Below, one piece after another: positions 1-64,000 of a stretch of DNA of 64,000 nucleotides. Below the pieces are notes generated by a model, which saw nothing but the letters and a program-made list of their open reading frames with translations, was not told where the DNA came from and made no database searches. Position 1 is the first letter of the stretch; each line of letters opens with the position of its first letter. A program made the translations under genes and the position numbers. The stretch comes from Candidatus Nanopelagicales bacterium (GTDB lineage Bacteria > Actinomycetota > Actinomycetes > S36-B12 > GCA-2699445), in the NCBI GenBank assembly GCA_030700225.1, contig JAUYJT010000030.1, positions 453 through 64,452 of the forward strand. The letters run 5' to 3'.

Positions 1-2
1 GG

Positions 3-233
3 TACATCGTTACGCCCACGCGGGCCGGTCGGCTCGCGACGAGTGACTCTCTGGGTTCCGCGTGGCAGCAAGCCGTAGCCAAGGGCGTTCCGGAGCGGCC
101 GGGTCTGAGACAGCAGTTCATGTGCCACCCGCTGTCCATCGTGGCGCGAGCGAAGCCGACCTGGGATCTGGAGGACTGGCGACCAACGGTTGGCCTGACC
201 AAGACGATGTTGGCAGGGTGCAATCCGTTCTGA
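3..233 (+). CDS. 3' part of a DUF2599-like actinobacterial protein (truncated by window start)
   Basis: Frame 3 from the edge reads ...AWQQAVAKGVPERPGLRQQFMCHPLSIVARAKPTWDLEDWRPTVGLTKTMLAGCNPF*. The QF.CH / W.LE.WRP / GCNP pattern matches my recollection of DUF2599 C-termini. Not in the ORF track. Confidence 0.55.
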   Translation, partial: YIVTPTRAGRLATSDSLGSAWQQAVAKGVPERPGLRQQFMCHPLSIVARAKPTWDLEDWRPTVGLTKTMLAGCNPF

Positions 234-247
234 CCGGTCGTGGCTGA

Positions 248-279
248 CGGTCGCGGGCGGCGGTCGCGGGCGGCGGTCG
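248..279. repeat. 13-bp tandem repeat (CGGTCGCGGGCGG x2.5) between convergent genes
   Basis: Read directly at 248-260, 261-273, 274-279. Confidence 0.8.
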
Positions 280-1269
280 TTACTTCGCTGACGGCGCATC
301 TCCGAAACGGCGGGGCGTTTCGAACCAGCGACTGTACCGCTGCGTGAACAGGGCGGGAATCCCTCCCGAATGCAGGAACACGACAGGCCCATCGGGAAGT
401 TCGCCGGTCCGGCACCACGAGATCAAGGCGGCCATCGCCCTGCCTGTGTAGACGGGGTCCAAGACCAGACCAGTCGTGCGGGCGACGAGCCGGATCGCGT
501 CACGCACCTCCAGCAGGGGAGCTCCGTATGGCGCGCCGGCCTGACTGGCGTCGATCCGAATCTGCCCGCTCGGCGCTGGGCGACCCACAAGGTCCGCCGT
601 CGCACCGAGTAGGCCCAAGACCCGCTCGCTGAGGTCCGGGAGCGCCGCCGCGTCGACACCGATGACGCGATCGCATGAGCCAAGTCCTACCGCCAGGCCG
701 GCCATCGTGCCGCCCGTCCCCGCCGCGCACACAACCGTCGCGCCGGGCACGGCGACCTCAATCTCATCGGCCGCCGTGACGTAGCCCGAGGCGCCGAGCG
801 CGTTCGAGCCACCGAGCGGGATCACGTAAGGCCGATGCCCCGCCGCTTTCAGTTCGCGCTCGACCTCGGCGGCGGTGCCGTCGCGGTCGTCGGGCCCGCA
901 CCACACGACTTGGACCCCGAACAAGTCGTCCAGGATCAGGTTTCCCTCAGGTTGGTGCGGCTGGTGCTGTTCATGCAGCGTTGACATGACGGCGACGCAT
1001 TCGAGGGATTGAGCTCGCGCAGCCGCTGCCGTCGCCCGAATGTGGTTGCTTTGGGCCGCGCCGCTGGTGACCAAAGTGTCAGCGCCAGCGAAGATGGCGT
1101 CGGCGACTAGGTACTCAAGTTTGCGGGCCTTGTTGCCGCCGCCAGTCAGCCCGGTCAAGTCATCGCGCTTGACGAACAGCCGACCCGCGGGGAGCCCGAC
1201 CGCTTCGGCGAGATGATCGATCGGCTGCAGCGGCGTGTTCCTGGCCGCGAAATCGACTCGCTTCGTCAC
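280..1269 (-). CDS. D-cysteine desulfhydrase / ACC deaminase family PLP enzyme
   Basis: Motifs VKRDDLTG..GGNKARKLEY, QSNH, GTGGT and LDPVYTG. Start trimmed to GTG at 1269; the upstream part of the 510-aa ORF is low-complexity read-through. Confidence 0.88.
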   Translation of the reverse strand: MTKRVDFAARNTPLQPIDHLAEAVGLPAGRLFVKRDDLTGLTGGGNKARKLEYLVADAIFAGADTLVTSGAAQSNHIRATAAAARAQSLECVAVMSTLHEQHQPHQPEGNLILDDLFGVQVVWCGPDDRDGTAAEVERELKAAGHRPYVIPLGGSNALGASGYVTAADEIEVAVPGATVVCAAGTGGTMAGLAVGLGSCDRVIGVDAAALPDLSERVLGLLGATADLVGRPAPSGQIRIDASQAGAPYGAPLLEVRDAIRLVARTTGLVLDPVYTGRAMAALISWCRTGELPDGPVVFLHSGGIPALFTQRYSRWFETPRRFGDAPSAK

Positions 1270-1319
1270 GGCCCTATTGTCCCCGCCCAGGGCGCCCTGT
1301 CCACCGGGGGACACCAACG

Positions 1320-2513
1320 TCAACGAAGGTCTTCGATCGATGACTGCCGCGCGACGGTATCCGCGAGGTCCGCCAAAGTGCCCGCTGGATCCGCGAGCGC
1401 GGCCGTGATCGAGCCGCTGTGTTCGACTACCGAGTACGCGGCGGTGATCCCGCTCTTCGAGCACTCGTCCGGACTGACGGTCACTTGGCCTGCGAGCACA
1501 ACGGTCGGCCGGCCAGCGCCTGCGGCCGTGGAGGCGACTCCGCTGACGAGCTTGCCGTGCAGCGACTGCCAGTCGAAACGTCCCTCGCCCGTGATGACGA
1601 GGTCCGCTTCTTGGCACCGATCCGCTAGTCCGATGGCGTCGATCACGGCGGCGGAACCTGGCACGATCTGGGCGCCTATCTGGAGCAAGCCGAAGCCGAG
1701 TCCACCCGCCGCCCCGGCGCCGGGGACGTCGGTGAGATCCGCGCCGTCCGCGGCTCCGGCTCCGGCTCCGGCTCCGACTCCGGCGGCCCCGGCCCCGGCA
1801 GCGTCCGCCCAAGCGGCCATCGCGGCCTCCAGCTCGCGCGCCTCGTCCTCCGAAGCCCCCTTCTGTGCGGCGAACCCGAAGCTCGCGCCTTGGGGGCCGA
1901 GCAGCGGACTGTCGACGTCGGTTGCGGCGACAAGTTCGACTCCGCGCAAGACCTCGCGGGGGCGTGCTAGATCCACCGTCCCCACGTTGCGCAGCGTCAG
2001 ACCTCCGGCACTGAGCAAGGCGGTCGCATCCGATCCGTCGGGCCCAGTCGCTCGCGCGCCAAGCGCGGCCAGCATCCCCGCACCACCGTCCGTGGTGGCC
2101 GAGCCGCCGAGGCCGATCACGATCCAGCGTGCCCCCAGAGACACTGCCTCGCGAATCAACTCACCCACACCGCACGTCGTCGTCAAGCCGGGGTCGCGGA
2201 GGTCGCGCGCCACTAGAGCCAGGCCGCAGGCTTGCGCCGATTCGATATAGGCTTCGGGGCCGGTAGCGCTATGGACTATCAGCACCTGCCCGGCGACAGG
2301 GCCTCGCATTGGGCCGGATACGACAACTTCTCGGATGTCGCCTCCCAGCGCGACGTGCATCACTTCGACAAACCCCGGCCCGCCGTCTGACATGGGCGCG
2401 GTGTCGATCGCGTCCCCCGGACGGGCGTGCGACCAACCGGCCTCGACGGCCGCAGCCGCCTCGCCGGCCGACAAAGTGCCAGCGAACTTGTCCACAGCGA
2501 TGAGCACTCGCAC
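1320..2513 (-). CDS. glxK: glycerate kinase
   Basis: MRVLIAVDKFAGTL, GLGGSAT.DGG.G, GAGAAGGLG and VITGEGRFD.QSL.GK motifs. Start trimmed to GTG at 2513. Confidence 0.9.
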   Translation of the reverse strand: MRVLIAVDKFAGTLSAGEAAAAVEAGWSHARPGDAIDTAPMSDGGPGFVEVMHVALGGDIREVVVSGPMRGPVAGQVLIVHSATGPEAYIESAQACGLALVARDLRDPGLTTTCGVGELIREAVSLGARWIVIGLGGSATTDGGAGMLAALGARATGPDGSDATALLSAGGLTLRNVGTVDLARPREVLRGVELVAATDVDSPLLGPQGASFGFAAQKGASEDEARELEAAMAAWADAAGAGAAGVGAGAGAGAADGADLTDVPGAGAAGGLGFGLLQIGAQIVPGSAAVIDAIGLADRCQEADLVITGEGRFDWQSLHGKLVSGVASTAAGAGRPTVVLAGQVTVSPDECSKSGITAAYSVVEHSGSITAALADPAGTLADLADTVARQSSIEDLR

Positions 2514-2558
2514 CCGTGCGACGATAGCCCCAGGAACGCCCAGCGGGAGGCCCTGGCA

Positions 2559-3020
2559 GTGACTCAACTCGTACCATCGATCTTCGCCGGGCCCGGGCGC
2601 GACGGCGATTTCGCGTGGATGATCAAGCAGCCGCGGTTCTCGGACGCGTTCTTCCTGTTCAACGACGACGAAGGCCGGTTCGCCCATCACCGGCGGAATG
2701 TCGGCACGGACCACACTTGCCCGCGCGGCGCGGGCAACGCCGTGATCCGGCCGTATCAATGCCGCAGACCGCCTCGCGCCGCCGGGATACCGACCGGCGC
2801 GAGGGGTCGGGGATACTCCGCCCTCACGCCAGAGGTTGAGCGCGTCATCGACGAAGCGGTCGCGACCGCCGTCGCCGACGCTCGCGCTTCGGGGGCGCAG
2901 CGGGTGTTCTACAGCGCCGCCGATTCGACCGGGGGTCTGGGCACAGGCATCTTCCAGGTCGCGCCCGAGGTGAAGGAACACATCGTTCAGCGCCTGCGGT
3001 CGGCGTTCGCCGGCGACTAG
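2559..3020 (+). CDS. hypothetical protein (153 aa)
   Basis: GC3-rich globular-looking ORF from GTG 2559, divergent from glycerate kinase. Confidence 0.65.
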   Translation: MTQLVPSIFAGPGRDGDFAWMIKQPRFSDAFFLFNDDEGRFAHHRRNVGTDHTCPRGAGNAVIRPYQCRRPPRAAGIPTGARGRGYSALTPEVERVIDEAVATAVADARASGAQRVFYSAADSTGGLGTGIFQVAPEVKEHIVQRLRSAFAGD

Positions 3021-3127
3021 CCGGTCCAGCGGGATGGTGACCAGAAGACCCGCCCCGGCCCAGGCTCCGGCCCGGCCCGATAGCTCCCTGGGCGCCCCAG
3101 ATCGGCTGCGCAGTCGCGGCGAGCTGT

Positions 3128-3448
3128 TCAGAGCGGGGAGTCCAGGTCGAGCGCCCGGATCACGGCCGAGCCGACCTCCCGGCTGAGTTCGTGAGCGATC
3201 TCGCCGCGACGGGATCTGAAATGCCCCGCCCGCACAGTCTGCAGGTCGGTGACGTTGATGAAGCTGTCGTCGCAGCCTTCCTCGGGCCCAACCGGGATGT
3301 GAGTCGACGCCGGACCCTCAGTGTGGGTGATCACAGCCACCGTGTACGCCCCGAGCCTGGCCAGCAGAATCTGATTGGTCAGCACCAAGCCCGGATGGCG
3401 GCCGATCCGGGGGAAGTCAATGTCCCATATCTCCCCGCGGTTGATCAC
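3128..3448 (-). CDS. mazF: MazF/PemK family endoribonuclease toxin
   Basis: RGEIW.....IGRHPGLVLTN N-terminus, 106 aa, GTGA overlap with the upstream small ORF. Confidence 0.85.
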   Translation of the reverse strand: MINRGEIWDIDFPRIGRHPGLVLTNQILLARLGAYTVAVITHTEGPASTHIPVGPEEGCDDSFINVTDLQTVRAGHFRSRRGEIAHELSREVGSAVIRALDLDSPL

Positions 3449-3660
3449 GGCGAGATTGAGTTGTCCACGACGGCCCTGGGTCCGTAGAAGTCATCGTATT
3501 CATGCGCTAGGTGGCGCTGGCGGGCTTCATGCTCTAGGAAAGGCAACACGTGCCGGATCGCCTCCGACCGGGTCAAGCCAAGCTCACGGCGTGCCTGATC
3601 GTATCTGTCGGAGTCCGTGCCGAGCCTCGCCTGCCACACGTCATTGGTCTTAGTGCTCAC
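3445..3660 (-). CDS. ribbon-helix-helix-type antitoxin (MazE-like)
   Basis: 71 aa from GTG 3660 with LGLTRSEAIR helix, coupled to the toxin by a GTGA overlap. Confidence 0.7.
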   Translation of the reverse strand: MSTKTNDVWQARLGTDSDRYDQARRELGLTRSEAIRHVLPFLEHEARQRHLAHEYDDFYGPRAVVDNSISP

Positions 3661-3666
3661 CTGTGA

Positions 3667-3672
3667 AGTATA
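3667..3672 (-). promoter_or_regulatory. -10 element TATACT, probable leaderless promoter of the mazEF-like operon
   Basis: TATACT lies 6 nt upstream of GTG 3660 on the minus strand. Confidence 0.55.
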
Positions 3673-3790
3673 CAACGCGAATACAGCAGAGTCCGTGTCA
3701 CCGTGGACCCGCCGGAGTGGTGCCCGCAGAATGCGAGGCAGCCCGCTCGAAAGCACCGTGCGTGGCCCGCCGGGAGGGGGGGAGATCACC

Positions 3791-4741
3791 ATGCCCAATC
3801 CGCACGCCTGTGAGACGCGGTTCGGCCCCTATGCGGTCCGCTGGATCGAAGAACGGCCCGGGCTGCGCCCGCGCACGGTCCAGCTGTACGAATGGACCTA
3901 CCGTCGACATCTCGCCCCATCGTTCGAACATGCGCGTGTTCAGGCGATCAGTCTCGCGATGGTGCGCACTTGGCGGGCTGACTTGATCCGGTCCGGTGTG
4001 TCCGGTTCACTCGCCGCCAAGGCCTACCGACTGCTGCGGGCGATCCTTGGCACCGCCGTCGACGACGATCTGATCGAGCGGAATCCATGCCGGATACGCG
4101 GCGCGGGCGTGGAGTCTCCCAACGAGCGACCGGTGCTGACCACCCAGCAGGTCTTCGCGCTCGCGGACCTCATGCCAGCGCGGCTGCGATGCATGGTGCT
4201 CATCGCCACGTTCGCCAGTCTCCGCTACGGCGAGGTGGCCGCGCTGCGGCGCCGGGACCTGGACTTCGGCGCCGGGACCGTCCGGGTCAGCCGCACTCTG
4301 ACCGAGATCCGCGGCCAGGGGCTGGCATTCGGGCCACCCAAGTCTCGCGCCGGGGTACGCACCGTCTCAGTTCCGAATGTGGTCATGGGTGACCTGGCCG
4401 ACCACCTGCACGCCTACATGGAGGAAGATCCTCAGGCCCTGGTGTTCACCGGCCCCAAGGGCGCGCCCATCCGCCGGGGCAACTTCAACTCCCTTGCCAG
4501 GTGGAAGGAGATCGTGCGGACGATCGGCGCCGAGGGGCTCCACTTCCACGATCTGCGCCACACCGGCAACATGTTGGCAGCGGCCGCCGGCGGGTCGACC
4601 CGGGACCTCATGGCGCGCATGGGGCACAGCTCGATGACCGCCGCCCTGCTCTACCAGCACGCCACAGCCCGGGCGGACCGGCACATCGCCGACCAGCTTG
4701 ACAGCCAGGTGCGGGCCGCGCGGCAACGCGGAGACTCCTAG
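3791..4741 (+). CDS. int: tyrosine recombinase / phage-type integrase
   Basis: Catalytic set LRYGE (R), PK (K), HDLRH, MGH and LLYQH (Y). GGAG-rich RBS before ATG 3791. Confidence 0.9.
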   Translation: MPNPHACETRFGPYAVRWIEERPGLRPRTVQLYEWTYRRHLAPSFEHARVQAISLAMVRTWRADLIRSGVSGSLAAKAYRLLRAILGTAVDDDLIERNPCRIRGAGVESPNERPVLTTQQVFALADLMPARLRCMVLIATFASLRYGEVAALRRRDLDFGAGTVRVSRTLTEIRGQGLAFGPPKSRAGVRTVSVPNVVMGDLADHLHAYMEEDPQALVFTGPKGAPIRRGNFNSLARWKEIVRTIGAEGLHFHDLRHTGNMLAAAAGGSTRDLMARMGHSSMTAALLYQHATARADRHIADQLDSQVRAARQRGDS

Positions 4742-4931
4742 GCCCGGCCAGGCCGACACCAAGCCGGGCGTCCTGACAGCGAACCCAGCTGTCACCGCGC
4801 ACCTTCGCCAGGACTTCCGCACCAGATCCGCCCGCCAAGCCGATCGCGGCGACATGCCGAGCCGGGTGTCCCGCCGCGGTTAGCTCATCCGCCAGCCGCC
4901 TTGAAAGACACTCATCGACGAGGAGCTTCAT
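4608..4931 (-). pseudogene. DUF5615 PIN-like toxin, degenerate after about 45 codons
   Basis: Starts MKLLVDECLSRRLADELTAAGH..HV..IGL.G, then loses the expected D.EV and (T/A)D.DF acidic motifs. The tail runs antisense into the integrase. ATGA overlap with the DUF433 gene. Confidence 0.6.
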
Positions 4932-5155
4932 GCACTGGTTGGGAACGGCAGTTCCCGCGTCTCTACCTCAGCCGCCGCGAACCGCAAGGCCTGCTTGATC
5001 GCTTCCGCGTCAAGCTGGGGAAACTCGGCGAGAATCCCGGCGACGTCCCAGCCGGCGGCGACCATGGAAACGACCGTTGCTACGGGGATCCGGGTACCGG
5101 CGATGCGAGGCCGACCAGCCATGATCGCCTGGTCCACGCGGATTCTGTCGAACAT
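4928..5155 (-). CDS. DUF433 family antitoxin (VapB45-like)
   Basis: DRIRVDQAIMAGRPRIAGTRIPV...ILAEFPQL...IKQAL.FAA. A -10 TACCGT lies 6 nt before ATG 5155, suggesting a leaderless start. Confidence 0.85.
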   Translation of the reverse strand: MFDRIRVDQAIMAGRPRIAGTRIPVATVVSMVAAGWDVAGILAEFPQLDAEAIKQALRFAAAEVETRELPFPTSA

Positions 5156-5289
5156 GCCCACACGGTACTTGGGCAGAACAGGCTTGGGGTAGTCCTATGG
5201 AGCCTCAGCGCTCTGGCCCCAGGTGCCTGGACACCCGCTCAGACTCCCCGAGGATGTCAGGTCGCCTTCACCCCAGCCAGGTGATGCGA

Positions 5290-5332
5290 AGGTGAGTAGC
5301 CGGGGGGAGTTGCACCCCCCGGCTACTCACCT
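5290..5332. repeat. perfect 18-bp inverted repeat with 7-nt loop
   Basis: AGGTGAGTAGCCGGGGGG-AGTTGCA-CCCCCCGGCTACTCACCT. Confidence 0.9.
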
Positions 5333-5485
5333 CTGCACCATCCGGCCGCGAGCACACGCTCAGAATCCGCGCGCGCGAGCCTCGCGCAGAGGTCCGTAGC
5401 CGCCGCAGTGCTAGACAAGCGGCCGGATTGGCAGCGTTCGCCCGCGAATTGCCACTGGCCGCTGGCGCGCTGACGGACATAGCGC

Positions 5486-5514
5486 TTGCCGCTAATAACG
5501 CGTGTCGTTACTAT
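5486..5514 (+). promoter_or_regulatory. sigma70-type promoter of higBA with overlapping operator palindrome
   Basis: TTGCCG-17 bp-TACTAT, 7 nt before GTG 5522. TAACG-N5-CGTTA at 5496-5510. Confidence 0.7.
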
Positions 5515-5521
5515 GGTCACG

Positions 5522-5803
5522 GTGATCAGATCGTTTCGCGACACCGCCACGACGCGAGTCTGGACGCGCCAACACGTGCCCCGGTGGAGTCCGCAGCTCC
5601 AACGCGCTGCTCGCCGGAAGCTCGTACAACTCAACAGCGCCGTGACGATTGAGGACCTGCGGGTTCCTCCAGGCAATCGTCTCGAAGCACTCTCGGGAGC
5701 TAGGGCCGGCCAGCACAGCATCCGGATCAACGACCAATGGCGATTGTGCTTCACATGGACTGAAGGCGGACCTGAGAACGCCGAGATCGTTGACTACCAC
5801 TGA
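5522..5803 (+). CDS. higB: HigB (RelE/ParE superfamily) toxin
   Basis: MIRSFRD...RKLVQLNSA...DLRVPPGNRLEALSG.RAGQHSIRINDQWRLCF.W. Confidence 0.92.
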   Translation: MIRSFRDTATTRVWTRQHVPRWSPQLQRAARRKLVQLNSAVTIEDLRVPPGNRLEALSGARAGQHSIRINDQWRLCFTWTEGGPENAEIVDYH

Positions 5804-5822
5804 ACGGAAAGGAGCGCAGCTG

Positions 5823-6128
5823 ATGAACATGGACCATCTGACGCCGATACATCCCGGCGAGGTCTTGCTCGAGGACTTCCTGGGCCCATTGAGCATGAGC
5901 CAGTACCGGCTTGCCAAGGCGATCGGTGTTCACCCCAGGCGGATCAACGAGATCGTGCATGGCACGCGCGGCATCACGGCCGACACTGCTTTGCGGCTGG
6001 CGCGGTTCTTCGGTACGACCCCACAGTTCTGGATGAACATGCAGGACCAGTACGAACTCGATTCCGAAGAAGATCGGCTTGGTGAGTCGCTGAGCCGCAT
6101 CGAGCCAATGCCGCGGCGCGTCGGCTGA
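5823..6128 (+). CDS. higA: HigA XRE-family antitoxin
   Basis: PIHPGEVLLEDFL.PL.MSQY.LA..IGV...RINEIV.G.R.IT.DTALRL.RFFGT..QFW.N.Q. AAGGAG RBS. Confidence 0.92.
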   Translation: MNMDHLTPIHPGEVLLEDFLGPLSMSQYRLAKAIGVHPRRINEIVHGTRGITADTALRLARFFGTTPQFWMNMQDQYELDSEEDRLGESLSRIEPMPRRVG

Positions 6129-6201
6129 CCGAAGTTCGGCCCTGCGCGGGCGGGTCACAAGAGCCGGGCGTTGACCGCGAATGGTGCGATTCGCGAGGAA
6201 A

Positions 6202-6264
6202 TCAGCCTGGAGCGGGTGACTAAGGGACCCCCAGCTCGCGGGGGAGAATCGAACCCGCACTGTC
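6202..6264 (-). repeat. att-like copy of the tRNA-Gly 3' half, interrupted by a 25-bp insert
   Basis: 6202-6220 equals 9845-9863 (19 bp) and 6246-6264 equals 9866-9884 (19 bp). The 2 bp between the blocks in the tRNA are replaced by 25 bp. Confidence 0.85.
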
Positions 6265-6456
6265 GACTTAGCAAGCGCATGGACGTGCTCGTGGGCCGAG
6301 GGATGGGCGAGGACGGGGCGGACCGCAGCCACCGCTGAATCACCGTGATTGACCGCCGCTTGTGGCACGAGGATCGCGCGCCCACGAGTCCTTAGTGTTG
6401 GGGAAGGACGCGACCACGCAAGAGAGCGTCGGACCGCCCGACCGCTGCGATCTAGG

Positions 6457-6497
6457 GGGTACTCTGTCTTTACCTACTAGGTAAAGCCAGAGTACCC
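6457..6497. promoter_or_regulatory. 41-bp near-perfect palindrome upstream of a TA operon (probable operator)
   Basis: GGGTACTCTG-T-CTTTACCTA-C-TAGGTAAAG-C-CAGAGTACCC; 19 of 20 pairs. Confidence 0.7.
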
Positions 6498-6556
6498 TGG
6501 ACAGACCGGGGAGCAGGAGGGTCACGTGAGCCGCGAGGAACGGGGAAGCTTCTGCG

Positions 6557-6901
6557 ATGGACGTCTACTTCCAGACCAAAAGGCTAGCGGACCTGTGCAA
6601 CGACGGAAGGAAGCTGACCAGGAAGTACGGGAAGCGGGTGGCTGAGACGACAGAGGCCCGACTCCAGCAGTTGGAGGCAGTGAGATCACTGGAGGAGCTC
6701 CGCGCCCTGCCTGGTAGATGGCATGAGCTGAGCGCCAACCTCGCTGGCATGTGGGCGGCCGACGTCGCTGGCAAACGAGACAGGCTTCGACTAATTGTGC
6801 GGGAGGAGTCAAGAACAGATACCGACAATGCTGGCCAAGACAATGACCCCGCTGCCTTGGTGGTGGCACTTTCGGATCATTACGACGACCTAGGGAGGTG
6901 A
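6557..6901 (+). CDS. HigB/RelE-like toxin (killer-suppression type)
   Basis: MDVYFQTKRLADLCND.RKL.RKYG...A.....RLQQLEA..SLEEL..LPGRWHEL...LAG.WA.D. Confidence 0.78.
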   Translation: MDVYFQTKRLADLCNDGRKLTRKYGKRVAETTEARLQQLEAVRSLEELRALPGRWHELSANLAGMWAADVAGKRDRLRLIVREESRTDTDNAGQDNDPAALVVALSDHYDDLGR

Positions 6902-6903
6902 CG

Positions 6904-7989
6904 ATGTACAAGTATCGACCGGAGAATGCAGTTCCCGCAGGTAGAGACATCCGCGATTGGGCCGAAGAACACGGCCTACGCCAGGGTGACCTAGCCGCAC
7001 GTCTTGGCCTGTCCGAGAAGGGTCTGTCACAGATTGTTACCGGCAAGGCACCGTTGTCGCGCGCGACGGCTCAGCGCCTTGGACTAGTGACGGGGATTTC
7101 CGCCAGTTACTGGAACAGGCGGGAGCTGGTATATCGAGAACACCTTGATCGCCTCGGCACTCCGAGCTTGGACGCGGAACAGGCAGACTGGGTCGCTTGC
7201 TTCGACACAAATGAACTGAAGAAGCATGGGGCTATCACAGCGACCGGACGTGACAAGCCGTTGCAGTGTCGAGAACTGCTGAGTTTCTTCGCGGTTGCCT
7301 CCCCTGCGGCGTGGGAACGGGTGTGGCAGAAGCCTCAAGCGGCCTTCAGGCGCTCGAGAAGGCTGCAAGCGACCCCCCATATGGCCAGCGCCTGGCTGCG
7401 CTTCGGCGAACGCGAGATCACGACGTGGCCTAGCTTCTACTCCCAGCATGACCTAGAGAGGAGTCTTGAGAGACTGCGCCAGCTGACACGGGAACCAGAC
7501 CCGAAGGCAGCCGCCCGCGCTCTCCACTCTCACTTGTGGGAAGCCGGGGTCTCGCTGGTCTTTGTCCCAGCATTTCGCCGTGTGCCGATCGCCGCAGCCA
7601 CACGCTGGTTCAATGGTCGCCCAGTGATCCAGATGTCGGATAGACATAAGACCGATGACCACTTCTGGTTCTCCTTCTTCCATGAGGTGGGGCACGTTCT
7701 TGAGAGTCCGACGATTGACACATTGGAGGGGACGGAATCCATAGAGATTGAGCGGCAAGCCGACGCTTTCGCCGCACAAGTGCTGATACCGGGTGCACTT
7801 CCAAGGCTCCGAAGACTGTCCGACATCGAAGAGTACGCAGAAGGAGTTGGAGTCAGTGCAGGCATCGCCGTGGGACGGCTTCAACATGAGGGAAAGATCC
7901 GCCGCGACGTGGGTAATCGGCTGAAGAGCAAGGTGTCGGACCTCGTTCGAGAGCTGACCGTGCTGCAGAGGGTTGCCGCCCAGCCTTGA
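6904..7989 (+). CDS. XRE/HigA-type HTH fused to an ImmA/IrrE Zn-metallopeptidase
   Basis: N-terminal GLRQGDLA.RLGLSEK.LSQIV.GK HTH and C-terminal FFHEVGH (HExxH) with E..ADAFA. GGAGG RBS. Confidence 0.88.
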   Translation: MYKYRPENAVPAGRDIRDWAEEHGLRQGDLAARLGLSEKGLSQIVTGKAPLSRATAQRLGLVTGISASYWNRRELVYREHLDRLGTPSLDAEQADWVACFDTNELKKHGAITATGRDKPLQCRELLSFFAVASPAAWERVWQKPQAAFRRSRRLQATPHMASAWLRFGEREITTWPSFYSQHDLERSLERLRQLTREPDPKAAARALHSHLWEAGVSLVFVPAFRRVPIAAATRWFNGRPVIQMSDRHKTDDHFWFSFFHEVGHVLESPTIDTLEGTESIEIERQADAFAAQVLIPGALPRLRRLSDIEEYAEGVGVSAGIAVGRLQHEGKIRRDVGNRLKSKVSDLVRELTVLQRVAAQP

Positions 7990-7994
7990 GCCGT

Positions 7995-8029
7995 CGGCGA
8001 CGTGCGGAGCGTCAGCGAAGCATCTCGCC
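7995..8029 (+). repeat. imperfect 35-bp direct repeat, partner at 8496-8530
   Basis: CGGCGACGTGCGGAGCG is identical at 7995-8011 and 8496-8512; the next 18 bp match at 13 positions. Confidence 0.75.
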
Positions 8030-8461
8030 TTAGGCCGAAGTTACGTGGGGTTGGGCGGGTGTTTCCCCTAGTGGGGCGGGGTTTTCCGGTTTTTCGTGGG
8101 GGTGGGTTCTGGCTACTTTCCCAGTACGAGGGGGATGGGTTGGCCGAGCAGGGCGAAGGCCCGCCGTTGGGTGGGGGTGGGGATGGCCAGGAGATCGAAT
8201 CCGGTGGTGTTGTTCCCGGCGATGCGTATGTGGTTTTGGGTCAGGGTCGCCAGGTGGGCCAGCAGGCCGTTGAAGCTTTGGGCGGGCAGGCCGTCGCCGG
8301 TGGTTTTGGTCGCGGCTTTGCGGTCGGCCGCCTCGGAGCGGCGCGCCGGGGCGACGGGGTTGTCGGGCTGGGGCCGGTGTTCGTCGGTGGGGCCACTTCA
8401 AGCTGGCATTCCCACCCCACTAGGGGAAACACCCGCCCAACCCCAGGTAACTTCGGTTTAG
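8030..8461 (-). mobile_element. internally deleted IS1634-like element (MITE-like remnant)
   Basis: 46-bp inverted repeats at 8035-8080 and 8411-8456 with 2 mismatches. Minus strand 8385-8113 reads DEHRPQPDNPVAPARRSEAADRKAATKTTGDGLPAQSFNGLLAHLATLTQNHIR...PTPTQRRAFALLG, which I recognise as an actinobacterial IS1634 transposase C-terminus. Confidence 0.7.
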
Positions 8462-8608
8462 AGCTAACGCGACTGGCTCGGACAGGCCAGGCTTACGGCG
8501 ACGTGCGGAGCGAAAGCCAAGCACCGCGCCGGAGGTCCGGCAGCGGCGGCGAAGCCGCCGCCTTGATCTTGTATAGGTCAATCCGGAAGTGTCAGTCCAA
8601 GAAGGGGG

Positions 8609-9565
8609 TCACGAGTCGCTATCCGGCCAGAGTTCCCGCCATCCAGATGGGAAGCCCATGGCTTCGTACGACACGGGACCTCCGACGGGAAACTGCGCCA
8701 AGAGGTCGATCATGCTGAGCTCCCAGTCAGGATTCCGTTCGATCGGTCGCAGCAGATGACGAAGGGCCAGGAGTGGCGCGTAGATCCGTGACTGGCCGTG
8801 CACAACGGCGCCGGAAGCAACGAGATGGTCAAAGTCTCGATCATCGCCCCTTGGAGGCACCGCTGGGCGACGATCCATATTGCGGTTCCAAAGCCGGGCG
8901 TGGTGGGCACACACGTTGCGTACATACGTCAGACAATGGAGCCATGAGGCTACAGTGCCTGGTTTGCTGATTCCGAAGCGACGAGCGATCTGCTCTCGAT
9001 CCGAGTACGTCAATCCGCCGTAGAGCCGCGACAGCCGGGCCAGGCTCATGAGCTCCACGGCCATCCATATCGGCAACCCGCCGTCATACTTGCGTCTGAA
9101 GTGCTGAACGAACTCCTCTTTCGACTGTTTGACGTCGCCAAGATACTTGATGTGCCAGTCGTCGTAGGCACCTCCAGCCACCTGCCGACGGGTGAAAGAC
9201 CGGTCCAGGCTGCTCCGGTGTAGATGCCCGTACCTATCCCGCTTCCCCAAGGTGTAGGCCACGCTGAACCGAAACCCGATCTCCATTCGTTCGATCGCGT
9301 CCATCACGGTGAGCTTCAACCGTCGGTCGAAGTCGTAGAGCGCCAGAACCTGGCTTTGGTGCGTTCCTTCCCGGAAGGTGTCCTCCACGACTCCACCAGA
9401 GCTGGTCCGAAACGGGTAGGTGTACCCAGTCAACCGGTAGTAGCCGATGGCCTGGATAGCGTGCGCGAGTTGCTCACGATCCTCGACTACCAAGCCGCGA
9501 GATTCGAGTCGTTCGATCTGCTGCTCTACGGACGTCCACTCCTTCTCGTAGACGACTCTGGTCAT
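8609..9565 (-). CDS. Abi family protein (Abi_2 / AbiD-AbiF-like HEPN RNase)
   Basis: SVEQQIERLESRGL, IGYYRLTGY, LY.FDRRL, LPIWMAVE.MS and the HEPN motif RNVCAH followed by RLWNR. Confidence 0.9.
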   Translation of the reverse strand: MTRVVYEKEWTSVEQQIERLESRGLVVEDREQLAHAIQAIGYYRLTGYTYPFRTSSGGVVEDTFREGTHQSQVLALYDFDRRLKLTVMDAIERMEIGFRFSVAYTLGKRDRYGHLHRSSLDRSFTRRQVAGGAYDDWHIKYLGDVKQSKEEFVQHFRRKYDGGLPIWMAVELMSLARLSRLYGGLTYSDREQIARRFGISKPGTVASWLHCLTYVRNVCAHHARLWNRNMDRRPAVPPRGDDRDFDHLVASGAVVHGQSRIYAPLLALRHLLRPIERNPDWELSMIDLLAQFPVGGPVSYEAMGFPSGWRELWPDSDS

Positions 9566-9574
9566 CGGGCCCCC

Positions 9575-9627
9575 TCACAAGAAAGCCGACCCTTACATCC
9601 GAGGATGCAGCGGGGCCGGGCTTGTTG
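9575..9627 (-). ncRNA. structured leader RNA upstream of the Abi gene (abiF-motif-like candidate)
   Basis: Minus strand AACAAGCCCGGCCCCGC-TGCATCCTCGGATGTA-AGGGTCGGCTTTCTTGTG folds as nested stems with G-U pairs that work on this strand. A -10 TACGCT at 9638-9633 places the start at the stem base. Confidence 0.5.
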
Positions 9628-9699
9628 CTATCAGCGTACCGCGGACACCCGACACGTCTCCAGGCAACACGGGAGGTGAGCCGGTCACTGTGAGCGGGG

Positions 9700-9819
9700 T
9701 CGCCCGCATCGCTCCGCGACTCGATCAATGCCGCGCTGATCAACCAGCACGCGCCCGCCCCGGCCGACCGTCGCATCGCCGACCAGTTGGACGCCCACGT
9801 GCGGGATCAGCGTCAGTAA
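9700..9819 (+). pseudogene. 3' remnant of a second tyrosine integrase
   Basis: 9721-9819 reads SINAALINQHAPAPADRRIADQLDAHVRDQRQ* versus SMTAALLYQHATARADRHIADQLDSQVRAARQR in the intact integrase. Lies about 30 bp from the tRNA 3' end. Confidence 0.8.
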
Positions 9820-9850
9820 CGGCGGGCCTGATTCACCAGGGAAGTCAGCC

Positions 9851-9924
9851 TGGAGCGGGTGACGGGAATCGAACCCGCACTGTCAGCTTGGGAAGCTGAT
9901 GTTCTGCCATTGAACTACACCCGC
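9851..9924 (-). tRNA. tRNA-Gly(CCC)
   Basis: GCGGGTGTAGTTCAATGGCAGAACATCAGCTTCCCAAGCTGACAGTGCGGGTTCGATTCCCGTCACCCGCTCCA: cloverleaf, CCC anticodon, encoded CCA. Confidence 0.97.
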
Positions 9925-9955
9925 GCGACGGCGCCCCCCGCGCCGCGGCTCAGCG

Positions 9956-12118
9956 TCAGCTGTACGTGCCCCCGGACTCGGCGAGCTCGACCAGCGACCG
10001 GGGCGGGGCGAACCTGGCGCCGTAGCGGGTAGCGAGCTCACGCGACCGCTCCACGAATCCGGCCGCACCGCCGACGTAGCCGTTGACGTACTGAAGCACG
10101 CCGCCGCTCCACGGAGGGAACCCGATGCCGAAGATGGACCCGATGTTGGCCTCGGCGACGCTGCGCAGAACGCCCTCGTCGCGGCACTTGATCGTCTCCA
10201 GCGCCTCGATGAACAGCATCCGCTCCTGCATGTCGATGAACGGGATCGTCTGCGCGCCCGCGTACACATCAACGAGCCCTGACCAAAGCCCCTGCCGGGC
10301 TCCCTCGACGTAGTCGTAGAAGCCAGCACCGGCGGCCCGGCCACCGCGTCCGAATTCGATGACCATCTGGTCGATCACGGGGAACGAGGGGTGATCGGGG
10401 AAGTCCACCCCCGCGTCCGCCGCGGCCTTGCTGGCTTCCATGCGGATGCTGCGCGCCAGGGTCAAGCTGACCTCATCGAGCAGAGCCAGGGGCCCCGTCG
10501 GGTAGCCAGCCTGCAGCGCGGCCTGTTCGATCGACGGCGCCGCCAGGCCCTCACCGAGCATCGCGGCGGCCTCGCCCAGGAACGTACCGATGACGCGACT
10601 GGTGAAGAACCCTCGGCTGTCGTTGACAACGATCGGTGTCTTCTTGATCTGCAAGGCGATGTCGATGGCCTTGGCGATCGTGGCGTCGGAGGTCTTCTCA
10701 CCGGCGATGATCTCCAGAAGCGGCATCTTGTCGACAGGGGAGAAGAAGTGCATCCCGATGAAGTCGGCCGGACGGCTGACCGCGCCCGCGAGCCCGGAGA
10801 TCGGCAAAGTGGACGTGTTGGACCCCAGGACCGCGTCCTCGGCCAGCACGGGCTCGATCTCGGCGTAGACCTTCCTCTTCAGGTCCGCGTCCTCGAATAC
10901 CGCCTCGATGAGCAGGTCGGCGCCCTTGGCGTCCTGCGGGTTGTCGGTCGCCACGATCCTGTCCAGGATCTGCGAACGTTGGTCCTGGGTCATCCGCCCG
11001 CGCGAGACGGCTTTGTCCAGGAGCTTGCGGCTGTAGTCCTTGCCCTTCTCGGCGGCTTCGAGGCTGACGTCTTTGAGGACGGCCTCGATGCCGTTGCGGG
11101 CGCACACGTACGCGATGCCGGCGCCCATCATGCCGGCGCCGATGATGGCGACCTTCGATGCGCGATGCTTGGGGATGCCAGCTGGGCGCAGGCCGCCCTT
11201 GGTGATGTGCTGCAGGTCGAAGAAGAACGCCTGGATCATGTTCTTGGACACCTGGCCGGTCGCCAGGTCCGCGAAGTACTGGGTCTCGATCTTCTGCGCG
11301 GTGCCGAAGTCAACCTGTGCGCCCTCAACCGCCGCGGCCATGATGTGGTGCGGAGCGGGCATCGGCGCGCCCTTGATCTGCTTGCGCAGGTTCGCCGGGA
11401 AAGCCGGCAGGACCGCCGCGAGCTTCGGGTTGGACGGAGTGCCGCCGGGGATCTTGTAACCCTTGACGTCCCAAGGCTGAGCCGCCTCGGGGTTGGCCTT
11501 GATCCACGCCTTGGCCGCGTTGAGCATCTCCTCGGGCGTCTCGACGAGTTCGTCGACGACTCCGACTTCGAGCGCCTGGGCGGGCTTGCGCCGCTGCCCT
11601 TGCAGGAGCACCTCCATCAGCGCCTTCTGCAGGCCGAACATCCGCACTGTGCGCGCGACTCCGCCGCCGCCTGGGAGCAGGCCCAGCGTGACTTCCGGCA
11701 GCCCGATCTCGCTGCCCTTGGTGTTCAACGCGACGCGGTGATGACAGGCCAGCGCGATCTCCAGTCCGCCGCCGAGGGCGGCGCCGTTGACCGCGGCGAC
11801 GACCGGGCGGCCCAGCGTCTCCAGGCGGCGCAGGTAGGACTTCAGGACATCGACGCCTTCTTCGAGGGCGGCGGCGTCCGCGGGTGTGGCCTGGATGAGC
11901 AGATGCAGGTCCCCGCCAGCGAAGAACGTCTTCTTCGCGCTGGTCAGGATCACGCCCGTGATCGACTCGCGTTCAGCCTCGAGCCTGGCCACCGTGGCGG
12001 CGAGGCTCGAAGTGAACGTGGCGTTCATCGTGTTGGCGCCCTGATCCGGGTCGTCCATGGTCAAGGTGACGATGCCGTCGGAATCTTGTTCCCACCGGAT
12101 CATGTTCTTCTCGGTCAT
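9956..12118 (-). CDS. fadB: fatty acid oxidation complex alpha subunit (enoyl-CoA hydratase / 3-hydroxyacyl-CoA dehydrogenase)
   Basis: Crotonase domain (GAALGGGLE, GLPEVTLGLLPG) plus GAGMMG, NTSTLPI and GMHFFSPVDKMPLLE. Confidence 0.93.
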   Translation of the reverse strand: MTEKNMIRWEQDSDGIVTLTMDDPDQGANTMNATFTSSLAATVARLEAERESITGVILTSAKKTFFAGGDLHLLIQATPADAAALEEGVDVLKSYLRRLETLGRPVVAAVNGAALGGGLEIALACHHRVALNTKGSEIGLPEVTLGLLPGGGGVARTVRMFGLQKALMEVLLQGQRRKPAQALEVGVVDELVETPEEMLNAAKAWIKANPEAAQPWDVKGYKIPGGTPSNPKLAAVLPAFPANLRKQIKGAPMPAPHHIMAAAVEGAQVDFGTAQKIETQYFADLATGQVSKNMIQAFFFDLQHITKGGLRPAGIPKHRASKVAIIGAGMMGAGIAYVCARNGIEAVLKDVSLEAAEKGKDYSRKLLDKAVSRGRMTQDQRSQILDRIVATDNPQDAKGADLLIEAVFEDADLKRKVYAEIEPVLAEDAVLGSNTSTLPISGLAGAVSRPADFIGMHFFSPVDKMPLLEIIAGEKTSDATIAKAIDIALQIKKTPIVVNDSRGFFTSRVIGTFLGEAAAMLGEGLAAPSIEQAALQAGYPTGPLALLDEVSLTLARSIRMEASKAAADAGVDFPDHPSFPVIDQMVIEFGRGGRAAGAGFYDYVEGARQGLWSGLVDVYAGAQTIPFIDMQERMLFIEALETIKCRDEGVLRSVAEANIGSIFGIGFPPWSGGVLQYVNGYVGGAAGFVERSRELATRYGARFAPPRSLVELAESGGTYS

Positions 12119-12144
12119 GTCTGTTCTCCTATCCGGTCCGGCCC

Positions 12145-13356
12145 TCAGAGTCTTTCGATGATGGTCGCTAGGCCCATGCCGCCGCCGATGCACAACGTCA
12201 CCAGCGCGTAGCGGCCTTGGGTCCGTTCAAGTTCGTCCAGTGCGGTGCCGAAGATCATCGCCCCCGTCGCGCCCAGCGGGTGGCCCATCGCGATCGCTCC
12301 ACCGTTGACGTTGACGTTCTCAAGCGGAACGCCCATCTCGCGCGACCACTTCAAGATGACCGCCGCGAAGGCTTCGTTCAGCTCCCACACGTCGATGTCG
12401 TCCACGCTCAGCCCAGCGGTCGCAAGAGCCTTGCGAGTCGCGGGCACCGGCCCGGTGAGCATGATCGTCGGCTCGGCTCCGGTGATCGCCGTGGCCACGA
12501 CCCGTGCGCGAGGCGTCAGCCCCAGGTCCTTACCCGCCCGCTCGCTGCCGACCAGAACCAGAGAGGATCCGTCGACGATCCCGGAGGAGTTTCCGGGAGT
12601 GTGAACGTGATTGATTGACTCAACCCAGTGGTACTTCTGCAGCGCCACGGCGTCGAACCCGCCCATAGCGCCCATGGCGGTGAAGGACGGCTTGAGCTTG
12701 GCGAGCATGTCCGCGGTCGTCTCGGGCCGCATGTGCTCGTCCTGCTCGGCAAGGATGACGCCGTTGCGGTCGCGGACCGGGATGACCGACTTGGCGAAGT
12801 GCCCGCCAGTCCAAGCTGCTGCTGCGCGCTGCTGCGACATCACGGCGTAAGCGTCGACGTCCTCGCGCGTGAAGCCTTCCATCGTGGCGATGAGGTCAGC
12901 GCTGATGCCCTGCGGAACGAAGTAGGTGTCGTAGGCGGTTTCGGGGTCCATCGCCCAAGCGCCGCCGTCCGACCCCATCGGCACGCGGCTCATGCACTCA
13001 ACCCCGCCAGCCAGGACCAGATCGTCCCACCCGGCCCGGACCTTCTGCGCCGCGATGTTGACCGCCTCCAGCGCGGAGCCGCAGAAGCGGTTGATCTGCG
13101 TGCCGCCGACCGTGTCGGGGTACCCGGCCGCGATGAGCGCGGTCTTGGCGATGTCCGCGCCCTGATCGCCCACCGGTGTGACGCAACCGAGCAACATGTC
13201 GTTGACTCGTTCGGGATCCAACTCGGGGTGGCGGGCCCGCAGTTCGTGGAGCAGTCCGACAACCAGCGAGACGGGCTTGACTCCGTGAAGCGAGCCCCCG
13301 GCCTTGCCCTTGCCCCTCGGAGTGCGGATCGCATCGTAGATGTACGCCTCGGTCAT
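12145..13356 (-). CDS. fadA: acetyl-CoA C-acyltransferase (thiolase)
   Basis: [26 protein letters not shown] and LCIGGGMG. Confidence 0.95.
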
Positions 13357-13492
13357 CAGGACCACTCCCTTCTCAAGCAGCGCCTCCGAGCGACGGTCCC
13401 CCCGGACTGCTGCGTTGAATCAGCGTGTTACGTGATGGTACAAAGCCGGTCCGACAGCGGTTCGCACGGCATGCCCAACGGGTCGCGGGCAC

Positions 13493-13531
13493 GCCTTCCG
13501 CACCTTCCGCGCCTTCCGCGCCTTCCGCGCC
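13493..13531. repeat. 9-bp tandem repeat (GCCTTCCGC x4)
   Basis: Read directly; abuts the 111-bp palindromic element. Confidence 0.8.
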
Positions 13532-13641
13532 GCGGAAACGGCCGTTCCGAACAAACGCGACCGTTCGGGTACAGAAACGGGCGTTGCAACGGGCGCGTCC
13601 TTGCGTAACGGGTGCGTCTGTGCGGAACGGCCGTTTCTGCG
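13531..13641. repeat. 111-bp palindromic REP/MITE-like element, copy 1
   Basis: 35-bp imperfect terminal inverted arms (CGCGGAAACGGCCGTTCCG... / ...CGGAACGGCCGTTTCTGCG). Homologous to 15644-15754. Confidence 0.85.
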
Positions 13642-13710
13642 CGCGGGGCGTGCGCGCCGGGCGTCAGCGCCGTGGACGCCTAAACCCCGACCTCCTGAGG
13701 CACGTGGCCC

Positions 13711-14109
13711 TCATTGATGAAGATGCAGTTCCACTGGGGCGTCCGGGTACGCCTCAGCCAACCTCTGGTCCGAGGTGAGGAACGTCATTCTCCGCGTTCT
13801 GGACTGGGCGATCAGCATCCTGTCGAACGGGTCCTTGTGCGCACCCAGCTCGAGGCTGGAAACCTCGATGGCGTCGTCGGGGGTGATGTCCATGGGTCGA
13901 TAGTCCTTGGCCACCAGCTCTCCCCGCAGCACACGGGCGTCCACGTCCAGCTTGCCTAGGCGGTTCTTGACGACAATCTCCCAGATACTGGCGGCGCTGA
14001 ACCACAGTTCGTTCTCCGGGTTGAGCACCATCTGCCTTACGGCGATGGGCAACCTGGGGGAGTCGTCGGACACCCATAGAAGCAGGTGAGTGTCCAGCAG
14101 GTACCTCAC
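13711..14109 (-). CDS. vapC: VapC PIN-domain toxin
   Basis: YLLDTHLLLW, S..SIWE and HKDPFDRMLIAQ, LTSD. Confidence 0.92.
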   Translation of the reverse strand: MRYLLDTHLLLWVSDDSPRLPIAVRQMVLNPENELWFSAASIWEIVVKNRLGKLDVDARVLRGELVAKDYRPMDITPDDAIEVSSLELGAHKDPFDRMLIAQSRTRRMTFLTSDQRLAEAYPDAPVELHLHQ

Positions 14110-14366
14110 GTGGACTCCCCGAACATCTCCGCGACCTCGGGGTCCCCCAGATGCATGAGCTCCTCGGCGTCTTCCGGGTACTTCAACTTGCCCTTCATGA
14201 ACCCAATTCGGTAGGAGGCGGTTCGTTGCTCCTCGGCGTCAAGGGGGACGATCTTGACAAGTGGACGCCCCGACTTCGCGATGATGAACGGCTCTCCGAA
14301 CTCGATGGCACGAGCGATCAACTGGGAGAGATGGGTCTTCGCGTCGTGCATGTTGACGATCTGCAC
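14106..14366 (-). CDS. Phd/YefM family antitoxin
   Basis: VNMHDAKTHLSQLI...GEPFIIAKSGRPLVKIVP; GTGA overlap with vapC. Confidence 0.9.
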   Translation of the reverse strand: MQIVNMHDAKTHLSQLIARAIEFGEPFIIAKSGRPLVKIVPLDAEEQRTASYRIGFMKGKLKYPEDAEELMHLGDPEVAEMFGEST

Positions 14367-14380
14367 TGATCCTCCATGAC

Positions 14381-14408
14381 TAAACTAAGTGCTACCGGGC
14401 TTAGTTTA
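14381..14408. promoter_or_regulatory. operator palindrome of the phd-vapC operon
   Basis: TAAACTAAG-N10-CTTAGTTTA, a perfect 9-bp inverted repeat just upstream of the antitoxin. Confidence 0.7.
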
Positions 14409-14529
14409 CGCCTCCAAATGGCGTGGAGTACAGGTCGCGATGGACGCCACCTAGGACGCCATCGGGTTACCAGGCGATCGTCTCCAGCTTGAGGAGCGTC
14501 CCATTGGAATGCTCGTTGCGCGCTTGGCA

Positions 14530-14826
14530 CTATGCGGCGACGAACTCCGCGGACACGCTCTCGGTGCGCCAGCCATCCTCCAGGCCCGCCACCACAGCCG
14601 TGCGCACCAGTTCATCCGCTCGCGAAACGGCAGCCTGTGGGGATGCGGACTCCAGGGTCAGGTCAACCTCTAGCAGTCCCTCGCTCAAGGTCGACCCGAT
14701 CGGCCAATCAAGCAGGTCGTCGCGAACTGCCTCCAGCGCGGCCATGTGGTCCATCACTGCCGTGACGGCATCGTCGGTGAGCCCCTGCGCGCCTTGGACT
14801 CTGACGTGAGTGTGGGTGGCGATCAT
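14530..14826 (-). CDS. small acidic hypothetical protein (98 aa)
   Basis: Strong AAGGAGG RBS before the ATG; no family recognised. Confidence 0.6.
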   Translation of the reverse strand: MIATHTHVRVQGAQGLTDDAVTAVMDHMAALEAVRDDLLDWPIGSTLSEGLLEVDLTLESASPQAAVSRADELVRTAVVAGLEDGWRTESVSAEFVAA

Positions 14827-14917
14827 CGGCCAACCTCCTTCTCCCCCGCTCGTTGGGAGTCCCCCAGCATGGCTGCCGCTGGAACCAGCGCGTCACATTC
14901 AACAGTGTGCCTGACCG

Positions 14918-15322
14918 TCACCCCCGCAAGACCTCAACGCGATCGTCGATGCGGCGCCAGCGCTTGTCCGCCGTGTGGATCGAGTGGGCGCCGATCGCTC
15001 GGGCAGTGGCGATGACGAGTGCGTCTGGCAGGCGGATTGAGCTGTGTCGTGCTCGGATCGCCGCGGCCTCTCGCGCGATGACCCGGTCGAGAGGAACGAT
15101 CGAATCGACCAGCAGGTCCACGAACCGCTCCACCCGGTCCATCTCGGCCTGGCCGATTCGGGCAGCGCCGACCAGGGTCTCGGCGACCGCGCTGGCGGGA
15201 CTGTGGACCTGGGCCGCATCTCGTCTCAACTCATCCAGGAGTTGAAGCGCAGCGGCGTGGTGGCTGTCCTGGGGGTCGAGCAGTCCGAGGATCACACTCG
15301 TGTCGAGAACTACCGGTCCCAT
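14918..15322 (-). CDS. vapC: VapC PIN-domain toxin
   Basis: VVLDTSVILG, E.LVG, LPDALVIATA and HTAD..W. Confidence 0.88.
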   Translation of the reverse strand: MGPVVLDTSVILGLLDPQDSHHAAALQLLDELRRDAAQVHSPASAVAETLVGAARIGQAEMDRVERFVDLLVDSIVPLDRVIAREAAAIRARHSSIRLPDALVIATARAIGAHSIHTADKRWRRIDDRVEVLRG

Positions 15323-15582
15323 TCGTCACGCAACTCGTCCAGGCCCGTCGCGGCGGACAACCCGGGGAACTTGCCCAGGAACGGCTCCAAAGGGTCCGCG
15401 GCCCTGACGAGCAGGATGCGGCCCTCTGCTTGCGCCTCGACAACCAGTTCGTCGCCTGTAGCGACGTGCGCGGCCGCCAGTGCGGCGACGGGCAAGGTGA
15501 TCTGGTTCTTGCTCGACACCCGGGTAGTCCGAATGCGCTTGGCTCCAGGCGCAGTCCGCGTGCGCTTTACTTTGTCTCCCAT
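15310..15582 (-). CDS. AbrB/MazE/SpoVT family antitoxin
   Basis: TTRVSSKNQITLP.......V..GDEL.V......ILL. Overlaps the downstream vapC. Start trimmed to ATG 15582. Confidence 0.8.
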   Translation of the reverse strand: MGDKVKRTRTAPGAKRIRTTRVSSKNQITLPVAALAAAHVATGDELVVEAQAEGRILLVRAADPLEPFLGKFPGLSAATGLDELRDEWDR

Positions 15583-15643
15583 ACTGTAAAGGCTACGTCG
15601 GGGCCCGAGTACTGGCAAGCCGGAGGCGGGGCACCCTGGCGGT

Positions 15644-15754
15644 CGCGGAAGCGGCCGTTCCGCACAAACGCGACAGTTGGGGTACAGACGCGCCCGTTGC
15701 AACGCCCGTTTCCTTCCGCAACGGGTGCGTCTGTCGAGAGCGGCCGCTTCTGCG
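15644..15754. repeat. 111-bp palindromic REP/MITE-like element, copy 2
   Basis: Same length and flanks as 13531-13641. Central 15688-15711 is the exact reverse complement of 13575-13598. Confidence 0.85.
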
Positions 15755-15890
15755 CGCGGCCGACCGGGGCTGGGGGCGGCGGCGCACCGAGAGGGCCGGG
15801 GCCGAAGGGCGGAACCGGGCGCCCGCTGGCCCGTGTAGCGTAGGCCACGGCATAATGCGATACCAGATCGAAACTGCGGTTAGGGTGCAG

Positions 15891-15922
15891 ACGTGACGGT
15901 GGACAAAACGTGACTGTGGACA
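15891..15922 (+). promoter_or_regulatory. 15-bp direct repeat (period 17) upstream of the priming glycosyltransferase
   Basis: ACGTGACGGTGGACA at 15891 and ACGTGACTGTGGACA at 15908. CATAAT at 15851. Confidence 0.45.
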
Positions 15923-15942
15923 GAACAGGGGAAATTGGCTCA

Positions 15943-17523
15943 ATGTCGAGCAAGGTCCGGGTATTTCCGGAATCTGAGTCCCCTCACGTACCGGTGCCAC
16001 GTGACTCCCCGCTCGCTCAGCCGCTAGCTCAGCCGCTAGCTCAGCCGCTCTCGCGGCCGACGGAGAGCCCGGTCCCAGCCCAGGCCGACTCCCCCACGGC
16101 GAGCGCCCCGACTGCGGAGCCGGACCGGCAGAGCAACCCCGAACTCACACACCCCAGTGCCGTCCAGCGCAAGCGGACCCGGAAGTTGCTTATAGCGGAT
16201 CTCGCTGTCATATGGACGACTGTCGTTGTGCTGCTGCTCCTGTGGGAGCCGTTCCTGCAGATACCGACCGTCGGGTATCACCCTCAGACGTTCATCGCAA
16301 TCGCTCTGATCGTTCTGTGGCCGCTGACGTTGGCCAAGATGCGGGCCTACGCGTCCTGCATCCTCGGCCACGGGCCCGAGGAGTACCGCAGAGTTCTGAT
16401 CGCCAGCGCGATCACTACCGCCATCGTTGGCGCCAGTGCCTATCTCGCCGAGACGGCTGGGGGGCGCAAGTACTTCGGCGCGACGATGCTGCTCGGAACC
16501 TTGGCCCTGCTGGTCACGCGGCATCTCCTGCGCCGCTCGCTCCTGAGGTGGCTGTCTACCGGAGCCCCTCTGCAGCACGTGTTCATAGTCGCCGACGCAC
16601 AGGACAGCGATCGCATCTTCGACGAGATCGGCGACTCCGACGGGCGATTCGCCACAGTGGGCGGATGGAGTCCCGAGGGCTCGGACCTGGACCCCAAGCG
16701 CGTCGTGGAGGCGGCGATCGAGGCTGGCGCTGACAGCATCATCTACTCACCGTCAAGCCACCTGCCCGCGGGCTGGGTCAGGCGTCTCGGGTGGGCGATG
16801 GAAGACACGGAAATGGATCTGATGGTCAACCCATCGCTGATCGAGATCGCCGGTCCACGCTTGTCGATCGCACCCGTCGAGGGACTGCCGCTGCTACGGG
16901 TGGACATGCCGAAGTTCTCCAGACCGACGCGAACCATCAAGCGGGCCACGGACCTCGTGTGGGCCAGCCTTCTGCTCGCGATTCTCGGGATCCCGATGCT
17001 GATCATCGGCCTCGCCATCCGAATCGACAGCCGTGGGCCCGCGATCTTCAGGCAACAGCGCGCCGGACAGGGCGGTAAGACCTTCATCTGCTGGAAGTTC
17101 CGGACCATGGTCGATGGTGCGGACGCCAAGAGGGACGCGCTGCGCGCCGAATTCGGCGACGGCGGCGCGACGTTCAAGATGCGGGACGACCCGCGGGTCA
17201 CGCGGATCGGGAAGTGGCTACGCCATTTCTCGCTCGACGAGCTTCCTCAGCTGATCAACGTTCTGAGAGGTGACATGAGCCTGGTGGGCCCGCGCCCCCA
17301 CCACCTAGATGACCTGGCCCGCTACAGCGGCGATGCCCACCGGCGTCTGCTGATCAAGCCTGGACTTACAGGGCTATGGCAGGTCTCGGGACGCTCGGAC
17401 CTCGGCTGGGAAGAATCGCTGACGCTGGATCTGCACTACATCGAAACCTGGACCCTGTCGCTGGACCTGGTGATCATGATGCGGACCGCGAAGGTTGTCC
17501 TGCTTGGATCCGGGGCCTACTGA
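15943..17523 (+). CDS. polyprenyl glycosylphosphotransferase (WcaJ/CpsE-like priming sugar transferase)
   Basis: N-terminal TM helices; C-terminal KRATD, WKFRTM, DDPRVTRIGK.LR..SLDELPQL.NVL.GDMSLVGPRP and KPGLTGLWQVSGRS. Confidence 0.93.
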   Translation: MSSKVRVFPESESPHVPVPRDSPLAQPLAQPLAQPLSRPTESPVPAQADSPTASAPTAEPDRQSNPELTHPSAVQRKRTRKLLIADLAVIWTTVVVLLLLWEPFLQIPTVGYHPQTFIAIALIVLWPLTLAKMRAYASCILGHGPEEYRRVLIASAITTAIVGASAYLAETAGGRKYFGATMLLGTLALLVTRHLLRRSLLRWLSTGAPLQHVFIVADAQDSDRIFDEIGDSDGRFATVGGWSPEGSDLDPKRVVEAAIEAGADSIIYSPSSHLPAGWVRRLGWAMEDTEMDLMVNPSLIEIAGPRLSIAPVEGLPLLRVDMPKFSRPTRTIKRATDLVWASLLLAILGIPMLIIGLAIRIDSRGPAIFRQQRAGQGGKTFICWKFRTMVDGADAKRDALRAEFGDGGATFKMRDDPRVTRIGKWLRHFSLDELPQLINVLRGDMSLVGPRPHHLDDLARYSGDAHRRLLIKPGLTGLWQVSGRSDLGWEESLTLDLHYIETWTLSLDLVIMMRTAKVVLLGSGAY

Positions 17524-17808
17524 GGGCAATCGCCAAACTTCACACTCGAGCAGCACTGAGTGCCTCAAATTGGGCTGTCCGAGGTATCGACGTGAAGGTC
17601 GGCTCTGGACCTGCCTAGGGCTGCGGGGGCGCGCCGGGAGCTGGCGAACACAGACCGCCCCCTCACGCACACGCCAATCTCCTGCGTAGACGTCGCGGTC
17701 ACATAGCCCGGGCAAGTCGCTCGACCGGGTGCCCAAGAACGTCTGGCCTGTCCGCAAGAGGAACTAGTCGGCTTCATATCCCCGATCAGTCCGACAGTCG
17801 CTGGTCAC

Positions 17809-18978
17809 TCACCTGATTAGGCGGTTGCGGATCCTAGTCGCATTCCACCGAGCTACCCCCTCCGCGAAAGCTCCGCTGGCCCTCGCCAGGGAGTGCTGCG
17901 GCGCCGCCGACTCGCATCCAAGGCGCAGCGCGTCAAGGCGTTGTTGATCTCCCAGCAGTTGGGCGCAGGCGTCCGCGAACTGGCGCGGGGTCACCGATCC
18001 TGGGAGCCAGACGGAGTTGCCCTCGTCCAGGTACTCAGCCTCAGGGGAGTGAGATGCGCCCGTCCGCGTGACAATCGGCACACCGGCCGTGATCGAATCG
18101 ACAGCGACGAGGCCGATCCAACTGGGGATCAGCATCACGTCCGCTGCGGCGAGGGCGAGCGCCTTTCGATCACCCTCTAGCCTGCCAAGGACGCGTAGTG
18201 GCCACCCTGAGGCTTCCAGCTTCTCGGCGTCGGGTCGGCGAACGCCGTCGCCACCAACCAGGAGGCGGAAGCCAGGGCGAATCCCCGATAGCTCCCTGGC
18301 GGTCTCCATCAGGAAGTCGAACCCCTTGGCGTCATCCACACCGCCCAGGAATAGCCCAGTCAAGCCCGGCAACAGGCCATGTGCCTCCCTGAAATCGGCG
18401 AGCGCTTCGGGAGTCACAGCCGCAAGGTCGCGCTGAAGCGACTCAACGTCGATGGTGTTGTTGACCACGGTCACACGAGAGGCGGGGAAGCCGTGCTGGA
18501 CGACATGCCTGGCCCCACCTTCCGTGTAGGCGAAGAACCAGTCGGTCCGACGAGTGAGCCACTGCTTGAACCACGCCGCAGCGCGCCCCTGGGTCGTGGA
18601 GTAGCTCCGGCCGTGTCCGAACATCGCGACCCTGGGACCGTCGAACGGCATAGCGCACAGCAGTCCGCAGGTTTCAACTTCTGACACGCATTGGTTGACG
18701 ATGATCATGTCAGGGCGTAGGCGTCGCATTGACGGCCGGATTAGCTTCCGGGTGACTGCTCTGCCCCCGAGCGTCAGTCGCTGCGTCCGAACTTCTGTCG
18801 CCCAATCGGATGTTCGGTTCTGGTCGCGCGCTATGGCGGATGGACCCAGCTCACCATGGCACACCCTGAAATCGATGTTCTGCTCGGCCAGACGCTTGTG
18901 AATGTCCTCGAACAGCGCCAGGCGGTACTGCGGGAGCGCGGGTTCTATCAGCAGCAGCCTCGCCGTGTTCTGGCCCAT
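17809..18978 (-). CDS. glycosyltransferase family 4
   Basis: GT-B layout: LFLGGVDDAKG, DVMLIPSWIGLVAVDS..AGVP. Confidence 0.8.
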   Translation of the reverse strand: MGQNTARLLLIEPALPQYRLALFEDIHKRLAEQNIDFRVCHGELGPSAIARDQNRTSDWATEVRTQRLTLGGRAVTRKLIRPSMRRLRPDMIIVNQCVSEVETCGLLCAMPFDGPRVAMFGHGRSYSTTQGRAAAWFKQWLTRRTDWFFAYTEGGARHVVQHGFPASRVTVVNNTIDVESLQRDLAAVTPEALADFREAHGLLPGLTGLFLGGVDDAKGFDFLMETARELSGIRPGFRLLVGGDGVRRPDAEKLEASGWPLRVLGRLEGDRKALALAAADVMLIPSWIGLVAVDSITAGVPIVTRTGASHSPEAEYLDEGNSVWLPGSVTPRQFADACAQLLGDQQRLDALRLGCESAAPQHSLARASGAFAEGVARWNATRIRNRLIR

Positions 18979-19078
18979 CAGGGCTATATCCTGCCGGACT
19001 CCCCAGGGCGAGGATCACACGGTGGGCTTGAGTCTCACTTTGCGAGGAAAGAACACCGGCTGCACGCGATGTGTAGGT

Positions 19079-20200
19079 TCAGAACAAGACTTGCTCATAG
19101 AGTGGAATCACACGGTCTTCAGCGTGCTCGCCGAGCGGGTAGCTCGTGGTTCGGGGCCAGCCCTCGCGCCCGAGCTTCGTGAGGTGCGCGGAGAGCTCAG
19201 CCTCGGTCGGCGGATCGCACACTGCGGCTGGCGCGTGCGCTTCAAACTCAGGGATTCCGGGTGGCAGCACGACGCAGCCGTTGGCGCCCATCGCCTCCAG
19301 CGAGGCCCTTGGCATCCCTTCCGACGGTGACACGTTCACGCAACAAGCAGCCTCTTCCATGAGCCCGAGCGCAACCCGGTGCGGAACCGCGCCGACACGC
19401 TTGACCCGGGTGTTCTTCATCAGGGCTCTGGACTCACGCCGGACCCTCTTCATGGGTCCCGCCAGGACAAGATCGTAGCCAGCCAGATCCGTGTCCTGAA
19501 GCCGGTGAAAACTCTTGAGGATTGTGCTGACGCCCTTGTCGTCCTTCAGGGCACCCACATACAACAGGAACGGCCCATGACAACCAACGCGGGCCAAGGC
19601 CCGGGCCGCTCTCTCACGGTCTGGCTTGGGTAGATCAAACATGACCGGGATGTGGTGAGCCGCACTGCGCTGCGCGAGGCCCGCCTCAATCCGATTCACC
19701 ACATTGAGCGAGCAGCACACGACCTCATCGAAGCAATCGAGGAGTGGTATCTGCTCTTCAGGCAGCAGATTGTCCCGAGCATCCGCGACAAGCTTGATCC
19801 CGTCGTCGCGGCACGTCTGCGCATACTTCGGCAGGTACATCCGGAACGGGCCGGCCCTGTTCAGCAAGCCGGTGTGAATGAGCACCGAGCGCGGCATGAC
19901 CCTTCGCGTGACGTGACCCAGTCGAAGTAGCTCCAAGTTGTTCAGGGCGTAGAGCGGCGCGTTCCTAGCTACACCCAATTCCACGCTGGACCTGGGAGTG
20001 AGCAGCCCAATGTACTCACTTCCGGGCAAGCCGCTAGCGCCTCTCGGCAGCCGCTCGGACACCACCGTTACTCGGTACCCGCAGTTCACGAGGGCCTTGG
20101 TGAGCAGCGTGTAGTACACGGCGCAACCCCCGCTCCCGAACAGCATCGGGGTCACGACCAGCAGATCGGGACGGCCCGGCCGCTCAGAGAACGCTGTCAC
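19079..20200 (-). CDS. glycosyltransferase family 4
   Basis: LYVGALKDDKG and SPSEGMPRASLEAM (EX7E). Start estimated at GTG 20200. Confidence 0.8.
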   Translation of the reverse strand: MTAFSERPGRPDLLVVTPMLFGSGGCAVYYTLLTKALVNCGYRVTVVSERLPRGASGLPGSEYIGLLTPRSSVELGVARNAPLYALNNLELLRLGHVTRRVMPRSVLIHTGLLNRAGPFRMYLPKYAQTCRDDGIKLVADARDNLLPEEQIPLLDCFDEVVCCSLNVVNRIEAGLAQRSAAHHIPVMFDLPKPDRERAARALARVGCHGPFLLYVGALKDDKGVSTILKSFHRLQDTDLAGYDLVLAGPMKRVRRESRALMKNTRVKRVGAVPHRVALGLMEEAACCVNVSPSEGMPRASLEAMGANGCVVLPPGIPEFEAHAPAAVCDPPTEAELSAHLTKLGREGWPRTTSYPLGEHAEDRVIPLYEQVLF

Positions 20201-21182
20201 GATTCCGCGAGAACCACCCCACGGTTGCGTCAATCCCCTCGGACAGACCAACCTCCGGCTTCCACCCCGTGAGTTGCCGAATCCGAGCGCTGTCCGCAGA
20301 ATTGCGCAAAACCTCTCCTGGGTTCGCGGCAATGCTCGTTAGCTGAGCTCCCCAACCGACGGCAGCACACGCCCCAACCAGCGTCTCCATGATCTGGCGG
20401 ACTTGCGTCTCGACTCCGGTAGACACGTGAAACAACGCCGGGACTTGCCCGCTCGGCAGAGCCATCATCGCGACCAGGGCTGCCACAACATCGTCAACGA
20501 AAATGAAGTCCCGCGTCTGGCTTCCTGAACCGGTGACCCGGATTGGCTCTCCGCTAGCCGCGGCGAGGATTGACCGGGCAACGACGCTGCGCTTGCGATG
20601 GGACCCTGGGCCGTAGATGTTGCTGAACCGAAGCGCCACCGCTCGCATGCCAAATGAGTGGTGGTAGGCGCTGCAGTAGCCCTCGATGGCGAGCTTCGCG
20701 GCACCGTAGGGCGACTCCGGCCTCGGTGTGCTGTCCTCGTCGTAGGGTGGTTCCTGTGTTCCCACCGGGGCTCCGCTGGACGCGCAGAGCACGAGGCCAG
20801 CTCCCACGCTTCGGCCGACTTCGAGCACCTTGACGGCACCCACGACGTTCTCGACGGCGTTGCCAACCGGGTCCGAAATCGAGTCGGCAACTCCTGGAAC
20901 ACCGGCCAAATGCACGATGACATCCGCCGAGTCAGCGCAGCCCCGGAGCCACCCTGCATCGGCAATGTCGCCAACAGCCAGTGAGAGACCACCACTTGCG
21001 GGCCAGTCCGCAGATGCGCCCGAGGGCAACAGGTCGTACTCCAGCCCGCGCAAGTCGAGGTCCCCCGGCTGCCCGACTCGCAGATCATCGATCAGCTTCA
21101 CTGAGAAACCGCCACGTTGGCTCAGCGCGTCAGCAAGCGCGGCTCCAACGAAACCGCATCCCCCGGTAACGAGCACTCTCAC
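20184..21182 (-). CDS. NAD-dependent epimerase/dehydratase (extended SDR)
   Basis: TGGCGFVG, YGAAK, LRFSNIYGP and QTRDFIFVDD. Confidence 0.88.
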   Translation of the reverse strand: MRVLVTGGCGFVGAALADALSQRGGFSVKLIDDLRVGQPGDLDLRGLEYDLLPSGASADWPASGGLSLAVGDIADAGWLRGCADSADVIVHLAGVPGVADSISDPVGNAVENVVGAVKVLEVGRSVGAGLVLCASSGAPVGTQEPPYDEDSTPRPESPYGAAKLAIEGYCSAYHHSFGMRAVALRFSNIYGPGSHRKRSVVARSILAAASGEPIRVTGSGSQTRDFIFVDDVVAALVAMMALPSGQVPALFHVSTGVETQVRQIMETLVGACAAVGWGAQLTSIAANPGEVLRNSADSARIRQLTGWKPEVGLSEGIDATVGWFSRNRDSVL

Positions 21183-21216
21183 GGACTAGCCGACACCTTC
21201 CCTGGTGAGCGAATGA

Positions 21217-22380
21217 TCAGGCTCCGCCATCCCACCGGATGCGCGGCAAGATCGCCGCCCGACTCACCTGAATCCGTTCCCTATTCTCTACGAGTCTACG
21301 AAGAGCAATCTGGACGGTTGGACCGATGTCTGGCGTGGGCTTGTAGCCGAGTTCTCTTAGGCGGTCTGTGTCCGGCTTGTAGTAGTGCTCTTGAGCTTCG
21401 ATTCGTGGGTCCTCGATGCTATTGATCTTCACGTCGAGGCCGATCGCCGCCGCCTGTTCCTGCACGATCCCGGCGAGCTCGTTGACCCCAAACACTTGAT
21501 CGAATTGATTGATCACTCGGTACTCGCCCCGCGATGGCGGGTTGTTGATCACCAGGGTCAGGCACTGCATGACATCCTGGAGGGGAAGGAACCCGCGCTT
21601 CTGGTGTCCGGAGCCGTACGGAGTCAGTGGCTGTGAGATCGCGGCTTGAGCGCAGAAGCGGTTGATCACCGTTCCAAAAGCCTCATCGAAATCGAGGCGC
21701 GTGTACAGTCTCTCGTCACCGCCGACCCATTCCGTGTTGGTCCCAAACACAACTCCTTGCATGATGTCTGTGGACCTCAGCCCCCAGATCCGGCACGCGA
21801 AGTTCACGTTGTTGGAGTCGTGGACCTTTGTCTGGTGGTACCAGCTGCCCGCCTCGCGCGGGAACGACAGTGTTGCCTTCCGACCCCGGAACTCGACTTC
21901 GAAGAACCCCTCCGGGATGTCGACGTTAGGCGTCCCGTACTCACCCATCGTTCCCAGCTTCACCAAGTGCGCGTTGGGCACCACGTCCCGCATCGCCCAC
22001 AAGAGGTTGAGGTTGCCGATAACGTTGTTCTGGTGAGTCAGCAAACAATGCTCGCGATCGATCATGCTGAATGGCGCTGAAGGCATCTGGCCCAGCTGAA
22101 CAACGGCTTCTGGCTTGAAATCAGCGAGACATGACTCAACGAACCCATAGTCCTGAAGATCGCCCTCACGGAACGTGATCGAATCCCCTGTCAGTTCCTT
22201 GGCGCCCTGGATTCGCTCTTCCATAGTTGCGATCGGAATAGCTGATTGTGACCCCATCTCAGCCACCAGCCTGCGGCGCAAGAACGAGTCGCAGCCGAAC
22301 ACCTCGTGGCCCGCCGATGTCAGGTGGAGCGCAAGCGGCCACCCAAGATAGCCGTCCAATCCCGATATGAAGATTCTCAT
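21217..22380 (-). CDS. sqdB: UDP-sulfoquinovose synthase
   Basis: GLDGYLGWP, PSAPFSM, HLVKLGTMGEYGTPN.DI.EG, SWYH.TKVHDS, TD.MQGVVFG and RLD.D..FGT.INRF..QA, all SqdB/SQD1 hallmarks. Confidence 0.92.
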   Translation of the reverse strand: MRIFISGLDGYLGWPLALHLTSAGHEVFGCDSFLRRRLVAEMGSQSAIPIATMEERIQGAKELTGDSITFREGDLQDYGFVESCLADFKPEAVVQLGQMPSAPFSMIDREHCLLTHQNNVIGNLNLLWAMRDVVPNAHLVKLGTMGEYGTPNVDIPEGFFEVEFRGRKATLSFPREAGSWYHQTKVHDSNNVNFACRIWGLRSTDIMQGVVFGTNTEWVGGDERLYTRLDFDEAFGTVINRFCAQAAISQPLTPYGSGHQKRGFLPLQDVMQCLTLVINNPPSRGEYRVINQFDQVFGVNELAGIVQEQAAAIGLDVKINSIEDPRIEAQEHYYKPDTDRLRELGYKPTPDIGPTVQIALRRLVENRERIQVSRAAILPRIRWDGGA

Positions 22381-22523
22381 CCTGGCATCGCCTCCCGCCG
22401 TCCTCGTACCTGCCAACTCACGTAGCCAAAGTGCGCTAGGCGGCCAGCCTAGAACATCGACCTGGCCCGGCCACGTCGGGGACGAAGTTGGATTGGAGAC
22501 GCAGGACGTGGCGAACGACTACG

Positions 22524-23381
22524 TCAGCGGTGGCTAGCCCCGTAGTCTGTCCCAGCAAGCACACCGCGCACGGCTCCGTAGATGAAGTAGGCAGGCCACT
22601 CTGGTCCGCCGTGCCGCTTCATGAATCTCGCTTGACTGCCGAGCGGCAGCCCCTTGGGTGACGTGAGCCATTTCCAGCGCTGTGTGATCTTCATCGCGCG
22701 CGTGTCGGGGGCAACGTTCGCGCGGCATTCTCCGACACTGCCAGCCACTTGGATGATCTCAACGCCGAGCTTTCTAGCTCGAAGACCATAGTCCGTGTCA
22801 GCGTAGGCGTGGGCGAACTCGCCATCGATCGGGCCAACTACATGTCGCGCCGACCAGGGCACCAGCACGACATTACCGTTGAACGTGTCTACCCGGACCG
22901 GGGAGGAACGAACCGGAACGGGTGTGAAACGCATCGGGTGGCGCCCTGTCCGGCGCTTCCCACCGTAGCTGCACCTGCCACTTTCCGGATCGACCGTCGC
23001 GCCGACGAGGATCGCCTCCGGGCGCTCCAAGTGAGCTTTCCAGAGTCTCGCGACTGCGTCTGGGGCAAGAGTCACATCATCGTTCAGCCACAAGAGCACC
23101 TCAGAACCCATTCGGTGTGCGTGGTGCTCAGCCAGAGCCATGGACTTGGCCCAGTAGTAGTCGCCCGGCGTGCGCACGATATCGACATTCGGGAATCTCC
23201 GGGCGACGGCCTCCCCCGTCCCGTCGGTGGACCCATCATCGATCAGGACCACAGCCACGTCAGCCTCGCCGAATCGCTGATCCTCCAGGCTAGCCAGACA
23301 CTTAAGAGTCACTTCCCGGCGGTTGTGGCAGGCCAGAATCGCGACCAGTCGACGACAGTGTTCGATCTGAAGGATTTCCAA
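22524..23381 (-). CDS. glycosyltransferase family 2
   Basis: CHNRRE.TL.CL, DDGSTDG, LWLNDD, DTFNGN and D.DYGLRA. Confidence 0.87.
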   Translation of the reverse strand: MEILQIEHCRRLVAILACHNRREVTLKCLASLEDQRFGEADVAVVLIDDGSTDGTGEAVARRFPNVDIVRTPGDYYWAKSMALAEHHAHRMGSEVLLWLNDDVTLAPDAVARLWKAHLERPEAILVGATVDPESGRCSYGGKRRTGRHPMRFTPVPVRSSPVRVDTFNGNVVLVPWSARHVVGPIDGEFAHAYADTDYGLRARKLGVEIIQVAGSVGECRANVAPDTRAMKITQRWKWLTSPKGLPLGSQARFMKRHGGPEWPAYFIYGAVRGVLAGTDYGASHR

Positions 23382-23474
23382 GTCAGCACTCCAAACACAT
23401 CGCTACTGTATGGGCGGCACGCCTCGAGTCTCGCAGGGGCGCTGATGCCGGTCCGCAGCAGCCAACCCGCATGG

Positions 23475-24344
23475 CTATCGCGCATCCTCCCCCCGGAGAT
23501 CACCTCCCAGGAGGCCAATGTCAATCCTAAGTTGCCGCTGGAACGTTGCGCTCATTCCGACAGAGAGAGACTTCCAGGGCGCACTGTGGGCGTCGCAGAG
23601 GTCGCGCAAGGCGCTGTTCCACGCCCCATTCGACATCACGACCAGCTGATCAGCCATGTGCTGAATGGCTGTACTCAGTTCGAAATGCGTCGTCCCATAG
23701 TCCGGGACAGAGTCGCTCACGAAGAAGCCGACTCGCTCGCCCGCGATGACGCCTGGCAGAGCATCGTCGCTGCGCTTGACCGAGCGCGTCCACCGGGCCG
23801 CCCCCTTGGCGTCGACCAACCAACACGAGTCCGGGTCGGGATCGATCGTGATCAAGTGACCGTCGTGCCCTTCCTCAGCGTTCCGTTCGAGTGCGCGAAG
23901 CATGACCATTGTGCCCAGTCCGTGCTTCGCGCCAGACTCAATCGCGAGCTGGGGCCGCGTGGCGCGCAGGGCCAGATACCTCGCCGCGTGCCGACCAAGC
24001 GGTGGCCTTGAAAGGGCGTGCGGCTGCCAGCGTGAACGCCGATAGATCCGAGCAGCGAGCTCGGAATCACCGTCAAGCTCCGACAGCCACCCCATCATCC
24101 GCTCCTCGGGGACTCCGAACAGCTGCGAGATCGGAACGACAATGTCCCGAGGATCGGCAAGTTCGAAACTGAACGTGTCCAGCTCTGGGTGTGTTGCAAC
24201 GTATCGGATGACCAAGGTCGGGTGGTCCGAGATACGGACGCCAGAGCGTCGAACGATCCGAGTCTTCTTCATCCACCGAAGCCTGTTCACGCGGCGGCCA
24301 ACGTACTTGACGGCCGAGTTCACGACTGTGGATCCTTCTCCCAT
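23475..24344 (-). CDS. class I SAM-dependent methyltransferase (Methyltransf_24-like)
   Basis: RP..AIESGAKHGLGT, LITID and FVSDS. Start trimmed to ATG 24344. Confidence 0.65.
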   Translation of the reverse strand: MGEGSTVVNSAVKYVGRRVNRLRWMKKTRIVRRSGVRISDHPTLVIRYVATHPELDTFSFELADPRDIVVPISQLFGVPEERMMGWLSELDGDSELAARIYRRSRWQPHALSRPPLGRHAARYLALRATRPQLAIESGAKHGLGTMVMLRALERNAEEGHDGHLITIDPDPDSCWLVDAKGAARWTRSVKRSDDALPGVIAGERVGFFVSDSVPDYGTTHFELSTAIQHMADQLVVMSNGAWNSALRDLCDAHSAPWKSLSVGMSATFQRQLRIDIGLLGGDLRGEDAR

Positions 24345-25816
24345 ACGCCCGAACCGCAGTCGGCCCCCGCTGGCGCACAGATCCGATGATGAGCCCGCTC
24401 CCTCATTCGCCAATAGGCGGACAGTGGGTGCGGGAACCTCCACCAACCGTCCACGACAATGAAGGAGGCATCCGGTGTCCAGGCCAAAGTGTGGACACCC
24501 AACGGCGACGCGAGCTGTTGCCGCTCGTCGACAAGTGAAGTCGGCTCAAGCCTCCGCAACCTTGACTGCGTGGAGTCCGCGAGCCCTGGAGGGGATTCGA
24601 TCAACGAGACCGCCATCCCGTAGTTGCCGGCACAGTCCTGAACCGCGCGCACATTCCGCCGAAGGTCGAGGCTGCCGCCGCTGCGAGCGTACCGGATGTC
24701 GACGTACGATCCGCTGGGCTCAAGCATCCAGTCCTGCGGGGAACCACCGCCCCGCCGCCAAACCCGCGCAACGGATTGCCCGTCGTAGCGACGGTCCGTG
24801 CCGGCGACTACCCAGCCACTTGGGCCGTCCGCCAGTTGCGGGTCGACGACGCCTGTGGGCAGATAGCGCCCCGGCATCTTGCGCCACTGGGCACCGGGAT
24901 GCGTGAAAGTGAAGAGGGGCGTCGGGGACTCGCAGGTGTCTGCGGTGGCGACCCATCCGCCACCCGATCGCATAGCCTGCGGGAAGGCCAGATGGTGCTC
25001 GGTCTGGAGGACGACGATCCGCTCAGCGACTCGTCGACTTTCGATTCGAAGCGCCGCAATCTGACCCAAGCCCCTGGTCCGCTCATACTCCTCGACGAAG
25101 ACCCAGGTGCGTCCATCGTCATCTATCACGGGAAAGGGATCCGCCCAGAACAGACCGATGCTGCCCGCTTCGATCCACGAGACGGGCAACGGGCCGCTTC
25201 CCCCAACGTCCTCTAGGGACGCACCATCCAAGACGCCGACGCGCCACATCCGACTGAAGCCGAACCCACGCAGGATCCTTCCGCCGCGCCGAGCCACTCC
25301 GGCCGCGCTCATGCCAGCTGAGCTAATCTTCCGTCCCTGCACACCGCCCGCAGAGATCGCGTCGGCTCGGACCCCAGCATTCCCCGCGCCGACTTCGATA
25401 GTGGCCGCGAACGCCGCCATCGCGTTGCGCATCGTCGACCTCACCGTCATGCCGACGGCGATGAACACTGGCGTCGCTGCGGCTCCGTCCGGACCAGTGA
25501 CAACCAGGTCAAGTTCCGCTGGAGCCTGTCGGGCGGCACTGCGCAGACGAGTCGAACGGCCCAGCGACGAACCGTCGCTGTCAGCGATGGACCAGCATGG
25601 AATACCGAGTTGCTCGCATCTGGCTCTAAGCCCTCGCTCGGGACCGAGCAGAACGACCGCCCCCGGCCGGGCATCGATAGGCCGATCGAACACTTCGGCC
25701 ATCACCACGGGTGTGTAGAACTCAGCCCGTGCTTGAAGGGTGCGCCTCAGGTAGTTGGCTGCGCAGAGGCTCAAGCGGCAAGCTGATTGTGGCAAAACAA
25801 TGGCGACGGGCGTCAC
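24320..25816 (-). CDS. protein with a GINT1-like (glucosamine inositolphosphorylceramide transferase / GH43-like beta-propeller) domain
   Basis: FWADPF, WVFVEEY..RG.G.I, HHLAFP, VDP and R.VQDC...YG. Start uncertain. Confidence 0.6.
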   Translation of the reverse strand: MTPVAIVLPQSACRLSLCAANYLRRTLQARAEFYTPVVMAEVFDRPIDARPGAVVLLGPERGLRARCEQLGIPCWSIADSDGSSLGRSTRLRSAARQAPAELDLVVTGPDGAAATPVFIAVGMTVRSTMRNAMAAFAATIEVGAGNAGVRADAISAGGVQGRKISSAGMSAAGVARRGGRILRGFGFSRMWRVGVLDGASLEDVGGSGPLPVSWIEAGSIGLFWADPFPVIDDDGRTWVFVEEYERTRGLGQIAALRIESRRVAERIVVLQTEHHLAFPQAMRSGGGWVATADTCESPTPLFTFTHPGAQWRKMPGRYLPTGVVDPQLADGPSGWVVAGTDRRYDGQSVARVWRRGGGSPQDWMLEPSGSYVDIRYARSGGSLDLRRNVRAVQDCAGNYGMAVSLIESPPGLADSTQSRLRRLEPTSLVDERQQLASPLGVHTLAWTPDASFIVVDGWWRFPHPLSAYWRMRERAHHRICAPAGADCGSGVWEKDPQS

Positions 25817-25910
25817 AGGCTGCTCCTGCCGCGCAAGAGCGAACTCCACGTCCGGTAGCTTGCTGGCATCACCCGAATCTACTCTGGAGCCTCAGGTGGA
25901 TCTCTCCCGC

Positions 25911-26588
25911 GTGGCACAGCGGAAGTTGGCTGGCGTCCGTTGGCGGCTTTTGCGCGCGCTCTCCAACCGAGCCATCTCACGCCCGCACGACACCAGGCTA
26001 GTCCGATTCGGCAGCGACTACGGCGGCTGGTGGATACCGGACACACTGCTGCACGAAGACTCCGTCGTGTACAGCGCAGGCGTCGGCGAGGACACGACTT
26101 TCGATGAAGCCATTGTCAAGCGATTCGGATGCGTCGTTCACGCCTTCGACCCAACCCCCCGGGCCGTGCAACACGCATCAACCATCACCGACCCTCGTTT
26201 CGTCATGCATCCAGTCGGTATCTGGAAATCCGATACGACCCTCAAGCTGTTCGCCCCTGCCAACCGTTCATTCGTGTCGCATTCATACGACGACCGGGAC
26301 GGGACCGGGGTTGCGATCGAAGCGCGTTGTCAGACTCTCAGCTCGATCATGGCCGAGTTAGGACACGACCACATTGACCTGCTCAAGATGGACATCGAGG
26401 GAGCGGAAGCACCTGTTATCGATGATCTGCTTGAGGATCGGCGCGTGCGCCCTCGCTGCATCGCGGTCGAGATGGAAGCGCGCGAGCCAGTCCTTGAGTC
26501 TCGTCGACGCATCTCCAGGCTGATCGGCGCGGGATACTCCCTGCTTCACGTCGAAGATCGTTGCTACGTGTTCTTGAAGACCGCCTGA
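25911..26588 (+). CDS. FkbM family methyltransferase
   Basis: GSDYGGWW, VYSAGVGED.TFD, FDPTP and IDLLKMDIEGAE. Start uncertain (25896 or 25911). Confidence 0.85.
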   Translation: MAQRKLAGVRWRLLRALSNRAISRPHDTRLVRFGSDYGGWWIPDTLLHEDSVVYSAGVGEDTTFDEAIVKRFGCVVHAFDPTPRAVQHASTITDPRFVMHPVGIWKSDTTLKLFAPANRSFVSHSYDDRDGTGVAIEARCQTLSSIMAELGHDHIDLLKMDIEGAEAPVIDDLLEDRRVRPRCIAVEMEAREPVLESRRRISRLIGAGYSLLHVEDRCYVFLKTA

Positions 26589-26660
26589 GTCCGGTCACCG
26601 TGCATCCACCGATGGCGCCTCTCCGCCGACGCGGGCAGACAAGCCGCTGGTCCCCCAGGC

Positions 26661-27599
26661 CTACGCGTACCTGCCCCTGAACCACTCGATCGTTGACGGC
26701 AGGCCCTGCTCCAAGTCGACTTCGGGCTTCCACGCCAGAACTGCCGCCGCCTGGGTAATGTCAGGCTGCCGCTGCCGAGGATCGTCCTCTGGCAGGGGCA
26801 AATACCGAACCGACTGATCAGGGTCGATGAGAGCGGTGACGCGTTCGGCCAGTTCGCGGACGGCGATCTCGTTCGGATTCCCAAGGTTGATCGGACCGAT
26901 GACGTCGTGTTCTGTGCTCATCATCCGGACCAGGCCGTCCACCAGATCGTCCACGTAGCAGAACGACCTCGTCTGAGAGCCGTCACCGTAGACGGTGAGC
27001 TGCTCCCCGCGCAGCGCCTGCATGATGAAGTTGCTCACGACCCGCCCGTCATTGGGCTGCATGCGCGGGCCGTAGGTGTTGAAGATCCGCACAACCTTGA
27101 TCGGCAGGTCGTGCTGGCGCCGGTAGTCGAAGAACAGAGTCTCGGCGCAGCGTTTGCCCTCGTCGTAGCAGGACCGCACTCCTATGGGATTGACATGACC
27201 CCAATAGTCCTCGCTCTGCGGATGCACGCTCGGGTCCCCGTAGACCTCCGAAGTGGAGCTGAGCAGGATCTTGGCCCCCGTGCGTTTGGCCAGCCCCAGC
27301 ATGTTGATCGATCCGTGGACTGATGTCTTCGTCGTCTGGACCGGATCGCGCTGGTAGTGGATCGGGGAAGCCGGGCACGCGAGGTGGTAGATCTCGTCCA
27401 CTTCGACGTAGAGGGGGAACGTCACGTCGTGGCGCAGGACCTCGAAGCGCGGATGAGTCAGCAGATGCTCGATGTTCTGTTTGGAAGTCGAGTAGTAGTT
27501 ATCCACGCAGAGCACTTCGTGACCGTCACCAAGGAGCCGCTCGCAAAGGTGGCTGCCGATGAATCCGGCACCCCCGGTGACCAGAACACGTCGTCTCAT
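26661..27599 (-). CDS. uxs: UDP-glucuronate decarboxylase (UDP-xylose synthase)
   Basis: [52 protein letters not shown]. Confidence 0.93.
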
Positions 27600-27673
27600 G
27601 TGACTCCTGTTTCGCTCGGTCGCCGCACGGCCAGGCAGAGCGATGGACCCCAACATACGCGCGGGAAGTGCCA

Positions 27674-28510
27674 CTACCGACGGCGAGTTCGGGATTGGCG
27701 AGGCGTCCTGGCAGCGGCGATGAGGAATCGAGGGTTGCCCCAGAGGTAGCGACGCCACAGCCGTCGGGGCTCCGTGCCAAGCCGGTACGCCCACTCCAGC
27801 CCCGAGGCGCGCATCCATTTGGGCGCCTGCGGTTTCGCCCCAGCTATGAAGTCGAACGCCGCCCCAGTAGCTATGGCTACGACCGGGAGGGACCTTGACA
27901 ACCGGGCCACTTCCCAATCCTGCTTCGGAGTGCCAAGCCCCACCCACACGATCTGTGCACCCGAATCGGCGATTCGCTTGTCCTGAGCGAACTGCTCCTC
28001 GTGGGACTGCGCTCGGAATGGTGGGCTTTCAACGCCGACAATGTCAGCGTTCGGGAACCTGAGTCTAATCACAGACGATAACCTGTCCACTGTCTCGCGA
28101 GTGCCGCCGAGCAGGTAGTGCCGCGGGCCGATAGTGGACGAGGCCGCGAGGACTGCCTCCATTACGTCAGACCCACGCACCTGCTGCCACTCGTCGGACG
28201 ACCGCCTATGCAATCTCCTGCCCGCCCAAACAACAGGAACTCCATCGGAGAAGACGGCTGAGTCCCTGCCACGCAGGACCCGAGCGTATTCATCATCAGC
28301 GTCCGCGAGAGCGACCGTGTAGGCGTTCGCGAAATGAACAGCGATCCCCCGGACCTGGGGGCGCCGCCCGCCCGCCGTCAGGCGGGTGGGGGAAGGCCCG
28401 GGTTCCTGACTCGCGTCCAGAACAGCTGACACGACCTGCGACATGGGTGCCACACGGAAGGGAACGCGACCTACTTCGGCGCACGGCAGCTCCAGAAGAG
28501 GATTGGTCAT
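27674..28510 (-). CDS. WecB/TagA/CpsF family glycosyltransferase
   Basis: [35 protein letters not shown]...[21 protein letters not shown]. Confidence 0.92.
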
Positions 28511-29454
28511 CGCCGCGCCTGGTTTTCGACGTACCACTGGTAGGTCGCCGCGATGCCCTCCCGGAGTCCGACCTTCGGCTCCCATCCAAGAGACCGCAGC
28601 CGCGAGACGTCCAGAAGCTTGCGACGCACGCCGTCGGGCTTGGATGAGTCCCACTTGATGGCTCCACTGAACCCGACGACCTCAGCCACGATCGCAGCCA
28701 ACTCCGCGACCGTCATGTCCGTCCCGGTCCCGACGTTGATTGTCTCGTCGGAGTCGTAGTGCCGGAGTAGATGCTCAACCGCCGAGGCGACATCGTCGGT
28801 GTGCAGGAATTCCCTCCTCGGGGAGCCGGTCCCCCAGAGCTCCACTTCAGAATCGCCCGCCGCCGCCGCGTCGTGCAACTTGCGAATCAAAGCGGGCAGC
28901 ACATGCGAGGTCTGCGGATCGAAGTTGTCCCCGGGACCGTAGAGGTTCGTCGGCATAGCGGAAATCCAATGCACGCCGAACTGATGCCGATACGACTTCA
29001 CGGCGATGATCCCGGAGATCTTCGCGATGGCGTAGGCATCGTTGGTGGGCTCGAGTGGACCGGTCAGCAGGGCCGACTCCGGAATCGGCTGCGGGGCCAG
29101 CTTGGGGTAGATGCAGGACGACCCGAGGAAGAGCAACCGGTCCACTCCGGCTGAGAACGCCGCTTCGAACAGGTTGGTCTGAATGCGCAGGTTGTCGTTC
29201 AGGAAGTCGACTGGTGACGACGAATTTGCAAGGATGCCGCCGACTTTCGCCGCCGCCACCACAACGACCTCCGGCCGCGCGGTCGTGACGGCGTCGAACG
29301 TGGCGTCGCGGTCTCGTAGATCGACCTCGGGCGACCGGAAGCCGATGAGGTTCGTGAATCCCTGGCCCTCAAGACGCCGCCAGACTGCCGAACCGACCAG
29401 GCCGCTGTGTCCTGCGATGTAGACGGGCAGGTCAGGCGGCAGGCGATAGGACAT
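28507..29454 (-). CDS. fcl: GDP-L-fucose synthase
   Basis: [44 protein letters not shown] and REFLH.DD. Confidence 0.95.
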
Positions 29455-29565
29455 GGGCTCCCTCGGTACATTCGCGCGGGCGGGACACCGTATCTTCGAT
29501 GCAGGCGATCACAACTATGCCCACCGCGTGGCAACATAGACTATCCCGGAGCGAGGTACCACACG

Positions 29566-30549
29566 ATGGGGACTTCAGGTCGGCGAGCCCTGATCACCGG
29601 CATCACTGGCCAGGACGGGTCGTACCTGGCGGAACTACTCTTGGAGAAGGGCTACGAGGTACACGGGCTCATCCGTCGCGCTTCAACGTTCAACACCGCG
29701 CGGATAGATCACCTGTACACCGACCCACACGACCCGGAATCCAGACTGTTCCTCCACTACGGCGATCTGACCGACGCATCGCGCCTTGTGACGCTGTTGC
29801 GGAAACTGGAGCCGAGCGAGGTGTACCACCTGGCTGCTCAGTCTCACGTCCGGGTGTCGTTCGACGAGCCAGAATTCACCGGTGACGTCACTGGGCTCGC
29901 CACTACGCGTCTGCTGGAGGCAATTCGCGCGGCCGACGTGCCTGTGCGGTTCTACCAGGCTTCCAGCTCGGAGATGTTCGGGGCTTCGCCGCCCCCTCAG
30001 TCGGAGGACACACCGTTCTATCCACGTTCTCCGTACGGGGCCGCGAAGGTGTACTCGTACTGGATGGCCCGCAACTACCGGGAAGCGTACGGCCTGTTCG
30101 CGGTGAACGGGATCCTGTTCAACCACGAGTCTCCCCGCCGGGGGGAGACGTTCGTGACGAGGAAGATCTCGATGGCGGCGGCTCGGATCGCCGCCGGGCT
30201 GCAGGACGAACTTTGGCTGGGGAATCTGCACGCGGCGCGTGACTGGGGCTACGCCAAGGAGTACGTCGAAGCCATGTGGCGAATGCTTCAGGTTGATGAT
30301 CCAGACGACTACGTGGTGGCGACGGGCACGAGCCACACCGTCAGGGACTTCGTGGAGTTTGCGTTCGAGCACGCCGGTCTCGACTGGGAGAAGCACGTCA
30401 GGTTCGACGACCGGTACCTGCGTCCCACGGAGGTCGACTACTTGGTGGGTGACGCTTCAAAGGCCGAGACAGTGCTGGGGTGGAAGCCGAAGACCATGGC
30501 GCCGGACTTAGCGAAGCTAATGGTGGACGCAGACCTGGCTGCCCTCTAG
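29566..30549 (+). CDS. gmd: GDP-mannose 4,6-dehydratase
   Basis: [53 protein letters not shown] and RDWG.A. Confidence 0.96.
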
Positions 30550-30660
30550 CCGGCTTCCGCAGGCGGTCGTCGACACTCAGACGAGACATACTGCGGCTCC
30601 CCGCGACAACTGCTCGCATTCACGTCTACGCAGACCTTGTAGCCTACGCAGAGCACGGCC

Positions 30661-31902
30661 GTGCGATCATTGTCTGCACTTTCGGAGCACGCGACGCTGC
30701 GGCACCAGGTTCAGCCGCCAGCCGACTCGCTCGGTCCGTGGAAGGGCCTGCCCGCGCTGAGGCCGTCCGGCAAGGGCCTGCCCGCGCACGAGGATTGGAC
30801 CGAGCACTTGGGAACCGGGGCGCGACTACTGCTGCTGACTAACGACAGGGAGGAAGGGCTGGCGCTCGGGCCAGTCGAAGGCTTCGAGGCGCTAGCCGAC
30901 AGCGGCCAGCTCGGATCAGTTAGCGCCATCAGCCATGCGGCCGGAAACTCAAGAGCCGCCACCCATGCTCGCGTCATCGCCGCTTTGAAGGACCAGTGCC
31001 CAGATGTGATCCTTGTGTGGACGGGCACGATGTACCCCGCAACGGCTCAACAGGAAGAGGAGCTTGCGCCACTGCTCTCGTCAAGAAGAGTGCTCTTCTG
31101 GGAGGGCGATGCGTGGGGCGGGAGGAAGGTGCACACACAGGCGTCGAAGTGGTGGCTTCGGAGAACGGATTTGGCCTTCTCTGTCGCTGGCGAACCACAA
31201 CTGAGCATGCTCGCCTCAATGGGCGCACGGCAAGTGCAGCTCATTCCACACACCTACAGTCACATCCAGTTTGCGGCTGCCGAAGACGCACCGCCCCCGC
31301 CGCCTGACTTGTGTCGTCTCGACGCTGTGCTGATGGGTGGCAACTACGCCCGGATCCCAGGTATCACCGGACTGCCCGGTTCAGCTGCCCGCTACAGGCT
31401 GGCGGCGTGGATGCGCCTGGCTCTTGGAGACCGCTTCAGAGCCTACGGAGTAGGTTGGCCCCGGTGGCTGTCAAACGGAAGCATCCCCTACTCGAGACAG
31501 ATTGACTGCCTGCGAAGCGCGAGACTCTCCGTCAACTGGGACCATTACCCATCACATGAGGGGTATGCCAGCGACAGGCTTGCGATTTCTCTGCTGTCCG
31601 GCCGACCCCAAGTCACTACACTCCATCCCAAGATGGATTGGGCCCCGGATGAGTCTCTTGGGCTCTTCCAGGAACCGAGCGTACGAGCAGTTCGGAGACG
31701 AGCGCTCGGCCTCCTCGCCGACGACCCCGAAGCGCTGCACATGAAGGCACTCGATGGGTGGAAGTGGGTGAGGAACCGCATGAGCAACAAACAAGGTGCC
31801 CAGTTCATGATGTCCATGGCGGTCGACACGGTGCCAGCGCTGCCGTTCGAACCCTGGACCAGACTACCCAAGCCTCTAGTCGCAACCTCGTCAAAGGGCT
31901 AG
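30661..31902 (+). CDS. CgeB/YkvP-like (Glyco_trans_1_2) glycosyltransferase
   Basis: C-terminal SVNWDH....YASDRL..SL.SG pattern. Start uncertain. Confidence 0.6.
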   Translation: MRSLSALSEHATLRHQVQPPADSLGPWKGLPALRPSGKGLPAHEDWTEHLGTGARLLLLTNDREEGLALGPVEGFEALADSGQLGSVSAISHAAGNSRAATHARVIAALKDQCPDVILVWTGTMYPATAQQEEELAPLLSSRRVLFWEGDAWGGRKVHTQASKWWLRRTDLAFSVAGEPQLSMLASMGARQVQLIPHTYSHIQFAAAEDAPPPPPDLCRLDAVLMGGNYARIPGITGLPGSAARYRLAAWMRLALGDRFRAYGVGWPRWLSNGSIPYSRQIDCLRSARLSVNWDHYPSHEGYASDRLAISLLSGRPQVTTLHPKMDWAPDESLGLFQEPSVRAVRRRALGLLADDPEALHMKALDGWKWVRNRMSNKQGAQFMMSMAVDTVPALPFEPWTRLPKPLVATSSKG

Positions 31903-31908
31903 GCATAG

Positions 31909-33708
31909 ATGTGCGGAGTCTGCGGAGCGACAGGTCGTGACGACGCGGCACGGGCATACGTCGCCGACGCCGCCAGCCTGCTCCGCCACCGGGGCCCGGA
32001 CGGGGAGTCGTATTCAGCCGAGCCCTACGCGTTTCTCGGGCACACGCGACTTGCGATCATCGACATTGCTGGAGGAGCGCAGCCATTCGTTTCTCGAGAT
32101 GGCAGGTTTTCCGTCGTCTACAACGGCGAGATCTACAACCACAAGTCACTTCGCCGCACTCTCGATCTGGAATGCACGGCGTGTGACGGCGCGGTGCTGC
32201 CCGCCCTATGGGCAAGGTTCGGCACGAGCTCCCTCGATCTGCTGCGCGGTATGTTCGCGATCTGCGTCAGCGATCGTCAGGACGGGACCCTGACACTGGC
32301 AGTCGACCCACTGGGCTTGAAGCCGCTGTACTGGTGCCGTGCAGGCGATGGGTCGCTCCGGTTCGCATCCGAGATGCTCGCTGTGGCCCGCTCCCTGCCT
32401 TCCGTGACAATCGACCGGCCCGCGCTCAGCGCCTACCTCGACACGGGCAGGTTCCCCCTCGGGTCTTCGGGAGTGAGCGAGATCCGGCGCATGCTTCCAG
32501 GCGAATGGTTGCGGTTCTCGGCCGATGGCGCACTTGTTGGGCGCGGCCAGGCGCGAATCCCAATCACTCAGGGCCCTTCGACGTGGAAGGCAGTTGTCGA
32601 CGAGTTCATTCGCTCGGTCGAACTGCACCTTGAGGCAGACGTTCCCACCGGGCTCATGCTGTCCTCAGGTGTGGATTCGGCAGCGATCGCTTGGGCAGCC
32701 AGCCAGCTCGACATGCGCGTAGAAAGCTTCACCGTCGCGATGTCCGGCACGAACCCCGAGAGCGAGCTAGCTTGCCGGATAGCCCGGCGCTTCGGCCACG
32801 CGCACACCGTCCTTGCCGCCGATCCCGATCAAGCTCTTGTTGATGACTTCCTGCAATCGATCGACAGACCGACAACGGACGGACTCAACACGTTCCTGGT
32901 GTGCCGAGCCGCCGCGCGGGCCGGCCTGAAAGTGATCCTCGCGGGCACAGGGGGCGATGAACTGCTCCTCGGCTATCCTCACCACCTCCGAGCAACCAGG
33001 GTCGACTGGCCCCGCCGGCCGAGCAGTCACGTCTCTCGGGCCGCGGCGCGGACACTGGCCACACTGCCCCTTCCCCGCGGCCGGGCACGCGCCCGGCGCT
33101 ACGGGGAGTATGGTGCACCCCGCAGTTGCGAAGATGTGGTCCGGCTGGCTCGGGCCGCCATCCCCCCCTCGCTTCGCACCCGCCTGCTCCAGGCGCAGCC
33201 ACTGCCGGACCCAACGGGAACGCCAGTCCAAGCCCTGGTCGATGGGACTGCCGCATCTCGGGTGACTGCGGCCGAGTTTGACCAGTATCTGATGCCGATG
33301 CTGCTGGCTGATGCCGACACGTTCTCGATGGCGAACAGCGTCGAGGAGCGAACTCCCCTCGTCGACGCAGGCTTCGTTTCGGCAATCGCTGCGCTCCCGC
33401 AGCGCCAGGTCGGCAAGGGCGACTTCGTAGCTGAAACCGCTGATCCCGAGCTGATGGCGGCCCTGACCCGCCCGAAAGTCGGATTCGTCCTCCCAATGAA
33501 CCAATGGATGAGATCTGGACCGCTCGCCCCATCGGTGCAGGGGGCGTTTGGGGAGCGAAGCCAAGTGCGCGGACTCCTAGATCGGCGAGCACTGGAGGCC
33601 GTGCACCGACAGTGGCTCTCGGGGCGATCTGCATGGCAATCGCCCTGGGCGATTGTGGTGCTGGATCGGTGGCTCGAGAAGATTGCCGACGTGACGGCAT
33701 GGCAGTGA
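31909..33708 (+). CDS. asnB: asparagine synthase (glutamine-hydrolysing)-like amidotransferase
   Basis: N-terminal MCGVCG, HRGPD, HTRLAIID, NGEIYN, LSSGVDS and GTGGDEL..GY. Cluster context suggests sugar amidation. Confidence 0.88.
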   Translation: MCGVCGATGRDDAARAYVADAASLLRHRGPDGESYSAEPYAFLGHTRLAIIDIAGGAQPFVSRDGRFSVVYNGEIYNHKSLRRTLDLECTACDGAVLPALWARFGTSSLDLLRGMFAICVSDRQDGTLTLAVDPLGLKPLYWCRAGDGSLRFASEMLAVARSLPSVTIDRPALSAYLDTGRFPLGSSGVSEIRRMLPGEWLRFSADGALVGRGQARIPITQGPSTWKAVVDEFIRSVELHLEADVPTGLMLSSGVDSAAIAWAASQLDMRVESFTVAMSGTNPESELACRIARRFGHAHTVLAADPDQALVDDFLQSIDRPTTDGLNTFLVCRAAARAGLKVILAGTGGDELLLGYPHHLRATRVDWPRRPSSHVSRAAARTLATLPLPRGRARARRYGEYGAPRSCEDVVRLARAAIPPSLRTRLLQAQPLPDPTGTPVQALVDGTAASRVTAAEFDQYLMPMLLADADTFSMANSVEERTPLVDAGFVSAIAALPQRQVGKGDFVAETADPELMAALTRPKVGFVLPMNQWMRSGPLAPSVQGAFGERSQVRGLLDRRALEAVHRQWLSGRSAWQSPWAIVVLDRWLEKIADVTAWQ

Positions 33709-33725
33709 TTTGTTCTGATCGCTAG

Positions 33726-34733
33726 CTAGGCGCCAGGATTACCGGACTTGTCCACCTTCGTCCAATGCTCATTGGCGGGCAGTGGATGCCAGAAGTGATC
33801 GGGCATCAGAACCTTGCCCCTATTTACCATTCCGGCTAGGTAGGAGAAACCGCTTGGGCTTCCGAGCATGACCTGCGCGCCAGCGAGCGAATCGAACGCT
33901 TCGATCGGGTCGTCGCTGACGAGCCAACTGACCGGAAGGCCGAGCAGTTCCAGGCCCCGATCGATCTCGCCATCGAACTCCTGCCCGCTGACGACGACCT
34001 CGGTTATGGGGTGCTGAGTCGATCGCCGCTCCTCTACACACCTTCCGGCCACCCTAGTGAACCACTCGCCATCCATCCACGCTTGGTCGCCGGAAGCGGT
34101 TCCCAGAAGTCCCCTGATGTCACCGCGCCTCACATGTATCGCCAAACGCCCGTTGTCCACCGCCTGTCCTGACCGCGAGGGGCTCTGCCAGAAGGCATTA
34201 CGGAGGGCCTCCTCGGCCGGGCGCATGTCCCACCAATGCTGGTCATAGGCCAGGATGAAGACGGGGCGCTCGTCCCGATATCTAGTCACTATGGCGTCGA
34301 GCAGTCCGAGGCCTGCTGGGTCCTGGTCGCCGCCGATTGGTGGCAGTCGGACACGTCTGGCTCGATCTGGCGGATGCGGGCCATAGAGCGCTCTCAGGTT
34401 CAGGTAGTCGGCCCAGCGCGGGTCGATCGAGGCCGGGAGCAGGCTCAGCCCGTAGCGCTCCGCCAGGATGTAGCCAGCGATCCATGTCGACATCTGGTGG
34501 CCAGTCCCTGCATACCTGTGAGGTCTCGCGAGGAGCCATCCGCTGGGCGCTGACGAGAGGCAAGCTCGTGGCTCGGGAAGAAGAGGAGCACCTGACCGCG
34601 ACGCGCTCACTCGCCACGCGCTGGGCCACAGACGCCGGAATCGCGGATCGCTGTTGGCCACTATGTTCAGACGGTGCTCCGCGTGTGAACGAGCCCTCCC
34701 CCAGATCCCCGATGGAGTGTGCTTGTCCTGCAA
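33726..34733 (-). CDS. fucosyltransferase-like protein (GT11/GT23-like)
   Basis: AIHVRRGD GDP-fucose-binding motif, G.GHQ near the N-terminus and S.FS..A. gmd/fcl are nearby. Confidence 0.6.
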   Translation of the reverse strand: MQDKHTPSGIWGRARSHAEHRLNIVANSDPRFRRLWPSAWRVSASRSGAPLLPEPRACLSSAPSGWLLARPHRYAGTGHQMSTWIAGYILAERYGLSLLPASIDPRWADYLNLRALYGPHPPDRARRVRLPPIGGDQDPAGLGLLDAIVTRYRDERPVFILAYDQHWWDMRPAEEALRNAFWQSPSRSGQAVDNGRLAIHVRRGDIRGLLGTASGDQAWMDGEWFTRVAGRCVEERRSTQHPITEVVVSGQEFDGEIDRGLELLGLPVSWLVSDDPIEAFDSLAGAQVMLGSPSGFSYLAGMVNRGKVLMPDHFWHPLPANEHWTKVDKSGNPGA

Positions 34734-34967
34734 GTCTCCACCGCTCCTTTCTCAACCCAGCGCTCGGAACTGATCCTGTTCAGTAGATCGAAAGACAGTT
34801 CCGCTCCGGGCGGATCCTACCCGCAGGCGCTGCCTCCAATCCACGTGCCGACTGGATGCGGCCCAGCCCAACGCGAAGGGACCCCGCGAGATGACTCTGA
34901 CCCGAGCCGGAGGCGGGCGAGGGAGTTCGACTACCATGGGCGATCATCGGCCAACGGAAGAGACGCC

Positions 34968-35630
34968 ATGCAGCTTTCTGGCGGGACCTGGCTCAAGCGC
35001 ACAGCGAGGATGCCCACGCTCCAGCGAGCTAGGGAGGCGGCCCTGCTGCCGCGAGAACTCGCGAGAGATCGCCGCCGAGTCGCTGCTGGGAGTCCTGTGC
35101 CTCCGGATCGGGTCAAGCACAAGATGATCGAGGCTGCAGCGCGCAGCGCCGGTTCGCGCGTCATCGTCGAAACCGGTACGTACTACGGTGACACGGCTGC
35201 CTACTTCGCTGTTCGCAGATATGACGTGCACTCGATTGAGCTCTCACCGGAGTTGACGGAACTGGCGAGACAGCGGTTCAAGTATCGGAACAACGTACAG
35301 ATCCACATGGGCGACTCCGGAGAGATACTCGGGCAGGTGATCGCAGGTATCGACGTGCCGATCTGTTTCTGGCTCGACGGGCACTACAGCGGTGGCGTTA
35401 CCGCCGGAGATTCGATGAGGCCGCCGATCCTGAGGGAGATCGAAGCGATTGGTCGGCATCCCGTGCGTAGCCACGTGATCGTGATCGATGACATGAACGC
35501 ATTCGACGGCATCGACTACCCCGCAGTCGATGCTGTTGTCGACGCCGCACACCGCAACGGATTCAACGAGTCCAGTCTTGAATCGAATTTGCTCGTGCTT
35601 CGCAGTCTGCCGGTCGCGCAGCACCGGTAG
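34968..35630 (+). CDS. methyltransferase-like protein
   Basis: VIVETGTYYGD, SIELS, GDSG, FWLDGH.SGG and VIVIDD. Confidence 0.65.
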   Translation: MQLSGGTWLKRTARMPTLQRAREAALLPRELARDRRRVAAGSPVPPDRVKHKMIEAAARSAGSRVIVETGTYYGDTAAYFAVRRYDVHSIELSPELTELARQRFKYRNNVQIHMGDSGEILGQVIAGIDVPICFWLDGHYSGGVTAGDSMRPPILREIEAIGRHPVRSHVIVIDDMNAFDGIDYPAVDAVVDAAHRNGFNESSLESNLLVLRSLPVAQHR

Positions 35631-35658
35631 CGGAACTGGCGAACGGTTGGGAATCATC

Positions 35659-36531
35659 ATGAAGAAGTCTGTTGATCCGTTGACGATCACAGGATCGACA
35701 CAGGCCGACAACCAGGCATGGTGGGAACGCCACCCAATGACTTATGAGGATTGGGGGAGTTCCAACGAGTTTGATGAGAATGATCCTGCCTCGTACAAAC
35801 GCGTCGATGAGATCTTCTTCGAGCGCTCTCGGCACTTCGCGCATCCGGGACCTGGGCAATCCCCGTTTGGCGCTTTGATTGACCAGGAGGATGTCGAGGG
35901 GAAGAGAGTCCTGGAAATCGGTTGTGGAATGGGCAGCCACGCCGAGCTGCTTGCCCGGGGTGGGGCTCAGCTCACGGCGGTTGATCTGACTGAAACGGCT
36001 GTGCGGAGGACCAGCAAGCGACTCCGTCTCAGCGGGCTGGACGGGACGGTTCTTCAGGTCGACGCTTCCACCCTTCCCTTCCCCGATTGCAGCTTCGACG
36101 TCGTTTGGTCATGGGGTGTGATCCACCACTCGGTCGACCCGGCGGCGATTGTCACAGAGATCTACAGGGTTCTGGAACCTGGCGGAAGGGCGAAGCTCAT
36201 GGTGTACCACCGGCGCAGTCTTCGCTACTTCGTTCGAGGCGGACTTCAGGAGGGGATTCTCCGGCGGCGCCTCAGGCGCGAATCCCTGCATGACATCAAC
36301 ATGTCGTTTACTGATGGCGCAATCGCTCACCACTACACGAGGCGTGAGGCGCGCGACATGTTCGGGAAGTTCCGCGATGTCAGGACTGCGGTGTACGACG
36401 GCGAGGAAGCTGCCTACCTGCCTGGCGTCGGCAAGCGGCTGCGTCGGATCGCACCGCGGCAGATGATGCGCGTGGATGAATGGCTGCAAAAGCGCTGCGG
36501 ATGGTTCCTCTTCATAGACGCGACGAAGTGA
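35659..36531 (+). CDS. class I SAM-dependent methyltransferase
   Basis: VLEIGCGMG, LTAVD, LPF.D.SFDVVWSWGVIHH and VL.PGG. Confidence 0.88.
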   Translation: MKKSVDPLTITGSTQADNQAWWERHPMTYEDWGSSNEFDENDPASYKRVDEIFFERSRHFAHPGPGQSPFGALIDQEDVEGKRVLEIGCGMGSHAELLARGGAQLTAVDLTETAVRRTSKRLRLSGLDGTVLQVDASTLPFPDCSFDVVWSWGVIHHSVDPAAIVTEIYRVLEPGGRAKLMVYHRRSLRYFVRGGLQEGILRRRLRRESLHDINMSFTDGAIAHHYTRREARDMFGKFRDVRTAVYDGEEAAYLPGVGKRLRRIAPRQMMRVDEWLQKRCGWFLFIDATK

Positions 36532-36593
36532 CGTGGAGGACGAACACGCCGGGGCTGATTAGGTGGCCCCGAGCGCCTGTCTAGGGAGGTCTT

Positions 36594-37883
36594 ATGCTAT
36601 CCAGCGCCAGCGAGGCTGTCTACCTAGCACTCGACTTGGGTGTGCTGGCTTCGATCGTCGTTGCGTTGCTCCTCATTGTCTCAAAGGCTCCGCGTCTGGC
36701 GCTAACGATCTTCCTAGCAGCGATGCTGCTGGAGAACAACCAGCACTTCTACTTGCTAGTGCGTTTGGAGTTCGGTCCCATCAACGTGTACCCAAGCGAC
36801 GTGTTTGCGGTCGCCTTTCTCGTTGTCGGCCTGTCACGCCTCCATCACGCCCAGGTTCGGGCTTGGGCCCGGCGAATCGGACTGGCGTTGACTGCCATGG
36901 TGGGTGTGGGTGTGTTGTCGTGGGTTACCACAGTGGGCCTTGAGGCCGGGGTGAACCAGTGGCGCCCTTGGATCCTCTCCGTAGCGGTCTTCTGGTGGTC
37001 CGCGACAATGCCAGGCGGCTGGTCGTGGGCGAAGTTGCGACCAATCGTCTGGATGGGCTTCATTGCTAGCGGCCTTCAAGCTTACGGGTTGGCCACGGAG
37101 GGCCTCGGCTCTGCCACCGTGATCTACTCTCGACCGTTGTTCTCAAGTGCAGCTCTGCTGATGCTGGTGGCACTGTTCGTGCTCGCCCATACGCCGGACG
37201 TGGCGATTTCAGTCCGAACCGTTGGAGTTGTCTGGCTGGGGGCTGCCGTCCTGCTGGCACAGCACCGCTCGGTCTGGCTTGGCGCACTCGTCATGACGGC
37301 AGTCGCCGCCCTCGAGATGATTCAACACAACCGCAAGAAGCTGGAACTGGTGACCCTCGGCGCCTTCATGGCAATGTGCGCCATCCTTATCCTTGCGTAC
37401 TTGGTGTCGACCCAACCCGAGCTGGGAGCCTCAGCCACCAACACTGGAAATCTCGACTGGCGGAATGACCAATGGTCGACCCTTCTGGAAATCCCACGAT
37501 CAATGTTGGAGTGGCTCCTGGGAAGCACGTTTGGGCCGACAAACGTCACAGACGTGTCGAGTTTGTACTACGTGCAACGTTCTGCGCACAGTATGTACGT
37601 AGAAGCCATCACAGCAGTGGGAATCATCGGCGCTTTGCTGCTTGTCGCAATGCTCATCGTCGGCTTGACATCGCGGGGGATGAGGCTCTCGACGTGGACG
37701 ACGATCGTCGCTGCCGGGTTGGGGGCCTTTGGATTCGTCTATCAGTGGCCAGGCTGGTCATGGCTGATTTTCGGGATCGCCGCTTCCACTGCGCGACCGC
37801 AGGCGGCAACATCGGCGCCTGGGCCTGGCGATCAGATCCATCGGACTCCGAGCCGCGTGACTTCACGGACCAACGGTTCCTAG
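36594..37883 (+). CDS. O-antigen ligase / Wzy polymerase-like membrane protein
   Basis: About 11-12 hydrophobic segments, QHRSVWLG and SAHSMYVE.....GIIG motifs. Confidence 0.75.
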   Translation: MLSSASEAVYLALDLGVLASIVVALLLIVSKAPRLALTIFLAAMLLENNQHFYLLVRLEFGPINVYPSDVFAVAFLVVGLSRLHHAQVRAWARRIGLALTAMVGVGVLSWVTTVGLEAGVNQWRPWILSVAVFWWSATMPGGWSWAKLRPIVWMGFIASGLQAYGLATEGLGSATVIYSRPLFSSAALLMLVALFVLAHTPDVAISVRTVGVVWLGAAVLLAQHRSVWLGALVMTAVAALEMIQHNRKKLELVTLGAFMAMCAILILAYLVSTQPELGASATNTGNLDWRNDQWSTLLEIPRSMLEWLLGSTFGPTNVTDVSSLYYVQRSAHSMYVEAITAVGIIGALLLVAMLIVGLTSRGMRLSTWTTIVAAGLGAFGFVYQWPGWSWLIFGIAASTARPQAATSAPGPGDQIHRTPSRVTSRTNGS

Positions 37884-38863
37884 CTGTCCAGTTCGTCGAC
37901 CATCGTCCGCAGTTTCGGGACATCGAGCCAGATGTCGTTGTTGTCCGACCGGTAGGAGAAGCCTTCAGCTACTGGCTCGCCGGCGGCGGACCGGAACCCC
38001 CACTCCGCCAGCGCAGGCGTCACGACATACCGGTCCTTGAGGAAGACCGTTCTCCGGGCATCGTCTGTTGAGATCATCTCCTCATGAAGTTTCTCGCCTG
38101 GGCGGATTCCGATCTCGTAGACGTCCGATTCGGGCGCGATGGCAGCGGCTAGATCAACGACACGCATGCTGGGAATGCGCGGCACGTAGAGCTCACCCCC
38201 CTCCATCGCATCGAAGGAGTCCACCACGAACTGAACCGCTTGGGGAAGGGTAATCCAGAACCGCGTCATCCGAGAATCAGTTACCGGGATCTTCTCTCCG
38301 CGCGCCGCGAGGTCGCGGAAGAAGGGGATCACCGATCCGCGGCTTCCGACGACGTTGCCGTAGCGGACGACCGAGAACCGCGTGCCATATGCGTATCCGT
38401 AGTTGTTCGCGGCGACGAGGAGCTTGTCGGACGTGAGCTTGGTAGCGCCGTACAGGTTCACCGGGGACGAGGCCTTGTCCGTCGAGAGGGCGACGACCTT
38501 AGCGACTCCGGCGTCGATCGCCGCCTCAACTACGTTCTGCGAGCCGAGAACGTTCGTGCGCACGTACTCGAACGGGTTGTACTCAGCAGTGTCAACTTGC
38601 TTCAAGGCCGCAGCGTGCACAACGTAGTCAACGCCGTGCAAGGCGCGTGTCAATCGATCGCGGTCCCGAATGTCGCCGATGAAGAAGCGCAGGCGTTCAT
38701 CGCCGTCGAACTGAGCTCGCATCTCGTACTGCTTGAGTTCGTCACGCGAAAAGATTGCGAGTCGCTCAGGCTCCAGATTGTCCAGCGCGTATCGAGTGAA
38801 GGCTCTTCCGAACGATCCAGAACCGCCAGTAATCAGAATACGAGCACCGATCAGACCACTCAT
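37880..38863 (-). CDS. pseB: UDP-N-acetylglucosamine 4,6-dehydratase (inverting)
   Basis: TGGSGSFG, FSRDELKQ, HAAALKQVD.AEYNP.E, STDKA..P.NLYGATK, GSRGSVIP and GIRPGEKLHE. Confidence 0.93.
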   Translation of the reverse strand: MSGLIGARILITGGSGSFGRAFTRYALDNLEPERLAIFSRDELKQYEMRAQFDGDERLRFFIGDIRDRDRLTRALHGVDYVVHAAALKQVDTAEYNPFEYVRTNVLGSQNVVEAAIDAGVAKVVALSTDKASSPVNLYGATKLTSDKLLVAANNYGYAYGTRFSVVRYGNVVGSRGSVIPFFRDLAARGEKIPVTDSRMTRFWITLPQAVQFVVDSFDAMEGGELYVPRIPSMRVVDLAAAIAPESDVYEIGIRPGEKLHEEMISTDDARRTVFLKDRYVVTPALAEWGFRSAAGEPVAEGFSYRSDNNDIWLDVPKLRTMVDELDS

Positions 38864-38947
38864 GCTCTCCCCTTGTGTTCGGTCCGGGATCACCGTCAAG
38901 ACATCACGATGCTAGTTGCTGAGTCCAGGCGCAGCTCCGCAGGGACC

Positions 38948-40786
38948 TCAGAGCCCGAGCAGCTCTGCCTGGCGGTCGAAGCGCGGCACGGCGCGGCGCA
39001 CCTCTTTGAAAGTGCCGCGAGCCAGAACCCGGCCGTGCTCCAGGTAGATGACTTCGTCGGCATGCCTGATGGTCGCCAGACGGTGAGCGACTGTAACTAG
39101 GGTCACCTCCCCCTCGAGGGATTCGAAGGTCTCCGCGATTGCCTGCTCGGTCTCGGCGTCGAGTGCGCTCGTCGCCTCGTCGAGGACCAGCAGTCGAGGC
39201 CCCGTATACAGAGCACGGGCGATTCCGAGTCGCTGCCGCTGACCGCCGCTCAGGCGTACACCATGCTCACCTATCCGAGTGTCCAGCCCCTCTCGGGATG
39301 ATCGAAGGAACTCCGCGATGTGAGCGCTGTCCAAAGCTCGCCAAACGCGCTCATCATCGATTGCCGCACGTGGAAGACCGAGCGCCACGTTGTCCCGCAC
39401 CGTGCCGTTGGAAAGCGCGACCTCCTGTGGTACGTAGCCAATGCCGCCGGGCCACTTCACCACCGCCTGCTCGGGCGCGAGCCCGCCGATCGTGACAGAG
39501 CCACTTTCAGGGCGCAGCACCCCGAGAATGACATCCGCCAATGTCGACTTGCCCGACCCCGTCGCGCCGACCAGCGCCAGCGATGAGCCTGCGTCGACCG
39601 TGATACTCACGCTGTGCAGCGCTGCCGCCCCTGCTCCGGGGTAGTTCAGCGTCACTTCCGAGACTTCCAAGTTCGGCACAAGGTCGCGGCTCTCCCGCTG
39701 GATCTGCTCTCGGATGGCCTGCGGCTCCGGCGAATGCACTTCCGGCTGGGTCGCCCACTCTAGTGAGGCCGCCAGCGCGTAGGTTGTCTCGGCTGACCCT
39801 GACGCAGCCCGAATGCCAGTCGTCGATGCCTGCAGACGCATGATCGACGGCATCACCCGAGTACCCGCCGCCAGGAACAACGCTAGGGTTCCGACAGCCG
39901 TCATGGCGTCCTGCATCAGGAACTGCGTCACTGCCAGAGCAGTGGCCCCAAACACGAGCGCGGCCTCAAGCACGTACTTCGGAAGCTGCACGATGAACTG
40001 CCCATCGGAATTGCCACGGGCCGACTCCTGCCGGAGTTCGCGGAATCTGTCGCTGTAGAAGCTCCGTCGATTAGAGACCGACACTTCGCGGTACGAATTG
40101 ATGGCCTCCTGAACGGTCGCTGTGGAGGCGATGTCGGCTGCGGCGACCATTCGTCCGACGCGAGCCGCCCACGTTCCGAGTAGACGCTGCAGGAGAATCG
40201 CGACTAGCGCGAAATATCCAATCGCGGCCAAGGCGACCAACGGACTCACGATGAGAAGGGCACCACCAAGCAGTATCAGCAGAGTCGCTTCGGTTATCAC
40301 GATTACGCTGTTACCCAGAATCCCGCTGATGGCAGCGATCACGCCAGCGCTCAGCGCATAGGCGATCTCCTGGCTCGGTCGCGCCTGGACCTCCAGTATC
40401 GGGCGAGCCAGCAACGTGGCGCCCAATCGAGCCGACACTGCGGCGCAGCGGCTAGCCAGGAATCGAAGAACTCGGCGGATGATGAGGATCGAGACTCCGC
40501 TCTTCAGGAGCAGCAGCGCGGCAGCTGTCAAGCCAGCTATCGCCGTCAGGGTGTCGGTGCTGGCATCGACCAGCCCAAGGGAGTTCGCGACATTCTCAAC
40601 GTAAGAGGGCGGAGGCGATCCCTGAACGCTCGATGCCGCCAGAATCCCGACGAGACCGAAGAGCAGCACTCCCAGTAGATCGAGAATCGACGTTGCCATC
40701 TGAAGGCCCGCAGCCACTGCCAGTAGCCGTCGATCCCTGTGCGAGAGCAGTCGCAGGGAAGAGCGGATTGCCTCCCAGACGGTCAC
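38948..40786 (-). CDS. ABC exporter, fused TMD-NBD (MsbA/PglK-like)
   Basis: TM domain plus Walker A GATGSGKST, LSGGQRQ and LVLDEATSALD. Start estimated. Confidence 0.88.
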   Translation of the reverse strand: MTVWEAIRSSLRLLSHRDRRLLAVAAGLQMATSILDLLGVLLFGLVGILAASSVQGSPPPSYVENVANSLGLVDASTDTLTAIAGLTAAALLLLKSGVSILIIRRVLRFLASRCAAVSARLGATLLARPILEVQARPSQEIAYALSAGVIAAISGILGNSVIVITEATLLILLGGALLIVSPLVALAAIGYFALVAILLQRLLGTWAARVGRMVAAADIASTATVQEAINSYREVSVSNRRSFYSDRFRELRQESARGNSDGQFIVQLPKYVLEAALVFGATALAVTQFLMQDAMTAVGTLALFLAAGTRVMPSIMRLQASTTGIRAASGSAETTYALAASLEWATQPEVHSPEPQAIREQIQRESRDLVPNLEVSEVTLNYPGAGAAALHSVSITVDAGSSLALVGATGSGKSTLADVILGVLRPESGSVTIGGLAPEQAVVKWPGGIGYVPQEVALSNGTVRDNVALGLPRAAIDDERVWRALDSAHIAEFLRSSREGLDTRIGEHGVRLSGGQRQRLGIARALYTGPRLLVLDEATSALDAETEQAIAETFESLEGEVTLVTVAHRLATIRHADEVIYLEHGRVLARGTFKEVRRAVPRFDRQAELLGL

Positions 40787-41236
40787 GATGAACCGCTCCG
40801 AGCAACCCGAGGCGACACTTTCTCTCCCACTCTCGAACTCAGTGAACCTGTTCGCCAGGTTATGCTCATTGCCGGTGGGCACTGCTGCCGGGCCTGATCA
40901 GCCTATCGTGCAAGGTACGCAACAAGACCTCAGCCAACACGGGCACCCCAGAGCCCCCGATTTGTCAGGGAGATGCGGCTTTGTGGCACAGTCGAGACCG
41001 CTTCGCACCCTCCGCACGTGCCATTCCGCTGGCGGAAGCGTCTTTGGAGCATGCGTGACTACGCGTAGAGGGCAGTCCGCGCGAAGAACCTCTGAGCGCG
41101 ACCGAAGCCCCTTCCGACGAGGTGGGCGAGGCTCGACCAAACCAACACGCTCCTGTCTGAAGAGCTCCAGTCCTGCGAGATCCTGCGATCTCGGCGGCCG
41201 GTTTCCCGAAGCGACCACCGAGTGGTCGTTGGCAGC

Positions 41237-42382
41237 GTGAGGATCACGCTCGTCGGGCCGACTGAGCCACGACTCCTCCTCGATCGAACTGATGCACCGC
41301 CGGGGCAACGAGCACCCGCAGTTGCCCAACTGGCTCTCGGTCTCCTGGCCGCGGGCGCCGACGTCACGGTGGTCACCCTTTGCCCGTCTGTCAAAGCGCC
41401 ATGGGTCAGATCGAGCGGGCACATGACTGTGCGGGTCGCCCCAAGCAGGTTCCGGGCGCGCGACCTGGTTTCCAATGCTTGGCGACCCGAACGGGCAGCG
41501 CTGGCACGCGAAATACGCTTGTCTGATCCAGACGTCGTACACGCACACTGGACATACGAATTCGCGCTCGCAGCGCAGGACACGGGGCTGCGGCGGGTCA
41601 TCACCATCAGGGACGCCCCCGGAACGATCTTCCGCTACTTCCGGGACCCGTACCGAGCGGCACGGTGGGCGATTGCCGGCATTGTCGCCCGAAGAGGCGG
41701 CGTGTTCATCGCTAACTCACCCTATGTCGCCAAGGCGTTCAGCCGCCAGGTCTGGTATCGGAAGGAGATCCATGTAATCCCCAACGGGTTGACCGACGGC
41801 CTTCTGCTCGAGTGTCGGCCATACCAGGCGCGCGATTCGATGGACCTGCTCGTCATTGCCGATCAGAGCCGGCGCAAGAACGTCGTTTCGGCGCTACATG
41901 CCCAACACTTGCTCGAGCAGCGCGGATCGAACTCAACGCTGACCGTCATCGGCGATGGCTTGGACCAGGGATTCCTTGATCTCATGGCGGCAGAAGCCAG
42001 GCCTAGAAGCGTGCGCATGTTGGCTCGCCAGCCACGGCCTGCCGTGCGAGACGCGATCAAGAGCTGCGACGTAATCATCCACCCAGCCCTTGAGGAGTCG
42101 TTCGGGAACGTCCTCCTCGAAGGCATGGCCGCAGGACGGCCGATCGTGGCTGGGGAGCGCTCAGGTGGGGCGCCATGGGTGGTCGGACCCGCAGGGCTCC
42201 TGGTCGATGTACGTCGCCCGGAGGAGATCGCGAATGCCGTGGAGCACCTGCAAGCGAACCCATCGATGGCAGCACAGATGGGCCATCGTGGCCGGTCGCG
42301 AGTACTGGAACGGTTCACGTCCGAGCGGATCACGGCAGAACATCTCGCTCTCTACGGGCGACTACTGGAGCGCCAATCGTGA
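41237..42382 (+). CDS. glycosyltransferase family 4
   Basis: DVVHAHW, KNV..AL and HPALEESFGNVLLEGMAAGRP. Confidence 0.88.
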   Translation: MRITLVGPTEPRLLLDRTDAPPGQRAPAVAQLALGLLAAGADVTVVTLCPSVKAPWVRSSGHMTVRVAPSRFRARDLVSNAWRPERAALAREIRLSDPDVVHAHWTYEFALAAQDTGLRRVITIRDAPGTIFRYFRDPYRAARWAIAGIVARRGGVFIANSPYVAKAFSRQVWYRKEIHVIPNGLTDGLLLECRPYQARDSMDLLVIADQSRRKNVVSALHAQHLLEQRGSNSTLTVIGDGLDQGFLDLMAAEARPRSVRMLARQPRPAVRDAIKSCDVIIHPALEESFGNVLLEGMAAGRPIVAGERSGGAPWVVGPAGLLVDVRRPEEIANAVEHLQANPSMAAQMGHRGRSRVLERFTSERITAEHLALYGRLLERQS

Positions 42383-42475
42383 AGTGCCATCGCCTTCAAG
42401 TCCCAGACGCGATCCACTCCATCATCCGCCCACGCGTCTCACCGAGAAGACGACGAATTCTCGACAGCTGCCGAG

Positions 42476-43244
42476 TCAGTCAGCCACGGTCAGCTCAGGA
42501 ACCACAACCGTGGGCAGAGACGGCGGTTCACCTGCCATCGCCGCCAGAGAGTAGCACCTGAGGCCGCAAACCGACGCGAGGTACAAAGCGTAGCTCGTGA
42601 ACCCAAGCACGATGTCAGCCCAAGCGAGATCAAGAGCAAGCGGCCGGTCTTTAGCACCGACGACGGAACTGCGCAGATCCCACTGAGCAGCGACATCTTC
42701 GTACTTCCCAGCGATCTCTGATGGATGTCGTCGAACCCGGACTTCCGTTTGCCCCGCTGGAAGTTCGAGCGCCCGGAGCAGTTCGGGAAGGCGCAGCAGC
42801 ACACGCCCCTCCGGCTGGTCCGTCTCCGAGTCAACTCGTTCACCAAGCGGCTCCCCGAGTACGAGAAGCCGCCTGGCGCGTCCGGTCAGTCCGTCGCCGG
42901 TGGGCTGCCCAGCCCGCAGCCGCCTCGTGGCCCCGACCACGGACTCCGCGACACGGTTAGGCCACTCTGCCAGCGCGCAGCGCATCGCGTTCGAGGTCAG
43001 ATTGCCAGCCAGTTCCAACCAGGAGCCAATCACTCGCCTCGACGAGAGCGCCCGTGTCTCGAACGCGCGGACCAGTTTTCACCGCCCCAAGCGACCCCGC
43101 CGGCCCGTCAGCGAGGATGGCCGAGACGTGTGGGAGATCAGGGATCCACTCCGCGACATGCAACGAGCTACCAGCATCGTGGATGGCGATGCCACATCGG
43201 CCCAGTGCACCAGCGTCTGATGGTTCGAGAATCGACTCGTACAC
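42476..43244 (-). pseudogene. frameshifted, internally deleted paralogue of 50590-51495
   Basis: ORFs 42957-43244 and 42476-43033 align with the N and C parts of the 50590 protein (DAGS..HV..W.P, WLLVG.GW, EWPN, RLP..L, R.HP.E..KY, WAD.V.GF.SYALYLAS.CGL). The VLDHWVNY segment is missing at the frame junction. Confidence 0.75.
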
Positions 43245-43248
43245 GGCG

Positions 43249-43800
43249 CTAGCTGGGTTCTTCTCGGCTGTCTGTCGCCTTGGTCGAGAAGTAGAGGGTC
43301 TCGCAACCGGAATCAGCGTCCGACCTGCCTACATCTAGCCCAAGACCACGCCGGGGGCTCATTCCGCATGCGTCTATCAGCCTGCGCATCGCCAGGTTCC
43401 CCGCGGCAGTTCCCGCGGTCACCTCCGAGATTCGCATAGACCTCATCAGTTCATGGATCACGAGACGCCAAGCGTCGGTCCCGACTCCAGTCCCCGATCG
43501 GCGCGGGAAGACCAGAATCCCGATGTCAGCAGTCCTCGTGTCAGGATCGACGTAGGCAGTGATGGTCCCGACCAGATCCCCTGACGAACGATCTTCCACG
43601 GCCAGGAACAAGTTCGGCGTCCCGTCGAAGGACGCCAGATACCGTCGACAACTGGCTGCGTCATGACGCAGAAGGCGCTGGTCACTAAACTTCATGTGCT
43701 CTCGGTCGTTCAGAGCCCCCAGATACTCCTCGCTGATGTCCAGCACAGTGAAGTTCCTAACCCAGACACGAGGGCTTCCAACCGGCTCCCAATGCGCCAT
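43249..43800 (-). CDS. GNAT N-acetyltransferase (PseH/RimL-like)
   Basis: YLGALND, VGTITA, ADIGIL, G.G.DAW and N.AM.RL...CGM. Confidence 0.78.
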   Translation of the reverse strand: MAHWEPVGSPRVWVRNFTVLDISEEYLGALNDREHMKFSDQRLLRHDAASCRRYLASFDGTPNLFLAVEDRSSGDLVGTITAYVDPDTRTADIGILVFPRRSGTGVGTDAWRLVIHELMRSMRISEVTAGTAAGNLAMRRLIDACGMSPRRGLGLDVGRSDADSGCETLYFSTKATDSREEPS

Positions 43801-45065
43801 CAGTCAGCCCTGAGTTCATCGAGGTGGTCCCAGACTTTCGCGAAGGCCTGAGCCACGAGATCTGTCTGGTGCTCACCAAACTCGTGCGTGCACAAGCCCA
43901 GACACAGGATCTGCTCATGGAGACGCTCCGCCACAGGGCAGGGGTCAGCGCGTGAGCCGGGATCGTAAGGAAACCCCCGGCTGCCGTATGCGAGGTGTTC
44001 GACGAAGAGCGGCAAGCGGTGGATGTTCTGATAGCCCTCGAACAGGCCAGTGACGCCCTCCGCCGTGAGCGCCTCGAAAACGCGAGAGCGCGAGACCCCG
44101 AGTTCGAGAGGGTCGAGGATCAGCGGATAGATGTAGTAAACGTGTGTGTTCCCGTCATCGACATATGGGGTTTGGAGTCCACGAAGCTGGTTGAGGGTCT
44201 TCGTGAGCCTCTCAGCGGCGGCTTGCCTGCTCGCGACTTGGCCCGGAATCTTCGTCAGCTGGATTCCAGCGATTGCCGCCTCGATCTCTCCCAGCCGGAA
44301 GTTGTAGCCCATGATTCCGTGTCGTGGGACTGGCCGCACACCACGGCCTAGCAGTACCTCGCCGTGGTTGCGTATGAGCGCCATGCGCTCGGCGGCGGCG
44401 TCGTCCCCGGTGACGATCAGCCCACCCTCGCCGCAGGTAACGTGCTTGAAGTGGTTGAGGCTGTATCCCCCGATGTCGGTCATTGTCCCGGCAAGGCGCC
44501 CCCGCCTGGTCGCGAGCGGAGCCTGGGCCGTGTCACTTAGCAGTCGCAAGCCGTGATCCTCGGCGAGACGCCTTAGCGCCTCGATGTCCGCCGATTGGCC
44601 GAAGATGTCAGGCACCAAAACCGCCCGGGTCCTGGCAGTGATCCGCTGAGCTACTGACGCAGGGTCGAGGTTGAACGTCCGGCAGTCGATATCAGCGAAC
44701 ACGGGAACCGCGCTTGAGTGCAAGACGGAGGTTGCGGTTGCAGCCATTGTCCAAGGACTGGTGATGACTTCATCGCCAGGCTCCAGCCCGAGCGCACCGA
44801 CGGCGCATATGAGCCCAGACGTCCACGAGTTCACCGCTAGGCAGTGCTTCACCCCAAACAGTGCGGCGGCCTGGGCTTCGAGGGCCTTCACGCGGCGCCC
44901 ACCCATAAACCCAGGCCCGGCGTCACCCACGTAGCCTGACAGCTCGCCCGATCGAACGACGCTTGCCGCCGCGAGCGCCTCCTCTTCACCTAGTGATGAG
45001 TAGGGCGGAAACCGCTCTCCGACCACTGGGCACCCACCGAACAGAGCCAGGTCCGAAGCACCCAT
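43800..45065 (-). CDS. DegT/DnrJ/EryC1/StrS sugar aminotransferase
   Basis: VNSWTSGL, VFADID..TFNLDP, D.AQ and YSLNHFKHVTCGEGG. Confidence 0.9.
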   Translation of the reverse strand: MGASDLALFGGCPVVGERFPPYSSLGEEEALAAASVVRSGELSGYVGDAGPGFMGGRRVKALEAQAAALFGVKHCLAVNSWTSGLICAVGALGLEPGDEVITSPWTMAATATSVLHSSAVPVFADIDCRTFNLDPASVAQRITARTRAVLVPDIFGQSADIEALRRLAEDHGLRLLSDTAQAPLATRRGRLAGTMTDIGGYSLNHFKHVTCGEGGLIVTGDDAAAERMALIRNHGEVLLGRGVRPVPRHGIMGYNFRLGEIEAAIAGIQLTKIPGQVASRQAAAERLTKTLNQLRGLQTPYVDDGNTHVYYIYPLILDPLELGVSRSRVFEALTAEGVTGLFEGYQNIHRLPLFVEHLAYGSRGFPYDPGSRADPCPVAERLHEQILCLGLCTHEFGEHQTDLVAQAFAKVWDHLDELRAD

Positions 45066-45066
45066 C

Positions 45067-46035
45067 TCACGAAACCTGTTCCATGAGTCGCAGCGTCATG
45101 ATTGCGTCATCGAGCCCAGACACGAGCGGGCCGCCGTCAATGAGGATCCGCGAAATGTGCCGGTAGACGTCACACTGATACGAACTCAACGGATCCCTCC
45201 ACTCCTGGGCGTCCGGGCGGGGCGGTTGCGATTGCGGACCGCGCTGCCGAGCCCTCCAGCTGATGTTTGTCCCCCCGAGCTGGTACGTGAGCAAGCCCCC
45301 GCTGAACGCCAGGGACACCTCCGCCAGTCTCAGCCCGCCTTCAGCTCCCCCATGAAAAAAGACACTACCCGCGTTCTCGAACGACATCACAAAGCTGGGG
45401 GTGAGGCCAGACGCAGGAGCCACGTCCGCAACGCGCCGAATGGACGAAGGCTGCCCGATCCAGCCAGTCACTAGGTTCACGAAGTGGCAGCCGTTCACCC
45501 AGAGCCCGTGACTGTACTGCACAACTCCGGAAACGAGTTGGCCAGCAACCGGCGAACTAATCAGTGCCCCTATCTCGGCCGTTTGAGGCAGATAGCGCCT
45601 GAAGTAGTTCACGCTCACGCGCGTCCCCATACTCTCGGCTACGGAAGCGAGGCGCTCAGCCTCGCGCGCGCTCATAGCGCACGGCTTCTCGCACAGAAGC
45701 ATGCGCGGCGCCCAACGCCGGATTGCATCTGTAGCGAGCCTGACATGATGCTCCGTCGGCGTCGCGATCACAACCAGATCGACCCGCGTGTCAGGGACCT
45801 CCCGCAGCGTTGCCCAAGTCGGCAGGTCATACAAGAGGCCGAATGTTTCTCTGGCTCTGGGGTCTGGATCCACACTTCCGATGAGCCTGAAAGCGTCGTT
45901 GGTCGTGAGCGCGCGTGCGTGAGTCGCGCAGGAGCCAACAACCTGCCGTGGGACATCCTGATCCAGATCAACATCGTAACCAAGCCCGATGCGGCCCAGC
46001 CCAACCAGAAGTGCGGTGAAAGGCGGGCTCCCCAT
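45067..46035 (-). CDS. Gfo/Idh/MocA family oxidoreductase
   Basis: VGLGRIG, VIATPT..H, LCEKP and VNY.RRY. Start trimmed to ATG 46035. Confidence 0.82.
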   Translation of the reverse strand: MGSPPFTALLVGLGRIGLGYDVDLDQDVPRQVVGSCATHARALTTNDAFRLIGSVDPDPRARETFGLLYDLPTWATLREVPDTRVDLVVIATPTEHHVRLATDAIRRWAPRMLLCEKPCAMSAREAERLASVAESMGTRVSVNYFRRYLPQTAEIGALISSPVAGQLVSGVVQYSHGLWVNGCHFVNLVTGWIGQPSSIRRVADVAPASGLTPSFVMSFENAGSVFFHGGAEGGLRLAEVSLAFSGGLLTYQLGGTNISWRARQRGPQSQPPRPDAQEWRDPLSSYQCDVYRHISRILIDGGPLVSGLDDAIMTLRLMEQVS

Positions 46036-46502
46036 CAGCTTCGCTCTTGCGCGAGCATCACGGTGTGCATCAGCTGAGCGCGCTCCCAGTCGTCCTGCGT
46101 GTCGATGTCTTGCACGCGCCACGACGGGAGGGCATAGCCGAGTGCCCGCCGAAAGATCGGAAGACCATCTGACCAAGCGAGGGACCTTCCCCGGTAGAGT
46201 TGCCCAGCATCGTGAAACCGGTCTGCGTAGAACTGCGTCGGAGTCACATCTTCCCTCATGGACACGGGCCTTCGGAATTGTACTGGGACGCTTGCCGCCT
46301 CCGCGATCACGGCGATCTCCTCATCCTAAGTCGACACACGACCTGCTCGAAGACTCCACTCGCGAGTGCAACATCCATCGTCCAGGTAGTCAATGGCCGC
46401 CCGGACATCAGCCGGATGTTCTTGCGTGGTGTCCGCTTCGATCCGCCCGTGCCGGGGTTATTGCGACAGCGCCGCCCTGGGCGCGCCCGCTGGGCGCGGC
46501 AT
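46035..46502 (-). pseudogene. pseF: pseF-like cytidylyltransferase pseudogene
   Basis: Minus strand gives AVAITPAR/(frameshift)SKRTPRKNIRLMSGRPLTTW..ALASGVF, a frameshift and stop, then after a large deletion RFHDAGQLY...WRVQDIDTQDDWERA. Collinear with 49846-50586. Confidence 0.8.
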
Positions 46503-46589
46503 CGGGGTCGGTCACAGTATTCGCTGCCTTCACATCAAGGTCACGGACGCAAAACAGATGCTAGTTCCAGCGCTGGCGGTTATGTTCGA

Positions 46590-46800
46590 TGGGTGGTGTG
46601 CAAACGGGAGTGTTCATGACGCTCAGGTGATTGGATGCTGGGCGCCAAGGACTAGTGTTGCCACCCCTCGATGCTGGAGGCGGCGGCTTCGCCATCGATG
46701 ATTCCCAGGCGGGCCCGGGACAGGATGTCCCGACCGATGTAGCTGCGCATTTCGGTCCATTCGTCATGTTGTTCGACCGTCCCCGCTACGACACGCCACC
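46590..46800 (-). mobile_element. IS256-family transposase 3' remnant
   Basis: RVVAGTVEQHDEWTEMRSYIGRDILSRARL..IDG resembles the actinobacterial IS256 C-terminus (EQ.DEW.E.RRY.G.D.L..AR). Confidence 0.55.
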
Positions 46801-46943
46801 CCACGCTTCTCCGAAGCGTCGGATTGTGGGATGACTCTGTCCAGCCGGATGCCAACCGAGGCGGTGTGCGCGGACAGTCATGCCGAGGCGACCGTTCTCC
46901 GCTTCTCAACGAATGCGGAGCGGATCGCGACGGGGCGCGGCAG

Positions 46944-48254
<1,311 letters not shown>

Positions 48255-48267
48255 GGTCAGAACCTCT

Positions 48268-49173
48268 CTACAGTCGCGCGCGGTCAGGCCATCGCCTGGG
48301 ATCGCGGATTCGCGTGTCGTTGATGCCGAAGCTCATCCAGTCAACGCTTCCCGCGCCACCCTCGGCGGCTCCGCACGCCTGCTCAACCTCGGATGCGGTC
48401 GTGGTTCCCACGACGATGCGGGCGATGCCGGGAACCTGGAGTGCAAAGGCCACGCACGCCTGCTGGGGAGTCATACCAGCTGCGCGGCAATTACTGTGAA
48501 ACCGGTCCTGATGAGCAGCGAGGGGCCGGAACATACCTGACAGGCGATCAGGCTCCAGCAGGATGAGCCCCTGCAAGTAGACGCTGCGCGCATGGACCTC
48601 GACACCTTCAGCAGCGAGCTCCTGTATTGGCCCTTGCGTGAGGGTCTGGTCATACACGCTGGCCGGCACTTGAACAACCTCCGGGCGGAAGGCCTGCACG
48701 GCCCTATCGATCTCCTCGCGGTCATACGCGGAGAATCCGATCCTGCGAACGAGGCCGAGTTCCCTGGCGCCGTCGAGGGCTTCGGCGATTGCATCCGCAT
48801 CGCTACTCCATAAGTCTGCGGCTCGGTGAACAAGTAGCACGTCGATGGGCTGGCGGCCCAGTCTCGCCACCGACTGCCGGATGCCAGCGTGGACAGCTGC
48901 GATCACGTCCCCGCCTAGCGGACGAAGCGAGGAGAGAGGGGCCAGCTTGGAAATAACCTGCAGCTCGCAGTGCCTGGAGAGCGGCGCGCGAAGCGCCGAC
49001 TCGGCCCCCCCGTACTCGGCTGCGGTATCGACCCAGCGAACTCCAAGCTCCACACCACGGTTGAGCACGATCGCCGCGTCCGCCTCAGACACACGGCCCT
49101 GTGCATTGGAGATGCCGTAGTCCAGCCCGAATTGAGCAGTTCCGAGCACGAGCCGCTCACAGGCACCGTTCAT
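48268..49173 (-). CDS. aldo/keto reductase
   Basis: LVLGTAQFGLDYGISN, DTAAEYG, LLVH, IGFSAY and ARSVYLQGL. Confidence 0.88.
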   Translation of the reverse strand: MNGACERLVLGTAQFGLDYGISNAQGRVSEADAAIVLNRGVELGVRWVDTAAEYGGAESALRAPLSRHCELQVISKLAPLSSLRPLGGDVIAAVHAGIRQSVARLGRQPIDVLLVHRAADLWSSDADAIAEALDGARELGLVRRIGFSAYDREEIDRAVQAFRPEVVQVPASVYDQTLTQGPIQELAAEGVEVHARSVYLQGLILLEPDRLSGMFRPLAAHQDRFHSNCRAAGMTPQQACVAFALQVPGIARIVVGTTTASEVEQACGAAEGGAGSVDWMSFGINDTRIRDPRRWPDRARL

Positions 49174-49763
49174 TCGCGTTGGCTGGCTGGATAGGTGGGG
49201 TCTGCCAGCCAGGGTGCAATCCGCCCAAGGCGGACCACGTCACACCGCTGGCCTGCGATGTCGCAGGCGTCGGCTGGCAGGAGAGCTTCTATGCGAAAGC
49301 CAGCTGCCTGGAATGCGCGGATCGATGCGACGTTCACGGAAGCAGCTCCGGCGAAGAGCTTCTCGATCCTGATCTCGGAGAAGGCGAAAGCACTCAGCGC
49401 CGCGATAGCCTCAGTTGCGAAGCCGCGACCCCAATACCCGCGGTCGCCGATCATGATCCCGACCTCTGCGCGCCGGTGCAGACTGTTGGTCGGCCCGAGC
49501 TTGATGTTGCCGATGTGGCGACCGTCCGCCACGACGGTGATTGCGCACGCCAGCGTGTTCTCGTCCGCAGTCACCCCCCGGACGTACCCGGCGACGCTGG
49601 AAAGCGTGTGGTCTCCGGACCGCGTATCCAAGTACTTGAACACGTCTGGATCGTTGAGCCAGGCTACATAGTCACTCGTCACGTGGTGCTCATCTAGTCT
49701 CAGAAGACGCAAGCGTTTGGTGCCGATGACGAGCAGCGGATCCTGAAGACTGCTCGTGTTCAC
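49170..49763 (-). CDS. GNAT N-acetyltransferase
   Basis: YVAWLNDP, HIGNIKLG, AEVGIMIGD..YWGRGFATEA and N.ASIRAF...GF. Confidence 0.85.
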   Translation of the reverse strand: MNTSSLQDPLLVIGTKRLRLLRLDEHHVTSDYVAWLNDPDVFKYLDTRSGDHTLSSVAGYVRGVTADENTLACAITVVADGRHIGNIKLGPTNSLHRRAEVGIMIGDRGYWGRGFATEAIAALSAFAFSEIRIEKLFAGAASVNVASIRAFQAAGFRIEALLPADACDIAGQRCDVVRLGRIAPWLADPTYPASQRE

Positions 49764-49845
49764 GGATGTAACCTTACGTGAGACGCATCGAGGCGGGTTC
49801 GCTGCTCAGGGGGGCACCACGCGCACACCGGGAGAGACCCAAGAG

Positions 49846-50586
49846 ATGGCATCACAGGTTCCAGCTCCCTACGGCCGTTCCGTAGGCTCCGCTGTGGCGA
49901 TCATTCCGGCGCGCGGGGGCTCGAAGCGGATACCTCGGAAGAACATCCGCATGATGTCGGGGCGTCCGCTTATCACGTGGGCTGTTGAAGCCGCGCTCGC
50001 GAGCGGGGTCTTCGATGACGTGGTGGTTACAACAGACGATGACGAGATCGCGTCGATAGCGGGTGACGCTGGCGCATCGATTCCCTTCATTCGGCCCCCC
50101 GAGCTCAGCGACGACTACACGCCGACGGTGCCGGTCATCGCGCACGCCGTGGCCGCCCTAGACCAGCTAGGCGCGAGCTACGAGTTCGCATGCTGCCTGT
50201 ACCCAGCCGCGATCTTCCTCGTTCCAGAGGACTTTGCCGCGTCGCTCGAGCTACTCAAGCGCAACCCCCGGCACAAATACGCAGCGACTGTGACACGGTA
50301 CGCGGCTCCAGTTCAGGAAGCCATGGAACTTGGCCCCGACGGGACGATCCGCTTCCTTTGGCCAGAGCACTATGGCACCCGTACGCAGGAGTTCGCGGAG
50401 CGGTGGCACGACGCGGGCCAGCTGTACTGGGGGCGACGGGAGGCCTGGACCGAACATCACTCGATCTTCGACCTTGCAGTTGGCTATTCCCTTCCCCCGT
50501 GGCGCGTCCAAGACATCGACGACGAAGATGATTGGAGGCGCGCAGAGGTAATGCACACCCTGTTCCTGATGGAGCAGCAGCGATAG
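49846..50586 (+). CDS. pseF: pseudaminic acid cytidylyltransferase (CMP-Pse synthetase)
   Basis: IIPARGGSKRIPRKNI, RP.ELSDD.TPT, CLYP, HDAGQLYWG and VQDID..DDW.RAE. Confidence 0.9.
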   Translation: MASQVPAPYGRSVGSAVAIIPARGGSKRIPRKNIRMMSGRPLITWAVEAALASGVFDDVVVTTDDDEIASIAGDAGASIPFIRPPELSDDYTPTVPVIAHAVAALDQLGASYEFACCLYPAAIFLVPEDFAASLELLKRNPRHKYAATVTRYAAPVQEAMELGPDGTIRFLWPEHYGTRTQEFAERWHDAGQLYWGRREAWTEHHSIFDLAVGYSLPPWRVQDIDDEDDWRRAEVMHTLFLMEQQR

Positions 50587-50589
50587 GGA

Positions 50590-51495
50590 TCACAACGGGA
50601 CAGCAATCCCGACCGGCAGCGTAGTTTCAACCCCGGCGCGACGCGCCAGCGTGTACGTTGGCAGCCCGCAGTGGGACGCAAGGTACAACGCATATGAGTT
50701 GAAGCCGACGACGGCGTCCGCCCACGCAAACTGCTCCGCCAGCGGGGAATCGCGGGCGGACGCAACAGAAACGGTGCTCGGCCATTCCGCCCGGATTGAG
50801 TCATACTTGTCGTCCGCCTCGATCGGGTGCAGTCGCAAAGCGATGTGGACGTTAGAGGCGCCAGGGTTGAGGGGACCAAGCACGTCAGGCAACCGCGCTA
50901 GCACCGAGCGCTCTGGCCCGTGCCCGCCCCCAGCGGCAAGCGGCTCGGCGATGACCAGGACGCGCCAGGCCCCGGCTGGATCGCGCGCCTGGCGGAGTGA
51001 CGCCGTCGCGGACCCGATGTCGTCCGCCAGAGTGTTCGGCCACTCAAGGACCGCCACTCCAGGAAGAGAACTCCCGGCGATCTCGCGCGCGTAGGGGTCC
51101 GTCACGATCACAGCGTCGGGCAAGTCCAGCGGATCCGGGCCGAATCGGACTCTGTAGTTCACCCAGTGGTCGAGCACTGAGAGCACCAGCCGATCGGCTC
51201 GACGCGCGGCGCGCACCGAGTCCGCCAGTTGCGGCGTCCACCCCGACCCAACGAGCAGCCATTCGCACGCATCGATCACGGAGGCTGCGTCTTGGAACTG
51301 CCTCAGCTCACCTGCGGCAGGAATACCCCGTGCCCATCCCGTCGAGAAGACGCCAACCACATCAGTCAGGTGCGGCAACCACGCCACGACGTGAGCAGCA
51401 CTGCCGGCATCAGCGATCACGATCCCGCAGTCACCCAGCCGACCCGCTTCTGCTGGGGACGGAACATGGTTCAGGTCCTCAACGAGGGAGCTCAT
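50590..51495 (-). CDS. uncharacterised glycan-cluster protein, GT-B-like
   Basis: VLDHWVNY..RF, RLHP.E and WAD.VVG.NS.ALY.A. Translationally coupled (TGATG) to the amidotransferase operon. Confidence 0.7.
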   Translation of the reverse strand: MSSLVEDLNHVPSPAEAGRLGDCGIVIADAGSAAHVVAWLPHLTDVVGVFSTGWARGIPAAGELRQFQDAASVIDACEWLLVGSGWTPQLADSVRAARRADRLVLSVLDHWVNYRVRFGPDPLDLPDAVIVTDPYAREIAGSSLPGVAVLEWPNTLADDIGSATASLRQARDPAGAWRVLVIAEPLAAGGGHGPERSVLARLPDVLGPLNPGASNVHIALRLHPIEADDKYDSIRAEWPSTVSVASARDSPLAEQFAWADAVVGFNSYALYLASHCGLPTYTLARRAGVETTLPVGIAVPL

Positions 51496-52754
51496 CAGTA
51501 GGGGTAACCGCGGCCGACTGTGATGAAGCGGTCGGCCCTGTCGAGATTGAGGCTCGAAGTCGGCTCGTCGCCGATCCATGCCGACTCGTCGACCGAAGCA
51601 TCGCCCAGCTCTGCGCTCCACCCTTGGAAGCTCCAATCACGCAAGTCTCTGGCGCGCCACGACTTCGGGCTGCGGAAGCGATCGGCAACGAGCCATAGGG
51701 CGGAAGTCTGAGCACCGAGCCAATCCGCGAGTAGATCCATGTGCGGAGGCGCTACGAATTCGTACTTGCGAACGAGGGCGATGGCGGACTGGCGGCTAAG
51801 GCGCTTGTGGCGGATTTCGCGACATGCATGGTCCAGGACGCGCGAGTATCCGCGCTTGCACATCTTCAACCAATCGTGGAATCCGCCGTAGACATACGAC
51901 TCAACGTGATCGTAGGCATCGAATGTTCGTGCCAGCCGGGCCGACTTGAAGCCCCTTTCTCGCACCATGAACCTGTGCTGGGCGGTCGGATCCCACCTGA
52001 CGAAGTTGCTCAGGTAGATACCTCGCACCCCGATGCGGTGGAGCTCCCGATCCTCCGGATACCGGAACTGCCAGACATCCTGGTCTCTCAGGTCACTGAA
52101 TGACTGGAGCAGGTCGCCGGCCTCGTGGCCCATGAGGTCGTGCTCTTTCCGATACCGCCGACTCATCTCGACATTGTCGAGGTGGGAGTACATCCCCACT
52201 TGTTCAACACCCTGGTGCGGGCCCCAGATGATGAGGGGAATGTTCATCCGAACGGCGGTCTGGACCGGGAACACCGTGTGGCCGGCGAGCGCTTGCCAGT
52301 AGACACTCCCCAGTTGTTTGAGCGTCTGCCGCGTCAGGCGCTTGACGCTGACCGGGTTGACGTGCTGAGTGAGCATATCTACATCGAAACGGTCGCGGAG
52401 GTGAGCGAGATTCCGAATGCCAAGCGGGGTGTTGTAGTAGGTGTTGTAGCTGACGACCAATGGGTTCATCTGAAGCCGCTCCCGAACCAGATGGATCAGG
52501 AAGTACGAATCGTACGCGCCTGTGACAGGGACGATGCAGTCGTAGGTTGCGCCGGAAGGGCTCCTGTAGGGCTTGACCAGGAGTTCCAACTCCCGCCAGC
52601 GCTCACCCCAGTCCAAGAAATCCTTCTCTTCGTGCACGCGGCAGCCCGAACAGACTCCCTCGGAATCGAACGTAATCCCGAGCGGGTGGTCGCTCCCGTA
52701 CAGGCATCGGGTGCAAAACGTTCGGCCAGTCATTCCGGTACCGTCGCTTCCCAT
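51495..52754 (-). CDS. N-acetyl sugar amidotransferase (WbuX/PseA/WbpG-like), variant PP-loop
   Basis: CTRC....HPLGITFD..GVC.GC, DCIVPVTGAYDS, WDP..QH and WLK..KRGY....DHAC.EIRH. Confidence 0.85.
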   Translation of the reverse strand: MGSDGTGMTGRTFCTRCLYGSDHPLGITFDSEGVCSGCRVHEEKDFLDWGERWRELELLVKPYRSPSGATYDCIVPVTGAYDSYFLIHLVRERLQMNPLVVSYNTYYNTPLGIRNLAHLRDRFDVDMLTQHVNPVSVKRLTRQTLKQLGSVYWQALAGHTVFPVQTAVRMNIPLIIWGPHQGVEQVGMYSHLDNVEMSRRYRKEHDLMGHEAGDLLQSFSDLRDQDVWQFRYPEDRELHRIGVRGIYLSNFVRWDPTAQHRFMVRERGFKSARLARTFDAYDHVESYVYGGFHDWLKMCKRGYSRVLDHACREIRHKRLSRQSAIALVRKYEFVAPPHMDLLADWLGAQTSALWLVADRFRSPKSWRARDLRDWSFQGWSAELGDASVDESAWIGDEPTSSLNLDRADRFITVGRGYPY

Positions 52755-53497
52755 GGGCGGACAGGTGTCGTGAGCCGCAGCTTCACTGAGGGAACCGCCA
52801 GCTCGGTGTGGTGAAGGAAGTTGCCGATGGCAACGCCCATGACGCGATCATGACGGATCACACGGTCAGCCAACTCAGGATCGCCTATCCCCCCAGTCGC
52901 GATCAGGTTGACTGCGGGGATCTTGGGCAGCGCCTTCTCAAGCCGCTCCAGGCTGAAGCCTCCGTGCATTCCGTCCCCCGCGACATCTTGATAGAGGATC
53001 TCGCCGCCCCATCCGGATGGCAGTGCCGCAGATAGGTCGGCGACCGGGCGGGTTGCTCCGGAGGTCGGTTCAAGCCAGGCGAGAGTGTCGCCATCTTCGA
53101 CGACGGGCGCACTCAAGACGACAGCCTGGTCACCGAGAGCGTCGGACACGTCAGCCACCAGGCGTGGGTTGGCCAGCACGCCGCGGCCCAACACGACTCT
53201 CTCCGCCCCAGCACGGGCCACCGCGACCGCATCGGCACGCGACATTAGTCCCCCGCCGAAGGTCAGTGGCGTGGAGAGCGTGTGCTCCACAAGATCCGAG
53301 ATCATGTCCAGTGCCGACCATTCGCCTCGGGGTCGTCGCGAAATGTCGAGCAGGCAGATCTCGTCAACTTGCCAACGCTGGAGCTCCTCCACGATGAACC
53401 GCGGACGACCGACGGGCAGCCAACGCGAGAACTGGTAGCTGTTGACCACCCAGCCATTCCGAACCGTGACCAGCCCAATGATCCGCTTGAGCGCCAT
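52730..53497 (-). CDS. HisF-like cyclase-fold subunit (WbuZ-like)
   Basis: KRII, VDEI..LDIS, PLTFGGG, DV..DG...GF and A.GG.G. Confidence 0.8.
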   Translation of the reverse strand: MALKRIIGLVTVRNGWVVNSYQFSRWLPVGRPRFIVEELQRWQVDEICLLDISRRPRGEWSALDMISDLVEHTLSTPLTFGGGLMSRADAVAVARAGAERVVLGRGVLANPRLVADVSDALGDQAVVLSAPVVEDGDTLAWLEPTSGATRPVADLSAALPSGWGGEILYQDVAGDGMHGGFSLERLEKALPKIPAVNLIATGGIGDPELADRVIRHDRVMGVAIGNFLHHTELAVPSVKLRLTTPVRPWEATVPE

Positions 53498-54129
53498 CAC
53501 TCATCAAGACCGCTCTGCCCGGAAAAGAGGCGTTGAAGGAATCGGGCTCCCGCTATCTGGCTCTTCTCTGGATGAAACTGTACGCCGATGAGATTCTGGC
53601 TTCGGACAAGAGCTGGCGTTCTTTGCTCGTCCACTGTCTCAAGTTCGATGACTTCGGCATCATCGGGAACCACCTGGAAGTTGTGGTTGAAGAACACGCA
53701 CGAGCCAGCCAGTTCCGTCGCGCGCTGAACACGAGCGTGTCTAACCCGGACCGGCACGTCGACGGTCTGCCATCCAATCCTCGGGGTCCGGCTTTCCAGG
53801 GGCTGCACGCTTCCCCGTATGAGTCCAAGGCCCCGCGTGGACTCGTGTTCGCTGGATTCGTCGAACATCAGCTGGAGTCCAAGGCACACTCCGAGGAGCG
53901 GCTTGCCCGTAGCGCTGAATCTCGTGATTGCTTCGTCCAAACCCCTAGAACGCAGTACCTGCATGGCCGGCGGGAACGCCCCTACACCTGGCAGGATAAG
54001 CCAATCGGCTGTCTCGATTCTTTCAGGTGAGGCAGCTGCCATAACGCTCACGCCCGCCCTCTCCAGGGCCCGAGCTAGACCGTCGAGGTTCCCGAGCCCG
54101 AAATCGACCAGAACCGCTGCCTTCCTCAT
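53497..54129 (-). CDS. HisH-like glutamine amidotransferase (WbuY-like)
   Basis: DFGLGNL, LILPGVGAF, LGVCLG.Q and GVQFHPEKS (Cys-His-Glu triad). Confidence 0.88.
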   Translation of the reverse strand: MRKAAVLVDFGLGNLDGLARALERAGVSVMAAASPERIETADWLILPGVGAFPPAMQVLRSRGLDEAITRFSATGKPLLGVCLGLQLMFDESSEHESTRGLGLIRGSVQPLESRTPRIGWQTVDVPVRVRHARVQRATELAGSCVFFNHNFQVVPDDAEVIELETVDEQRTPALVRSQNLIGVQFHPEKSQIAGARFLQRLFSGQSGLDE

Positions 54130-54130
54130 G

Positions 54131-55255
54131 TCAATGGCCCACAACAAAGCGGGGACAAGGTCGGCCCGACGGCGGCACCTCGAACAAGTCAGCGTTCGTG
54201 TTGGCGCGTACCTGTTCCCAGAAGTCGGCAATGTCGATGTCGATAAAGTCACAGAACTGCTCGATGTAGTCATCGCTGCAGGCACCGTCGTACGTCGCGA
54301 CGATTTCGCAGGCGTCATCCCGCGTGATGCGACCTTGTCTGATTTCCTCATTCATGTAATCGGTCGCCCGTCCGAAGCCGAACTTGTAGTACTTGATCAT
54401 CTGGTTGAGGGTTACCCAATCCTCATCGAGCGCCGTAACTCCGAACAGGTCACCGGTGTTCTCCGGACCATCGTCGCGGAATTCGAGCCCGTTCAGACCC
54501 GACACGATCGCGTTGTTCACCAATGACCAATCACCCAGGGCCCAGCCCATGTAGAAGAGCTCGATATTCGCGTCTTCGAATTCCTGGAGTGATGGATATC
54601 GATACGAGATGAGCTGGTCGTCCGTGAAGCCCGCATCTCGCAGCCAGGCGTCCGCCCCTCCAGAGAGGGTGTTGGCGTTGCGCAGATTGCTTCCGTCGTA
54701 CCCAGTCTGGCCAAGGGTTCCCATGTCTCCAAGTTGCAGCGCTGGGTTCTCCCCCCAGAGGATCAACGAAATGCCGTAGTCGATCGCCAGTCGAGGTACG
54801 CCGCTGAACAGGGCCAGCTCTGTCGACCTGGCCCAATTCGTGAACTTCGCGAATGACACCTTCATCATCTGCCGCCAGGTTTCTGGCGCAGGGTTGATGC
54901 TGACCACATCGAAGCCCAGATCGATGAGATTCCCGAGATTCTCGGCTCCCCGGTCGGAGAGCTGTCGCGGCGGATACCCGACGCAAACCAGCAGTGGCTG
55001 GAGCTCCAGCTTATCGCGGACCCAGAGGGACTGCCGCGTACTGTCCTTGCCGCCGCTGACGCCCACGATGCAGTCGAATCCGCTCTTGCCTCGTCGCCTG
55101 TGCGGCGCGATGGCGGCCTGAAGCTCCTCACGCCGAGCGTTCCAATCCACCTTGCCGAGGCTCACCGAATAAGTGCATGCTGGACAGACGCCGTCCGGGC
55201 CAAACTCGATGGCCGGGCGGGTATCGGGCTGGAGGCAGCGCAGGCAATACCTCAT
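54131..55255 (-). CDS. N-acetyl sugar amidotransferase (WbuX/PseA-like)
   Basis: MRYCLRC..PDTRP, DCIVGVSGGKDS, WGEN and KYYKFGFGRATD....EIR.G.ITR. Confidence 0.9.
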   Translation of the reverse strand: MRYCLRCLQPDTRPAIEFGPDGVCPACTYSVSLGKVDWNARREELQAAIAPHRRRGKSGFDCIVGVSGGKDSTRQSLWVRDKLELQPLLVCVGYPPRQLSDRGAENLGNLIDLGFDVVSINPAPETWRQMMKVSFAKFTNWARSTELALFSGVPRLAIDYGISLILWGENPALQLGDMGTLGQTGYDGSNLRNANTLSGGADAWLRDAGFTDDQLISYRYPSLQEFEDANIELFYMGWALGDWSLVNNAIVSGLNGLEFRDDGPENTGDLFGVTALDEDWVTLNQMIKYYKFGFGRATDYMNEEIRQGRITRDDACEIVATYDGACSDDYIEQFCDFIDIDIADFWEQVRANTNADLFEVPPSGRPCPRFVVGH

Positions 55256-55634
55256 CGCTCGGTTCGGCCGACCGTTCTCGTCGTAGCCAGCGAAGAAGAC
55301 ATGATTGTCAATCGCCCGCAGTGTTCCGCTGTTTCGAGGTGACCACTACTGTCGATCACTCAACGAGTCCCTTCCGTGACAGCTCGTTCCGAATCGGGTG
55401 ATCCGTCGTACCCTCGCACGATTCCCTTGATGGAATGCCTCGGGACATCATACTGCGCGGACTGGCGACAGTTTGAGCCTCCAGCAGTTGACATGCTCTC
55501 CCCTAGCGCCGAGCGCCCCTCTCGACCGCCTCAGCCTTCAGCGCCAACACCAGGACTGCAACTCCTTGAGCCCCGCTGCTTCGGTGATCACCGCACGCCT
55601 GCAGGGCTCTGGCGCCCTACGCCCCAGTCCACAC

Positions 55635-56645
55635 CTACCCGATCGCGATCATGCCCGGCCGCACCCGCACCAGACGCTGCAAATCCTGACGCGTTCGCAG
55701 GCTGGGCCACCCGAGCGCGTCGGCGAGCTCCGCTCGGTGGTCGTGCGGGTCAGCGCCAGGCTTCTGCATCCACGGGTGTTCCTGATAGAGGCAGCCGCCA
55801 GCGCACTCCTGTCCGTGTTCCCTGTCGCAATCGGTCTCCCGGTGCCCTTCATCGAAGGAGAGTCCGGGAATCACCTGTACGAGCTTCCCAAGCGAAGCCG
55901 CATAGATGAGGGCTGTCGACACCGCATCCGCAATGACCAAGTCGTGAGCCTCAATCAGCGCCAACACGTTTGGGAGCACCCTCGTACGGTCTCCTGCTGT
56001 GGAGCCTGGCGCGTGACTCGTCCCCCGGTATCCGGCGCACTCGACTGCGAAACCGTGAGACTCGAAGCCCAGGCGTGTTTCGCGGCATAGGAAGTCCTGC
56101 CAAGCCAAACAGACAGTCGTCCTGGATGGATCGAAGAGATCAGCCACCTTGCGCGGCATGGACGCGAACGTGATGACGTCATCTTCGCAGGAATGTACGG
56201 GGAAGAGCAGGGTCCTGCCACTGCCAGCCAACGAGTTGTTGGCCTGCACTGAGCCAGTCTCCCAAATCGTGGATCGGTTCCTCATCCGCAGGAGATAGAG
56301 CCAGGGAGCGCCAATCGCGATGACTTTGCGGGCGCCCGCCGCACGCGCTGACTGAACCCATGCCTCATTCCACATCCATTGGGGCAGCTCCCGGGCTATC
56401 GGGTCCAGCACCTTGCGTTGGGGGATCGTCTCCGCGCGCGTCCATCCACCGTGTGGGATACGCCCGAGGATCAGGCATGACATGTCGTAACCAGCGGCCT
56501 GGAGAATCAGCTCGCGGTGGCCATAAGCGAACTGTTCACTGTAGCAATCGATACGCGCGTCGCCTTGGCCGAACAAATACGTCGCGGCGCGAACCGCCCC
56601 TGCCGTGCTCACGCGGCGCCCTGCAATGGTCAACCGAGCACCCAA
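55635..56645 (-). CDS. uncharacterised glycan-cluster protein
   Basis: YGHR, HG.W, IGAPWLY, LFP.HS, LH/WQD-like segment and STALIYAA.LG, suggesting a GT-B-like fold. Confidence 0.6.
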   Translation of the reverse strand: MGARLTIAGRRVSTAGAVRAATYLFGQGDARIDCYSEQFAYGHRELILQAAGYDMSCLILGRIPHGGWTRAETIPQRKVLDPIARELPQWMWNEAWVQSARAAGARKVIAIGAPWLYLLRMRNRSTIWETGSVQANNSLAGSGRTLLFPVHSCEDDVITFASMPRKVADLFDPSRTTVCLAWQDFLCRETRLGFESHGFAVECAGYRGTSHAPGSTAGDRTRVLPNVLALIEAHDLVIADAVSTALIYAASLGKLVQVIPGLSFDEGHRETDCDREHGQECAGGCLYQEHPWMQKPGADPHDHRAELADALGWPSLRTRQDLQRLVRVRPGMIAIG

Positions 56646-56797
56646 TGGACAGCTCCTGATTCTAGACCGTTTGATTGGTGCAAGATCCTACCTGCGGTCG
56701 ATGCGATGCGGTCTCGATCGTGAGGTCGGCCCTTGTCCGCGAGTGTAGCCAAGGCTTCGTCCGAGCGTGGATCGGCTCGACGGTATGCTTGGGCGCC

Positions 56798-57628
56798 ATG
56801 GCAACGCTCAAGTCGATCAGGAACAAGATCGTCGACAATAGGCCCGCCCAGGCAGCACTCAGGAAGGCGTCTCGAGCACGGGTCATCCCGCCGCGCGTCT
56901 ACGAGAAGATCCCGCCGCTCGGCAGCCACCCCGTCATCACACCGGAGGGGAACACAATCGCCTATGTTGCCGACCTGAGCGACATGATGGCGCGGCAAGT
57001 CGTGTGGGGGAATCTCCAGGTCTGGGAAGCCACCAGTCTCCAGATCTTCTCCAAGCTTGCCCGATCCTCGGTACGCTTCCTGGACGTCGGAGCCTACACG
57101 GGGATCTACAGCCTTATCGCTTGCGCTGACGGCCCAGGCGAGGCTATCGCGTTTGAGCCGAATCCAGCCGTCCGACCACTTCTTGCGAGGAACATCAGGG
57201 CCAACAACTTCGATCACCGAGTGACGGTTATCCCAAAGGCCGCATCGGATACCCCTGGCACCGCCACCATGACCATCCCGTTCGACACCACCGCTGCCAG
57301 GCTGGATGCAAGCGGAACCGGGCCGTGCGTCGAAGTCACAACAGTCGACGACGTACTGGCTGGCAGAAGAGTGGACATAATGAAGATTGACGTAGAACGG
57401 CTGGAGCCGCAGGTGCTGAAGGGGGCTGCCAACTCGCTCTCGCAGTACCATCCGGCGCTCATTATCGAATGCCTAGACCAGGAATCGTTCGTTGCGGTCG
57501 ATGAGCTCGTTCGCGGCTTCGGCTACGACAACTGCCAGCACCTTGGTCAACGCGGGGTCGCGTCGACCACGTCCTTCGTCGAAGAGCCAGCATTCGCCAA
57601 CTTCCTCTGGCAAACCACTCACAGGTAG
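56798..57628 (+). CDS. FkbM family methyltransferase
   Basis: FLDVGAYTGIYS, AFEPNP and VDIMKIDVE..E..VL.GA. Confidence 0.88.
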   Translation: MATLKSIRNKIVDNRPAQAALRKASRARVIPPRVYEKIPPLGSHPVITPEGNTIAYVADLSDMMARQVVWGNLQVWEATSLQIFSKLARSSVRFLDVGAYTGIYSLIACADGPGEAIAFEPNPAVRPLLARNIRANNFDHRVTVIPKAASDTPGTATMTIPFDTTAARLDASGTGPCVEVTTVDDVLAGRRVDIMKIDVERLEPQVLKGAANSLSQYHPALIIECLDQESFVAVDELVRGFGYDNCQHLGQRGVASTTSFVEEPAFANFLWQTTHR

Positions 57629-57693
57629 CAGCGAATCACCCTCCGGTACGTTTGCCTCTCTCGTCGGGTGAGATCGCGAGGCTGGCGTCCTTG

Positions 57694-58467
57694 CTAAGGC
57701 CGATTCGCGCGCATGACCCCAGGTTTCTCAGCGAGTAACGAAACCAGAAGACCGGCGATCGATTCGTGGCCCACCGCACTCAAGTGCGCTCCATCCCGCG
57801 CGAAGTCGGCGGGCGATAGGACCGCTCCCGGGTCCAGGACGGCAACCCGGCCTGCGGCACGACGGGCCAAGTCGCAAGCAGCCGACCTATTGCTTGCCAA
57901 GGCCCCGGGACTCCATGGATAGGTCGCCATCCGATGGAACTGGGGCAAGAGCAGAATGAGCTGGGCATCAGTTTCAGCTTCAAGGCGATCGACCAGCACG
58001 CTCAGATTTTCGCGATACAGCTGGGGCGCCATGAACGGTCGGATTCGGAGAGCTTCGGAGACCCGGTCGCCCAGTGCGCTTCCGGCGACTCGCAAGTAGG
58101 AACGGTAAACCGCACGCCGAGCCCACTGGATCACGCGGAGAAGCCAGCTCCGGTCAGTCACGGGCAGCTCACCATCTGGATGAACACGAAACCTTCGCAG
58201 CGCACGCGGGAACATCAGCATCGCCTCACGCGTCCCGTGGGCGAGAACAACGACGTCCGGCACAAGTGCTTTGACCTCGCTCAATCGGTCAAGGGTGACG
58301 GTGACCATTGCCCCACCGAATACCAGCGCCTCGACTTCCCAACCGACAGGGCCAAGACGAGAACGCGCGATCTCCGGGTATGGATGAGCGCCAACAGCTG
58401 GGTCAATGCCGAACGTTGTAGCGATCGAGTCACCGCAGATTACGAGTCGATTCGGTCGGCCATCCAC
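57694..58467 (-). CDS. SGNH/GDSL hydrolase-fold protein (possible O-acyl esterase or transferase)
   Basis: Block I GDS near the N-terminus and DGAH (DxxH) near the C-terminus. Confidence 0.7.
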   Translation of the reverse strand: MDGRPNRLVICGDSIATTFGIDPAVGAHPYPEIARSRLGPVGWEVEALVFGGAMVTVTLDRLSEVKALVPDVVVLAHGTREAMLMFPRALRRFRVHPDGELPVTDRSWLLRVIQWARRAVYRSYLRVAGSALGDRVSEALRIRPFMAPQLYRENLSVLVDRLEAETDAQLILLLPQFHRMATYPWSPGALASNRSAACDLARRAAGRVAVLDPGAVLSPADFARDGAHLSAVGHESIAGLLVSLLAEKPGVMRANRP

Positions 58468-58612
58468 AGCACCAGGCTAGAGCCACAAACCCTCGCTCGC
58501 GCAGTCGCCACCTTGGATTACGGCCGCACGGCGACCCCGTGCTGACCCGCCCGAAGGAGCAATGCCCACGAGATCCGTGCGTGCTCAGTCCCCCTTCGCG
58601 CCGCGCTTGTGC

Positions 58613-59374
58613 TCAGGATCGACTGCCATGGATGGAATCCCGGGAATCCTGGTCATCGTCTCGGCAAAGGACGGCATCGAACTGCAGCATCACCCCTGTC
58701 GAGCTGTCACAGAACCCGGGTTCGAGGCCGCGCAACCGATAACCTTCGGCCTCCAACCACTCAATAGCCTCCTGCCAATCCCACGCCCCCGCGTATAGCG
58801 GCTCCACTGAGAGCTCTAGCTGAACTGCGACGATTCGGTTCAGCAGCCTTCCGCAACCCGCAAGAACCTGGCGCTCATATCCTTGGACGTCAATCTTCAA
58901 CACTGGCCTGTTGAGGACAAGTTCTCCTGCCGCGACGATCGAATCGAGCCTTCGAACCCTAACGCTCTCCCGTTTGACAACTTTCGCGTCGGGAGCCGCC
59001 TCCACATGGCGGTCCAGCATGTCCACCAGCGAACTGCTCGCGCCCGCGTTCGCCGTGACGTTCAGGTCGGCCGAGCCGTCAAAATCTCCGAGCGCCTCGC
59101 CGCGCACATTCCACTTCTCATCTGTCTCTGCCGAGAGCACGAGATCGCGGCGCGCGGCCTCCCCGGGTTCGAACGACACGATGTCGCCTCCGTACCCGAA
59201 ACTCCTCAGAGTCCGGGCGAATCCACCGTTGTTGGCACCGATGTCGAGCACCATGCCCGGACGGGCCGAGAGCAGCGCGCGGAACAGCACATTGCCTTGC
59301 GTGTCCTGCGGGAACCTGCCTACCTCGAGCCCAACCTTCCGCAAGCGACTCCTCAATCTGGACTTGACTGACAC
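58613..59374 (-). CDS. FkbM family methyltransferase
   Basis: VLDIGANNG.F, SFEP, LKIDVQGYE..VL.G and QFDA. Confidence 0.9.
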   Translation of the reverse strand: MSVKSRLRSRLRKVGLEVGRFPQDTQGNVLFRALLSARPGMVLDIGANNGGFARTLRSFGYGGDIVSFEPGEAARRDLVLSAETDEKWNVRGEALGDFDGSADLNVTANAGASSSLVDMLDRHVEAAPDAKVVKRESVRVRRLDSIVAAGELVLNRPVLKIDVQGYERQVLAGCGRLLNRIVAVQLELSVEPLYAGAWDWQEAIEWLEAEGYRLRGLEPGFCDSSTGVMLQFDAVLCRDDDQDSRDSIHGSRS

Positions 59375-59560
59375 GGCTCACCTTGATCGCACTCTGGGGG
59401 GACGACTACACCCAGGGACCGTATCACCCAGACAACGGGCTCTCGGAGTTCAGGCGGCTCGGAAACAGCCTCCGACACAGCGGACCGTTCGGGACCAATT
59501 AGAGTGGGGCGACGAACCCCCCGGGGCTTGTCCAGCACACAGTGGGGAAACCAAGCCGAA

Positions 59561-60700
59561 GTGATTCCTTACGGACGTCAGTCAGTAGACGAAGAAGACG
59601 TTGCGGCTGTCTCGTCAGTCCTGCGCAGCGCCTGGCTGACGACTGGACCCGCAGTCGAGGAGTTCGAATCCGAGCTCGCACGGCAAGTCGGCGCCGCGCA
59701 ATGTGTATCCGTGACATCAGGCACGGCGGCGCTCCACTGCGCGTACACCGCAGGAGCCATCGGTCCGGGCGATGAGGTAATCACGCCACCCCTAACGTTT
59801 GTTGCCACGCAGGCCGCAGCAGCTGCGCTCGGCGCCAAGATCAAGTTCGCAGACGTTGAGCCTGATACCGGAAACATCGACCCAGCAGCCGCCGCCGCAC
59901 TCGTTACTCCGCAGACCCGAGCGATCGTTGCAGTCGACTACGCCGGCCATCCGGCGGAGCTCGATGACCTGCGGTCCATCGCCCGCGAGCATGGAATCCT
60001 TCTCATAGAGGACGCAGCACATTCGATCGGATCCTGCTATCGCGGTCGGCCCGTCGGGTCGATCGCGGACCTCACGACGTTCTCGTTCTTCCCGACCAAG
60101 AACATCACAACGGGGGAGGGAGGTGCGGTCGCTACGGCTGATCCGACGCTCGCCCAGCGAGCGAGGTTGTTCCGGAATCACGGCCTGGTGCGGGACTCCA
60201 AGGCTCAGCGCTACCCAGACGAAGGACCATGGCATCAGGAGGTGCATGATTTCGGCCTCAACTACCGGCTGCCGGACATTCTCGCGGCCCTGGGCCTGAG
60301 CCAACTGGACCGCATGGCCGAGTTCAAGAGGCGCCGCGCGGAGATCTTCGGGCTCTACGCGGCGCTGCTCGGCGGCATTGACGACCTAGCTCTCCCGACG
60401 GTTCGGGACCATGTCGACCCAATGTGGCATCTCTTTCCGCTCAGAGTCCCGGCCAGCGAGCGCGCCCGAATCTTCCAAAGTCTGCGTAAGCGTGGCATCG
60501 GCGTGCAAGTGAACTACATGCCTGCGTACTGGCATCCGGTATTCGAGGATCTCGGCTACAAACGTGGGACGTGCCCCAACGCTGAGGCGTACTACCGGGA
60601 GGAGATCTCGCTCCCAATGTTCCCGGGTCTTCGTGATGACGAAGTGCACCGGGTGGCCGACGCTGTCGTCAGCAGCCTAGGAAGACCGGGCGCGTCATGA
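59561..60700 (+). CDS. pseC: UDP-4-amino-4,6-dideoxy-N-acetyl-beta-L-altrosamine transaminase
   Basis: IPYGRQS..EED, LTTGP, DAAHS.G, FSFFPTKNITTGEGG, G.NYRLPD, GVQV.Y.P and ISLPMFP. Confidence 0.85.
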   Translation: MIPYGRQSVDEEDVAAVSSVLRSAWLTTGPAVEEFESELARQVGAAQCVSVTSGTAALHCAYTAGAIGPGDEVITPPLTFVATQAAAAALGAKIKFADVEPDTGNIDPAAAAALVTPQTRAIVAVDYAGHPAELDDLRSIAREHGILLIEDAAHSIGSCYRGRPVGSIADLTTFSFFPTKNITTGEGGAVATADPTLAQRARLFRNHGLVRDSKAQRYPDEGPWHQEVHDFGLNYRLPDILAALGLSQLDRMAEFKRRRAEIFGLYAALLGGIDDLALPTVRDHVDPMWHLFPLRVPASERARIFQSLRKRGIGVQVNYMPAYWHPVFEDLGYKRGTCPNAEAYYREEISLPMFPGLRDDEVHRVADAVVSSLGRPGAS

Positions 60701-61479
60701 GCAAGCCTAGGCAGCGCATCGCGGTCTTCGCAAACAACCGGCTCGGTTTGCGCGTGGTCCGTCATCTCGCCGCTGACCCAGGCACCGAGATCCGCTTGTT
60801 GGTGCTCAATAGCAGACGCCGGGCGTTTGCCAGCGAGATTGCTGAAGCGGCAGGCGCGCATCATCCAGAGGTCTGGGCCGGAGACGAATTGGGCGATCCC
60901 GGCAAGACTGACCAACTCACAAGCATGGGCCTTGACTTCGGCGTTTCCGTATACTTCGGTCATCTGCTCTCGCGCGGCTCCATCCGTGCCTTCCAGAGGG
61001 GCGTCCTGAACCTTCATCCCGCGCTTCTCCCCTTCAACCGCGGTTCGCACCCCGCAGTGTGGGCGATATGGGACGGGACTCCGAATGGGGTGAGCATCCA
61101 CGTCATCGACGAGGGCATCGACACGGGACCAGTCGTAGCTCAGGTGCCCGTTCGCGTCCGCCCGACTGACACGGCTGGCTCGCTCTACCTAAGGAACGAA
61201 GATCGGCTCTTCGATCTGTTCGCCGAGACCTATCCCGCATGGTGCGAAGGCCGAGTGCGGAATGCGAGGGTTTCAGGAGCTGGCAGCTACCACCGGCTCG
61301 CGGATTTCGATCAAGTTGCTAGGGTCACGATGGATGAAGCCACAACCGTTGGGGACTTGATACGGCGGATGCGTGCCGCGACATTTGACGTCGGTGGCGG
61401 GCTGATAATCACTGGGGATCACGGGTGTCGGTATCGGGCCCGGATCTCTATCGCCGAGGAAGAGGATCCGGATGAGTGA
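60697..61479 (+). CDS. sugar N-formyltransferase (N10-formyl-THF dependent)
   Basis: NLHPALLPFNRG.HP, GVSIH.ID..IDTGP, and a short C-terminal domain like VioF/Rv3404c-type formyltransferases. ATGA overlap with pseC. Confidence 0.82.
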   Translation: MSKPRQRIAVFANNRLGLRVVRHLAADPGTEIRLLVLNSRRRAFASEIAEAAGAHHPEVWAGDELGDPGKTDQLTSMGLDFGVSVYFGHLLSRGSIRAFQRGVLNLHPALLPFNRGSHPAVWAIWDGTPNGVSIHVIDEGIDTGPVVAQVPVRVRPTDTAGSLYLRNEDRLFDLFAETYPAWCEGRVRNARVSGAGSYHRLADFDQVARVTMDEATTVGDLIRRMRAATFDVGGGLIITGDHGCRYRARISIAEEEDPDE

Positions 61480-62563
61480 AATAGGGCGTCGGCAAACCAC
61501 CGAAACCGAGGACCCGCCCCTCATCGTTGCCGAGATTTCTGCCAACCACAACGGAAGCAAGAAGTGCTTCCTGGACTTGATCAGGGCAGCCGCAGACAGC
61601 GGAGCTGATCTGGTCAAGTTCCAGACCTACACCGCCGACACGATGACTCTGCCCCTAGACACGCCCCGGTTCCGGATAAGTGATGACCATGGCCTCTGGG
61701 GTGGCATGCGCCTGTACGACCTCTACGAGGCAGCTCACACACCCTGGGAATGGCACGCGGAAGGATTCGAGTTGGCCCGAAGCCTCGGGATCGACGCCTT
61801 CAGTTCGCCATTTGACAAGACCGCGATCGACTTCCTCGAACAATTCGGCCCTTTCGCGTACAAGATCGCATCGATGGAGATCTCTGATCTGCCACTTATC
61901 TCCTACGCCGCCGGACTGGGTAAGCCAATCGTCATCTCCTCCGGAACGGCCCACACCTCCGAAGTCGCAAGGGCAGTCGAAGTTGCCAGATCGGCTGGCT
62001 CACGCGACATCACGCTGCTCCTGTGCACGAGCTCCTATCCAGCGTCACCAGAAGATGCGAATCTGGTCACGCTTGAGGCATGGCGCGAGGCGTTCGGCGT
62101 CAAGACGGGCCTTTCCGACCACACACTCGGACTCGGCACTTCAATTGCCGCAGTCGCCCTGGGCGCGCGCCTGATCGAGCGTCACGTCACAATCTCCAGA
62201 GCAGAGGGCGGCTTCGACAGTGCCTTCTCACTCGAGCCTCATGAACTGGCGCAGTTGGTATCCGAGTGCCGTGACGCCTGGCTGGCCCTCGGATCTGTGC
62301 GCACCGGGCCTACGAAGTCCGAGTCCGAGTCTCTGCGCCTACGGAGGTCGCTCAACGTCGCAGCCGACGTTAGGGCTGGAGATGCTGTGACCGACTCGGT
62401 TGTGCGCGCTGTTAGGCCTGGTGGAGGGCTCGGGCCTGGTTCCTTGGCCGACATCTTGGGTAGGCGTTTCGCCGTCGATGTTTCTGCGGGTACGCCGATG
62501 TCCTGGGATCTCCTATCCCCCAGGGACAGCGGCCCCGTGCCTCAGATGGACGCGGCTACCTGA
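61472..62563 (+). CDS. pseI: pseudaminic acid synthase (NeuB family)
   Basis: IVAEISANHNGS, VKFQTYT.DT, LY..A.TP.EWH, KIAS.E, C.SSYP, GLSDHTLG, IERH and C-terminal SAF domain. Confidence 0.92.
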   Translation: MSEIGRRQTTETEDPPLIVAEISANHNGSKKCFLDLIRAAADSGADLVKFQTYTADTMTLPLDTPRFRISDDHGLWGGMRLYDLYEAAHTPWEWHAEGFELARSLGIDAFSSPFDKTAIDFLEQFGPFAYKIASMEISDLPLISYAAGLGKPIVISSGTAHTSEVARAVEVARSAGSRDITLLLCTSSYPASPEDANLVTLEAWREAFGVKTGLSDHTLGLGTSIAAVALGARLIERHVTISRAEGGFDSAFSLEPHELAQLVSECRDAWLALGSVRTGPTKSESESLRLRRSLNVAADVRAGDAVTDSVVRAVRPGGGLGPGSLADILGRRFAVDVSAGTPMSWDLLSPRDSGPVPQMDAAT

Positions 62564-63705
62564 GCGCTGAAGGCGTCAGCAACTCGTTCACGCCCGGCAC
62601 CGTCAACGACCCCATACGCGGCGTTGGCCAGGCGATCTCGAAGCTTACCGTTCGAGATGAAGTGCGCAATGCGCTCCGCTAGTGGCCCGAGCTCCGGCTT
62701 GGATCCAGAGTAGTCACCAAGGCCGAAGACCACGCCCGCTGAAGCCAAGGCAGCGTAGGCACCGACCTGATTGTCTGCCAGGGCGAGAGAAGCAGCGGGC
62801 TTCCCGAGACAGCAGATCTCCCAAAGCGTCGTCCCCGCAGCGCTTATCACAGCGTCGGCGCTGGCCAGAAGTGCAGGGAAGTCGAGATCCGGCTCCACGC
62901 ATTCGACTCTCACTGAGCCTGTCTGGACGACGTGCCCAGAGATCTGATCGGATCCGGGAGAAACGACGAGCGCGTCGACGCCCATGTCGCATGCCATGAC
63001 GGCATCAACGACGTGCTTGGTAAGACCTGCGGCGTCGGTTCCACCCAGAGAGATCACGACGCGGGAGGCAGACTCGGCGCACGAAACGTTGGCAGGGCGC
63101 AGCGAGCGAACCGCGTCGGCAACGATCGCGAAGTCCGTGCCGGCCAGCACTTGAGCTAGGGGTTCGGGTACCTCCGGCCACGGCCATGACCGTGCCTCGG
63201 CGCCGAAATTCTGATCGACATACAGGGAGGCAGACTGGCCCCGCGCGGAACCGTCAACGAAAGCCAGAACCGGGACCCGACGAAGGATGGATGCTGAGAC
63301 ATCACTGGGCAGGCTGTACGAGTCGATCACGACCGCATCAAGCTCGGAGCTGCGCATCCATGCCAGGTGATCCGCAGCCGACACCAACCCCGCCACGACC
63401 CGGCAACTCAGCTGCCTGAGCCTGGATCGCGCAAGCGGCACGGCCTCAGCGCTACAGGCAAACTCAACATGCCAGCCCCGAGATATCAGCTCCTCCGCCA
63501 TGCTGGCGCTCCGAAAGGCGTGCCCGACACCGACGTGCGGTCCGACATCGCAGATGACGCCAGCTCTCCCGGCGAAGTGCCCAACCCGCGTGGTCAACCG
63601 GCCCTCCTGGCAACTCCGAGTCGGCCTCAACGCTACCCTGCCGCTCCTCTCGACCCGCGACACCCTGGTAATGCCGTTCCGTGATTGATTTGGCCCGCTG
63701 CTCAA
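62542..63705 (-). CDS. pseG: UDP-2,4-diacylamido-2,4,6-trideoxy-beta-L-altropyranose hydrolase
   Basis: D.G..VG.GH..R, VVIDSY, VDQN, SLGGTD, ISAAGTTLWE, ADNQ and VDG.G..RV. True start probably near 63597. Confidence 0.8.
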   Translation of the reverse strand: MSSGPNQSRNGITRVSRVERSGRVALRPTRSCQEGRLTTRVGHFAGRAGVICDVGPHVGVGHAFRSASMAEELISRGWHVEFACSAEAVPLARSRLRQLSCRVVAGLVSAADHLAWMRSSELDAVVIDSYSLPSDVSASILRRVPVLAFVDGSARGQSASLYVDQNFGAEARSWPWPEVPEPLAQVLAGTDFAIVADAVRSLRPANVSCAESASRVVISLGGTDAAGLTKHVVDAVMACDMGVDALVVSPGSDQISGHVVQTGSVRVECVEPDLDFPALLASADAVISAAGTTLWEICCLGKPAASLALADNQVGAYAALASAGVVFGLGDYSGSKPELGPLAERIAHFISNGKLRDRLANAAYGVVDGAGRERVADAFSAQVAASI

Positions 63706-63810
63706 GCTGCCTTCTGCCCGAGACGCACGAAACCATCACGTTCGACGCCGAGGGAGTATGCAGCGTCTGCTGCAACGCCGGGGTCAAGAACAGGGTCGAC
63801 TGGGACGCCC
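63681..63810 (+). pseudogene. 5' remnant of a third N-acetyl sugar amidotransferase
   Basis: GTG 63681 gives MIDLARCSSCLLPETHETITFDAEGVCSVCCNAGVKNRVDWDA, the CxxC..PE...I.FD..GVC..C...DW N-terminus. Homology is lost afterwards. Not in the ORF track. Confidence 0.6.
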
Positions 63811-64000
63811 CGCCTGGACACCATCGTGCACGTCTATGGGCGAGTGCTGGCGACCCTCTCCCAAGCCAGCCAATCCGGCGTCGTCGATTCGTACCTGTGC
63901 GGGCGCAAGCTGGAACCGCTCTTCCAGCTTCGGTAGTCCCCGGCTTCCGACCGGGGCTCCTCGAGGCTCGGGGGCTTCGGCGTGGCTGCCAGAGGCACGC

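What the first reader, a model, noticed from the sequence alone, without database searches (positions are those of the whole stretch)
8609..9640. AbiF-type HEPN RNase with a candidate cognate structured RNA
The Abi_2 gene has an intact RNVCAH HEPN motif. A -10 TACGCT would start transcription at the base of a roughly 50-nt nested hairpin that ends just before the RBS, and its G-U pairs favour the sense strand. A conserved abiF RNA motif upstream of such genes is known, and AbiF plus ncRNA has been described as an RNA-antitoxin system related to Cas13 ancestry. This may be a high-GC actinobacterial member with a divergent RNA.
Basis: partly seen in the sequence, partly recalled or inferred. Interest (0 to 1): 0.72.

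Follow-up and report, generated by a model that had tools for sequence, protein, structure and literature searches.

The report
AbiF toxin with variant hairpin RNA partner
This is a phage-defence RNA-cutting toxin gene (AbiD/F family) preceded by a small, conserved hairpin RNA that most likely keeps it switched off; the toxin-plus-RNA system has been known since 2025, but this RNA shape is not in the catalogue and also turns up alone in phage genomes.

Summary
Window 8609-9565 (-) encodes a 318-aa Abi_2/AbiD/F HEPN protein. It aligns over its full length with PbAbiF (PDB 8VZ6, E 7.7e-35), its model superposes on that structure (TM 0.79-0.84), and the RNVCAH motif is intact.

A TACGCT -10 box lies six bases upstream of a 51-nt hairpin RNA (9626-9576). 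The hairpin ends in a U-rich tail directly upstream of the RBS.

Rfam abiF (RF03085) does not match it even at E<=10. The same hairpin architecture nevertheless precedes Abi_2 genes in Actinomycetota, Pseudomonadota, Verrucomicrobiota and Bacteroidota. Covariation is strong: 95% of cells are paired, 0 of 500 shuffles reach the observed score, and one stem position shows five pair types. A 20-nt pattern of the 5' half alone retrieved 64 further complete hairpins, and their free base always paired with the predicted partner.

In other loci related RNAs are separate convergent genes with their own promoter and terminator. RNA type also tracks the protein clade. Orphan copies sit in phage capsid, portal and terminase regions.

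The most likely mechanism is a type III-like RNA antitoxin that doubles as a leaky terminator. Expression and toxicity are untested.

Verdict: a new structural variant of a known kind, of moderate interest.

The parts
9633..9638 (-). -10 box TACGCT (TAnnnT type), 6 nt upstream of the first A of AACA; the -35 element is weak
   Evidence: Read directly. In 86 distinct related loci a TAnnnT box ends 6-8 nt before AACA, and many also have TTGAC at a 17-nt spacing.
9576..9626 (-). Type-A AbiF-associated hairpin RNA (candidate antitoxin, AbiFr-like): AACAAG, lower stem, CGC internal loop, upper hairpin, A bulge, lower stem, UUUCUUGUG tail
   Evidence: Model R1 scores it 56.6 bits, E 1e-12, and it is the only hit in the whole genome. 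It folds to -24 kcal/mol, z -3.81. It is 94% identical to L001, against 75% for the CDS and 47-50% for the flanks.
9613..9621 (-). 5' strand of the 9-bp lower stem (GCCCGGCCC)
   Evidence: Alignment columns 7-15 of A3 pair with columns 40-48. In that helix 98% of cells are paired and 5 of 9 pairs show double changes.
9584..9592 (-). 3' strand of the lower stem (GGGUCGGCU)
9594..9609 (-). Upper hairpin UGCAUC-CUCG-GAUGUA. Its length varies among relatives. It is flanked by the conserved unpaired C-G/U-C (9612-9610) and A9593.
9569..9575 (-). Ribosome-binding site GAGGGGG, 3 nt before the ATG
   Evidence: Read directly.
8609..9565 (-). abiD/F-family gene (Abi_2, HEPN RNase toxin), 318 aa
8900..8920 (-). 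HEPN catalytic motif R216-N-V-C-A-H221-H222
   Evidence: In the alignment R216 and H221 fall on the R and first H of PbAbiF's RNSCCHH stretch. PbAbiF R210/H215 are the residues whose double mutant is inactive (10.1101/2025.04.15.648962). Equating the two pairs is my inference.
8543..8562 (.). GC-rich palindrome GCGGCGGCGAAGCCGCCGC, about 47 nt after the stop codon; probable terminator
9851..9924 (-). tRNA-Gly(CCC), the island's integration target
9720..9805 (+). Remnant of an integrase 3' end, 79% identical to 4630-4715
   Evidence: family D1
6197..6281 (-). Partial copy of the tRNA-Gly 3' part plus 11 nt (att-like direct repeat). With the tRNA it brackets a ~3.6-kb segment that holds the Abi module.
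   Evidence: families D3, D5

Best explanation
The locus is a two-component AbiD/F system: a HEPN RNase toxin and its cognate small RNA.

Transcription probably starts at or next to A9626, 7 nt after the TACGCT box. The first ~50 nt fold into a two-tier hairpin: a 9-bp lower stem, a 3-nt 5' internal loop, a 1-nt 3' bulge and a variable upper hairpin. The hairpin ends in a U-rich tract.

I infer that most transcripts stop or are processed there. That would give an excess of the hairpin RNA. Read-through would give the abi mRNA, whose RBS begins immediately 3' of the tail.

By analogy with PbAbiF-AbiFr and AbiFCd-RCd22, the RNA would bind the AbiF dimer and occlude the HEPN site, acting as a type III antitoxin. 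When phage infection stops host transcription or destroys the labile RNA, the freed RNase would cut RNA and abort the infection.

Shown here:
- the protein's family, fold and catalytic motif;
- the RNA's conservation, covariation, strand and specific linkage to Abi_2 genes.

Inferred:
- transcription start and stop;
- toxicity, RNA binding and antitoxin action.
For: Protein. Pfam Abi_2 matches at E 1.6e-51. The protein aligns over its full length with 8VZ6 at E 7.7e-35. The AF2 model has pLDDT 91.5, and 8vz6_A is its only PDB match at E<=0.001, with TM 0.79/0.84.

RNA conservation. The hairpin is 94% identical between the window and L001, while the CDS is 75% and the flanks are 47-50% identical. 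The same architecture precedes homologues of only 35-51% protein identity.

Covariation. A MAFFT alignment of 25 sequences gives 95% paired cells, 37 double-change cells against 9.9 in shuffles (0/500), and only 26-50% pairing when partners are slid. RNAalifold predicts the same structure. Columns 11-44 show GC 10, AU 8, CG 4, UG 2, UA 1.

Out-of-sample test. A pattern of the 5' half alone found 74 loci. Of these, 64 have the full hairpin, and the free N pairs with its predicted partner in every distinct sequence.

Strand. G-U pairs dominate columns 7-48 (16/25) and 8-47 (13/25).

Linkage to the protein.
- About 40 of the pattern hits have an Abi_2 ORF starting 57-90 nt after the start of the motif.
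- An RNA-first search of 401 genomes hit two, both directly upstream of Abi_2 genes.
- RNA type clusters with protein clade: 14 changes against 50.6 in shuffles, 0/200.

Evidence for action in trans. In many loci the related RNA is a separate convergent gene with its own TTGACA-N17-TAnAAT promoter and GGGGUUUUUU terminator.

Literature. The AbiF ncRNA blocks the HEPN site and neutralises the toxin (PMC13064643; PMC12737573; 10.1101/2025.04.15.648962).
Against: There are no expression data: only three groundwater DNA runs hold the stretch.

The Rfam abiF model does not match. My model finds nothing in the PbAbiF locus.

By my own numbering of the PbAbiF locus, the inhibitory nucleotides C32 and U38 of PbAbiFr (PMC12737573) fall in the motif's 6-nt 3' internal loop. 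This variant has no such loop. The inhibition mode therefore cannot simply be transferred.

The window's -35 element is weak and its U-tract is interrupted (UUUCUUGUG). The window copy also has a C-C mismatch or bulge in the lower stem.
Confidence: 0.75

Rival explanations
1. The hairpin is only a cis-acting leader: an intrinsic terminator, attenuator or mRNA stabiliser that sets abi expression. It does not bind or neutralise the protein.
For: The hairpin is followed by a U-rich tract in nearly all loci. It sits between the promoter and the RBS. RCd22 also lowers abiF transcription (10.1101/2025.04.15.648962).
Against: A plain terminator does not need the conserved unpaired nucleotides (C-U-C, A/C) or the conserved AACAY 5' end. 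Related RNAs are separate convergent genes in other loci. RNA type tracks the protein clade. Orphan copies persist next to decayed abi genes and in phages.
Confidence: 0.12
2. The RNA binds AbiF but acts as a sensor, activator or guide-like cofactor rather than as an inhibitor.
For: AbiF is regarded as the ancestor of RNA-guided Cas13 (PMC12737573). This variant lacks a 6-nt 3' internal loop like that of the canonical motif, where by my own numbering the inhibitory nucleotides of PbAbiFr lie.
Against: Both studied AbiF RNAs are antitoxins (PMC13064643). The variable upper hairpin is paired, not a free spacer-like segment.
Confidence: 0.08
3. The inverted repeat is a DNA operator for a repressor, for example the neighbouring HTH protein.
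For: It overlaps the promoter-proximal region, and an HTH-M78 protein is encoded nearby.
Against: G-U pairs at two stem positions in most sequences would be A-C mismatches in a DNA palindrome. The structure is asymmetric, and compensatory changes keep pairing rather than sequence. The neighbouring HTH gene is absent from most related loci.
Confidence: 0.03
4. It is a chance GC-rich hairpin with no function.
For: The 86-nt stretch has z -1.08.
Confidence: 0.01

Closest known systems
PbAbiF-AbiFr (Prevotellaceae bacterium; PDB 8VZ6; Zilberzwige-Tal et al., Cell 2025, as cited in PMC12737573 and PMC13064643)
   Same: The protein is a full-length homologue (E 7.7e-35; TM 0.79-0.84; R-x4-H motif aligned). 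A small structured RNA lies promoter-proximal, on the same strand, just upstream of the start codon and ends in a U-rich tail.
   Different: PbAbiFr is a canonical RF03085 motif (58.5 bits, L166:1063-1099). It has a 6-bp stem, an A bulge, a 3-bp stem, an 11-nt loop and a 6-nt 3' internal loop. The window's RNA has a 9-bp stem, a 3-nt 5' internal loop, a 1-nt 3' bulge and an extra upper hairpin. Neither model finds the other's RNA. The proteins are only about 25% identical.
AbiFCd-RCd22 of Clostridioides difficile prophage phi027 / phage phiC2 (10.1101/2025.04.15.648962)
   Same: An Abi_2 toxin with an upstream ncRNA. In that system the RNA lowers abiF expression, is followed by a terminator with read-through, and neutralises the toxin in cis and in trans.
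   Different: RCd22 carries two canonical abiF motifs plus a separate terminator. The Rfam model detected one of them in phiC2 (37.6 bits). The window has one non-canonical hairpin whose own stem plus U-tail would be the terminator. The context is a tRNA-Gly island, not a phage lysis module.
Rfam abiF RNA motif RF03085
   Same: It associates with Abi_2 genes. Both share a GCC(C)CUCU element in the 5' half, an AAC-type 5' lead and a U-rich 3' tail.
   Different: There is no match at E<=10 in 111 nt or in 7 kb. None of the type-A loci searched matched the family. The secondary structure differs.
ToxIN / other type III toxin-antitoxin systems, and phage pseudo-ToxI mimicry
   Same: An RNA antitoxin gene precedes the toxin gene, and a terminator sets the RNA:toxin ratio. 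Phage-borne copies of the antitoxin RNA are a possible escape route.
   Different: The toxin fold is unrelated (HEPN, not ToxN/AbiQ). The RNA is a single hairpin, not a tandem repeat array processed into units.

Membership tests
Abi_2 / AbiD/F HEPN proteins (Pfam PF07751) | Abi_2 domain above Pfam's gathering score | tested here: met
   175.6 bits against 25.6, covering profile positions 2-184 of 184. PADLOC AbiD E 1.4e-64.
Abi_2 / AbiD/F HEPN proteins (Pfam PF07751) | HEPN R-x4-6-H catalytic motif | tested here: met
   RNVCAHH at residues 216-222. R216, N217, H221 and H222 are invariant in 25 homologues. The motif aligns with RNSCCHH of 8VZ6.
Abi_2 / AbiD/F HEPN proteins (Pfam PF07751) | Fold of PbAbiF | tested here: met
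   The AF2 model has pLDDT 91.5. Foldseek gives 8vz6_A at E 4e-14, TM 0.79/0.84, and no other hit at E<=0.001.
Abi_2 / AbiD/F HEPN proteins (Pfam PF07751) | RNase activity and toxicity | not testable with these tools
   Needs expression and assay.
Rfam abiF RNA (RF03085) | Score at or above the gathering threshold of 37 bits | tested here: not met
   No hit at E<=10 in window 5000-12000 or 9550-9660, and none in the genome. Positive controls rang: L060 46.5, L084 43.8, phiC2 37.6, PbAbiF locus 58.5 bits.
Rfam abiF RNA (RF03085) | Consensus structure: 6-bp stem, A bulge, 3-bp stem, 11-nt loop, 6-nt 3' internal loop | tested here: not met
   The window RNA has a 9-bp stem, a 3-nt 5' loop, a 6-bp upper hairpin with a tetraloop and a 1-nt 3' bulge.
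Rfam abiF RNA (RF03085) | Lies next to an Abi_2 gene | tested here: met
   It ends 10 nt before the ATG.
AbiF-AbiFr type III toxin-antitoxin / abortive infection system | HEPN toxin gene stably linked to a conserved structured ncRNA | tested here: met
AbiF-AbiFr type III toxin-antitoxin / abortive infection system | The RNA is transcribed and accumulates | not testable with these tools
   No RNA runs hold this stretch. Only the conserved -10 spacing and U-tail are seen.
AbiF-AbiFr type III toxin-antitoxin / abortive infection system | The RNA binds the toxin and neutralises it | not testable with these tools
   Inferred from PbAbiF and AbiFCd (PMC13064643).
AbiF-AbiFr type III toxin-antitoxin / abortive infection system | Protects against phage | not testable with these tools
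   The host is an uncultured groundwater actinobacterium. The nearest named record is a Ca. Nanopelagicales MAG.

The most novel reading that the evidence does not exclude
Type-A hairpins could be a second, structurally distinct class of AbiF antitoxin RNA. They would inhibit the HEPN site through the conserved 5' C-U-C internal loop rather than through a 3' bulge as in PbAbiFr. T7-like and other phages would carry orphan copies of exactly this RNA in their late structural operons as molecular mimics that disarm AbiF during infection. This would be a natural RNA anti-defence aimed at the ancestor of Cas13.
Probability: 0.3. Interest if true: 0.7.

Novelty: new variant of a known kind. Interest (0 to 1): 0.5.

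Why it matters
AbiF plus its RNA is the proposed ancestor of Cas13 plus crRNA, yet only the canonical abiF motif has been studied.

This locus belongs to a large protein clade, separated from the canonical-motif clade by a 99/98 branch. Its partner RNA has been remodelled into several shapes (called A, B and D here). The partner RNA has also moved between an upstream-sense position and a convergent downstream position.

That gives a natural series for asking how a HEPN nuclease and its RNA co-evolve. It also gives a covariance model that can annotate RNAs Rfam currently misses.

The phage-borne orphan copies, if they neutralise AbiF, would be a directly testable RNA-mimicry counter-defence.

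Tried and rejected
- **Rfam.** Four cmscan runs gave no family for the window RNA. The other hits were microRNA-type noise.
- **Single-sequence folding.** Only the trimmed RNA is.
- **RNA-seq.** No RNA runs exist, only three DNA runs from groundwater metagenomes, so start and stop could not be observed.
- **L002.** This MAG's protein is 96% identical, but the gene runs off the contig start, so it has no upstream region.
- **Window-specific variant in phages.** The pattern GGCCCCGCTGY-N12-RYAAGGG gave four matches in viral contigs, all chance and none with a stem.
- **Class-wide RNA search.** The motif is rare: 2 of 401 genomes. This gives little power. The stricter filters used for more than 40 genomes may also miss copies.
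- **Earlier scan notes by sequence.** Nothing was found.
- **PbAbiF in the tree.** I gave the wrong start coordinate, so it dropped out. Its RNA type was settled directly instead.
- **Third-codon-position identity.** The comparison was ungapped and is not valid. I discarded it.

Full report
**What is there**

The minus strand of window 8609-9565 holds a 318-aa ORF. It matches Pfam Abi_2 at 175.6 bits against a cut-off of 25.6 and the PADLOC AbiD model at E 1.4e-64.

The protein aligns from residue 3 to 311 with PDB 8VZ6 at E 7.7e-35. Foldseek and a review name that entry as PbAbiF bound to its ncRNA (PMC12737573). An AlphaFold2 model with mean pLDDT 91.5 has 8vz6_A as its only PDB match at E<=0.001, with TM 0.79/0.84.

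The HEPN motif RNVCAHH (residues 216-222, nt 8920-8900) aligns with RNSCCHH of PbAbiF. R216, N217, H221 and H222 are invariant in 25 homologues.

Upstream, read 5' to 3' on the minus strand:
- TACGCT at 9638-9633, then six bases;
- AACAAG from 9626;
- a lower stem pairing 9621-9613 with 9592-9584;
- unpaired CGC (9612-9610) and A9593;
- an upper hairpin at 9609-9594;
- a UUUCUUGUG tail ending at 9576;
- GAGGGGG at 9575-9569;
- ATG at 9565.

The sense strand folds better than the antisense strand (-33.9 against -23.5 kcal/mol).

**Is it more than chance?**

The 86-nt stretch alone is unremarkable (z -1.08). The 51-nt RNA delimited by comparison is remarkable (z -3.81, 0 of 200 shuffles).

The decisive evidence is comparative. 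The closest homologue is L001, at 81% protein identity. Its hairpin is 94% identical to the window's. Its CDS is 75% identical, and the 100 nt on either side are 47-50% identical.

Homologues at 45-51% protein identity (L003, L004, L006, L008) carry the same element. It runs: a -10-like box, about 7 nt, AACAY, GGCCnGCCC, C-U-C, a variable hairpin, A or C, GGGnCGGYY, and a U-rich tail. Among 80 Abi_2 loci from species genomes, 22 more carry it upstream of the gene. They come from Actinomycetota, Alpha- and Gammaproteobacteria, Verrucomicrobiota and Bacteroidota.

**Structure**

I made a plain MAFFT alignment of 25 such sequences (A3) and counted pairs against the proposed structure.
- 95% of cells form standard pairs.
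- 37 cells have changes on both sides, against 9.9 in shuffles (0 of 500 reach this).
- Pairing falls to 26-50% when partners are slid by 1-3 columns.
- Columns 11-44 show GC 10, AU 8, CG 4, UG 2 and UA 1, with no broken pair.

RNAalifold independently gives the same helices. G-U is the commonest pair at two stem positions (16 and 13 of 25). This fixes the strand as that of the abi gene and argues against a DNA palindrome.

As an out-of-sample test I searched metagenome and viral contigs for a 20-nt pattern of the 5' half only, AACAYGGCCNGCCCCTCTGC. This returned 74 loci. Of these, 64 carry the complete hairpin. In every distinct sequence the unconstrained N pairs with the predicted partner base.

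**Relation to the known abiF RNA**

Rfam RF03085 does not match the window at E<=10, whether I searched 7 kb or 111 nt. It does match other Abi_2 leaders in my set and both experimentally studied systems:
- L060 at 46.5 bits and L084 at 43.8 bits;
- phage phiC2, the RCd22 system, at 37.6 bits;
- the PbAbiF locus at 58.5 bits, 18 nt before the ATG.

The Rfam consensus is CCCGCC-A-AGC-CUCUCAACGAU-GCU-CAAAUC-GGCGGG. That is a 6-bp stem, an A bulge, a 3-bp stem, an 11-nt loop and a 6-nt 3' internal loop.

The window's RNA shares the GCC(C)CUCU element, the AAC-type 5' lead and the U-rich tail. It differs in having a continuous 9-bp stem, its internal loop on the 5' side and an extra upper hairpin. 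My model R1, built from A3, scores the window at 56.6 bits. It finds nothing in the PbAbiF locus. So this is not a member of RF03085. It is a distinct structural variant at the same genetic position.

A review places the inhibitory nucleotides of PbAbiFr, C32 and U38, in a single-stranded bulge (PMC12737573). By my own numbering of L166, both fall in the 6-nt 3' internal loop. The window's RNA has no equivalent loop. The mode of inhibition therefore cannot simply be transferred. This is an inference.

**Is it a partner RNA or only a leader?**

Four observations favour a partner RNA.

1. Convergent RNA genes. Many loci lack an upstream motif because the abi gene follows hsdS of a type I restriction system. 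In these, R1 hits the opposite strand just after the abi stop codon. Each hit has its own TTGACA-N17-TAnAAT promoter, an AACACGGCC start and a GGGGUUUUUU terminator. Five of them have the type-A architecture itself (28-40 bits).
2. Co-diversification. RNA type follows the protein tree: 14 label changes against 50.6 in shuffles, 0 of 200 as low. A 99/98 branch separates canonical-motif proteins from all the others. The window and L001 sit in an all-type-A clade.
3. RNA-first searches find the protein. About 40 of the pattern hits have an Abi_2 ORF beginning 57-90 nt after the start of the motif. An R1 scan of 401 genomes of the class hit only two genomes, both directly upstream of Abi_2 genes.
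4. Survival without the toxin. The hairpin sits next to decayed Abi_2 N-termini in L094 and L134, with no Abi_2 match in the sequence held.

These points fit published work. Upstream sequences in the AbiD/F group are more conserved than the genes, and the ncRNA blocks the HEPN site (PMC13064643; 10.1101/2025.04.15.648962).

**Mechanism proposed**

A constitutive promoter fires at about 9626. The hairpin plus U-tract stops, or allows processing of, most transcripts. That gives excess antitoxin RNA. Read-through gives the toxin mRNA. No second promoter fits in the 10 nt before the ATG, so every toxin mRNA is born with its antidote at the 5' end.

The RNA holds the AbiF dimer inactive. Loss of RNA supply during phage infection frees the RNase.

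All of this beyond the anatomy is inference. Only DNA runs from groundwater metagenomes hold this sequence.

**Context**

The module lies beside tRNA-Gly(CCC) at 9851-9924. An 86-nt remnant of an integrase 3' end lies at 9720-9805. A partial copy of the tRNA 3' part lies at 6197-6281. Together with the tRNA, this copy brackets about 3.6 kb.

Further along are:
- a small ORF plus an HTH-M78 protein resembling PD-Lambda-2_B;
- HigB/HigA;
- a PIN-like gene;
- an intact integrase;
- a PemK toxin.

A related MAG contig, whose partial protein is 96% identical, has different genes after the abi gene. This looks like an island hot-spot with variable cargo.

**Phage copies**

All five viral contigs and several metagenome contigs carry bona fide type-A hairpins (R1 42-62 bits) with no Abi_2 gene in the sequence held. 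They sit:
- before T7-like major capsid genes (L161, L164, L159);
- before an SPP1-type portal gene (L113);
- before a small-terminase-like gene (L163).

A phage hairpin that inhibits AbiF has been reported for the sk1 cos site, although it does not resemble the ncRNA (PMC13064643). True copies of the partner RNA in phage late operons suggest mimicry. I did not test this.

**Verdict**

The system as a kind has been known since 2025. The RNA is a variant that Rfam does not contain. Notes from this scan show that uncatalogued AbiF hairpins recur, so I score the interest as moderate.

Noticed in passing
L020, L037, L039, L042, L050, L055, L057, L070, L073, L086 and others, about 10-90 nt after the abi stop, opposite strand: Abi_2 genes placed behind hsdS (type I restriction) have no upstream RNA. 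Instead a convergent ~60-nt sRNA gene lies downstream, with its own TTGACA-N17-TAnAAT promoter, an AACACGGCCCC start and a GGGGUUUUUUAUUG terminator. It is a further structural type of the AbiF-linked RNA.
   Followed up: partly
L161:1446-1495, L164:1964-2013, L162:3280-3328, L163:3692-3737, L165/L115, L113:3154-3210, L159:151-196: Orphan type-A hairpins (R1 42-62 bits) lie in phage contigs with no Abi_2 gene in the sequence held. They sit just before T7-like major capsid, SPP1-type portal and small-terminase-like genes. They are candidate phage-borne antitoxin mimics.
   Followed up: partly
L014:1311-1357 and 1430-1478: Kribbella antiqua has two tandem type-A hairpins upstream of its Abi_2 gene (44.5 and 58.5 bits). 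This recalls the two abiF motifs of RCd22.
   Followed up: no
L094 (motif at 10107-10157, minus) and L134 (1038-1089, minus): An intact hairpin is followed by a decayed Abi_2 N-terminus (MSAYSKPYLTF...stop; MFAYQKPHL...stop). The RNA appears to outlive the toxin gene.
   Followed up: no
L135 and L141: A type-A hairpin with its own TTGAC...TACACT promoter is followed within about 100 nt by what looks by eye like a tRNA gene rather than an Abi_2 gene.
   Followed up: no
L167:1417-1483: A Prevotella ruminicola MAG has a canonical abiF motif with a 36-nt insertion in the apical loop. This shows where an extra hairpin like that of type A could have arisen.
   Followed up: no
window 6197-6281 and 9720-9805: A partial copy of the tRNA-Gly 3' part and a remnant of an integrase 3' end (79% identical to 4630-4715) point to successive integrations at tRNA-Gly.
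   Followed up: partly
window 6557-7989 (+): A 114-aa ORF with no family match overlaps the start of an HTH_3 + Peptidase_M78 (ImmA/IrrE-like) protein that matches PADLOC PD-Lambda-2_B (E 1.6e-23). This may be a second defence or toxin-antitoxin module in the same island.
   Followed up: partly
window 5273-5349: A long, nearly perfect inverted repeat (GGUGAGUAGCCGGGGGG...CCCCCCGGCUACUCACC) drew weak microRNA-model hits. Its function is unknown. It lies between a PIN-like gene and higB.
   Followed up: no
window 7995-8034 and 8496-8535: A 40-nt direct repeat (83% identical) brackets about 460 nt of apparently non-coding sequence between the HTH-M78 gene and the abi terminator.
   Followed up: no
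window 3128-3798, 4608-4931, 5486-6128: Several type II toxin-antitoxin-like genes are clustered here: a PemK toxin with an upstream partner ORF, a DUF5615/PIN-like gene, and HigB with an HTH antitoxin.
   Followed up: partly

What the first reader, a model, noticed from the sequence alone, without database searches (positions are those of the whole stretch)
13531..15754. Two 111-bp palindromic elements bracket a TA cassette, and their 24-bp core is exactly flipped
The copies are direct repeats of equal length, each with 35-bp imperfect inverted arms. The core AAACGGGCGTTGCAACGGGCGCGT (13575-13598) appears as its exact reverse complement at 15688-15711 between unchanged GGTACAG and CCTT flanks, centred on the palindrome CGTTGCAACG. 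One arm pair changes A-T to G-C in both arms, a compensatory change that implies selection on the hairpin. Between the copies lie only two VapC modules and one small gene. This may be a hairpin-based mobile or recombination system that captures TA cassettes and inverts its own core.
Basis: partly seen in the sequence, partly recalled or inferred. Interest (0 to 1): 0.72.

Follow-up and report, generated by a model that had tools for sequence, protein, structure and literature searches.

The report
Palindromic repeat pair with flipped core
The two look-alike hairpin elements around the toxin-antitoxin genes are ordinary members of a roughly 65-copy "selfish" palindromic repeat family; the flipped 24-base centre is a rare, fixed copying accident rather than a switch, and the family's likely partner enzyme is a nuclease gene elsewhere in the genome that is itself framed by two copies.

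Summary
Copies A (13531-13646) and B (15644-15759) are 84% identical direct repeats. A 26-nt core in A is the exact reverse complement of the core in B, between unchanged linkers.

The interpretation mostly fails.
- The elements belong to a family of about 65 copies of roughly 103-116 nt. It is a nested palindrome scattered over every kind of intergenic space in this 2.6-Mb groundwater actinobacterial genome, and it is absent from other genera.
- Core polarity is fixed in 61 of 65 copies. Copy A is the only copy whose core opposes both its arms and its linkers.
- The flip is present in independent unitigs and, in part, in a sister genome about 93% identical across this locus, so it is old and fixed.
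- PIN and Phd genes are not enriched near copies. Other close pairs bracket housekeeping genes.
- The "compensatory" arm change shows no covariation across the family.

The flip is best explained by templated mutation: a replication template switch or an antiparallel gene conversion within a quasi-palindrome.

One suggested check came back positive. The only single gene framed by two inverted copies encodes an AbiEi-wHTH plus Vsr/DUF559-type nuclease. Its paralog is framed by a second repeat family, and homologs in related genera are framed by their own repeats. This is a REPIN/RAYT-like arrangement with a different enzyme.

The parts
13531..13646 (.). Copy A of the palindromic repeat family. 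Left arm 13531-13565, left linker 13566-13574 (CGGGTACAG), core 13575-13598, right linker 13599-13606, right arm 13607-13641.
   Evidence: nhmmer E 2e-26; DNA fold -47.1 kcal/mol, z -5.2
13575..13598 (.). Inverted 24-nt core of copy A, AAACGGGCGTT-GC-AACGGGCGCGT (half-sites Y-GC-rcX). It is the exact reverse complement of copy B's core and of the family consensus with the CCC variant.
   Evidence: (26 nt, 100% complementary)
15644..15759 (.). Copy B, a consensus-type member. Core 15688-15711 is ACGCGCCCGTT-GC-AACGCCCGTTT (X-GC-rcY). It is 100% identical in the sister genome.
13711..14109 (-). VapC-type PIN toxin (132 aa). Bracketed by the copies, not part of the element.
   Evidence: PF01850, E 1.7e-11; named VapC in the sister MAG
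14106..14366 (-). Phd/YefM antitoxin (86 aa), overlapping the PIN gene by 4 nt.
14530..14826 (-). 98-aa orphan ORF. It is conserved in the sister genome and matches no family.
14918..15322 (-). Second PIN toxin (134 aa).
   Evidence: PF01850, E 1.4e-20
15310..15582 (-). AbrB/MazE-type antitoxin (90 aa) of the second PIN toxin.
   Evidence: annotated as 90 aa in the sister contig
13492..13527 (.). Four tandem 9-mers (CGCCTTCCG) that abut the left end of copy A.
   Evidence: family D3

Best explanation
Copies A and B are two non-autonomous members of a lineage-restricted, nested-palindromic intergenic repeat family. The host is an uncultured groundwater actinobacterium whose sister MAG is labelled Candidatus Nanopelagicales.

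**Family and anatomy.** The family has at least 65 copies, each about 103-116 nt. Each copy is built as T1-M1>-M2>-GC-<M3-<M4-T2.
- T is a terminal palindrome, RCGGCCGY.
- M is a 15-mer, ACA[A/G]ACGCNCCCGTT.

**Most likely kind (inferred).** The family is a REPIN-like element. Its probable cognate enzyme is not a RAYT. It is a 312-aa protein with an AbiEi-type winged-helix domain and a Vsr/DUF559/I-Bth0305I-type PD-(D/E)xK nuclease domain, encoded at G000:C75:6244-7182. That gene is itself framed by two inverted copies.

**The TA genes are not cargo.** The two TA modules lie between two family members that happen to occupy the two neighbouring intergenic gaps. A and B are unusually similar to each other, which points to local duplication or local gene conversion.

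**The flipped core.** It is a rare, fixed, templated mutation of the quasi-palindromic centre. The proposed route is that a nascent strand switched to the complementary strand, or to copy B aligned antiparallel, at the G before the core. It copied 24 nt and switched back at the C after the core. Only the four mismatched dinucleotides of the quasi-palindrome changed as a result. The sister strain later re-converted the left edge from copy B.

**Shown:** family membership, fixed polarity, reality and age of the flip, lack of TA association, and the gene-repeat pairing.
**Inferred:** the template-switch route and the enzymatic role of the nuclease.
For: **Family.**
- nhmmer finds 65 loci in convergent (19), divergent (17) and tandem (23) gaps, with no sense bias.
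- There are no copies in 30 relatives.
- The family's 18-mer gives only 6 scattered single hits in unrelated taxa among 185,579 species genomes and none in viral contigs.

**Polarity.**
- 61 of 62 GGGTACAG copies carry X immediately after the linker; only copy A carries Y-GC-rcX.
- A divergent subfamily of 3 copies (C39, C61, C47) has its linkers in the opposite sense to its core, so sub-segment flips recur.

**Reality and age of the flip.**
- Unitigs of two runs cover the flip with no differences.
- In sister genome GCA_034523275.1, copy A reads ACGCGGGCGTTGCAACGGGCGCGT, so the inner GG flip is shared.
- In that sister copy the 4 differences between 13562 and 13577 are contiguous and all match B. 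Sister copy B is identical to ours.

**A and B are specifically related.**
- Identity over arms plus linkers is 0.874, the 98.5th percentile of all pairs.
- B's core is unique in the family, and A's core is its exact reverse complement.

**No TA link.**

**No covariation.**

**Mechanism in the literature.** Template switching between imperfect inverted repeats homogenises the arms and inverts the spacer (PMC8604942). It produces loop inversions and multi-base 'compensatory' changes in single events, including in bacteria (PMC8794818).

**Partner gene.**
- Weak Pfam matches to MTES_1575, AbiEi_4 and DUF559 are confirmed by the annotations of homologs.
- S203, E206, D237, E248, D250 and R269 are invariant in 30 homologs.
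- The AF2 model has pLDDT 93.5. It matches AbiEi (6y8q), Rv2827c (1zel), I-Bth0305I (3r3p, target-normalised TM-score (TMt) 0.67) and Vsr.
- It is the only single gene framed by two family-1 copies, and the framing is conserved in the sister genome.
- Paralog C43:4429-5376 is framed by a second family of 19 loci.
- Homologs in G003, G006, G010 and G015 are framed by inverted repeats. In G003 and G015 these repeats are themselves dispersed.
Against: - No empty site or insertion polymorphism was seen here.
- No target-site duplication was detected, and there is no autonomous parent with the same ends.
- The flip could have arisen in several patchy conversion steps rather than one. The sister allele is a possible intermediate. 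In addition, 9 copies already carry a palindromised right half.
- Switch points with only 1-2 nt of microhomology are unusual.
- Two direct 'sister' pairs, A/B and C63_3163/C63_12390, both frame TA-rich DNA. Pure coincidence does not explain this well (about p 0.03).
- An earlier scan-wide check of the nuclease-repeat claim in other genomes did not meet its preset co-occurrence test (note e1-2085905).
- Contigs cannot exclude a minor unflipped subpopulation.
Confidence: 0.7

Rival explanations
1. Stepwise patch conversion rather than a single inversion. The right half of the core was first palindromised to rcX, as in 9 other copies. Short templated or slippage events then changed the left half: CC to GG, then CG to AA. 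The second step could be a direct copy of the 8-mer AACGGGCG from the right half. On this view the exact reverse-complement relation to copy B is a by-product of the limited half-site repertoire.
For: - 9 copies have AACGG[T/G]CGCGT as the right half.
- The sister allele ACGCGGGCGTT...GCGCGT is exactly such an intermediate.
- Copy A's core contains AACGGGCG twice at a 12-nt spacing.
- The CCC/GGG variant occurs in about 9 copies.
Against: - It needs three events where a flip followed by one B-to-A conversion tract needs two.
- The B-like states in the sister copy at 13562, 13566, 13576 and 13577 are contiguous, as expected for one conversion tract.
- B's 24-mer is unique in the family, yet it is matched 24 of 24 in reverse complement.
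Confidence: 0.2
2. The two copies act as a recombination or mobilisation pair for the TA cassette. This would resemble a composite, MITE-flanked unit or a dif-module-like cassette. The direct 'sister' copies would be the footprint of cassette insertion or of repeat-mediated exchange.
For: - A/B and the C63 pair are the two most similar neighbouring pairs (98.5th and 99.3rd percentiles).
- Both pairs are direct, and both frame TA modules: 2 modules in 2 kb, and 4 modules in 9 kb.
- The similarity stops at the element ends.
- The C63 island is rearranged in the sister strain.
- MITE pairs that mobilise cargo are known in Acinetobacter (PMC6382973 and references in it).
Against: - There is no duplication flanking the composite unit.
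- TA genes are not enriched near copies genome-wide.
- Neighbouring pairs in general are not more alike than random pairs (permutation p 0.95).
- Other pairs frame housekeeping genes.
- The cassette and both copies are stable between strains about 7% apart.
Confidence: 0.1
3. A programmed, enzyme-driven invertible core: a phase switch, or a hairpin recombination site that flips itself.
For: - The inversion is exact, with clean boundaries.
- 'DUF559 domain-containing protein' is enriched among predicted programmed-inversion targets (PMC9881135, table, odds ratio 14.3).
Against: - 61 of 65 copies have one polarity.
- Only 1 nt of inverted repeat (G...C) flanks the segment.
- No recombinase is encoded nearby.
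- The flipped state is the only one in the unitigs of two samples, at depth about 90-150.
- The flip pre-dates a strain split of about 7% divergence.
Confidence: 0.04

Closest known systems
REPIN / REP doublets with their RAYT transposase ('REPtron'; PMC3116915, PMC3337134)
   Same: - Short, multi-copy, extragenic, hairpin-forming doublets of inverted units.
- Lineage-restricted and vertically inherited.
- No target duplication was detected here, which does not conflict with REP-type elements.
- A low-copy enzyme gene is framed by two inverted copies.
- Different paralogs pair with different repeat families in one genome.
   Different: - No RAYT is present. The only Y1_Tnp match is a decayed IS605 tnpA.
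- The framed gene encodes an AbiEi-wHTH plus Vsr/DUF559-type PD-(D/E)xK nuclease.
- The element is a nested four-module palindrome rather than two simple REP hairpins.
- No GTAG tag is present.
Template-switch mutations in quasi-palindromes: arm homogenisation and spacer or loop inversion (PMC8604942, PMC8794818)
   Same: - An in-place inversion confined to the mismatched positions of an imperfect palindrome.
- Multi-nucleotide changes arising in one event.
- Palindromised variants in sibling copies.
   Different: - The inverted segment is the whole 24-nt quasi-palindrome and is flanked by only 1-2 nt of symmetry. It is not a loop between well-paired stems.
- The event sits inside a repeat family in which other copies, notably B, could serve as the template.
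Bacterial MITEs (Correia, ERIC, RUP, MITEAba12; PMC6382973)
   Same: - About 100 nt long, with terminal inverted arms.
- Intergenic, in dozens of copies and in either orientation.
- Pairs can frame genes.
   Different: - No target-site duplication was detected.
- No parent IS with matching ends exists, and there are no solitary arms.
- No DDE transposase has been linked to the family.
I-Bth0305I / Vsr-like homing endonucleases (PDB 3r3p; PMC3424549)
   Same: The catalytic domain of the framed gene has this fold (TMt 0.67) and conserves the acidic residues. This suggests a cut-and-repair, homing-like way of copying.
   Different: The gene is neither in an intron nor in a phage. It is fused to an AbiEi-type DNA-binding module. 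Its presumed targets are dispersed palindromes. No activity has been tested.

Membership tests
REPIN/REP-RAYT system | Multi-copy extragenic palindromic units arranged as inverted doublets | tested here: met
   65 loci, all intergenic. The arms are 35 nt and the modules are nested and inverted.
REPIN/REP-RAYT system | Cognate RAYT (Y1 HUH transposase, PF01797) gene flanked by the repeats | tested here: not met
   The only PF01797 match in the genome is a truncated IS605 tnpA beside a frameshifted tnpB, with no family copy nearby. The assembly is 95.7% complete.
REPIN/REP-RAYT system | Conserved GTAG or CGTC tetranucleotide at the 5' end of the REP stem (PMC3733652) | tested here: inconclusive
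   There is no GTAG; the linker reads GTAC. CGTC occurs inside the reverse complement of module M2 (GCGCGTCTGT), but not at a stem end.
IS-derived MITE | Terminal inverted repeats matching a resident IS, plus target-site duplication | tested here: not met
   No arm hits fall outside the known copies. No consistent flanking direct repeat was found for k = 2-8.
Site-specific invertible DNA switch | Inverted repeats bounding the segment, an adjacent recombinase, and both orientations in the population | tested here: not met
   The bounding symmetry is 1 nt. No recombinase lies among the neighbouring genes. Only one orientation appears in the unitigs of 2 runs; raw reads were not available.
Xer/dif-module-like cassette | 28-nt site of 11-6-11 architecture in alternating orientation around modules | tested here: not met
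   The core is 11-2-11. 65 chromosomal copies coexist with conserved synteny between strains.
AbiEi_4 + DUF559/MTES_1575 nuclease family (the framed gene) | N-terminal AbiEi-type wHTH and C-terminal Vsr-like PD-(D/E)xK domain with conserved acidic residues | tested here: met
   The query's own Pfam hits are below threshold, but homologs carry PF13338, PF18741 and PF04480. E206, D237, E248 and D250 are invariant. Fold matches are 6y8q, 1zel, 3r3p and 1vsr.
Type II VapBC toxin-antitoxin modules (the bracketed genes) | Small antitoxin gene overlapping a downstream PIN toxin gene | tested here: met
   PF01850 is found twice, with PF02604 and PF04014/AbrB upstream. The overlaps are 4 nt and 13 nt.

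The most novel reading that the evidence does not exclude
The AbiEi-wHTH/Vsr-like nuclease may be the cognate enzyme of this palindrome family, and its paralog the enzyme of family 2. On this reading:
- The nuclease cuts in or near the core.
- Break repair is templated by other copies. It can proceed in either alignment because the element is palindromic.
- This repair spreads and homogenises copies, makes local sister pairs such as A/B, and occasionally flips modules, as in copy A and in the C39-type subfamily.

This would be a second, RAYT-independent class of REPIN-like intragenomic replicators in Actinobacteria. Copy A would be a natural footprint of its repair mechanism.
Probability: 0.3. 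Interest if true: 0.7.

Novelty: new variant of a known kind. Interest (0 to 1): 0.4.

Why it matters
The flagged feature is not a cassette-capturing or self-inverting system, so the exciting reading should be dropped.

Two things remain of value.

1. **A clean natural example of an in-place inversion.** A 24-nt quasi-palindrome is inverted. A sister-strain allele dates the event and shows partial re-conversion. This is useful for people who study template-switch mutagenesis and concerted evolution of repeats.

2. **An independent, internally replicated case of enzyme-repeat pairing.** In one genome, two paralogs pair with two different repeat families. The framing is conserved in a sister genome and recurs in related genera. 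AbiEi/DUF559-type nuclease genes are therefore framed by the dispersed palindromes of their own genome. If these nucleases are the enzymes behind such repeats, that would explain a very large set of 'DUF559 hypothetical proteins' in Actinobacteria. It would also add a second enzymology to the REPIN/RAYT paradigm.

Tried and rejected
- **Rfam on the locus.** It gave only sub-threshold miRNA-precursor hits, which are artefacts of the hairpin.
- **RAYT or other Y1 transposase.** Only a decayed IS605 was found.
- **Autonomous parent with the same ends.** None was found.
- **Target-site duplication.** None was found.
- **Hairpin covariation.** None was found, so the element is not a structured-RNA gene under pairing selection. 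It also shows no bias relative to gene direction.
- **Promoter and terminator scan.** Nothing lies on the elements.
- **Empty-site test in relatives.** fadA-fadB is conserved, but its upstream neighbourhood is not syntenic in 90 loci.
- **Insertion polymorphism with the sister strain.** All three copies on C75 are present. The C63 island is rearranged, but not in a way that implicates the repeats.
- **Mixed core orientation.** Only Logan contigs were available. The joints seen at 13559-15681 and similar places are cross-alignments of other family copies.
- **RNA runs.** None was listed.
- **Phage origin.** The 18-mer is absent from viral contigs.
- **TA enrichment near copies.** None was found.
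- **DUF559 relic on C11.** The segment between two family-2 copies on C11 is not a DUF559 relic.
- **attC and dif-like readings.** Both were rejected on site architecture.
- **Searching the whole sister assembly through its locus handle.** The record is not held.
Full report
**1.

The repeat finder reports a direct repeat of 116 nt, 13531-13646 and 15644-15759, at 84% identity. Each copy has long inverted arms: 35 nt at 86% complementarity in copy A, and 39 nt at 74% in copy B.

A 26-nt stretch, 13574-13599, is 100% complementary to 15687-15712. In the four-way alignment the linkers GGGTACAG and CCTT stay in direct register while the 24 nt between them are reverse-complemented. The eight differing positions are exactly the four mismatched dinucleotides of the quasi-palindromic core. 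The change is therefore templated, not random.

Both strands of both copies fold far better than shuffles as single-stranded DNA (-47 and -44 kcal/mol for the plus strands; z from -3.1 to -5.2).

Five minus-strand genes lie between the copies:
- PIN toxin and Phd/YefM antitoxin
- a 98-aa orphan
- PIN toxin and AbrB/MazE-type antitoxin

To the left is the fadA-fadB operon. To the right is a Bac_transf sugar transferase.

**2. The two elements are members of a large dispersed family**

The window lies in a 2.6-Mb assembly of 85 contigs with 64.8% G+C. Iterated nhmmer finds 65 loci. Several sit at contig ends, so the true number is higher.

With a rough gene caller, the copies lie in convergent (19), divergent (17) and tandem (23) intergenic gaps. 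Their orientation shows no bias relative to transcription.

The family is lineage-restricted:
- It is absent from 30 relatives of the same family and order.
- Its most conserved 18-mer gives only 6 scattered single hits in unrelated taxa among 185,579 species genomes.
- That 18-mer has no match in viral contigs.

**3. Anatomy**

The 53-copy alignment (A2) and the folds show a nested design.
- A terminal palindrome RCGGCCGY sits at each end.
- Four copies of a 15-mer, ACA[A/G]ACGCNCCCGTT, follow: two forward (M1, M2) and two reversed (M3, M4).
- These surround a central CGTT-NN-AACG, whose two middle bases are the most variable positions.

The core is the 11-2-11 unit X-GC-rcY, where X is ACGCGCCCGTT and rcY is AACGnnnGTTT.

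Pairing potential is high (81% of cells) but comes entirely from the consensus.
- The covariation score equals the shuffled expectation: 0.110 against 0.114, with 359 of 500 shuffles at least as high.

The change therefore gives no evidence of selection on the hairpin.

**4. Core polarity census**

Of the 62 copies carrying the GGGTACAG linker, 61 have X immediately after it. The right half is rcY in about 50 copies. In 9 copies, counting copy A, it is a palindromised rcX (AACGG[T/G]CGCGT).

Only copy A reads Y-GC-rcX. Copy B is consensus-type. Its 24-mer is unique in the family, and copy A matches it 24 of 24 in reverse complement.

A divergent three-copy subfamily (C39, C61, C47) has the CAG/CCTT linker motifs in the opposite sense to its core and arms. 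Flips of sub-segments have therefore happened more than once. They remain rare, and copy A is the only copy whose core opposes both its arms and its linkers.

**5. The flip is real, old and fixed**

A 2128-nt k=31 unitig found in two runs of a groundwater study covers 13546-15673 without a difference and contains the junctions.

A sister genome carries the same cassette on a 3.1-kb contig that is 93% identical. It is NCBI GCA_034523275.1, labelled Candidatus Nanopelagicales bacterium, and it is also seen in run X3.
- Its copy B is identical to ours over 176 nt.
- Its copy A reads ACGCGGGCGTTGCAACGGGCGCGT. The inner GG/GG flip and the right half are shared with ours, but the left outer dinucleotide is CG.
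- The four differences between 13562 and 13577 are contiguous and all match B.

The simplest history has two steps. A full flip occurred before the strains split. One short B-to-A conversion tract then followed in the sister lineage. A stepwise route, with the sister allele as an intermediate, needs more events but cannot be excluded.

Copy A differs at 13 of 116 positions between the strains, against about 4% in the neighbouring genes. The copies evidently exchange patches.

**6. How the flip most likely arose**

Only G...C symmetry bounds the segment. No recombinase is nearby, and one orientation is fixed. A programmed switch is therefore unlikely.

Replication template switching in imperfect inverted repeats is documented to homogenise arms and to invert spacers or loops in single events, including in bacteria (PMC8604942, PMC8794818). 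The 9 palindromised copies are the expected 'arm homogenisation' products of the same process.

The template may have been the complementary strand of copy A itself, provided copy A was then B-like. It may instead have been copy B, 2.1 kb away, aligned antiparallel; its arms are 83% complementary to those of copy A.

**7. The TA cassette is not cargo**

- Only 3 of 22 PIN genes and 2 of 9 Phd genes lie within 3 kb of a copy. This equals the 13.6% of the genome that lies that close.
- Other close pairs frame yebC-pdxT-pdxS, or a single gene.
- Neighbouring pairs are in general no more alike than random pairs.

A residue remains. A/B (identity 0.874 outside the core, 98.5th percentile) and C63_3163/C63_12390 (0.885, 99.3rd percentile) are both direct pairs, and both frame TA-rich DNA. 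The C63 pair encloses four TA modules in 9 kb. The similarity ends at the element borders. Local duplication into the next free gap of a variable region is the plain reading. A role as recombination substrates is kept as a minor rival.

**8. A candidate partner enzyme**

The only single gene framed on both sides by family copies is G000:C75:6244-7182 (312 aa). The two copies are inverted, with their left arms facing the gene.

Evidence that the protein is an AbiEi-type wHTH fused to a Vsr/DUF559-type nuclease:
- Its own Pfam hits are sub-threshold: MTES_1575, AbiEi_4 and DUF559.
- Its homologs carry these domains.
- S203, E206, D237, E248, D250 and R269 are invariant in 30 homologs.
- A confident model (pLDDT 93.5) matches AbiEi (6y8q) and Rv2827c in the N-terminal part.
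- The same model matches the I-Bth0305I homing-endonuclease domain (3r3p, TMt 0.67) and Vsr in the C-terminal part.

Evidence for gene-repeat pairing:
- The framing is conserved in the sister genome.
- The paralog at C43:4429-5376 is framed by inverted copies of a second palindromic family, about 80 nt long with 19 loci.
- Homologs of 37-42% identity in G003, G006 and G010 are framed by inverted repeats.
- The repeat that frames the G003 gene is dispersed in G003 and G015. In G015 it also lies on both sides of that genome's homolog.
- That repeat shares the GCGACCGTTGCAACGGTCGC centre with our family.

This is the signature of REPIN-RAYT systems, but with a different enzyme. In print I found only a table row that lists DUF559 proteins as enriched among predicted inversion targets (PMC9881135), and the fold classification with Vsr (PMC3424549).

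Caveat: an earlier scan-wide check of the same claim on other genomes did not meet its preset co-occurrence test. No activity has been shown.

**9. Verdict**

The cassette-capture and self-inversion reading is not supported. The element is a new, lineage-specific member of the palindromic-repeat world, with a probable non-RAYT partner. The flipped core is a neat but ordinary templated mutation. Interest is moderate, and it comes mainly from the enzyme-repeat pairing, which lies outside the flagged coordinates and repeats earlier leads.

Noticed in passing
G000:C43:4322-5513 (outside the window) and 17 other loci: A second dispersed palindromic family of about 80 nt (GTGATCTTGTYGCGAAA..GGCCAAATGTGGCC..GCGACAAGATCAC; 19 loci). 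Two inverted copies frame a 315-aa DUF559/MTES_1575 paralog. Other pairs frame an Lnt-like gene (C37) and an unknown 840-nt segment (C11).
   Followed up: partly
L119:3476-4657 (sister genome GCA_034523275.1, contig JAXMHY010000070.1): A third AbiEi/DUF559-like paralog (P0002, 48% identical), not found in G000, lies between a DUF4191 gene and glnA. It is flanked by 22-nt direct repeats, ATGCGGAATACACCCAGCAGAA, as if inserted as a cassette.
   Followed up: no
window 15599-15774: Copy B and its immediate flanks show no difference from the sister genome over 176 nt, while the neighbouring 100-nt windows differ at 3-10 positions. Copy A differs at 13 of 116 positions.
   Followed up: partly
L122 (sister contig), the region corresponding to window ~13630-13665: The sister genome has a tandem duplication of about 34 nt. 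It covers the right terminus of copy A plus the adjacent flank (GCCGCTTCTGCGCGCGGGGCGTGCGCGC...).
   Followed up: no
window 16009-16056: Three tandem 12-mers (CCGCTAGCTCAG) inside the 5' part of the sugar-transferase gene encode a PLAQ repeat. This 100-nt stretch is one of the most divergent against the sister genome (29 differences).
   Followed up: no
window 13492-13527: Four tandem 9-mers (CGCCTTCCG) abut copy A. A 97% match to this stretch occurs in relative G007 (C13:53375-53412).
   Followed up: no
G000:C42:16858-18500 (L099): A decayed IS605-type element: tnpA with an internal deletion and a frameshifted tnpB. It is unrelated to the repeat family.
   Followed up: partly
G000:C63:3163-12489 (L101): A 9-kb island with four TA modules (Phd + ParE-like, DUF433/HTH_66 + PIN_10, TacA + truncated partner, RHH + PIN). 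It is framed by two very similar direct copies of the family and is rearranged in the sister strain.
   Followed up: partly
window 14530-14826: A 98-aa orphan ORF between the two TA modules. It is conserved and annotated in the sister MAG and matches nothing in Pfam or NCBIfam.
   Followed up: no

What the first reader, a model, noticed from the sequence alone, without database searches (positions are those of the whole stretch)
15943..63705. Very large mosaic glycan locus predicting an unusually decorated anionic surface polymer
One locus combines sulfoquinovose, pseudaminic acid, fucose, xylose, probable diamino sugars, amide/amidine, formyl, acetyl and methyl modification. I know of no described actinobacterial glycan with this combination. 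Frequent strand switches, pseudogenes and IS scars indicate assembly from several donors.
Basis: inference. Interest (0 to 1): 0.62.

Follow-up and report, generated by a model that had tools for sequence, protein, structure and literature searches.

The report
Large mosaic surface-polysaccharide gene cluster
A roughly 51-kb gene cluster in a small-genome actinobacterium encodes the parts needed to build, decorate and export a complex acidic surface polysaccharide; the machinery is ordinary, but I found no described bacterial glycan with this sugar mix, in particular a sulfoquinovose-type sugar beside pseudaminic acid.

Summary
Family models or solved structures support PseB, PseC, PseF, PseI and a divergent PseG. 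They also support a formyltransferase between pseC and pseI, two WbuX amidotransferases with their own HisH/HisF, Gmd/Fcl, a clear UDP-xylose synthase, an SQD1-type UDP-sulfoquinovose synthase, an AsnB-like amidotransferase and a Gfo/DegT/GNAT amino-sugar cassette. There are also six methyltransferases and about eight glycosyltransferases. A priming phosphotransferase, a Wzy-like polymerase and a PglK/MsbA-like ABC protein complete the machinery. A Wzc-like kinase and DUF4012 lie just past the window end, so the locus spans about 51.5 kb. The genome is actinobacterial (4 WhiB genes) and has no flagellin.

Three gene remnants exist: a decayed pseF, a decayed GT-B gene and a wbuX stub. I found no IS or transposase remnant or repeat copy. 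Strand switching is no more frequent than in the rest of the genome.

Two uncharacterised loci elsewhere share most of the modules. They lack the sulfoquinovose block, which here lies between two genes that are adjacent in family relatives. Mosaic origin is therefore partly supported, by cassette exchange. No donor can be named.

Verdict: an ordinary Wzy/Wzc-type system with an unusual predicted product. I could not test expression.

The parts
15910..17523 (+). Priming polyprenyl-phosphate glycosyl-1-phosphate transferase (4 TM segments plus a Bac_transf domain)
   Evidence: PF02397 at 216 bits. TIGR03025 EPS_sugtrans at 362 bits, cut-off 295.6. Orthologues in family relatives are 47-55% identical.
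17809..20332 (-). Two GT4 glycosyltransferases (17809-18978 and 19079-20332); candidate sulfosugar transferases
   Evidence: Glycos_transf_1 and Glyco_trans_1_4. No similarity to cyanobacterial SqdX.
20184..21182 (-). SDR nucleotide-sugar 4-epimerase-like enzyme, 34 bp downstream of sqdB
   Evidence: PF01370. The best PDB hits are UDP-hexose, UDP-GlcNAc and UDP-GlcA 4-epimerases at 130-144 bits. A homologous SDR (35-38% identity) also directly follows SqdB in L042 and L045.
21217..22416 (-). UDP-sulfoquinovose synthase (SqdB/SQD1/Agl3 type)
   Evidence: NF041015 at 532 bits, cut-off 575. 388 bits over the full length of SQD1 (1I24/1QRR), with KLGTMGEYG and Y-H-x-x-K conserved (residues as given in PMC4388408).
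22524..26588 (.). GT2 (22524-23381, minus), Methyltransf_24 (23475-24446, minus), conserved unknown 484 aa (24320-25774, minus), FkbM methyltransferase (25755-26588, plus)
   Evidence: The GT2 is 54% identical to the GT2 of L105. The 484-aa protein has only 5 homologues besides itself in the 5.8-billion-protein search.
26661..27593 (-). UDP-glucuronate decarboxylase (UDP-xylose synthase)
   Evidence: 421 bits to human UXS1; the next PDB family scores 145. It is 74-77% identical to, and adjacent to the priming transferase in, family relatives G010 and G005.
27674..28510 (-). WecG/TagA/CpsF-family glycosyltransferase (the ManNAc/ManNAcA-transferase type)
   Evidence: PF03808 at 162 bits. TIGR00696 at 118 bits, cut-off 69.
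28507..30549 (.). GDP-L-fucose pathway: Fcl (28507-29454, minus) and Gmd (29566-30549, plus)
   Evidence: Gmd: TIGR01472 at 508 bits, cut-off 415. Fcl: NF047922 at 446 bits, cut-off 500. 81% and 66% identical to L105; 76% and 65% to L103.
30661..34493 (.). GT-like 413 aa (30661-31902, plus), AsnB-like glutamine amidotransferase (31909-33708, plus), unknown 255 aa (33726-34493, minus)
   Evidence: PF00733 plus GATase_7. 65% and 59% identical to L103. Gene calls.
34719..36531 (+). Two methyltransferases: Methyltransf_24-like (34719-35630) and Methyltransf_11 (35659-36531)
36594..37883 (+). Wzy_C-type polymerase (or ligase), polytopic membrane protein
   Evidence: PF04932 at 31 bits, cut-off 31.7. 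The crude hydropathy scan lists 7 partly overlapping hydrophobic segments. 52% identical to a protein in the same position in L104.
37880..38863 (-). PseB (inverting UDP-GlcNAc 4,6-dehydratase)
   Evidence: TIGR03589 at 480 bits, cut-off 408.
38948..40882 (-). Fused TMD-NBD ABC protein (MsbA/PglK/HepA-like); candidate flippase or exporter
   Evidence: PF00005. HepA 245 bits, MsbA 235 bits and PglK 190 bits, all below their cut-offs. Several overlapping hydrophobic segments.
41423..42382 (+). GT4 glycosyltransferase
   Evidence: 54% identical to L103.
42479..43223 (-). Pseudogene of the GT-B family protein (frameshifted)
   Evidence: Gene callers split it into 95-aa and 169-aa ORFs.
43249..46035 (-). 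Amino-sugar cassette: GNAT (43249-43800), DegT aminotransferase (43800-45065), Gfo/Idh/MocA oxidoreductase (45067-46035)
   Evidence: Collinear with the intact PseF-GFO-DegT-GNAT::GT-B cassettes of L104 and L106 at 47-74% identity.
46041..46497 (-). pseF pseudogene
   Evidence: tblastn with the intact PseF gives pieces in three frames, an in-frame stop and loss of residues about 125-207.
46944..49763 (-). Class III aminotransferase (46944-48254), aldo/keto reductase (48268-49173), GNAT (49170-49763; weak PseH-like match)
   Evidence: The aminotransferase plus reductase pair recurs beside Pse genes in L104 and L042.
49846..50586 (+). PseF (CMP-pseudaminic acid synthetase)
   Evidence: TIGR03584 at 264 bits, cut-off 206.
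50590..51495 (-). GT-B-fold protein of a family without a Pfam model: candidate UDP-sugar 2-epimerase or hydrolase, or nonulosonate transferase
   Evidence: 929 representative homologues. Invariant D29, G31, D109, W111, H223, P224 and G264. AlphaFold2 pLDDT 92.5. Foldseek top hits are UDP-GlcNAc 2-epimerases, NeuC and a WbpI-like enzyme at E about 1e-7 and TM about 0.6.
51495..55255 (-). Amidine module: WbuX-1 (51495-52733), HisF-like (52730-53497), HisH-like (53497-54129), WbuX-2 (54131-55255)
   Evidence: TIGR03573 at 290 and 249 bits, cut-off 203. HisH/HisF family hits. The housekeeping hisH/hisF lie on contig C25 and are 32-33% identical.
55635..59374 (.). Unknown 325-336 aa protein with weak GT-B-like similarity (55635-56645, minus), FkbM methyltransferase (56720-57628, plus), GDSL/SGNH protein (57694-58467, minus), FkbM methyltransferase (58613-59374, minus)
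   Evidence: 51-67% identical to L103.
59504..62563 (+). pseC (59504-60700), formyltransferase (60697-61479), pseI (61472-62563); overlapping, so probably translationally coupled
   Evidence: PseC 425 bits (cut-off 423.5), PseI 421 bits (cut-off 340), PF00551 at 82 bits. The same three-gene order occurs in L104.
62542..63597 (-). Divergent PseG-like UDP-sugar hydrolase
   Evidence: TIGR03590 at 126.5 bits, cut-off 153.6, covering model positions 7-276 of 280.
63687..63809 (+). 5' stub (41 aa) of a third wbuX gene
   Evidence: 68% identical to residues 3-43 of the L106 WbuX; the similarity then stops.

Best explanation
This is one very large (about 51.5 kb, about 46 genes) surface-polysaccharide biosynthesis locus of an actinobacterium. 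It is lipid-linked and of the Wzy/Wzc type.

Proposed mechanism:
1. The priming transferase puts a sugar-1-phosphate on polyprenyl phosphate.
2. About eight glycosyltransferases extend a large repeat unit. They are three GT4, one GT2, one WecG-type, one or two GT-B-like orphans and one GT1-like.
3. The PglK/MsbA-like ABC protein flips or exports the unit. No Wzx is present.
4. The Wzy_C protein polymerises it, and a Wzc-like tyrosine kinase/co-polymerase controls chain length.
5. The product is released as a capsule or EPS, or is fixed to peptidoglycan by one of the four LCP ligases encoded elsewhere.

Precursor pathways encoded in the locus:
- CMP-pseudaminic acid (PseB, PseC, PseG-like, PseI, PseF). 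Its N7 is probably formylated, because the formyltransferase sits where pseH normally sits. Its N5 acetyl is probably converted to acetamidino by WbuX with HisH/HisF.
- UDP-sulfoquinovose, or its 4-epimer (SqdB plus the adjacent SDR).
- GDP-L-fucose (Gmd, Fcl).
- UDP-xylose (UXS).
- A 3-amino, probably 2,3-diacetamido, sugar (Gfo, DegT, GNAT and a 2-epimerase-like GT-B protein).

Decorating enzymes: an AsnB-like enzyme would amidate a carboxylate, and six methyltransferases and a GDSL enzyme would decorate the chain.

Basis of each step:
- Shown by family or structure matches: the enzyme identities.
- Inferred: substrates, order of assembly, polymer structure and site of attachment.

Origin: the locus was built by exchange of cassettes among related loci, plus insertion of a sulfosugar block. 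It was not built by IS elements.
For: -
- Pathway machinery: the priming transferase is over its cut-off. Wzy_C and the ABC protein are present. The Wzc-like tyrosine autokinase (TIGR01007 at 162 bits, cut-off 108) and DUF4012 lie on the identical contig L081 just past the window end.
- Host: 4 WhiB genes, no flagellin, and 4 LCP genes elsewhere. Pse therefore does not serve flagellin glycosylation.
- All pathway genes I checked against the genome are single-copy. The locus HisH/HisF are paralogues of the housekeeping pair.
- Coherence: two independent loci carry the same building blocks together. These are the Pse genes, the pseC-formyltransferase-pseI order, the aminotransferase plus reductase pair, the GFO-DegT-GNAT::GT-B cassette, WbuX-HisH-HisF, Gmd/Fcl, WecG, AsnB, Wzy, ABC, Wzc and DUF4012.
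- About 43 genes have full-length domain matches, while the three redundant copies have decayed. That pattern fits selection on the intact genes.
- Mosaic origin is supported.
Against:
- No Wzx is present, and the ABC protein scores below every curated cut-off.
- Wzy_C scores just under the Pfam cut-off. That family also contains ligases and O-oligosaccharyltransferases.
- SqdB, Fcl and PseG score somewhat below their equivalog cut-offs.
- The UDP-sugar 6-dehydrogenases needed for UDP-GlcA lie outside the locus.
- About eight glycosyltransferases would give an unusually large repeat unit, so two glycans could be made.
- The role of the GT-B protein is unresolved among epimerase, hydrolase and transferase.
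Confidence: 0.8

Rival explanations
1. Two or more separate glycoconjugate systems lie side by side. One example: the sulfosugar/xylose/fucose block makes one polymer, and the pseudaminic-acid block makes a second polymer or a protein O-glycan. The O-glycan would be transferred by the Wzy_C protein acting as a PglL-like oligosaccharyltransferase.
For: About eight glycosyltransferases and five or more precursor pathways are many for one repeat unit. PF04932 covers polymerases, ligases and O-oligosaccharyltransferases, and the match is marginal. The related loci L103-L106 work without the sulfosugar block. The closest characterised sugar palette, that of Tannerella forsythia, is a protein O-glycan (PMC6120980).
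Against: Only one priming transferase, one Wzy_C protein, one ABC protein and one Wzc are present. The modules are interleaved rather than laid out as two complete sets. A Wzc-type co-polymerase points to polymer export.
Confidence: 0.15
2. SqdB with a neighbouring GT4 makes the membrane sulfolipid SQDG. This would be a phosphate-sparing lipid, as in cyanobacteria, and the block is merely adjacent to the glycan locus.
For: SqdB is 49-51% identical to cyanobacterial SqdB proteins whose genes lie next to sqdX. SqdX is a GT4 enzyme, and two GT4 genes lie downstream in the same gene run.
Against: Neither GT4 resembles SqdX. The best SqdX-like hit anywhere in the genome is a generic 28% match. The block is enclosed between the priming transferase and UXS, which are neighbours in family relatives. 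It also holds a GT2 shared with the L105 glycan locus and methyltransferases. In L042, L045, L027 and L030 the SqdB gene lies among glycan genes.
Confidence: 0.07
3. The locus is partly a decaying or silent relic. Some modules are no longer used, so the predicted composition overstates the real glycan.
For: Three gene remnants are present. The amino-sugar cassette has lost both of its end genes. GC3 is below the genome median in 41 of 44 ORFs. No expression evidence is available.
Against: Every other gene is intact with full-length domain coverage. The decayed genes each have an intact paralogue (PseF, GT-B, and WbuX twice), which is the pattern expected of redundancy loss after cassette exchange.
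Confidence: 0.1

Closest known systems
Uncharacterised loci L103/L106 (Logan SRR22387875 contig 42128) and L104/L105 (GCA_040960375.1, JBFOMN010000165.1)
   Same: They share 45-81% identical PseB/C/I/F, the pseC-formyltransferase-pseI order, the class III aminotransferase plus reductase pair, the PseF-GFO-DegT-GNAT::GT-B cassette, WbuX-HisH-HisF, Gmd/Fcl, WecG, AsnB, Wzy, ABC, Wzc and DUF4012.
   Different: In the parts I fetched, neither has the SqdB block, UXS, this priming transferase or the PseG-like gene. Their cassettes are intact and single-copy, and they carry a UDP-sugar dehydrogenase beside WecG. Neither locus has been studied.
Tannerella forsythia general protein O-glycosylation cluster (27 kb; PMC6120980)
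   Same: pseBCFHGI, asnB, several glycosyltransferases and three methyltransferases lie in one locus, together with ManNAcA supply genes. The glycan combines Pse5Am, Fuc, Xyl, a uronamide and O-methyl groups. The cluster content is from the paper; the full sugar list is partly from my memory.
   Different: It belongs to Bacteroidota and makes a protein O-glycan. It uses a Wzx flippase and has no Wzy or Wzc. It has no sulfosugar, no formyltransferase and no WbuX/HisH/HisF.
Pseudomonas aeruginosa O5 B-band O-antigen cluster (wbpA-wbpM with hisH2, hisF2 and wbpG; from memory)
   Same: The logic matches: Gfo-type oxidoreductase (WbpB), DegT aminotransferase (WbpE), N-acetyltransferase (WbpD) and 2-epimerase (WbpI). 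A WbuX-family amidotransferase with dedicated HisH/HisF then makes an acetamidino diamino-uronic acid. The pathway is Wzy-dependent.
   Different: Here the acetyltransferase is a GNAT. The putative epimerase belongs to a family without a Pfam model, and its role is unproven. No WbpA-type dehydrogenase lies in the locus.
UDP-sulfoquinovose synthases SQD1/SqdB (sulfolipid) and Agl3 (Sulfolobus N-glycan; PMC4388408)
   Same: The protein aligns over its full length with the catalytic residues conserved. As with Agl3, the gene lies in a glycan context rather than a lipid context.
   Different: There is no SqdX or SQD2 partner. The host is a bacterium and the setting is a polysaccharide locus. An adjacent 4-epimerase-like SDR may change the product. 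I found no report of a sulfoquinovose-containing bacterial polysaccharide in the paper library.
Pse-containing capsule loci of Acinetobacter baumannii and Pse-containing 'teichulosonic acids' of Kribbella cell walls (from memory)
   Same: Pseudaminic acid is a component of a surface polymer rather than of flagellin. In Kribbella this occurs in an actinobacterium.
   Different: Those polymers are much simpler. As far as I know, no genetics has been described for the actinobacterial ones.

Membership tests
Wzx/Wzy-dependent polysaccharide pathway | Initiating polyprenyl-phosphate sugar-phosphate transferase | tested here: met
   TIGR03025 at 362 bits, cut-off 295.6.
Wzx/Wzy-dependent polysaccharide pathway | Wzy polymerase | tested here: inconclusive
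   PF04932 at 31.0 bits, cut-off 31.7; several hydrophobic segments. The family also includes ligases and O-oligosaccharyltransferases.
Wzx/Wzy-dependent polysaccharide pathway | Wzx (MOP-family) flippase | tested here: not met
   No Polysacc_synt/MOP-type protein among the ORFs scanned. The only other polytopic protein is a PglK/MsbA-like ABC protein. The related loci show the same arrangement.
Wzx/Wzy-dependent polysaccharide pathway | PCP/BY-kinase (Wzc-like) co-polymerase | tested here: met
   L081:12555-14057, just past the window end: TIGR01007 at 162 bits, cut-off 108.
CMP-pseudaminic acid pathway (PseB-C-H-G-I-F) | PseB, PseC, PseI and PseF over their equivalog cut-offs | tested here: met
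   480 bits (cut-off 408), 425 (423.5), 421 (340) and 264 (206).
CMP-pseudaminic acid pathway (PseB-C-H-G-I-F) | PseG UDP-sugar hydrolase | tested here: inconclusive
   126.5 bits, cut-off 153.6, but covering nearly the whole model.
CMP-pseudaminic acid pathway (PseB-C-H-G-I-F) | PseH N-acetyltransferase | tested here: not met
   The best GNAT scores 24 bits, cut-off 93. A formyltransferase lies between pseC and pseI instead, and the same holds in L104.
UDP-sulfoquinovose synthase (SQD1/SqdB/Agl3) | Equivalog-level sequence match and full-length alignment to SQD1 | tested here: inconclusive
   532 bits, cut-off 575. 388 bits over residues 13-395 against SQD1. 49-51% identical to cyanobacterial SqdB.
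UDP-sulfoquinovose synthase (SQD1/SqdB/Agl3) | Catalytic Thr/Tyr/Lys and the Met-x-Glu-Tyr residues shown to be essential in Agl3 | tested here: met
   KLGTMGEYG and SWYHQTK in the alignment; residue roles from PMC4388408.
SQDG sulfolipid pathway | SqdX/SQD2-type SQDG synthase partner | tested here: not met
   No SqdX orthologue in the locus or the genome; the best hit is 28% identical.
GDP-L-fucose pathway | Gmd plus Fcl | tested here: met
   Gmd at 508 bits (cut-off 415). Fcl at 446 bits (cut-off 500), near full length.
UDP-xylose synthase (UXS) | Specific similarity to characterised UDP-glucuronate decarboxylases | tested here: met
   421 bits to human UXS1 over 307 residues; other SDR families score at most 145.
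WbuX/WbuY/WbuZ (PseA/WbpG-type) acetamidino formation | WbuX-family amidotransferase with dedicated HisH and HisF paralogues | tested here: met
   TIGR03573 at 290 and 249 bits, cut-off 203. HisH at 164 bits; HisF-like/WbuZ at 114 bits, below its cut-off of 300. The housekeeping copies lie elsewhere.
WbpB/E/D/I-type 2,3-diacetamido sugar pathway | Oxidoreductase, aminotransferase, N-acetyltransferase and 2-epimerase acting on a UDP-GlcNAc(A) substrate | tested here: inconclusive
   Gfo, DegT and GNAT are present and collinear with a GT-B gene. The GT-B fold is closest to 2-epimerases, but TM is only about 0.6 and there is no sequence-level family match. The substrates are untested.
IS-mediated mosaic island | Transposase or IS remnants, or repeats shared with other genome sites | tested here: not met
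   blastn of the window and tblastx of the intergenic gaps against the genome found none inside the locus. No ORF submitted to Pfam matched a transposase or integrase family.

The most novel reading that the evidence does not exclude
The locus makes a bacterial polysaccharide that contains sulfoquinovose, or a derivative made by the conserved SqdB plus 4-epimerase-like SDR pair, such as 6-sulfo-6-deoxygalactose. To my knowledge this would be the first such polysaccharide. The same repeat unit would carry a doubly modified pseudaminic acid (7-formamido, 5-acetamidino). The result would be a carbon-bound sulfonate on a zwitterionic cell-surface polymer of a Gram-positive bacterium. The GT-B family without a Pfam model (about 929 representatives) would be a new nucleotide-sugar enzyme or nonulosonate transferase family tied to this chemistry.
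Probability: 0.35. Interest if true: 0.7.

Novelty: new variant of a known kind. Interest (0 to 1): 0.45.

Why it matters
Sulfoquinovose is produced on a very large scale. In bacteria it is known essentially as a lipid head group, and outside lipids it is known from archaeal N-glycans. A bacterial wall or capsule polymer carrying it would be a new reservoir of organosulfur and a new kind of anionic surface chemistry. That could bear on phage recognition, metal binding and resistance to desiccation.

The locus, with its two relatives, also defines a recurring 'super-module' for decorated pseudaminic acid in actinobacteria. This module includes three protein families with no assigned function. 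The practical value is as a target list for glycan chemistry and enzyme assays.

The export and polymerisation machinery itself is conventional.

Tried and rejected
- IS scars: blastn of the window and tblastx of all intergenic gaps against the whole genome found only the three internal gene remnants and no IS. Rejected.
- tRNA-linked island: the only tRNA (Gly) lies 6 kb upstream, behind fadB/fadA. Rejected.
- Flagellin glycosylation as the role of Pse: the genome has no flagellin. Rejected.
- Sulfolipid role: there is no SqdX orthologue. Kept only as a minor rival.
- Naming a donor for SqdB: the best identities are 61-62% (Anaerolineae) and 50-58% (other actinobacterial classes). In a FastTree tree it is a lone branch, sister to a clade of 48 sequences from mixed phyla. 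No donor could be named.
- Close relatives in metagenome contigs, searched with the priming transferase: nothing above 50% identity.
- Sequence searches of PDB with five unknown proteins and with the GT-B profile found nothing significant.
- The fold search for the 325-aa unknown gave only weak GT-B-like hits, with TM about 0.3.
- Strand switching as a signal of mosaicism: it equals the genome background.
- ORF 40898-41548 (216 aa) is not a gene by the collection's gene calls. It lies in a 540-bp divergent intergenic region.

Full report
SETTING. The window is nearly the whole of contig C3 of a 2.6-Mb assembly (85 contigs, GC 64.8%, 95.7% complete). The genome has four WhiB genes and is therefore actinobacterial. 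It has no flagellin gene and four LCP ligase genes on other contigs. A second public assembly (GCA_034376245.1, a 129-kb contig) is 100% identical over the last 12.5 kb of the window. It shows what follows the window end.

WHAT IS THERE. I scanned every long ORF from 15.9 to 64 kb against Pfam and NCBIfam. I also used the gene calls stored for the identical contigs.

The locus starts with a polyprenyl-phosphate glycosylphosphotransferase at 15910-17523 (TIGR03025, 362 bits, cut-off 296).

A seven-gene minus-strand run follows: a 484-aa unknown, Methyltransf_24, GT2, SqdB, an SDR, GT4 and GT4. An FkbM methyltransferase lies on the other strand.

Next come these genes, in order:
- UXS, a WecG/TagA-family transferase, Fcl and Gmd.
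- A GT-like protein, an AsnB-like amidotransferase and a 255-aa unknown.
- Two methyltransferases, a Wzy_C protein, PseB, a fused ABC protein of the MsbA/PglK/HepA type, and a GT4.
- A decayed GT-B gene, GNAT, DegT, Gfo/Idh/MocA and a decayed pseF.
- A class III aminotransferase, an aldo/keto reductase, a GNAT and PseF.
- An intact GT-B protein, WbuX, HisF-like, HisH-like and a second WbuX.
- A 325-aa unknown, FkbM, a GDSL protein and FkbM.
- pseC, a formyltransferase and pseI.
- A divergent PseG and a 41-aa wbuX stub.

Past the window end the identical contig adds a Wzc-like tyrosine autokinase/co-polymerase (TIGR01007, 162 bits, cut-off 108) and a DUF4012 protein. Unrelated genes (DAO, PPK2) follow. 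The locus is thus about 51.5 kb with about 46 genes.

HOW FIRM ARE THE SUGAR ASSIGNMENTS.
- PseB, PseC, PseF, PseI and Gmd pass their equivalog cut-offs, and both WbuX copies pass the subfamily cut-off.
- UXS scores 421 bits against human UXS1 and at most 145 against any other solved SDR.
- The SqdB-like protein is just under its NCBIfam cut-off (532 vs 575). It aligns over its full length with Arabidopsis SQD1 (388 bits). It keeps the Thr/Tyr/Lys triad and the Met-x-Glu-Tyr residues that mutagenesis of Agl3 showed to be needed (PMC4388408). It is 49-51% identical to cyanobacterial SqdB.
- Fcl (446 vs 500) and PseG (126.5 vs 153.6) fall below their cut-offs but cover nearly the whole model.
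- No PseH is recognisable. A formyltransferase overlaps both pseC and pseI, and the same three-gene order occurs in an independent locus. The amine made by PseC becomes N7 of Pse (pathway knowledge), so a 7-formamido Pse is the natural prediction.
- Two WbuX amidotransferases share one dedicated HisH/HisF pair. The housekeeping hisH/hisF lie on C25 and are 32-33% identical.
- The SDR next to sqdB resembles nucleotide-sugar 4-epimerases most closely. A homologous SDR also directly follows SqdB in loci of a Rhodospirillales MAG and an Acidobacteriota MAG. The product may therefore be an epimer of UDP-sulfoquinovose.

THE UNKNOWNS.
- The 301-aa protein at 50590-51495 has about 929 representative homologues but no Pfam or NCBIfam model. 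Some homologues carry an N-terminal GNAT domain. AlphaFold2 gives a confident GT-B fold (pLDDT 92.5). Foldseek places it nearest to UDP-GlcNAc 2-epimerases, NeuC and a UDP-2,3-diacetamido-GlcA 2-epimerase (E about 1e-7, TM about 0.6). LpxB, TagF, PseG and a polysialyltransferase rank a little lower.
- In two other genomes it is the last gene of an intact cassette, PseF-Gfo-DegT-GNAT::GT-B. Read as oxidoreductase, aminotransferase, acetyltransferase and epimerase, this mirrors the WbpB/E/D/I route to 2,3-diacetamido-mannuronic acid (from memory). It would also give the WecG-type transferase and the second WbuX a substrate.
- A role as UDP-sugar hydrolase or as the Pse transferase is not excluded. 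An invariant His-Pro pair and one weak polysialyltransferase match point that way.
- The 325-aa protein at 55635-56645 has 19 homologues besides itself and only faint GT-B-like similarity.
- The 484-aa protein has five homologues besides itself.

PSEUDOGENES, YES; IS SCARS, NO. The two large 'gaps' of the locus are decayed genes.
- 46041-46497 (minus strand) is a pseF paralogue in three frames. It has an in-frame stop and has lost about 83 residues.
- 42479-43223 (minus strand) is a frameshifted paralogue of the GT-B gene.
- These two remnants are the first and last genes of the cassette that is intact in L104 and L106. They are at least as similar to those orthologues as the intact copies are: 54-57% vs 42-44% for the GT-B gene, and 50-66% vs 59-60% for pseF.
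- A third remnant at 63687-63809 (plus strand) matches residues 3-43 of the L106 WbuX at 68%, whereas the two intact WbuX proteins are only 28-32% identical to it.
- These are scars of cassette replacement.
- Nothing inside the locus is repeated elsewhere in the genome. No transposase or integrase was seen, and no tRNA flanks the locus.
- The REP-like palindromes at 13531-13641 and 15644-15754 lie just outside the locus.

IS IT A MOSAIC.
- In two genomes of the same family the UXS gene (74-77% identical) lies directly beside the priming transferase (47-53%), and nothing else of the locus is shared. Here the 9-kb sulfosugar block lies between them, and UXS is inverted.
- PseI passes its cut-off in 0 of 15 family genomes and in 4 of 45 other genomes of the order. 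A strong SqdB match occurs in 0 of 15 and 1 of 45.
- Across 400 sampled genomes of the phylum, 98 have a strong SqdB match; none of the same-class genomes shown in the output has one. Ten have PseI. Only one has both, on different contigs.
- 41 of 44 ORFs have GC3 below the genome median. The exceptions are the priming transferase, Fcl and Gmd, with UXS and WbuX-1 close to the median.
- Against recent multi-donor assembly: the composition shows no sharp steps, outside identities never exceed 81%, and the SqdB is a solitary deep branch.
- The 16 strand switches (36% of adjacent pairs) equal a crude genome-wide estimate.
- Taken together, the locus looks like an old, repeatedly reshuffled member of a family of related loci. 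Two such loci (L103/L106 and L104/L105) share most modules. One extra sulfosugar block has been added.

MECHANISM. The most likely reading is a lipid-linked, Wzy/Wzc-type pathway. The priming transferase starts the unit and about eight glycosyltransferases extend it. The ABC protein stands in for Wzx, as it does in the two related loci. Wzy_C polymerises and Wzc regulates. The product becomes a capsule or EPS, or is attached to peptidoglycan by an LCP enzyme. Enzyme identities are shown; all substrates, linkages and the final attachment are inferred. The rivals are two separate glycans or a protein O-glycan, an SQDG sulfolipid role for SqdB, and partial silencing. They are weighed in their own sections.

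COMPARISON AND NOVELTY.
- The machinery is a known kind.
- The predicted palette has a partial precedent in the Tannerella forsythia O-glycan cluster, which holds pseBCFHGI, asnB, methyltransferases and ManNAcA supply genes (PMC6120980). It also resembles the Pseudomonas aeruginosa O5 cluster (from memory).
- Formylated nonulosonic acids are known (PMC11040635 mentions Pse5Ac7Fo; a 2026 preprint, 10.64898/2026.04.20.719630, reports a formyltransferase in a Leg-type cluster).
- I found no report of sulfoquinovose in a bacterial polysaccharide, nor of SqdB function in actinobacteria. The paper library lacks much of the subscription carbohydrate literature.
- Earlier notes of this scan report SqdB-like genes inside glycan loci of several other phyla. 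I treated these as leads. My own data agree for L042, L045, L027 and L030.
- I rate the locus a new variant of a known kind, of moderate interest.

LIMITS. I could not name the organism below phylum. The gene calls on the left third of the locus are my own.

Noticed in passing
G061-G458 (genome search handles); e.g. L107-L114: Strong SqdB-like genes (E <= 1e-80) occur in 98 of 401 sampled Actinomycetota genomes. None of the same-class genomes shown in the output has one. In the eight loci I fetched there is no SqdX-like gene and none of this locus's genes nearby. Their role there (lipid or glycan) is open.
   Followed up: partly
window 50590-51495 (P0001); alignment A1: A GT-B-fold protein family of about 929 representatives has no Pfam, NCBIfam or PDB sequence match. 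Invariant residues are D29, G31, D109, W111, H223, P224 and G264. Some members carry an N-terminal GNAT domain. It recurs as the last gene of a PseF-Gfo-DegT-GNAT cassette.
   Followed up: partly
L042 (Rhodospirillales MAG CBDUMN010000007.1), about 7.4-21.1 kb: SqdB (57% identical) is followed directly by an SDR, PseB (52%), a PseC-like gene and a reductase. Further on lie the class III aminotransferase (50%) and a PseG-like gene, with a NeuB-like gene upstream. This is a second case of a sulfosugar synthase wired into a pseudaminic-acid locus, in another phylum.
   Followed up: partly
window 46944-49173; L104 10028-12347; L042 14411-20197: A class III (glutamate-1-semialdehyde-aminomutase-like) aminotransferase and an aldo/keto reductase recur beside Pse genes in three unrelated loci. 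This suggests an undescribed accessory step of nonulosonic-acid modification.
   Followed up: no
window 13531-13641 and 15644-15754: Two copies of a roughly 110-bp palindromic repeat lie immediately upstream of the priming-transferase gene. The repeat has dozens of copies across the genome, and the two copies bracket a small gene cassette.
   Followed up: partly
window about 27558: An independent assembly of the same sequence (Logan SRR26726065 contig 2118) ends exactly at the UXS/WecG boundary. This is the junction between the sulfosugar+UXS part and the rest. It may be chance or may reflect strain heterogeneity there.
   Followed up: no
window 3617-9924: A phage-type integrase, an HTH/Peptidase_M78 gene and a tRNA-Gly(CCC) lie upstream. 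They are separated from the glycan locus by fadB/fadA (9956-13365) and are not part of it.
   Followed up: no
window 55635-56645 and 24320-25774: Two conserved soluble proteins have no family assignment and very few homologues: 19 and 5 besides the query in 5.8 billion sequences. Both are confined to glycan-locus contexts.
   Followed up: partly
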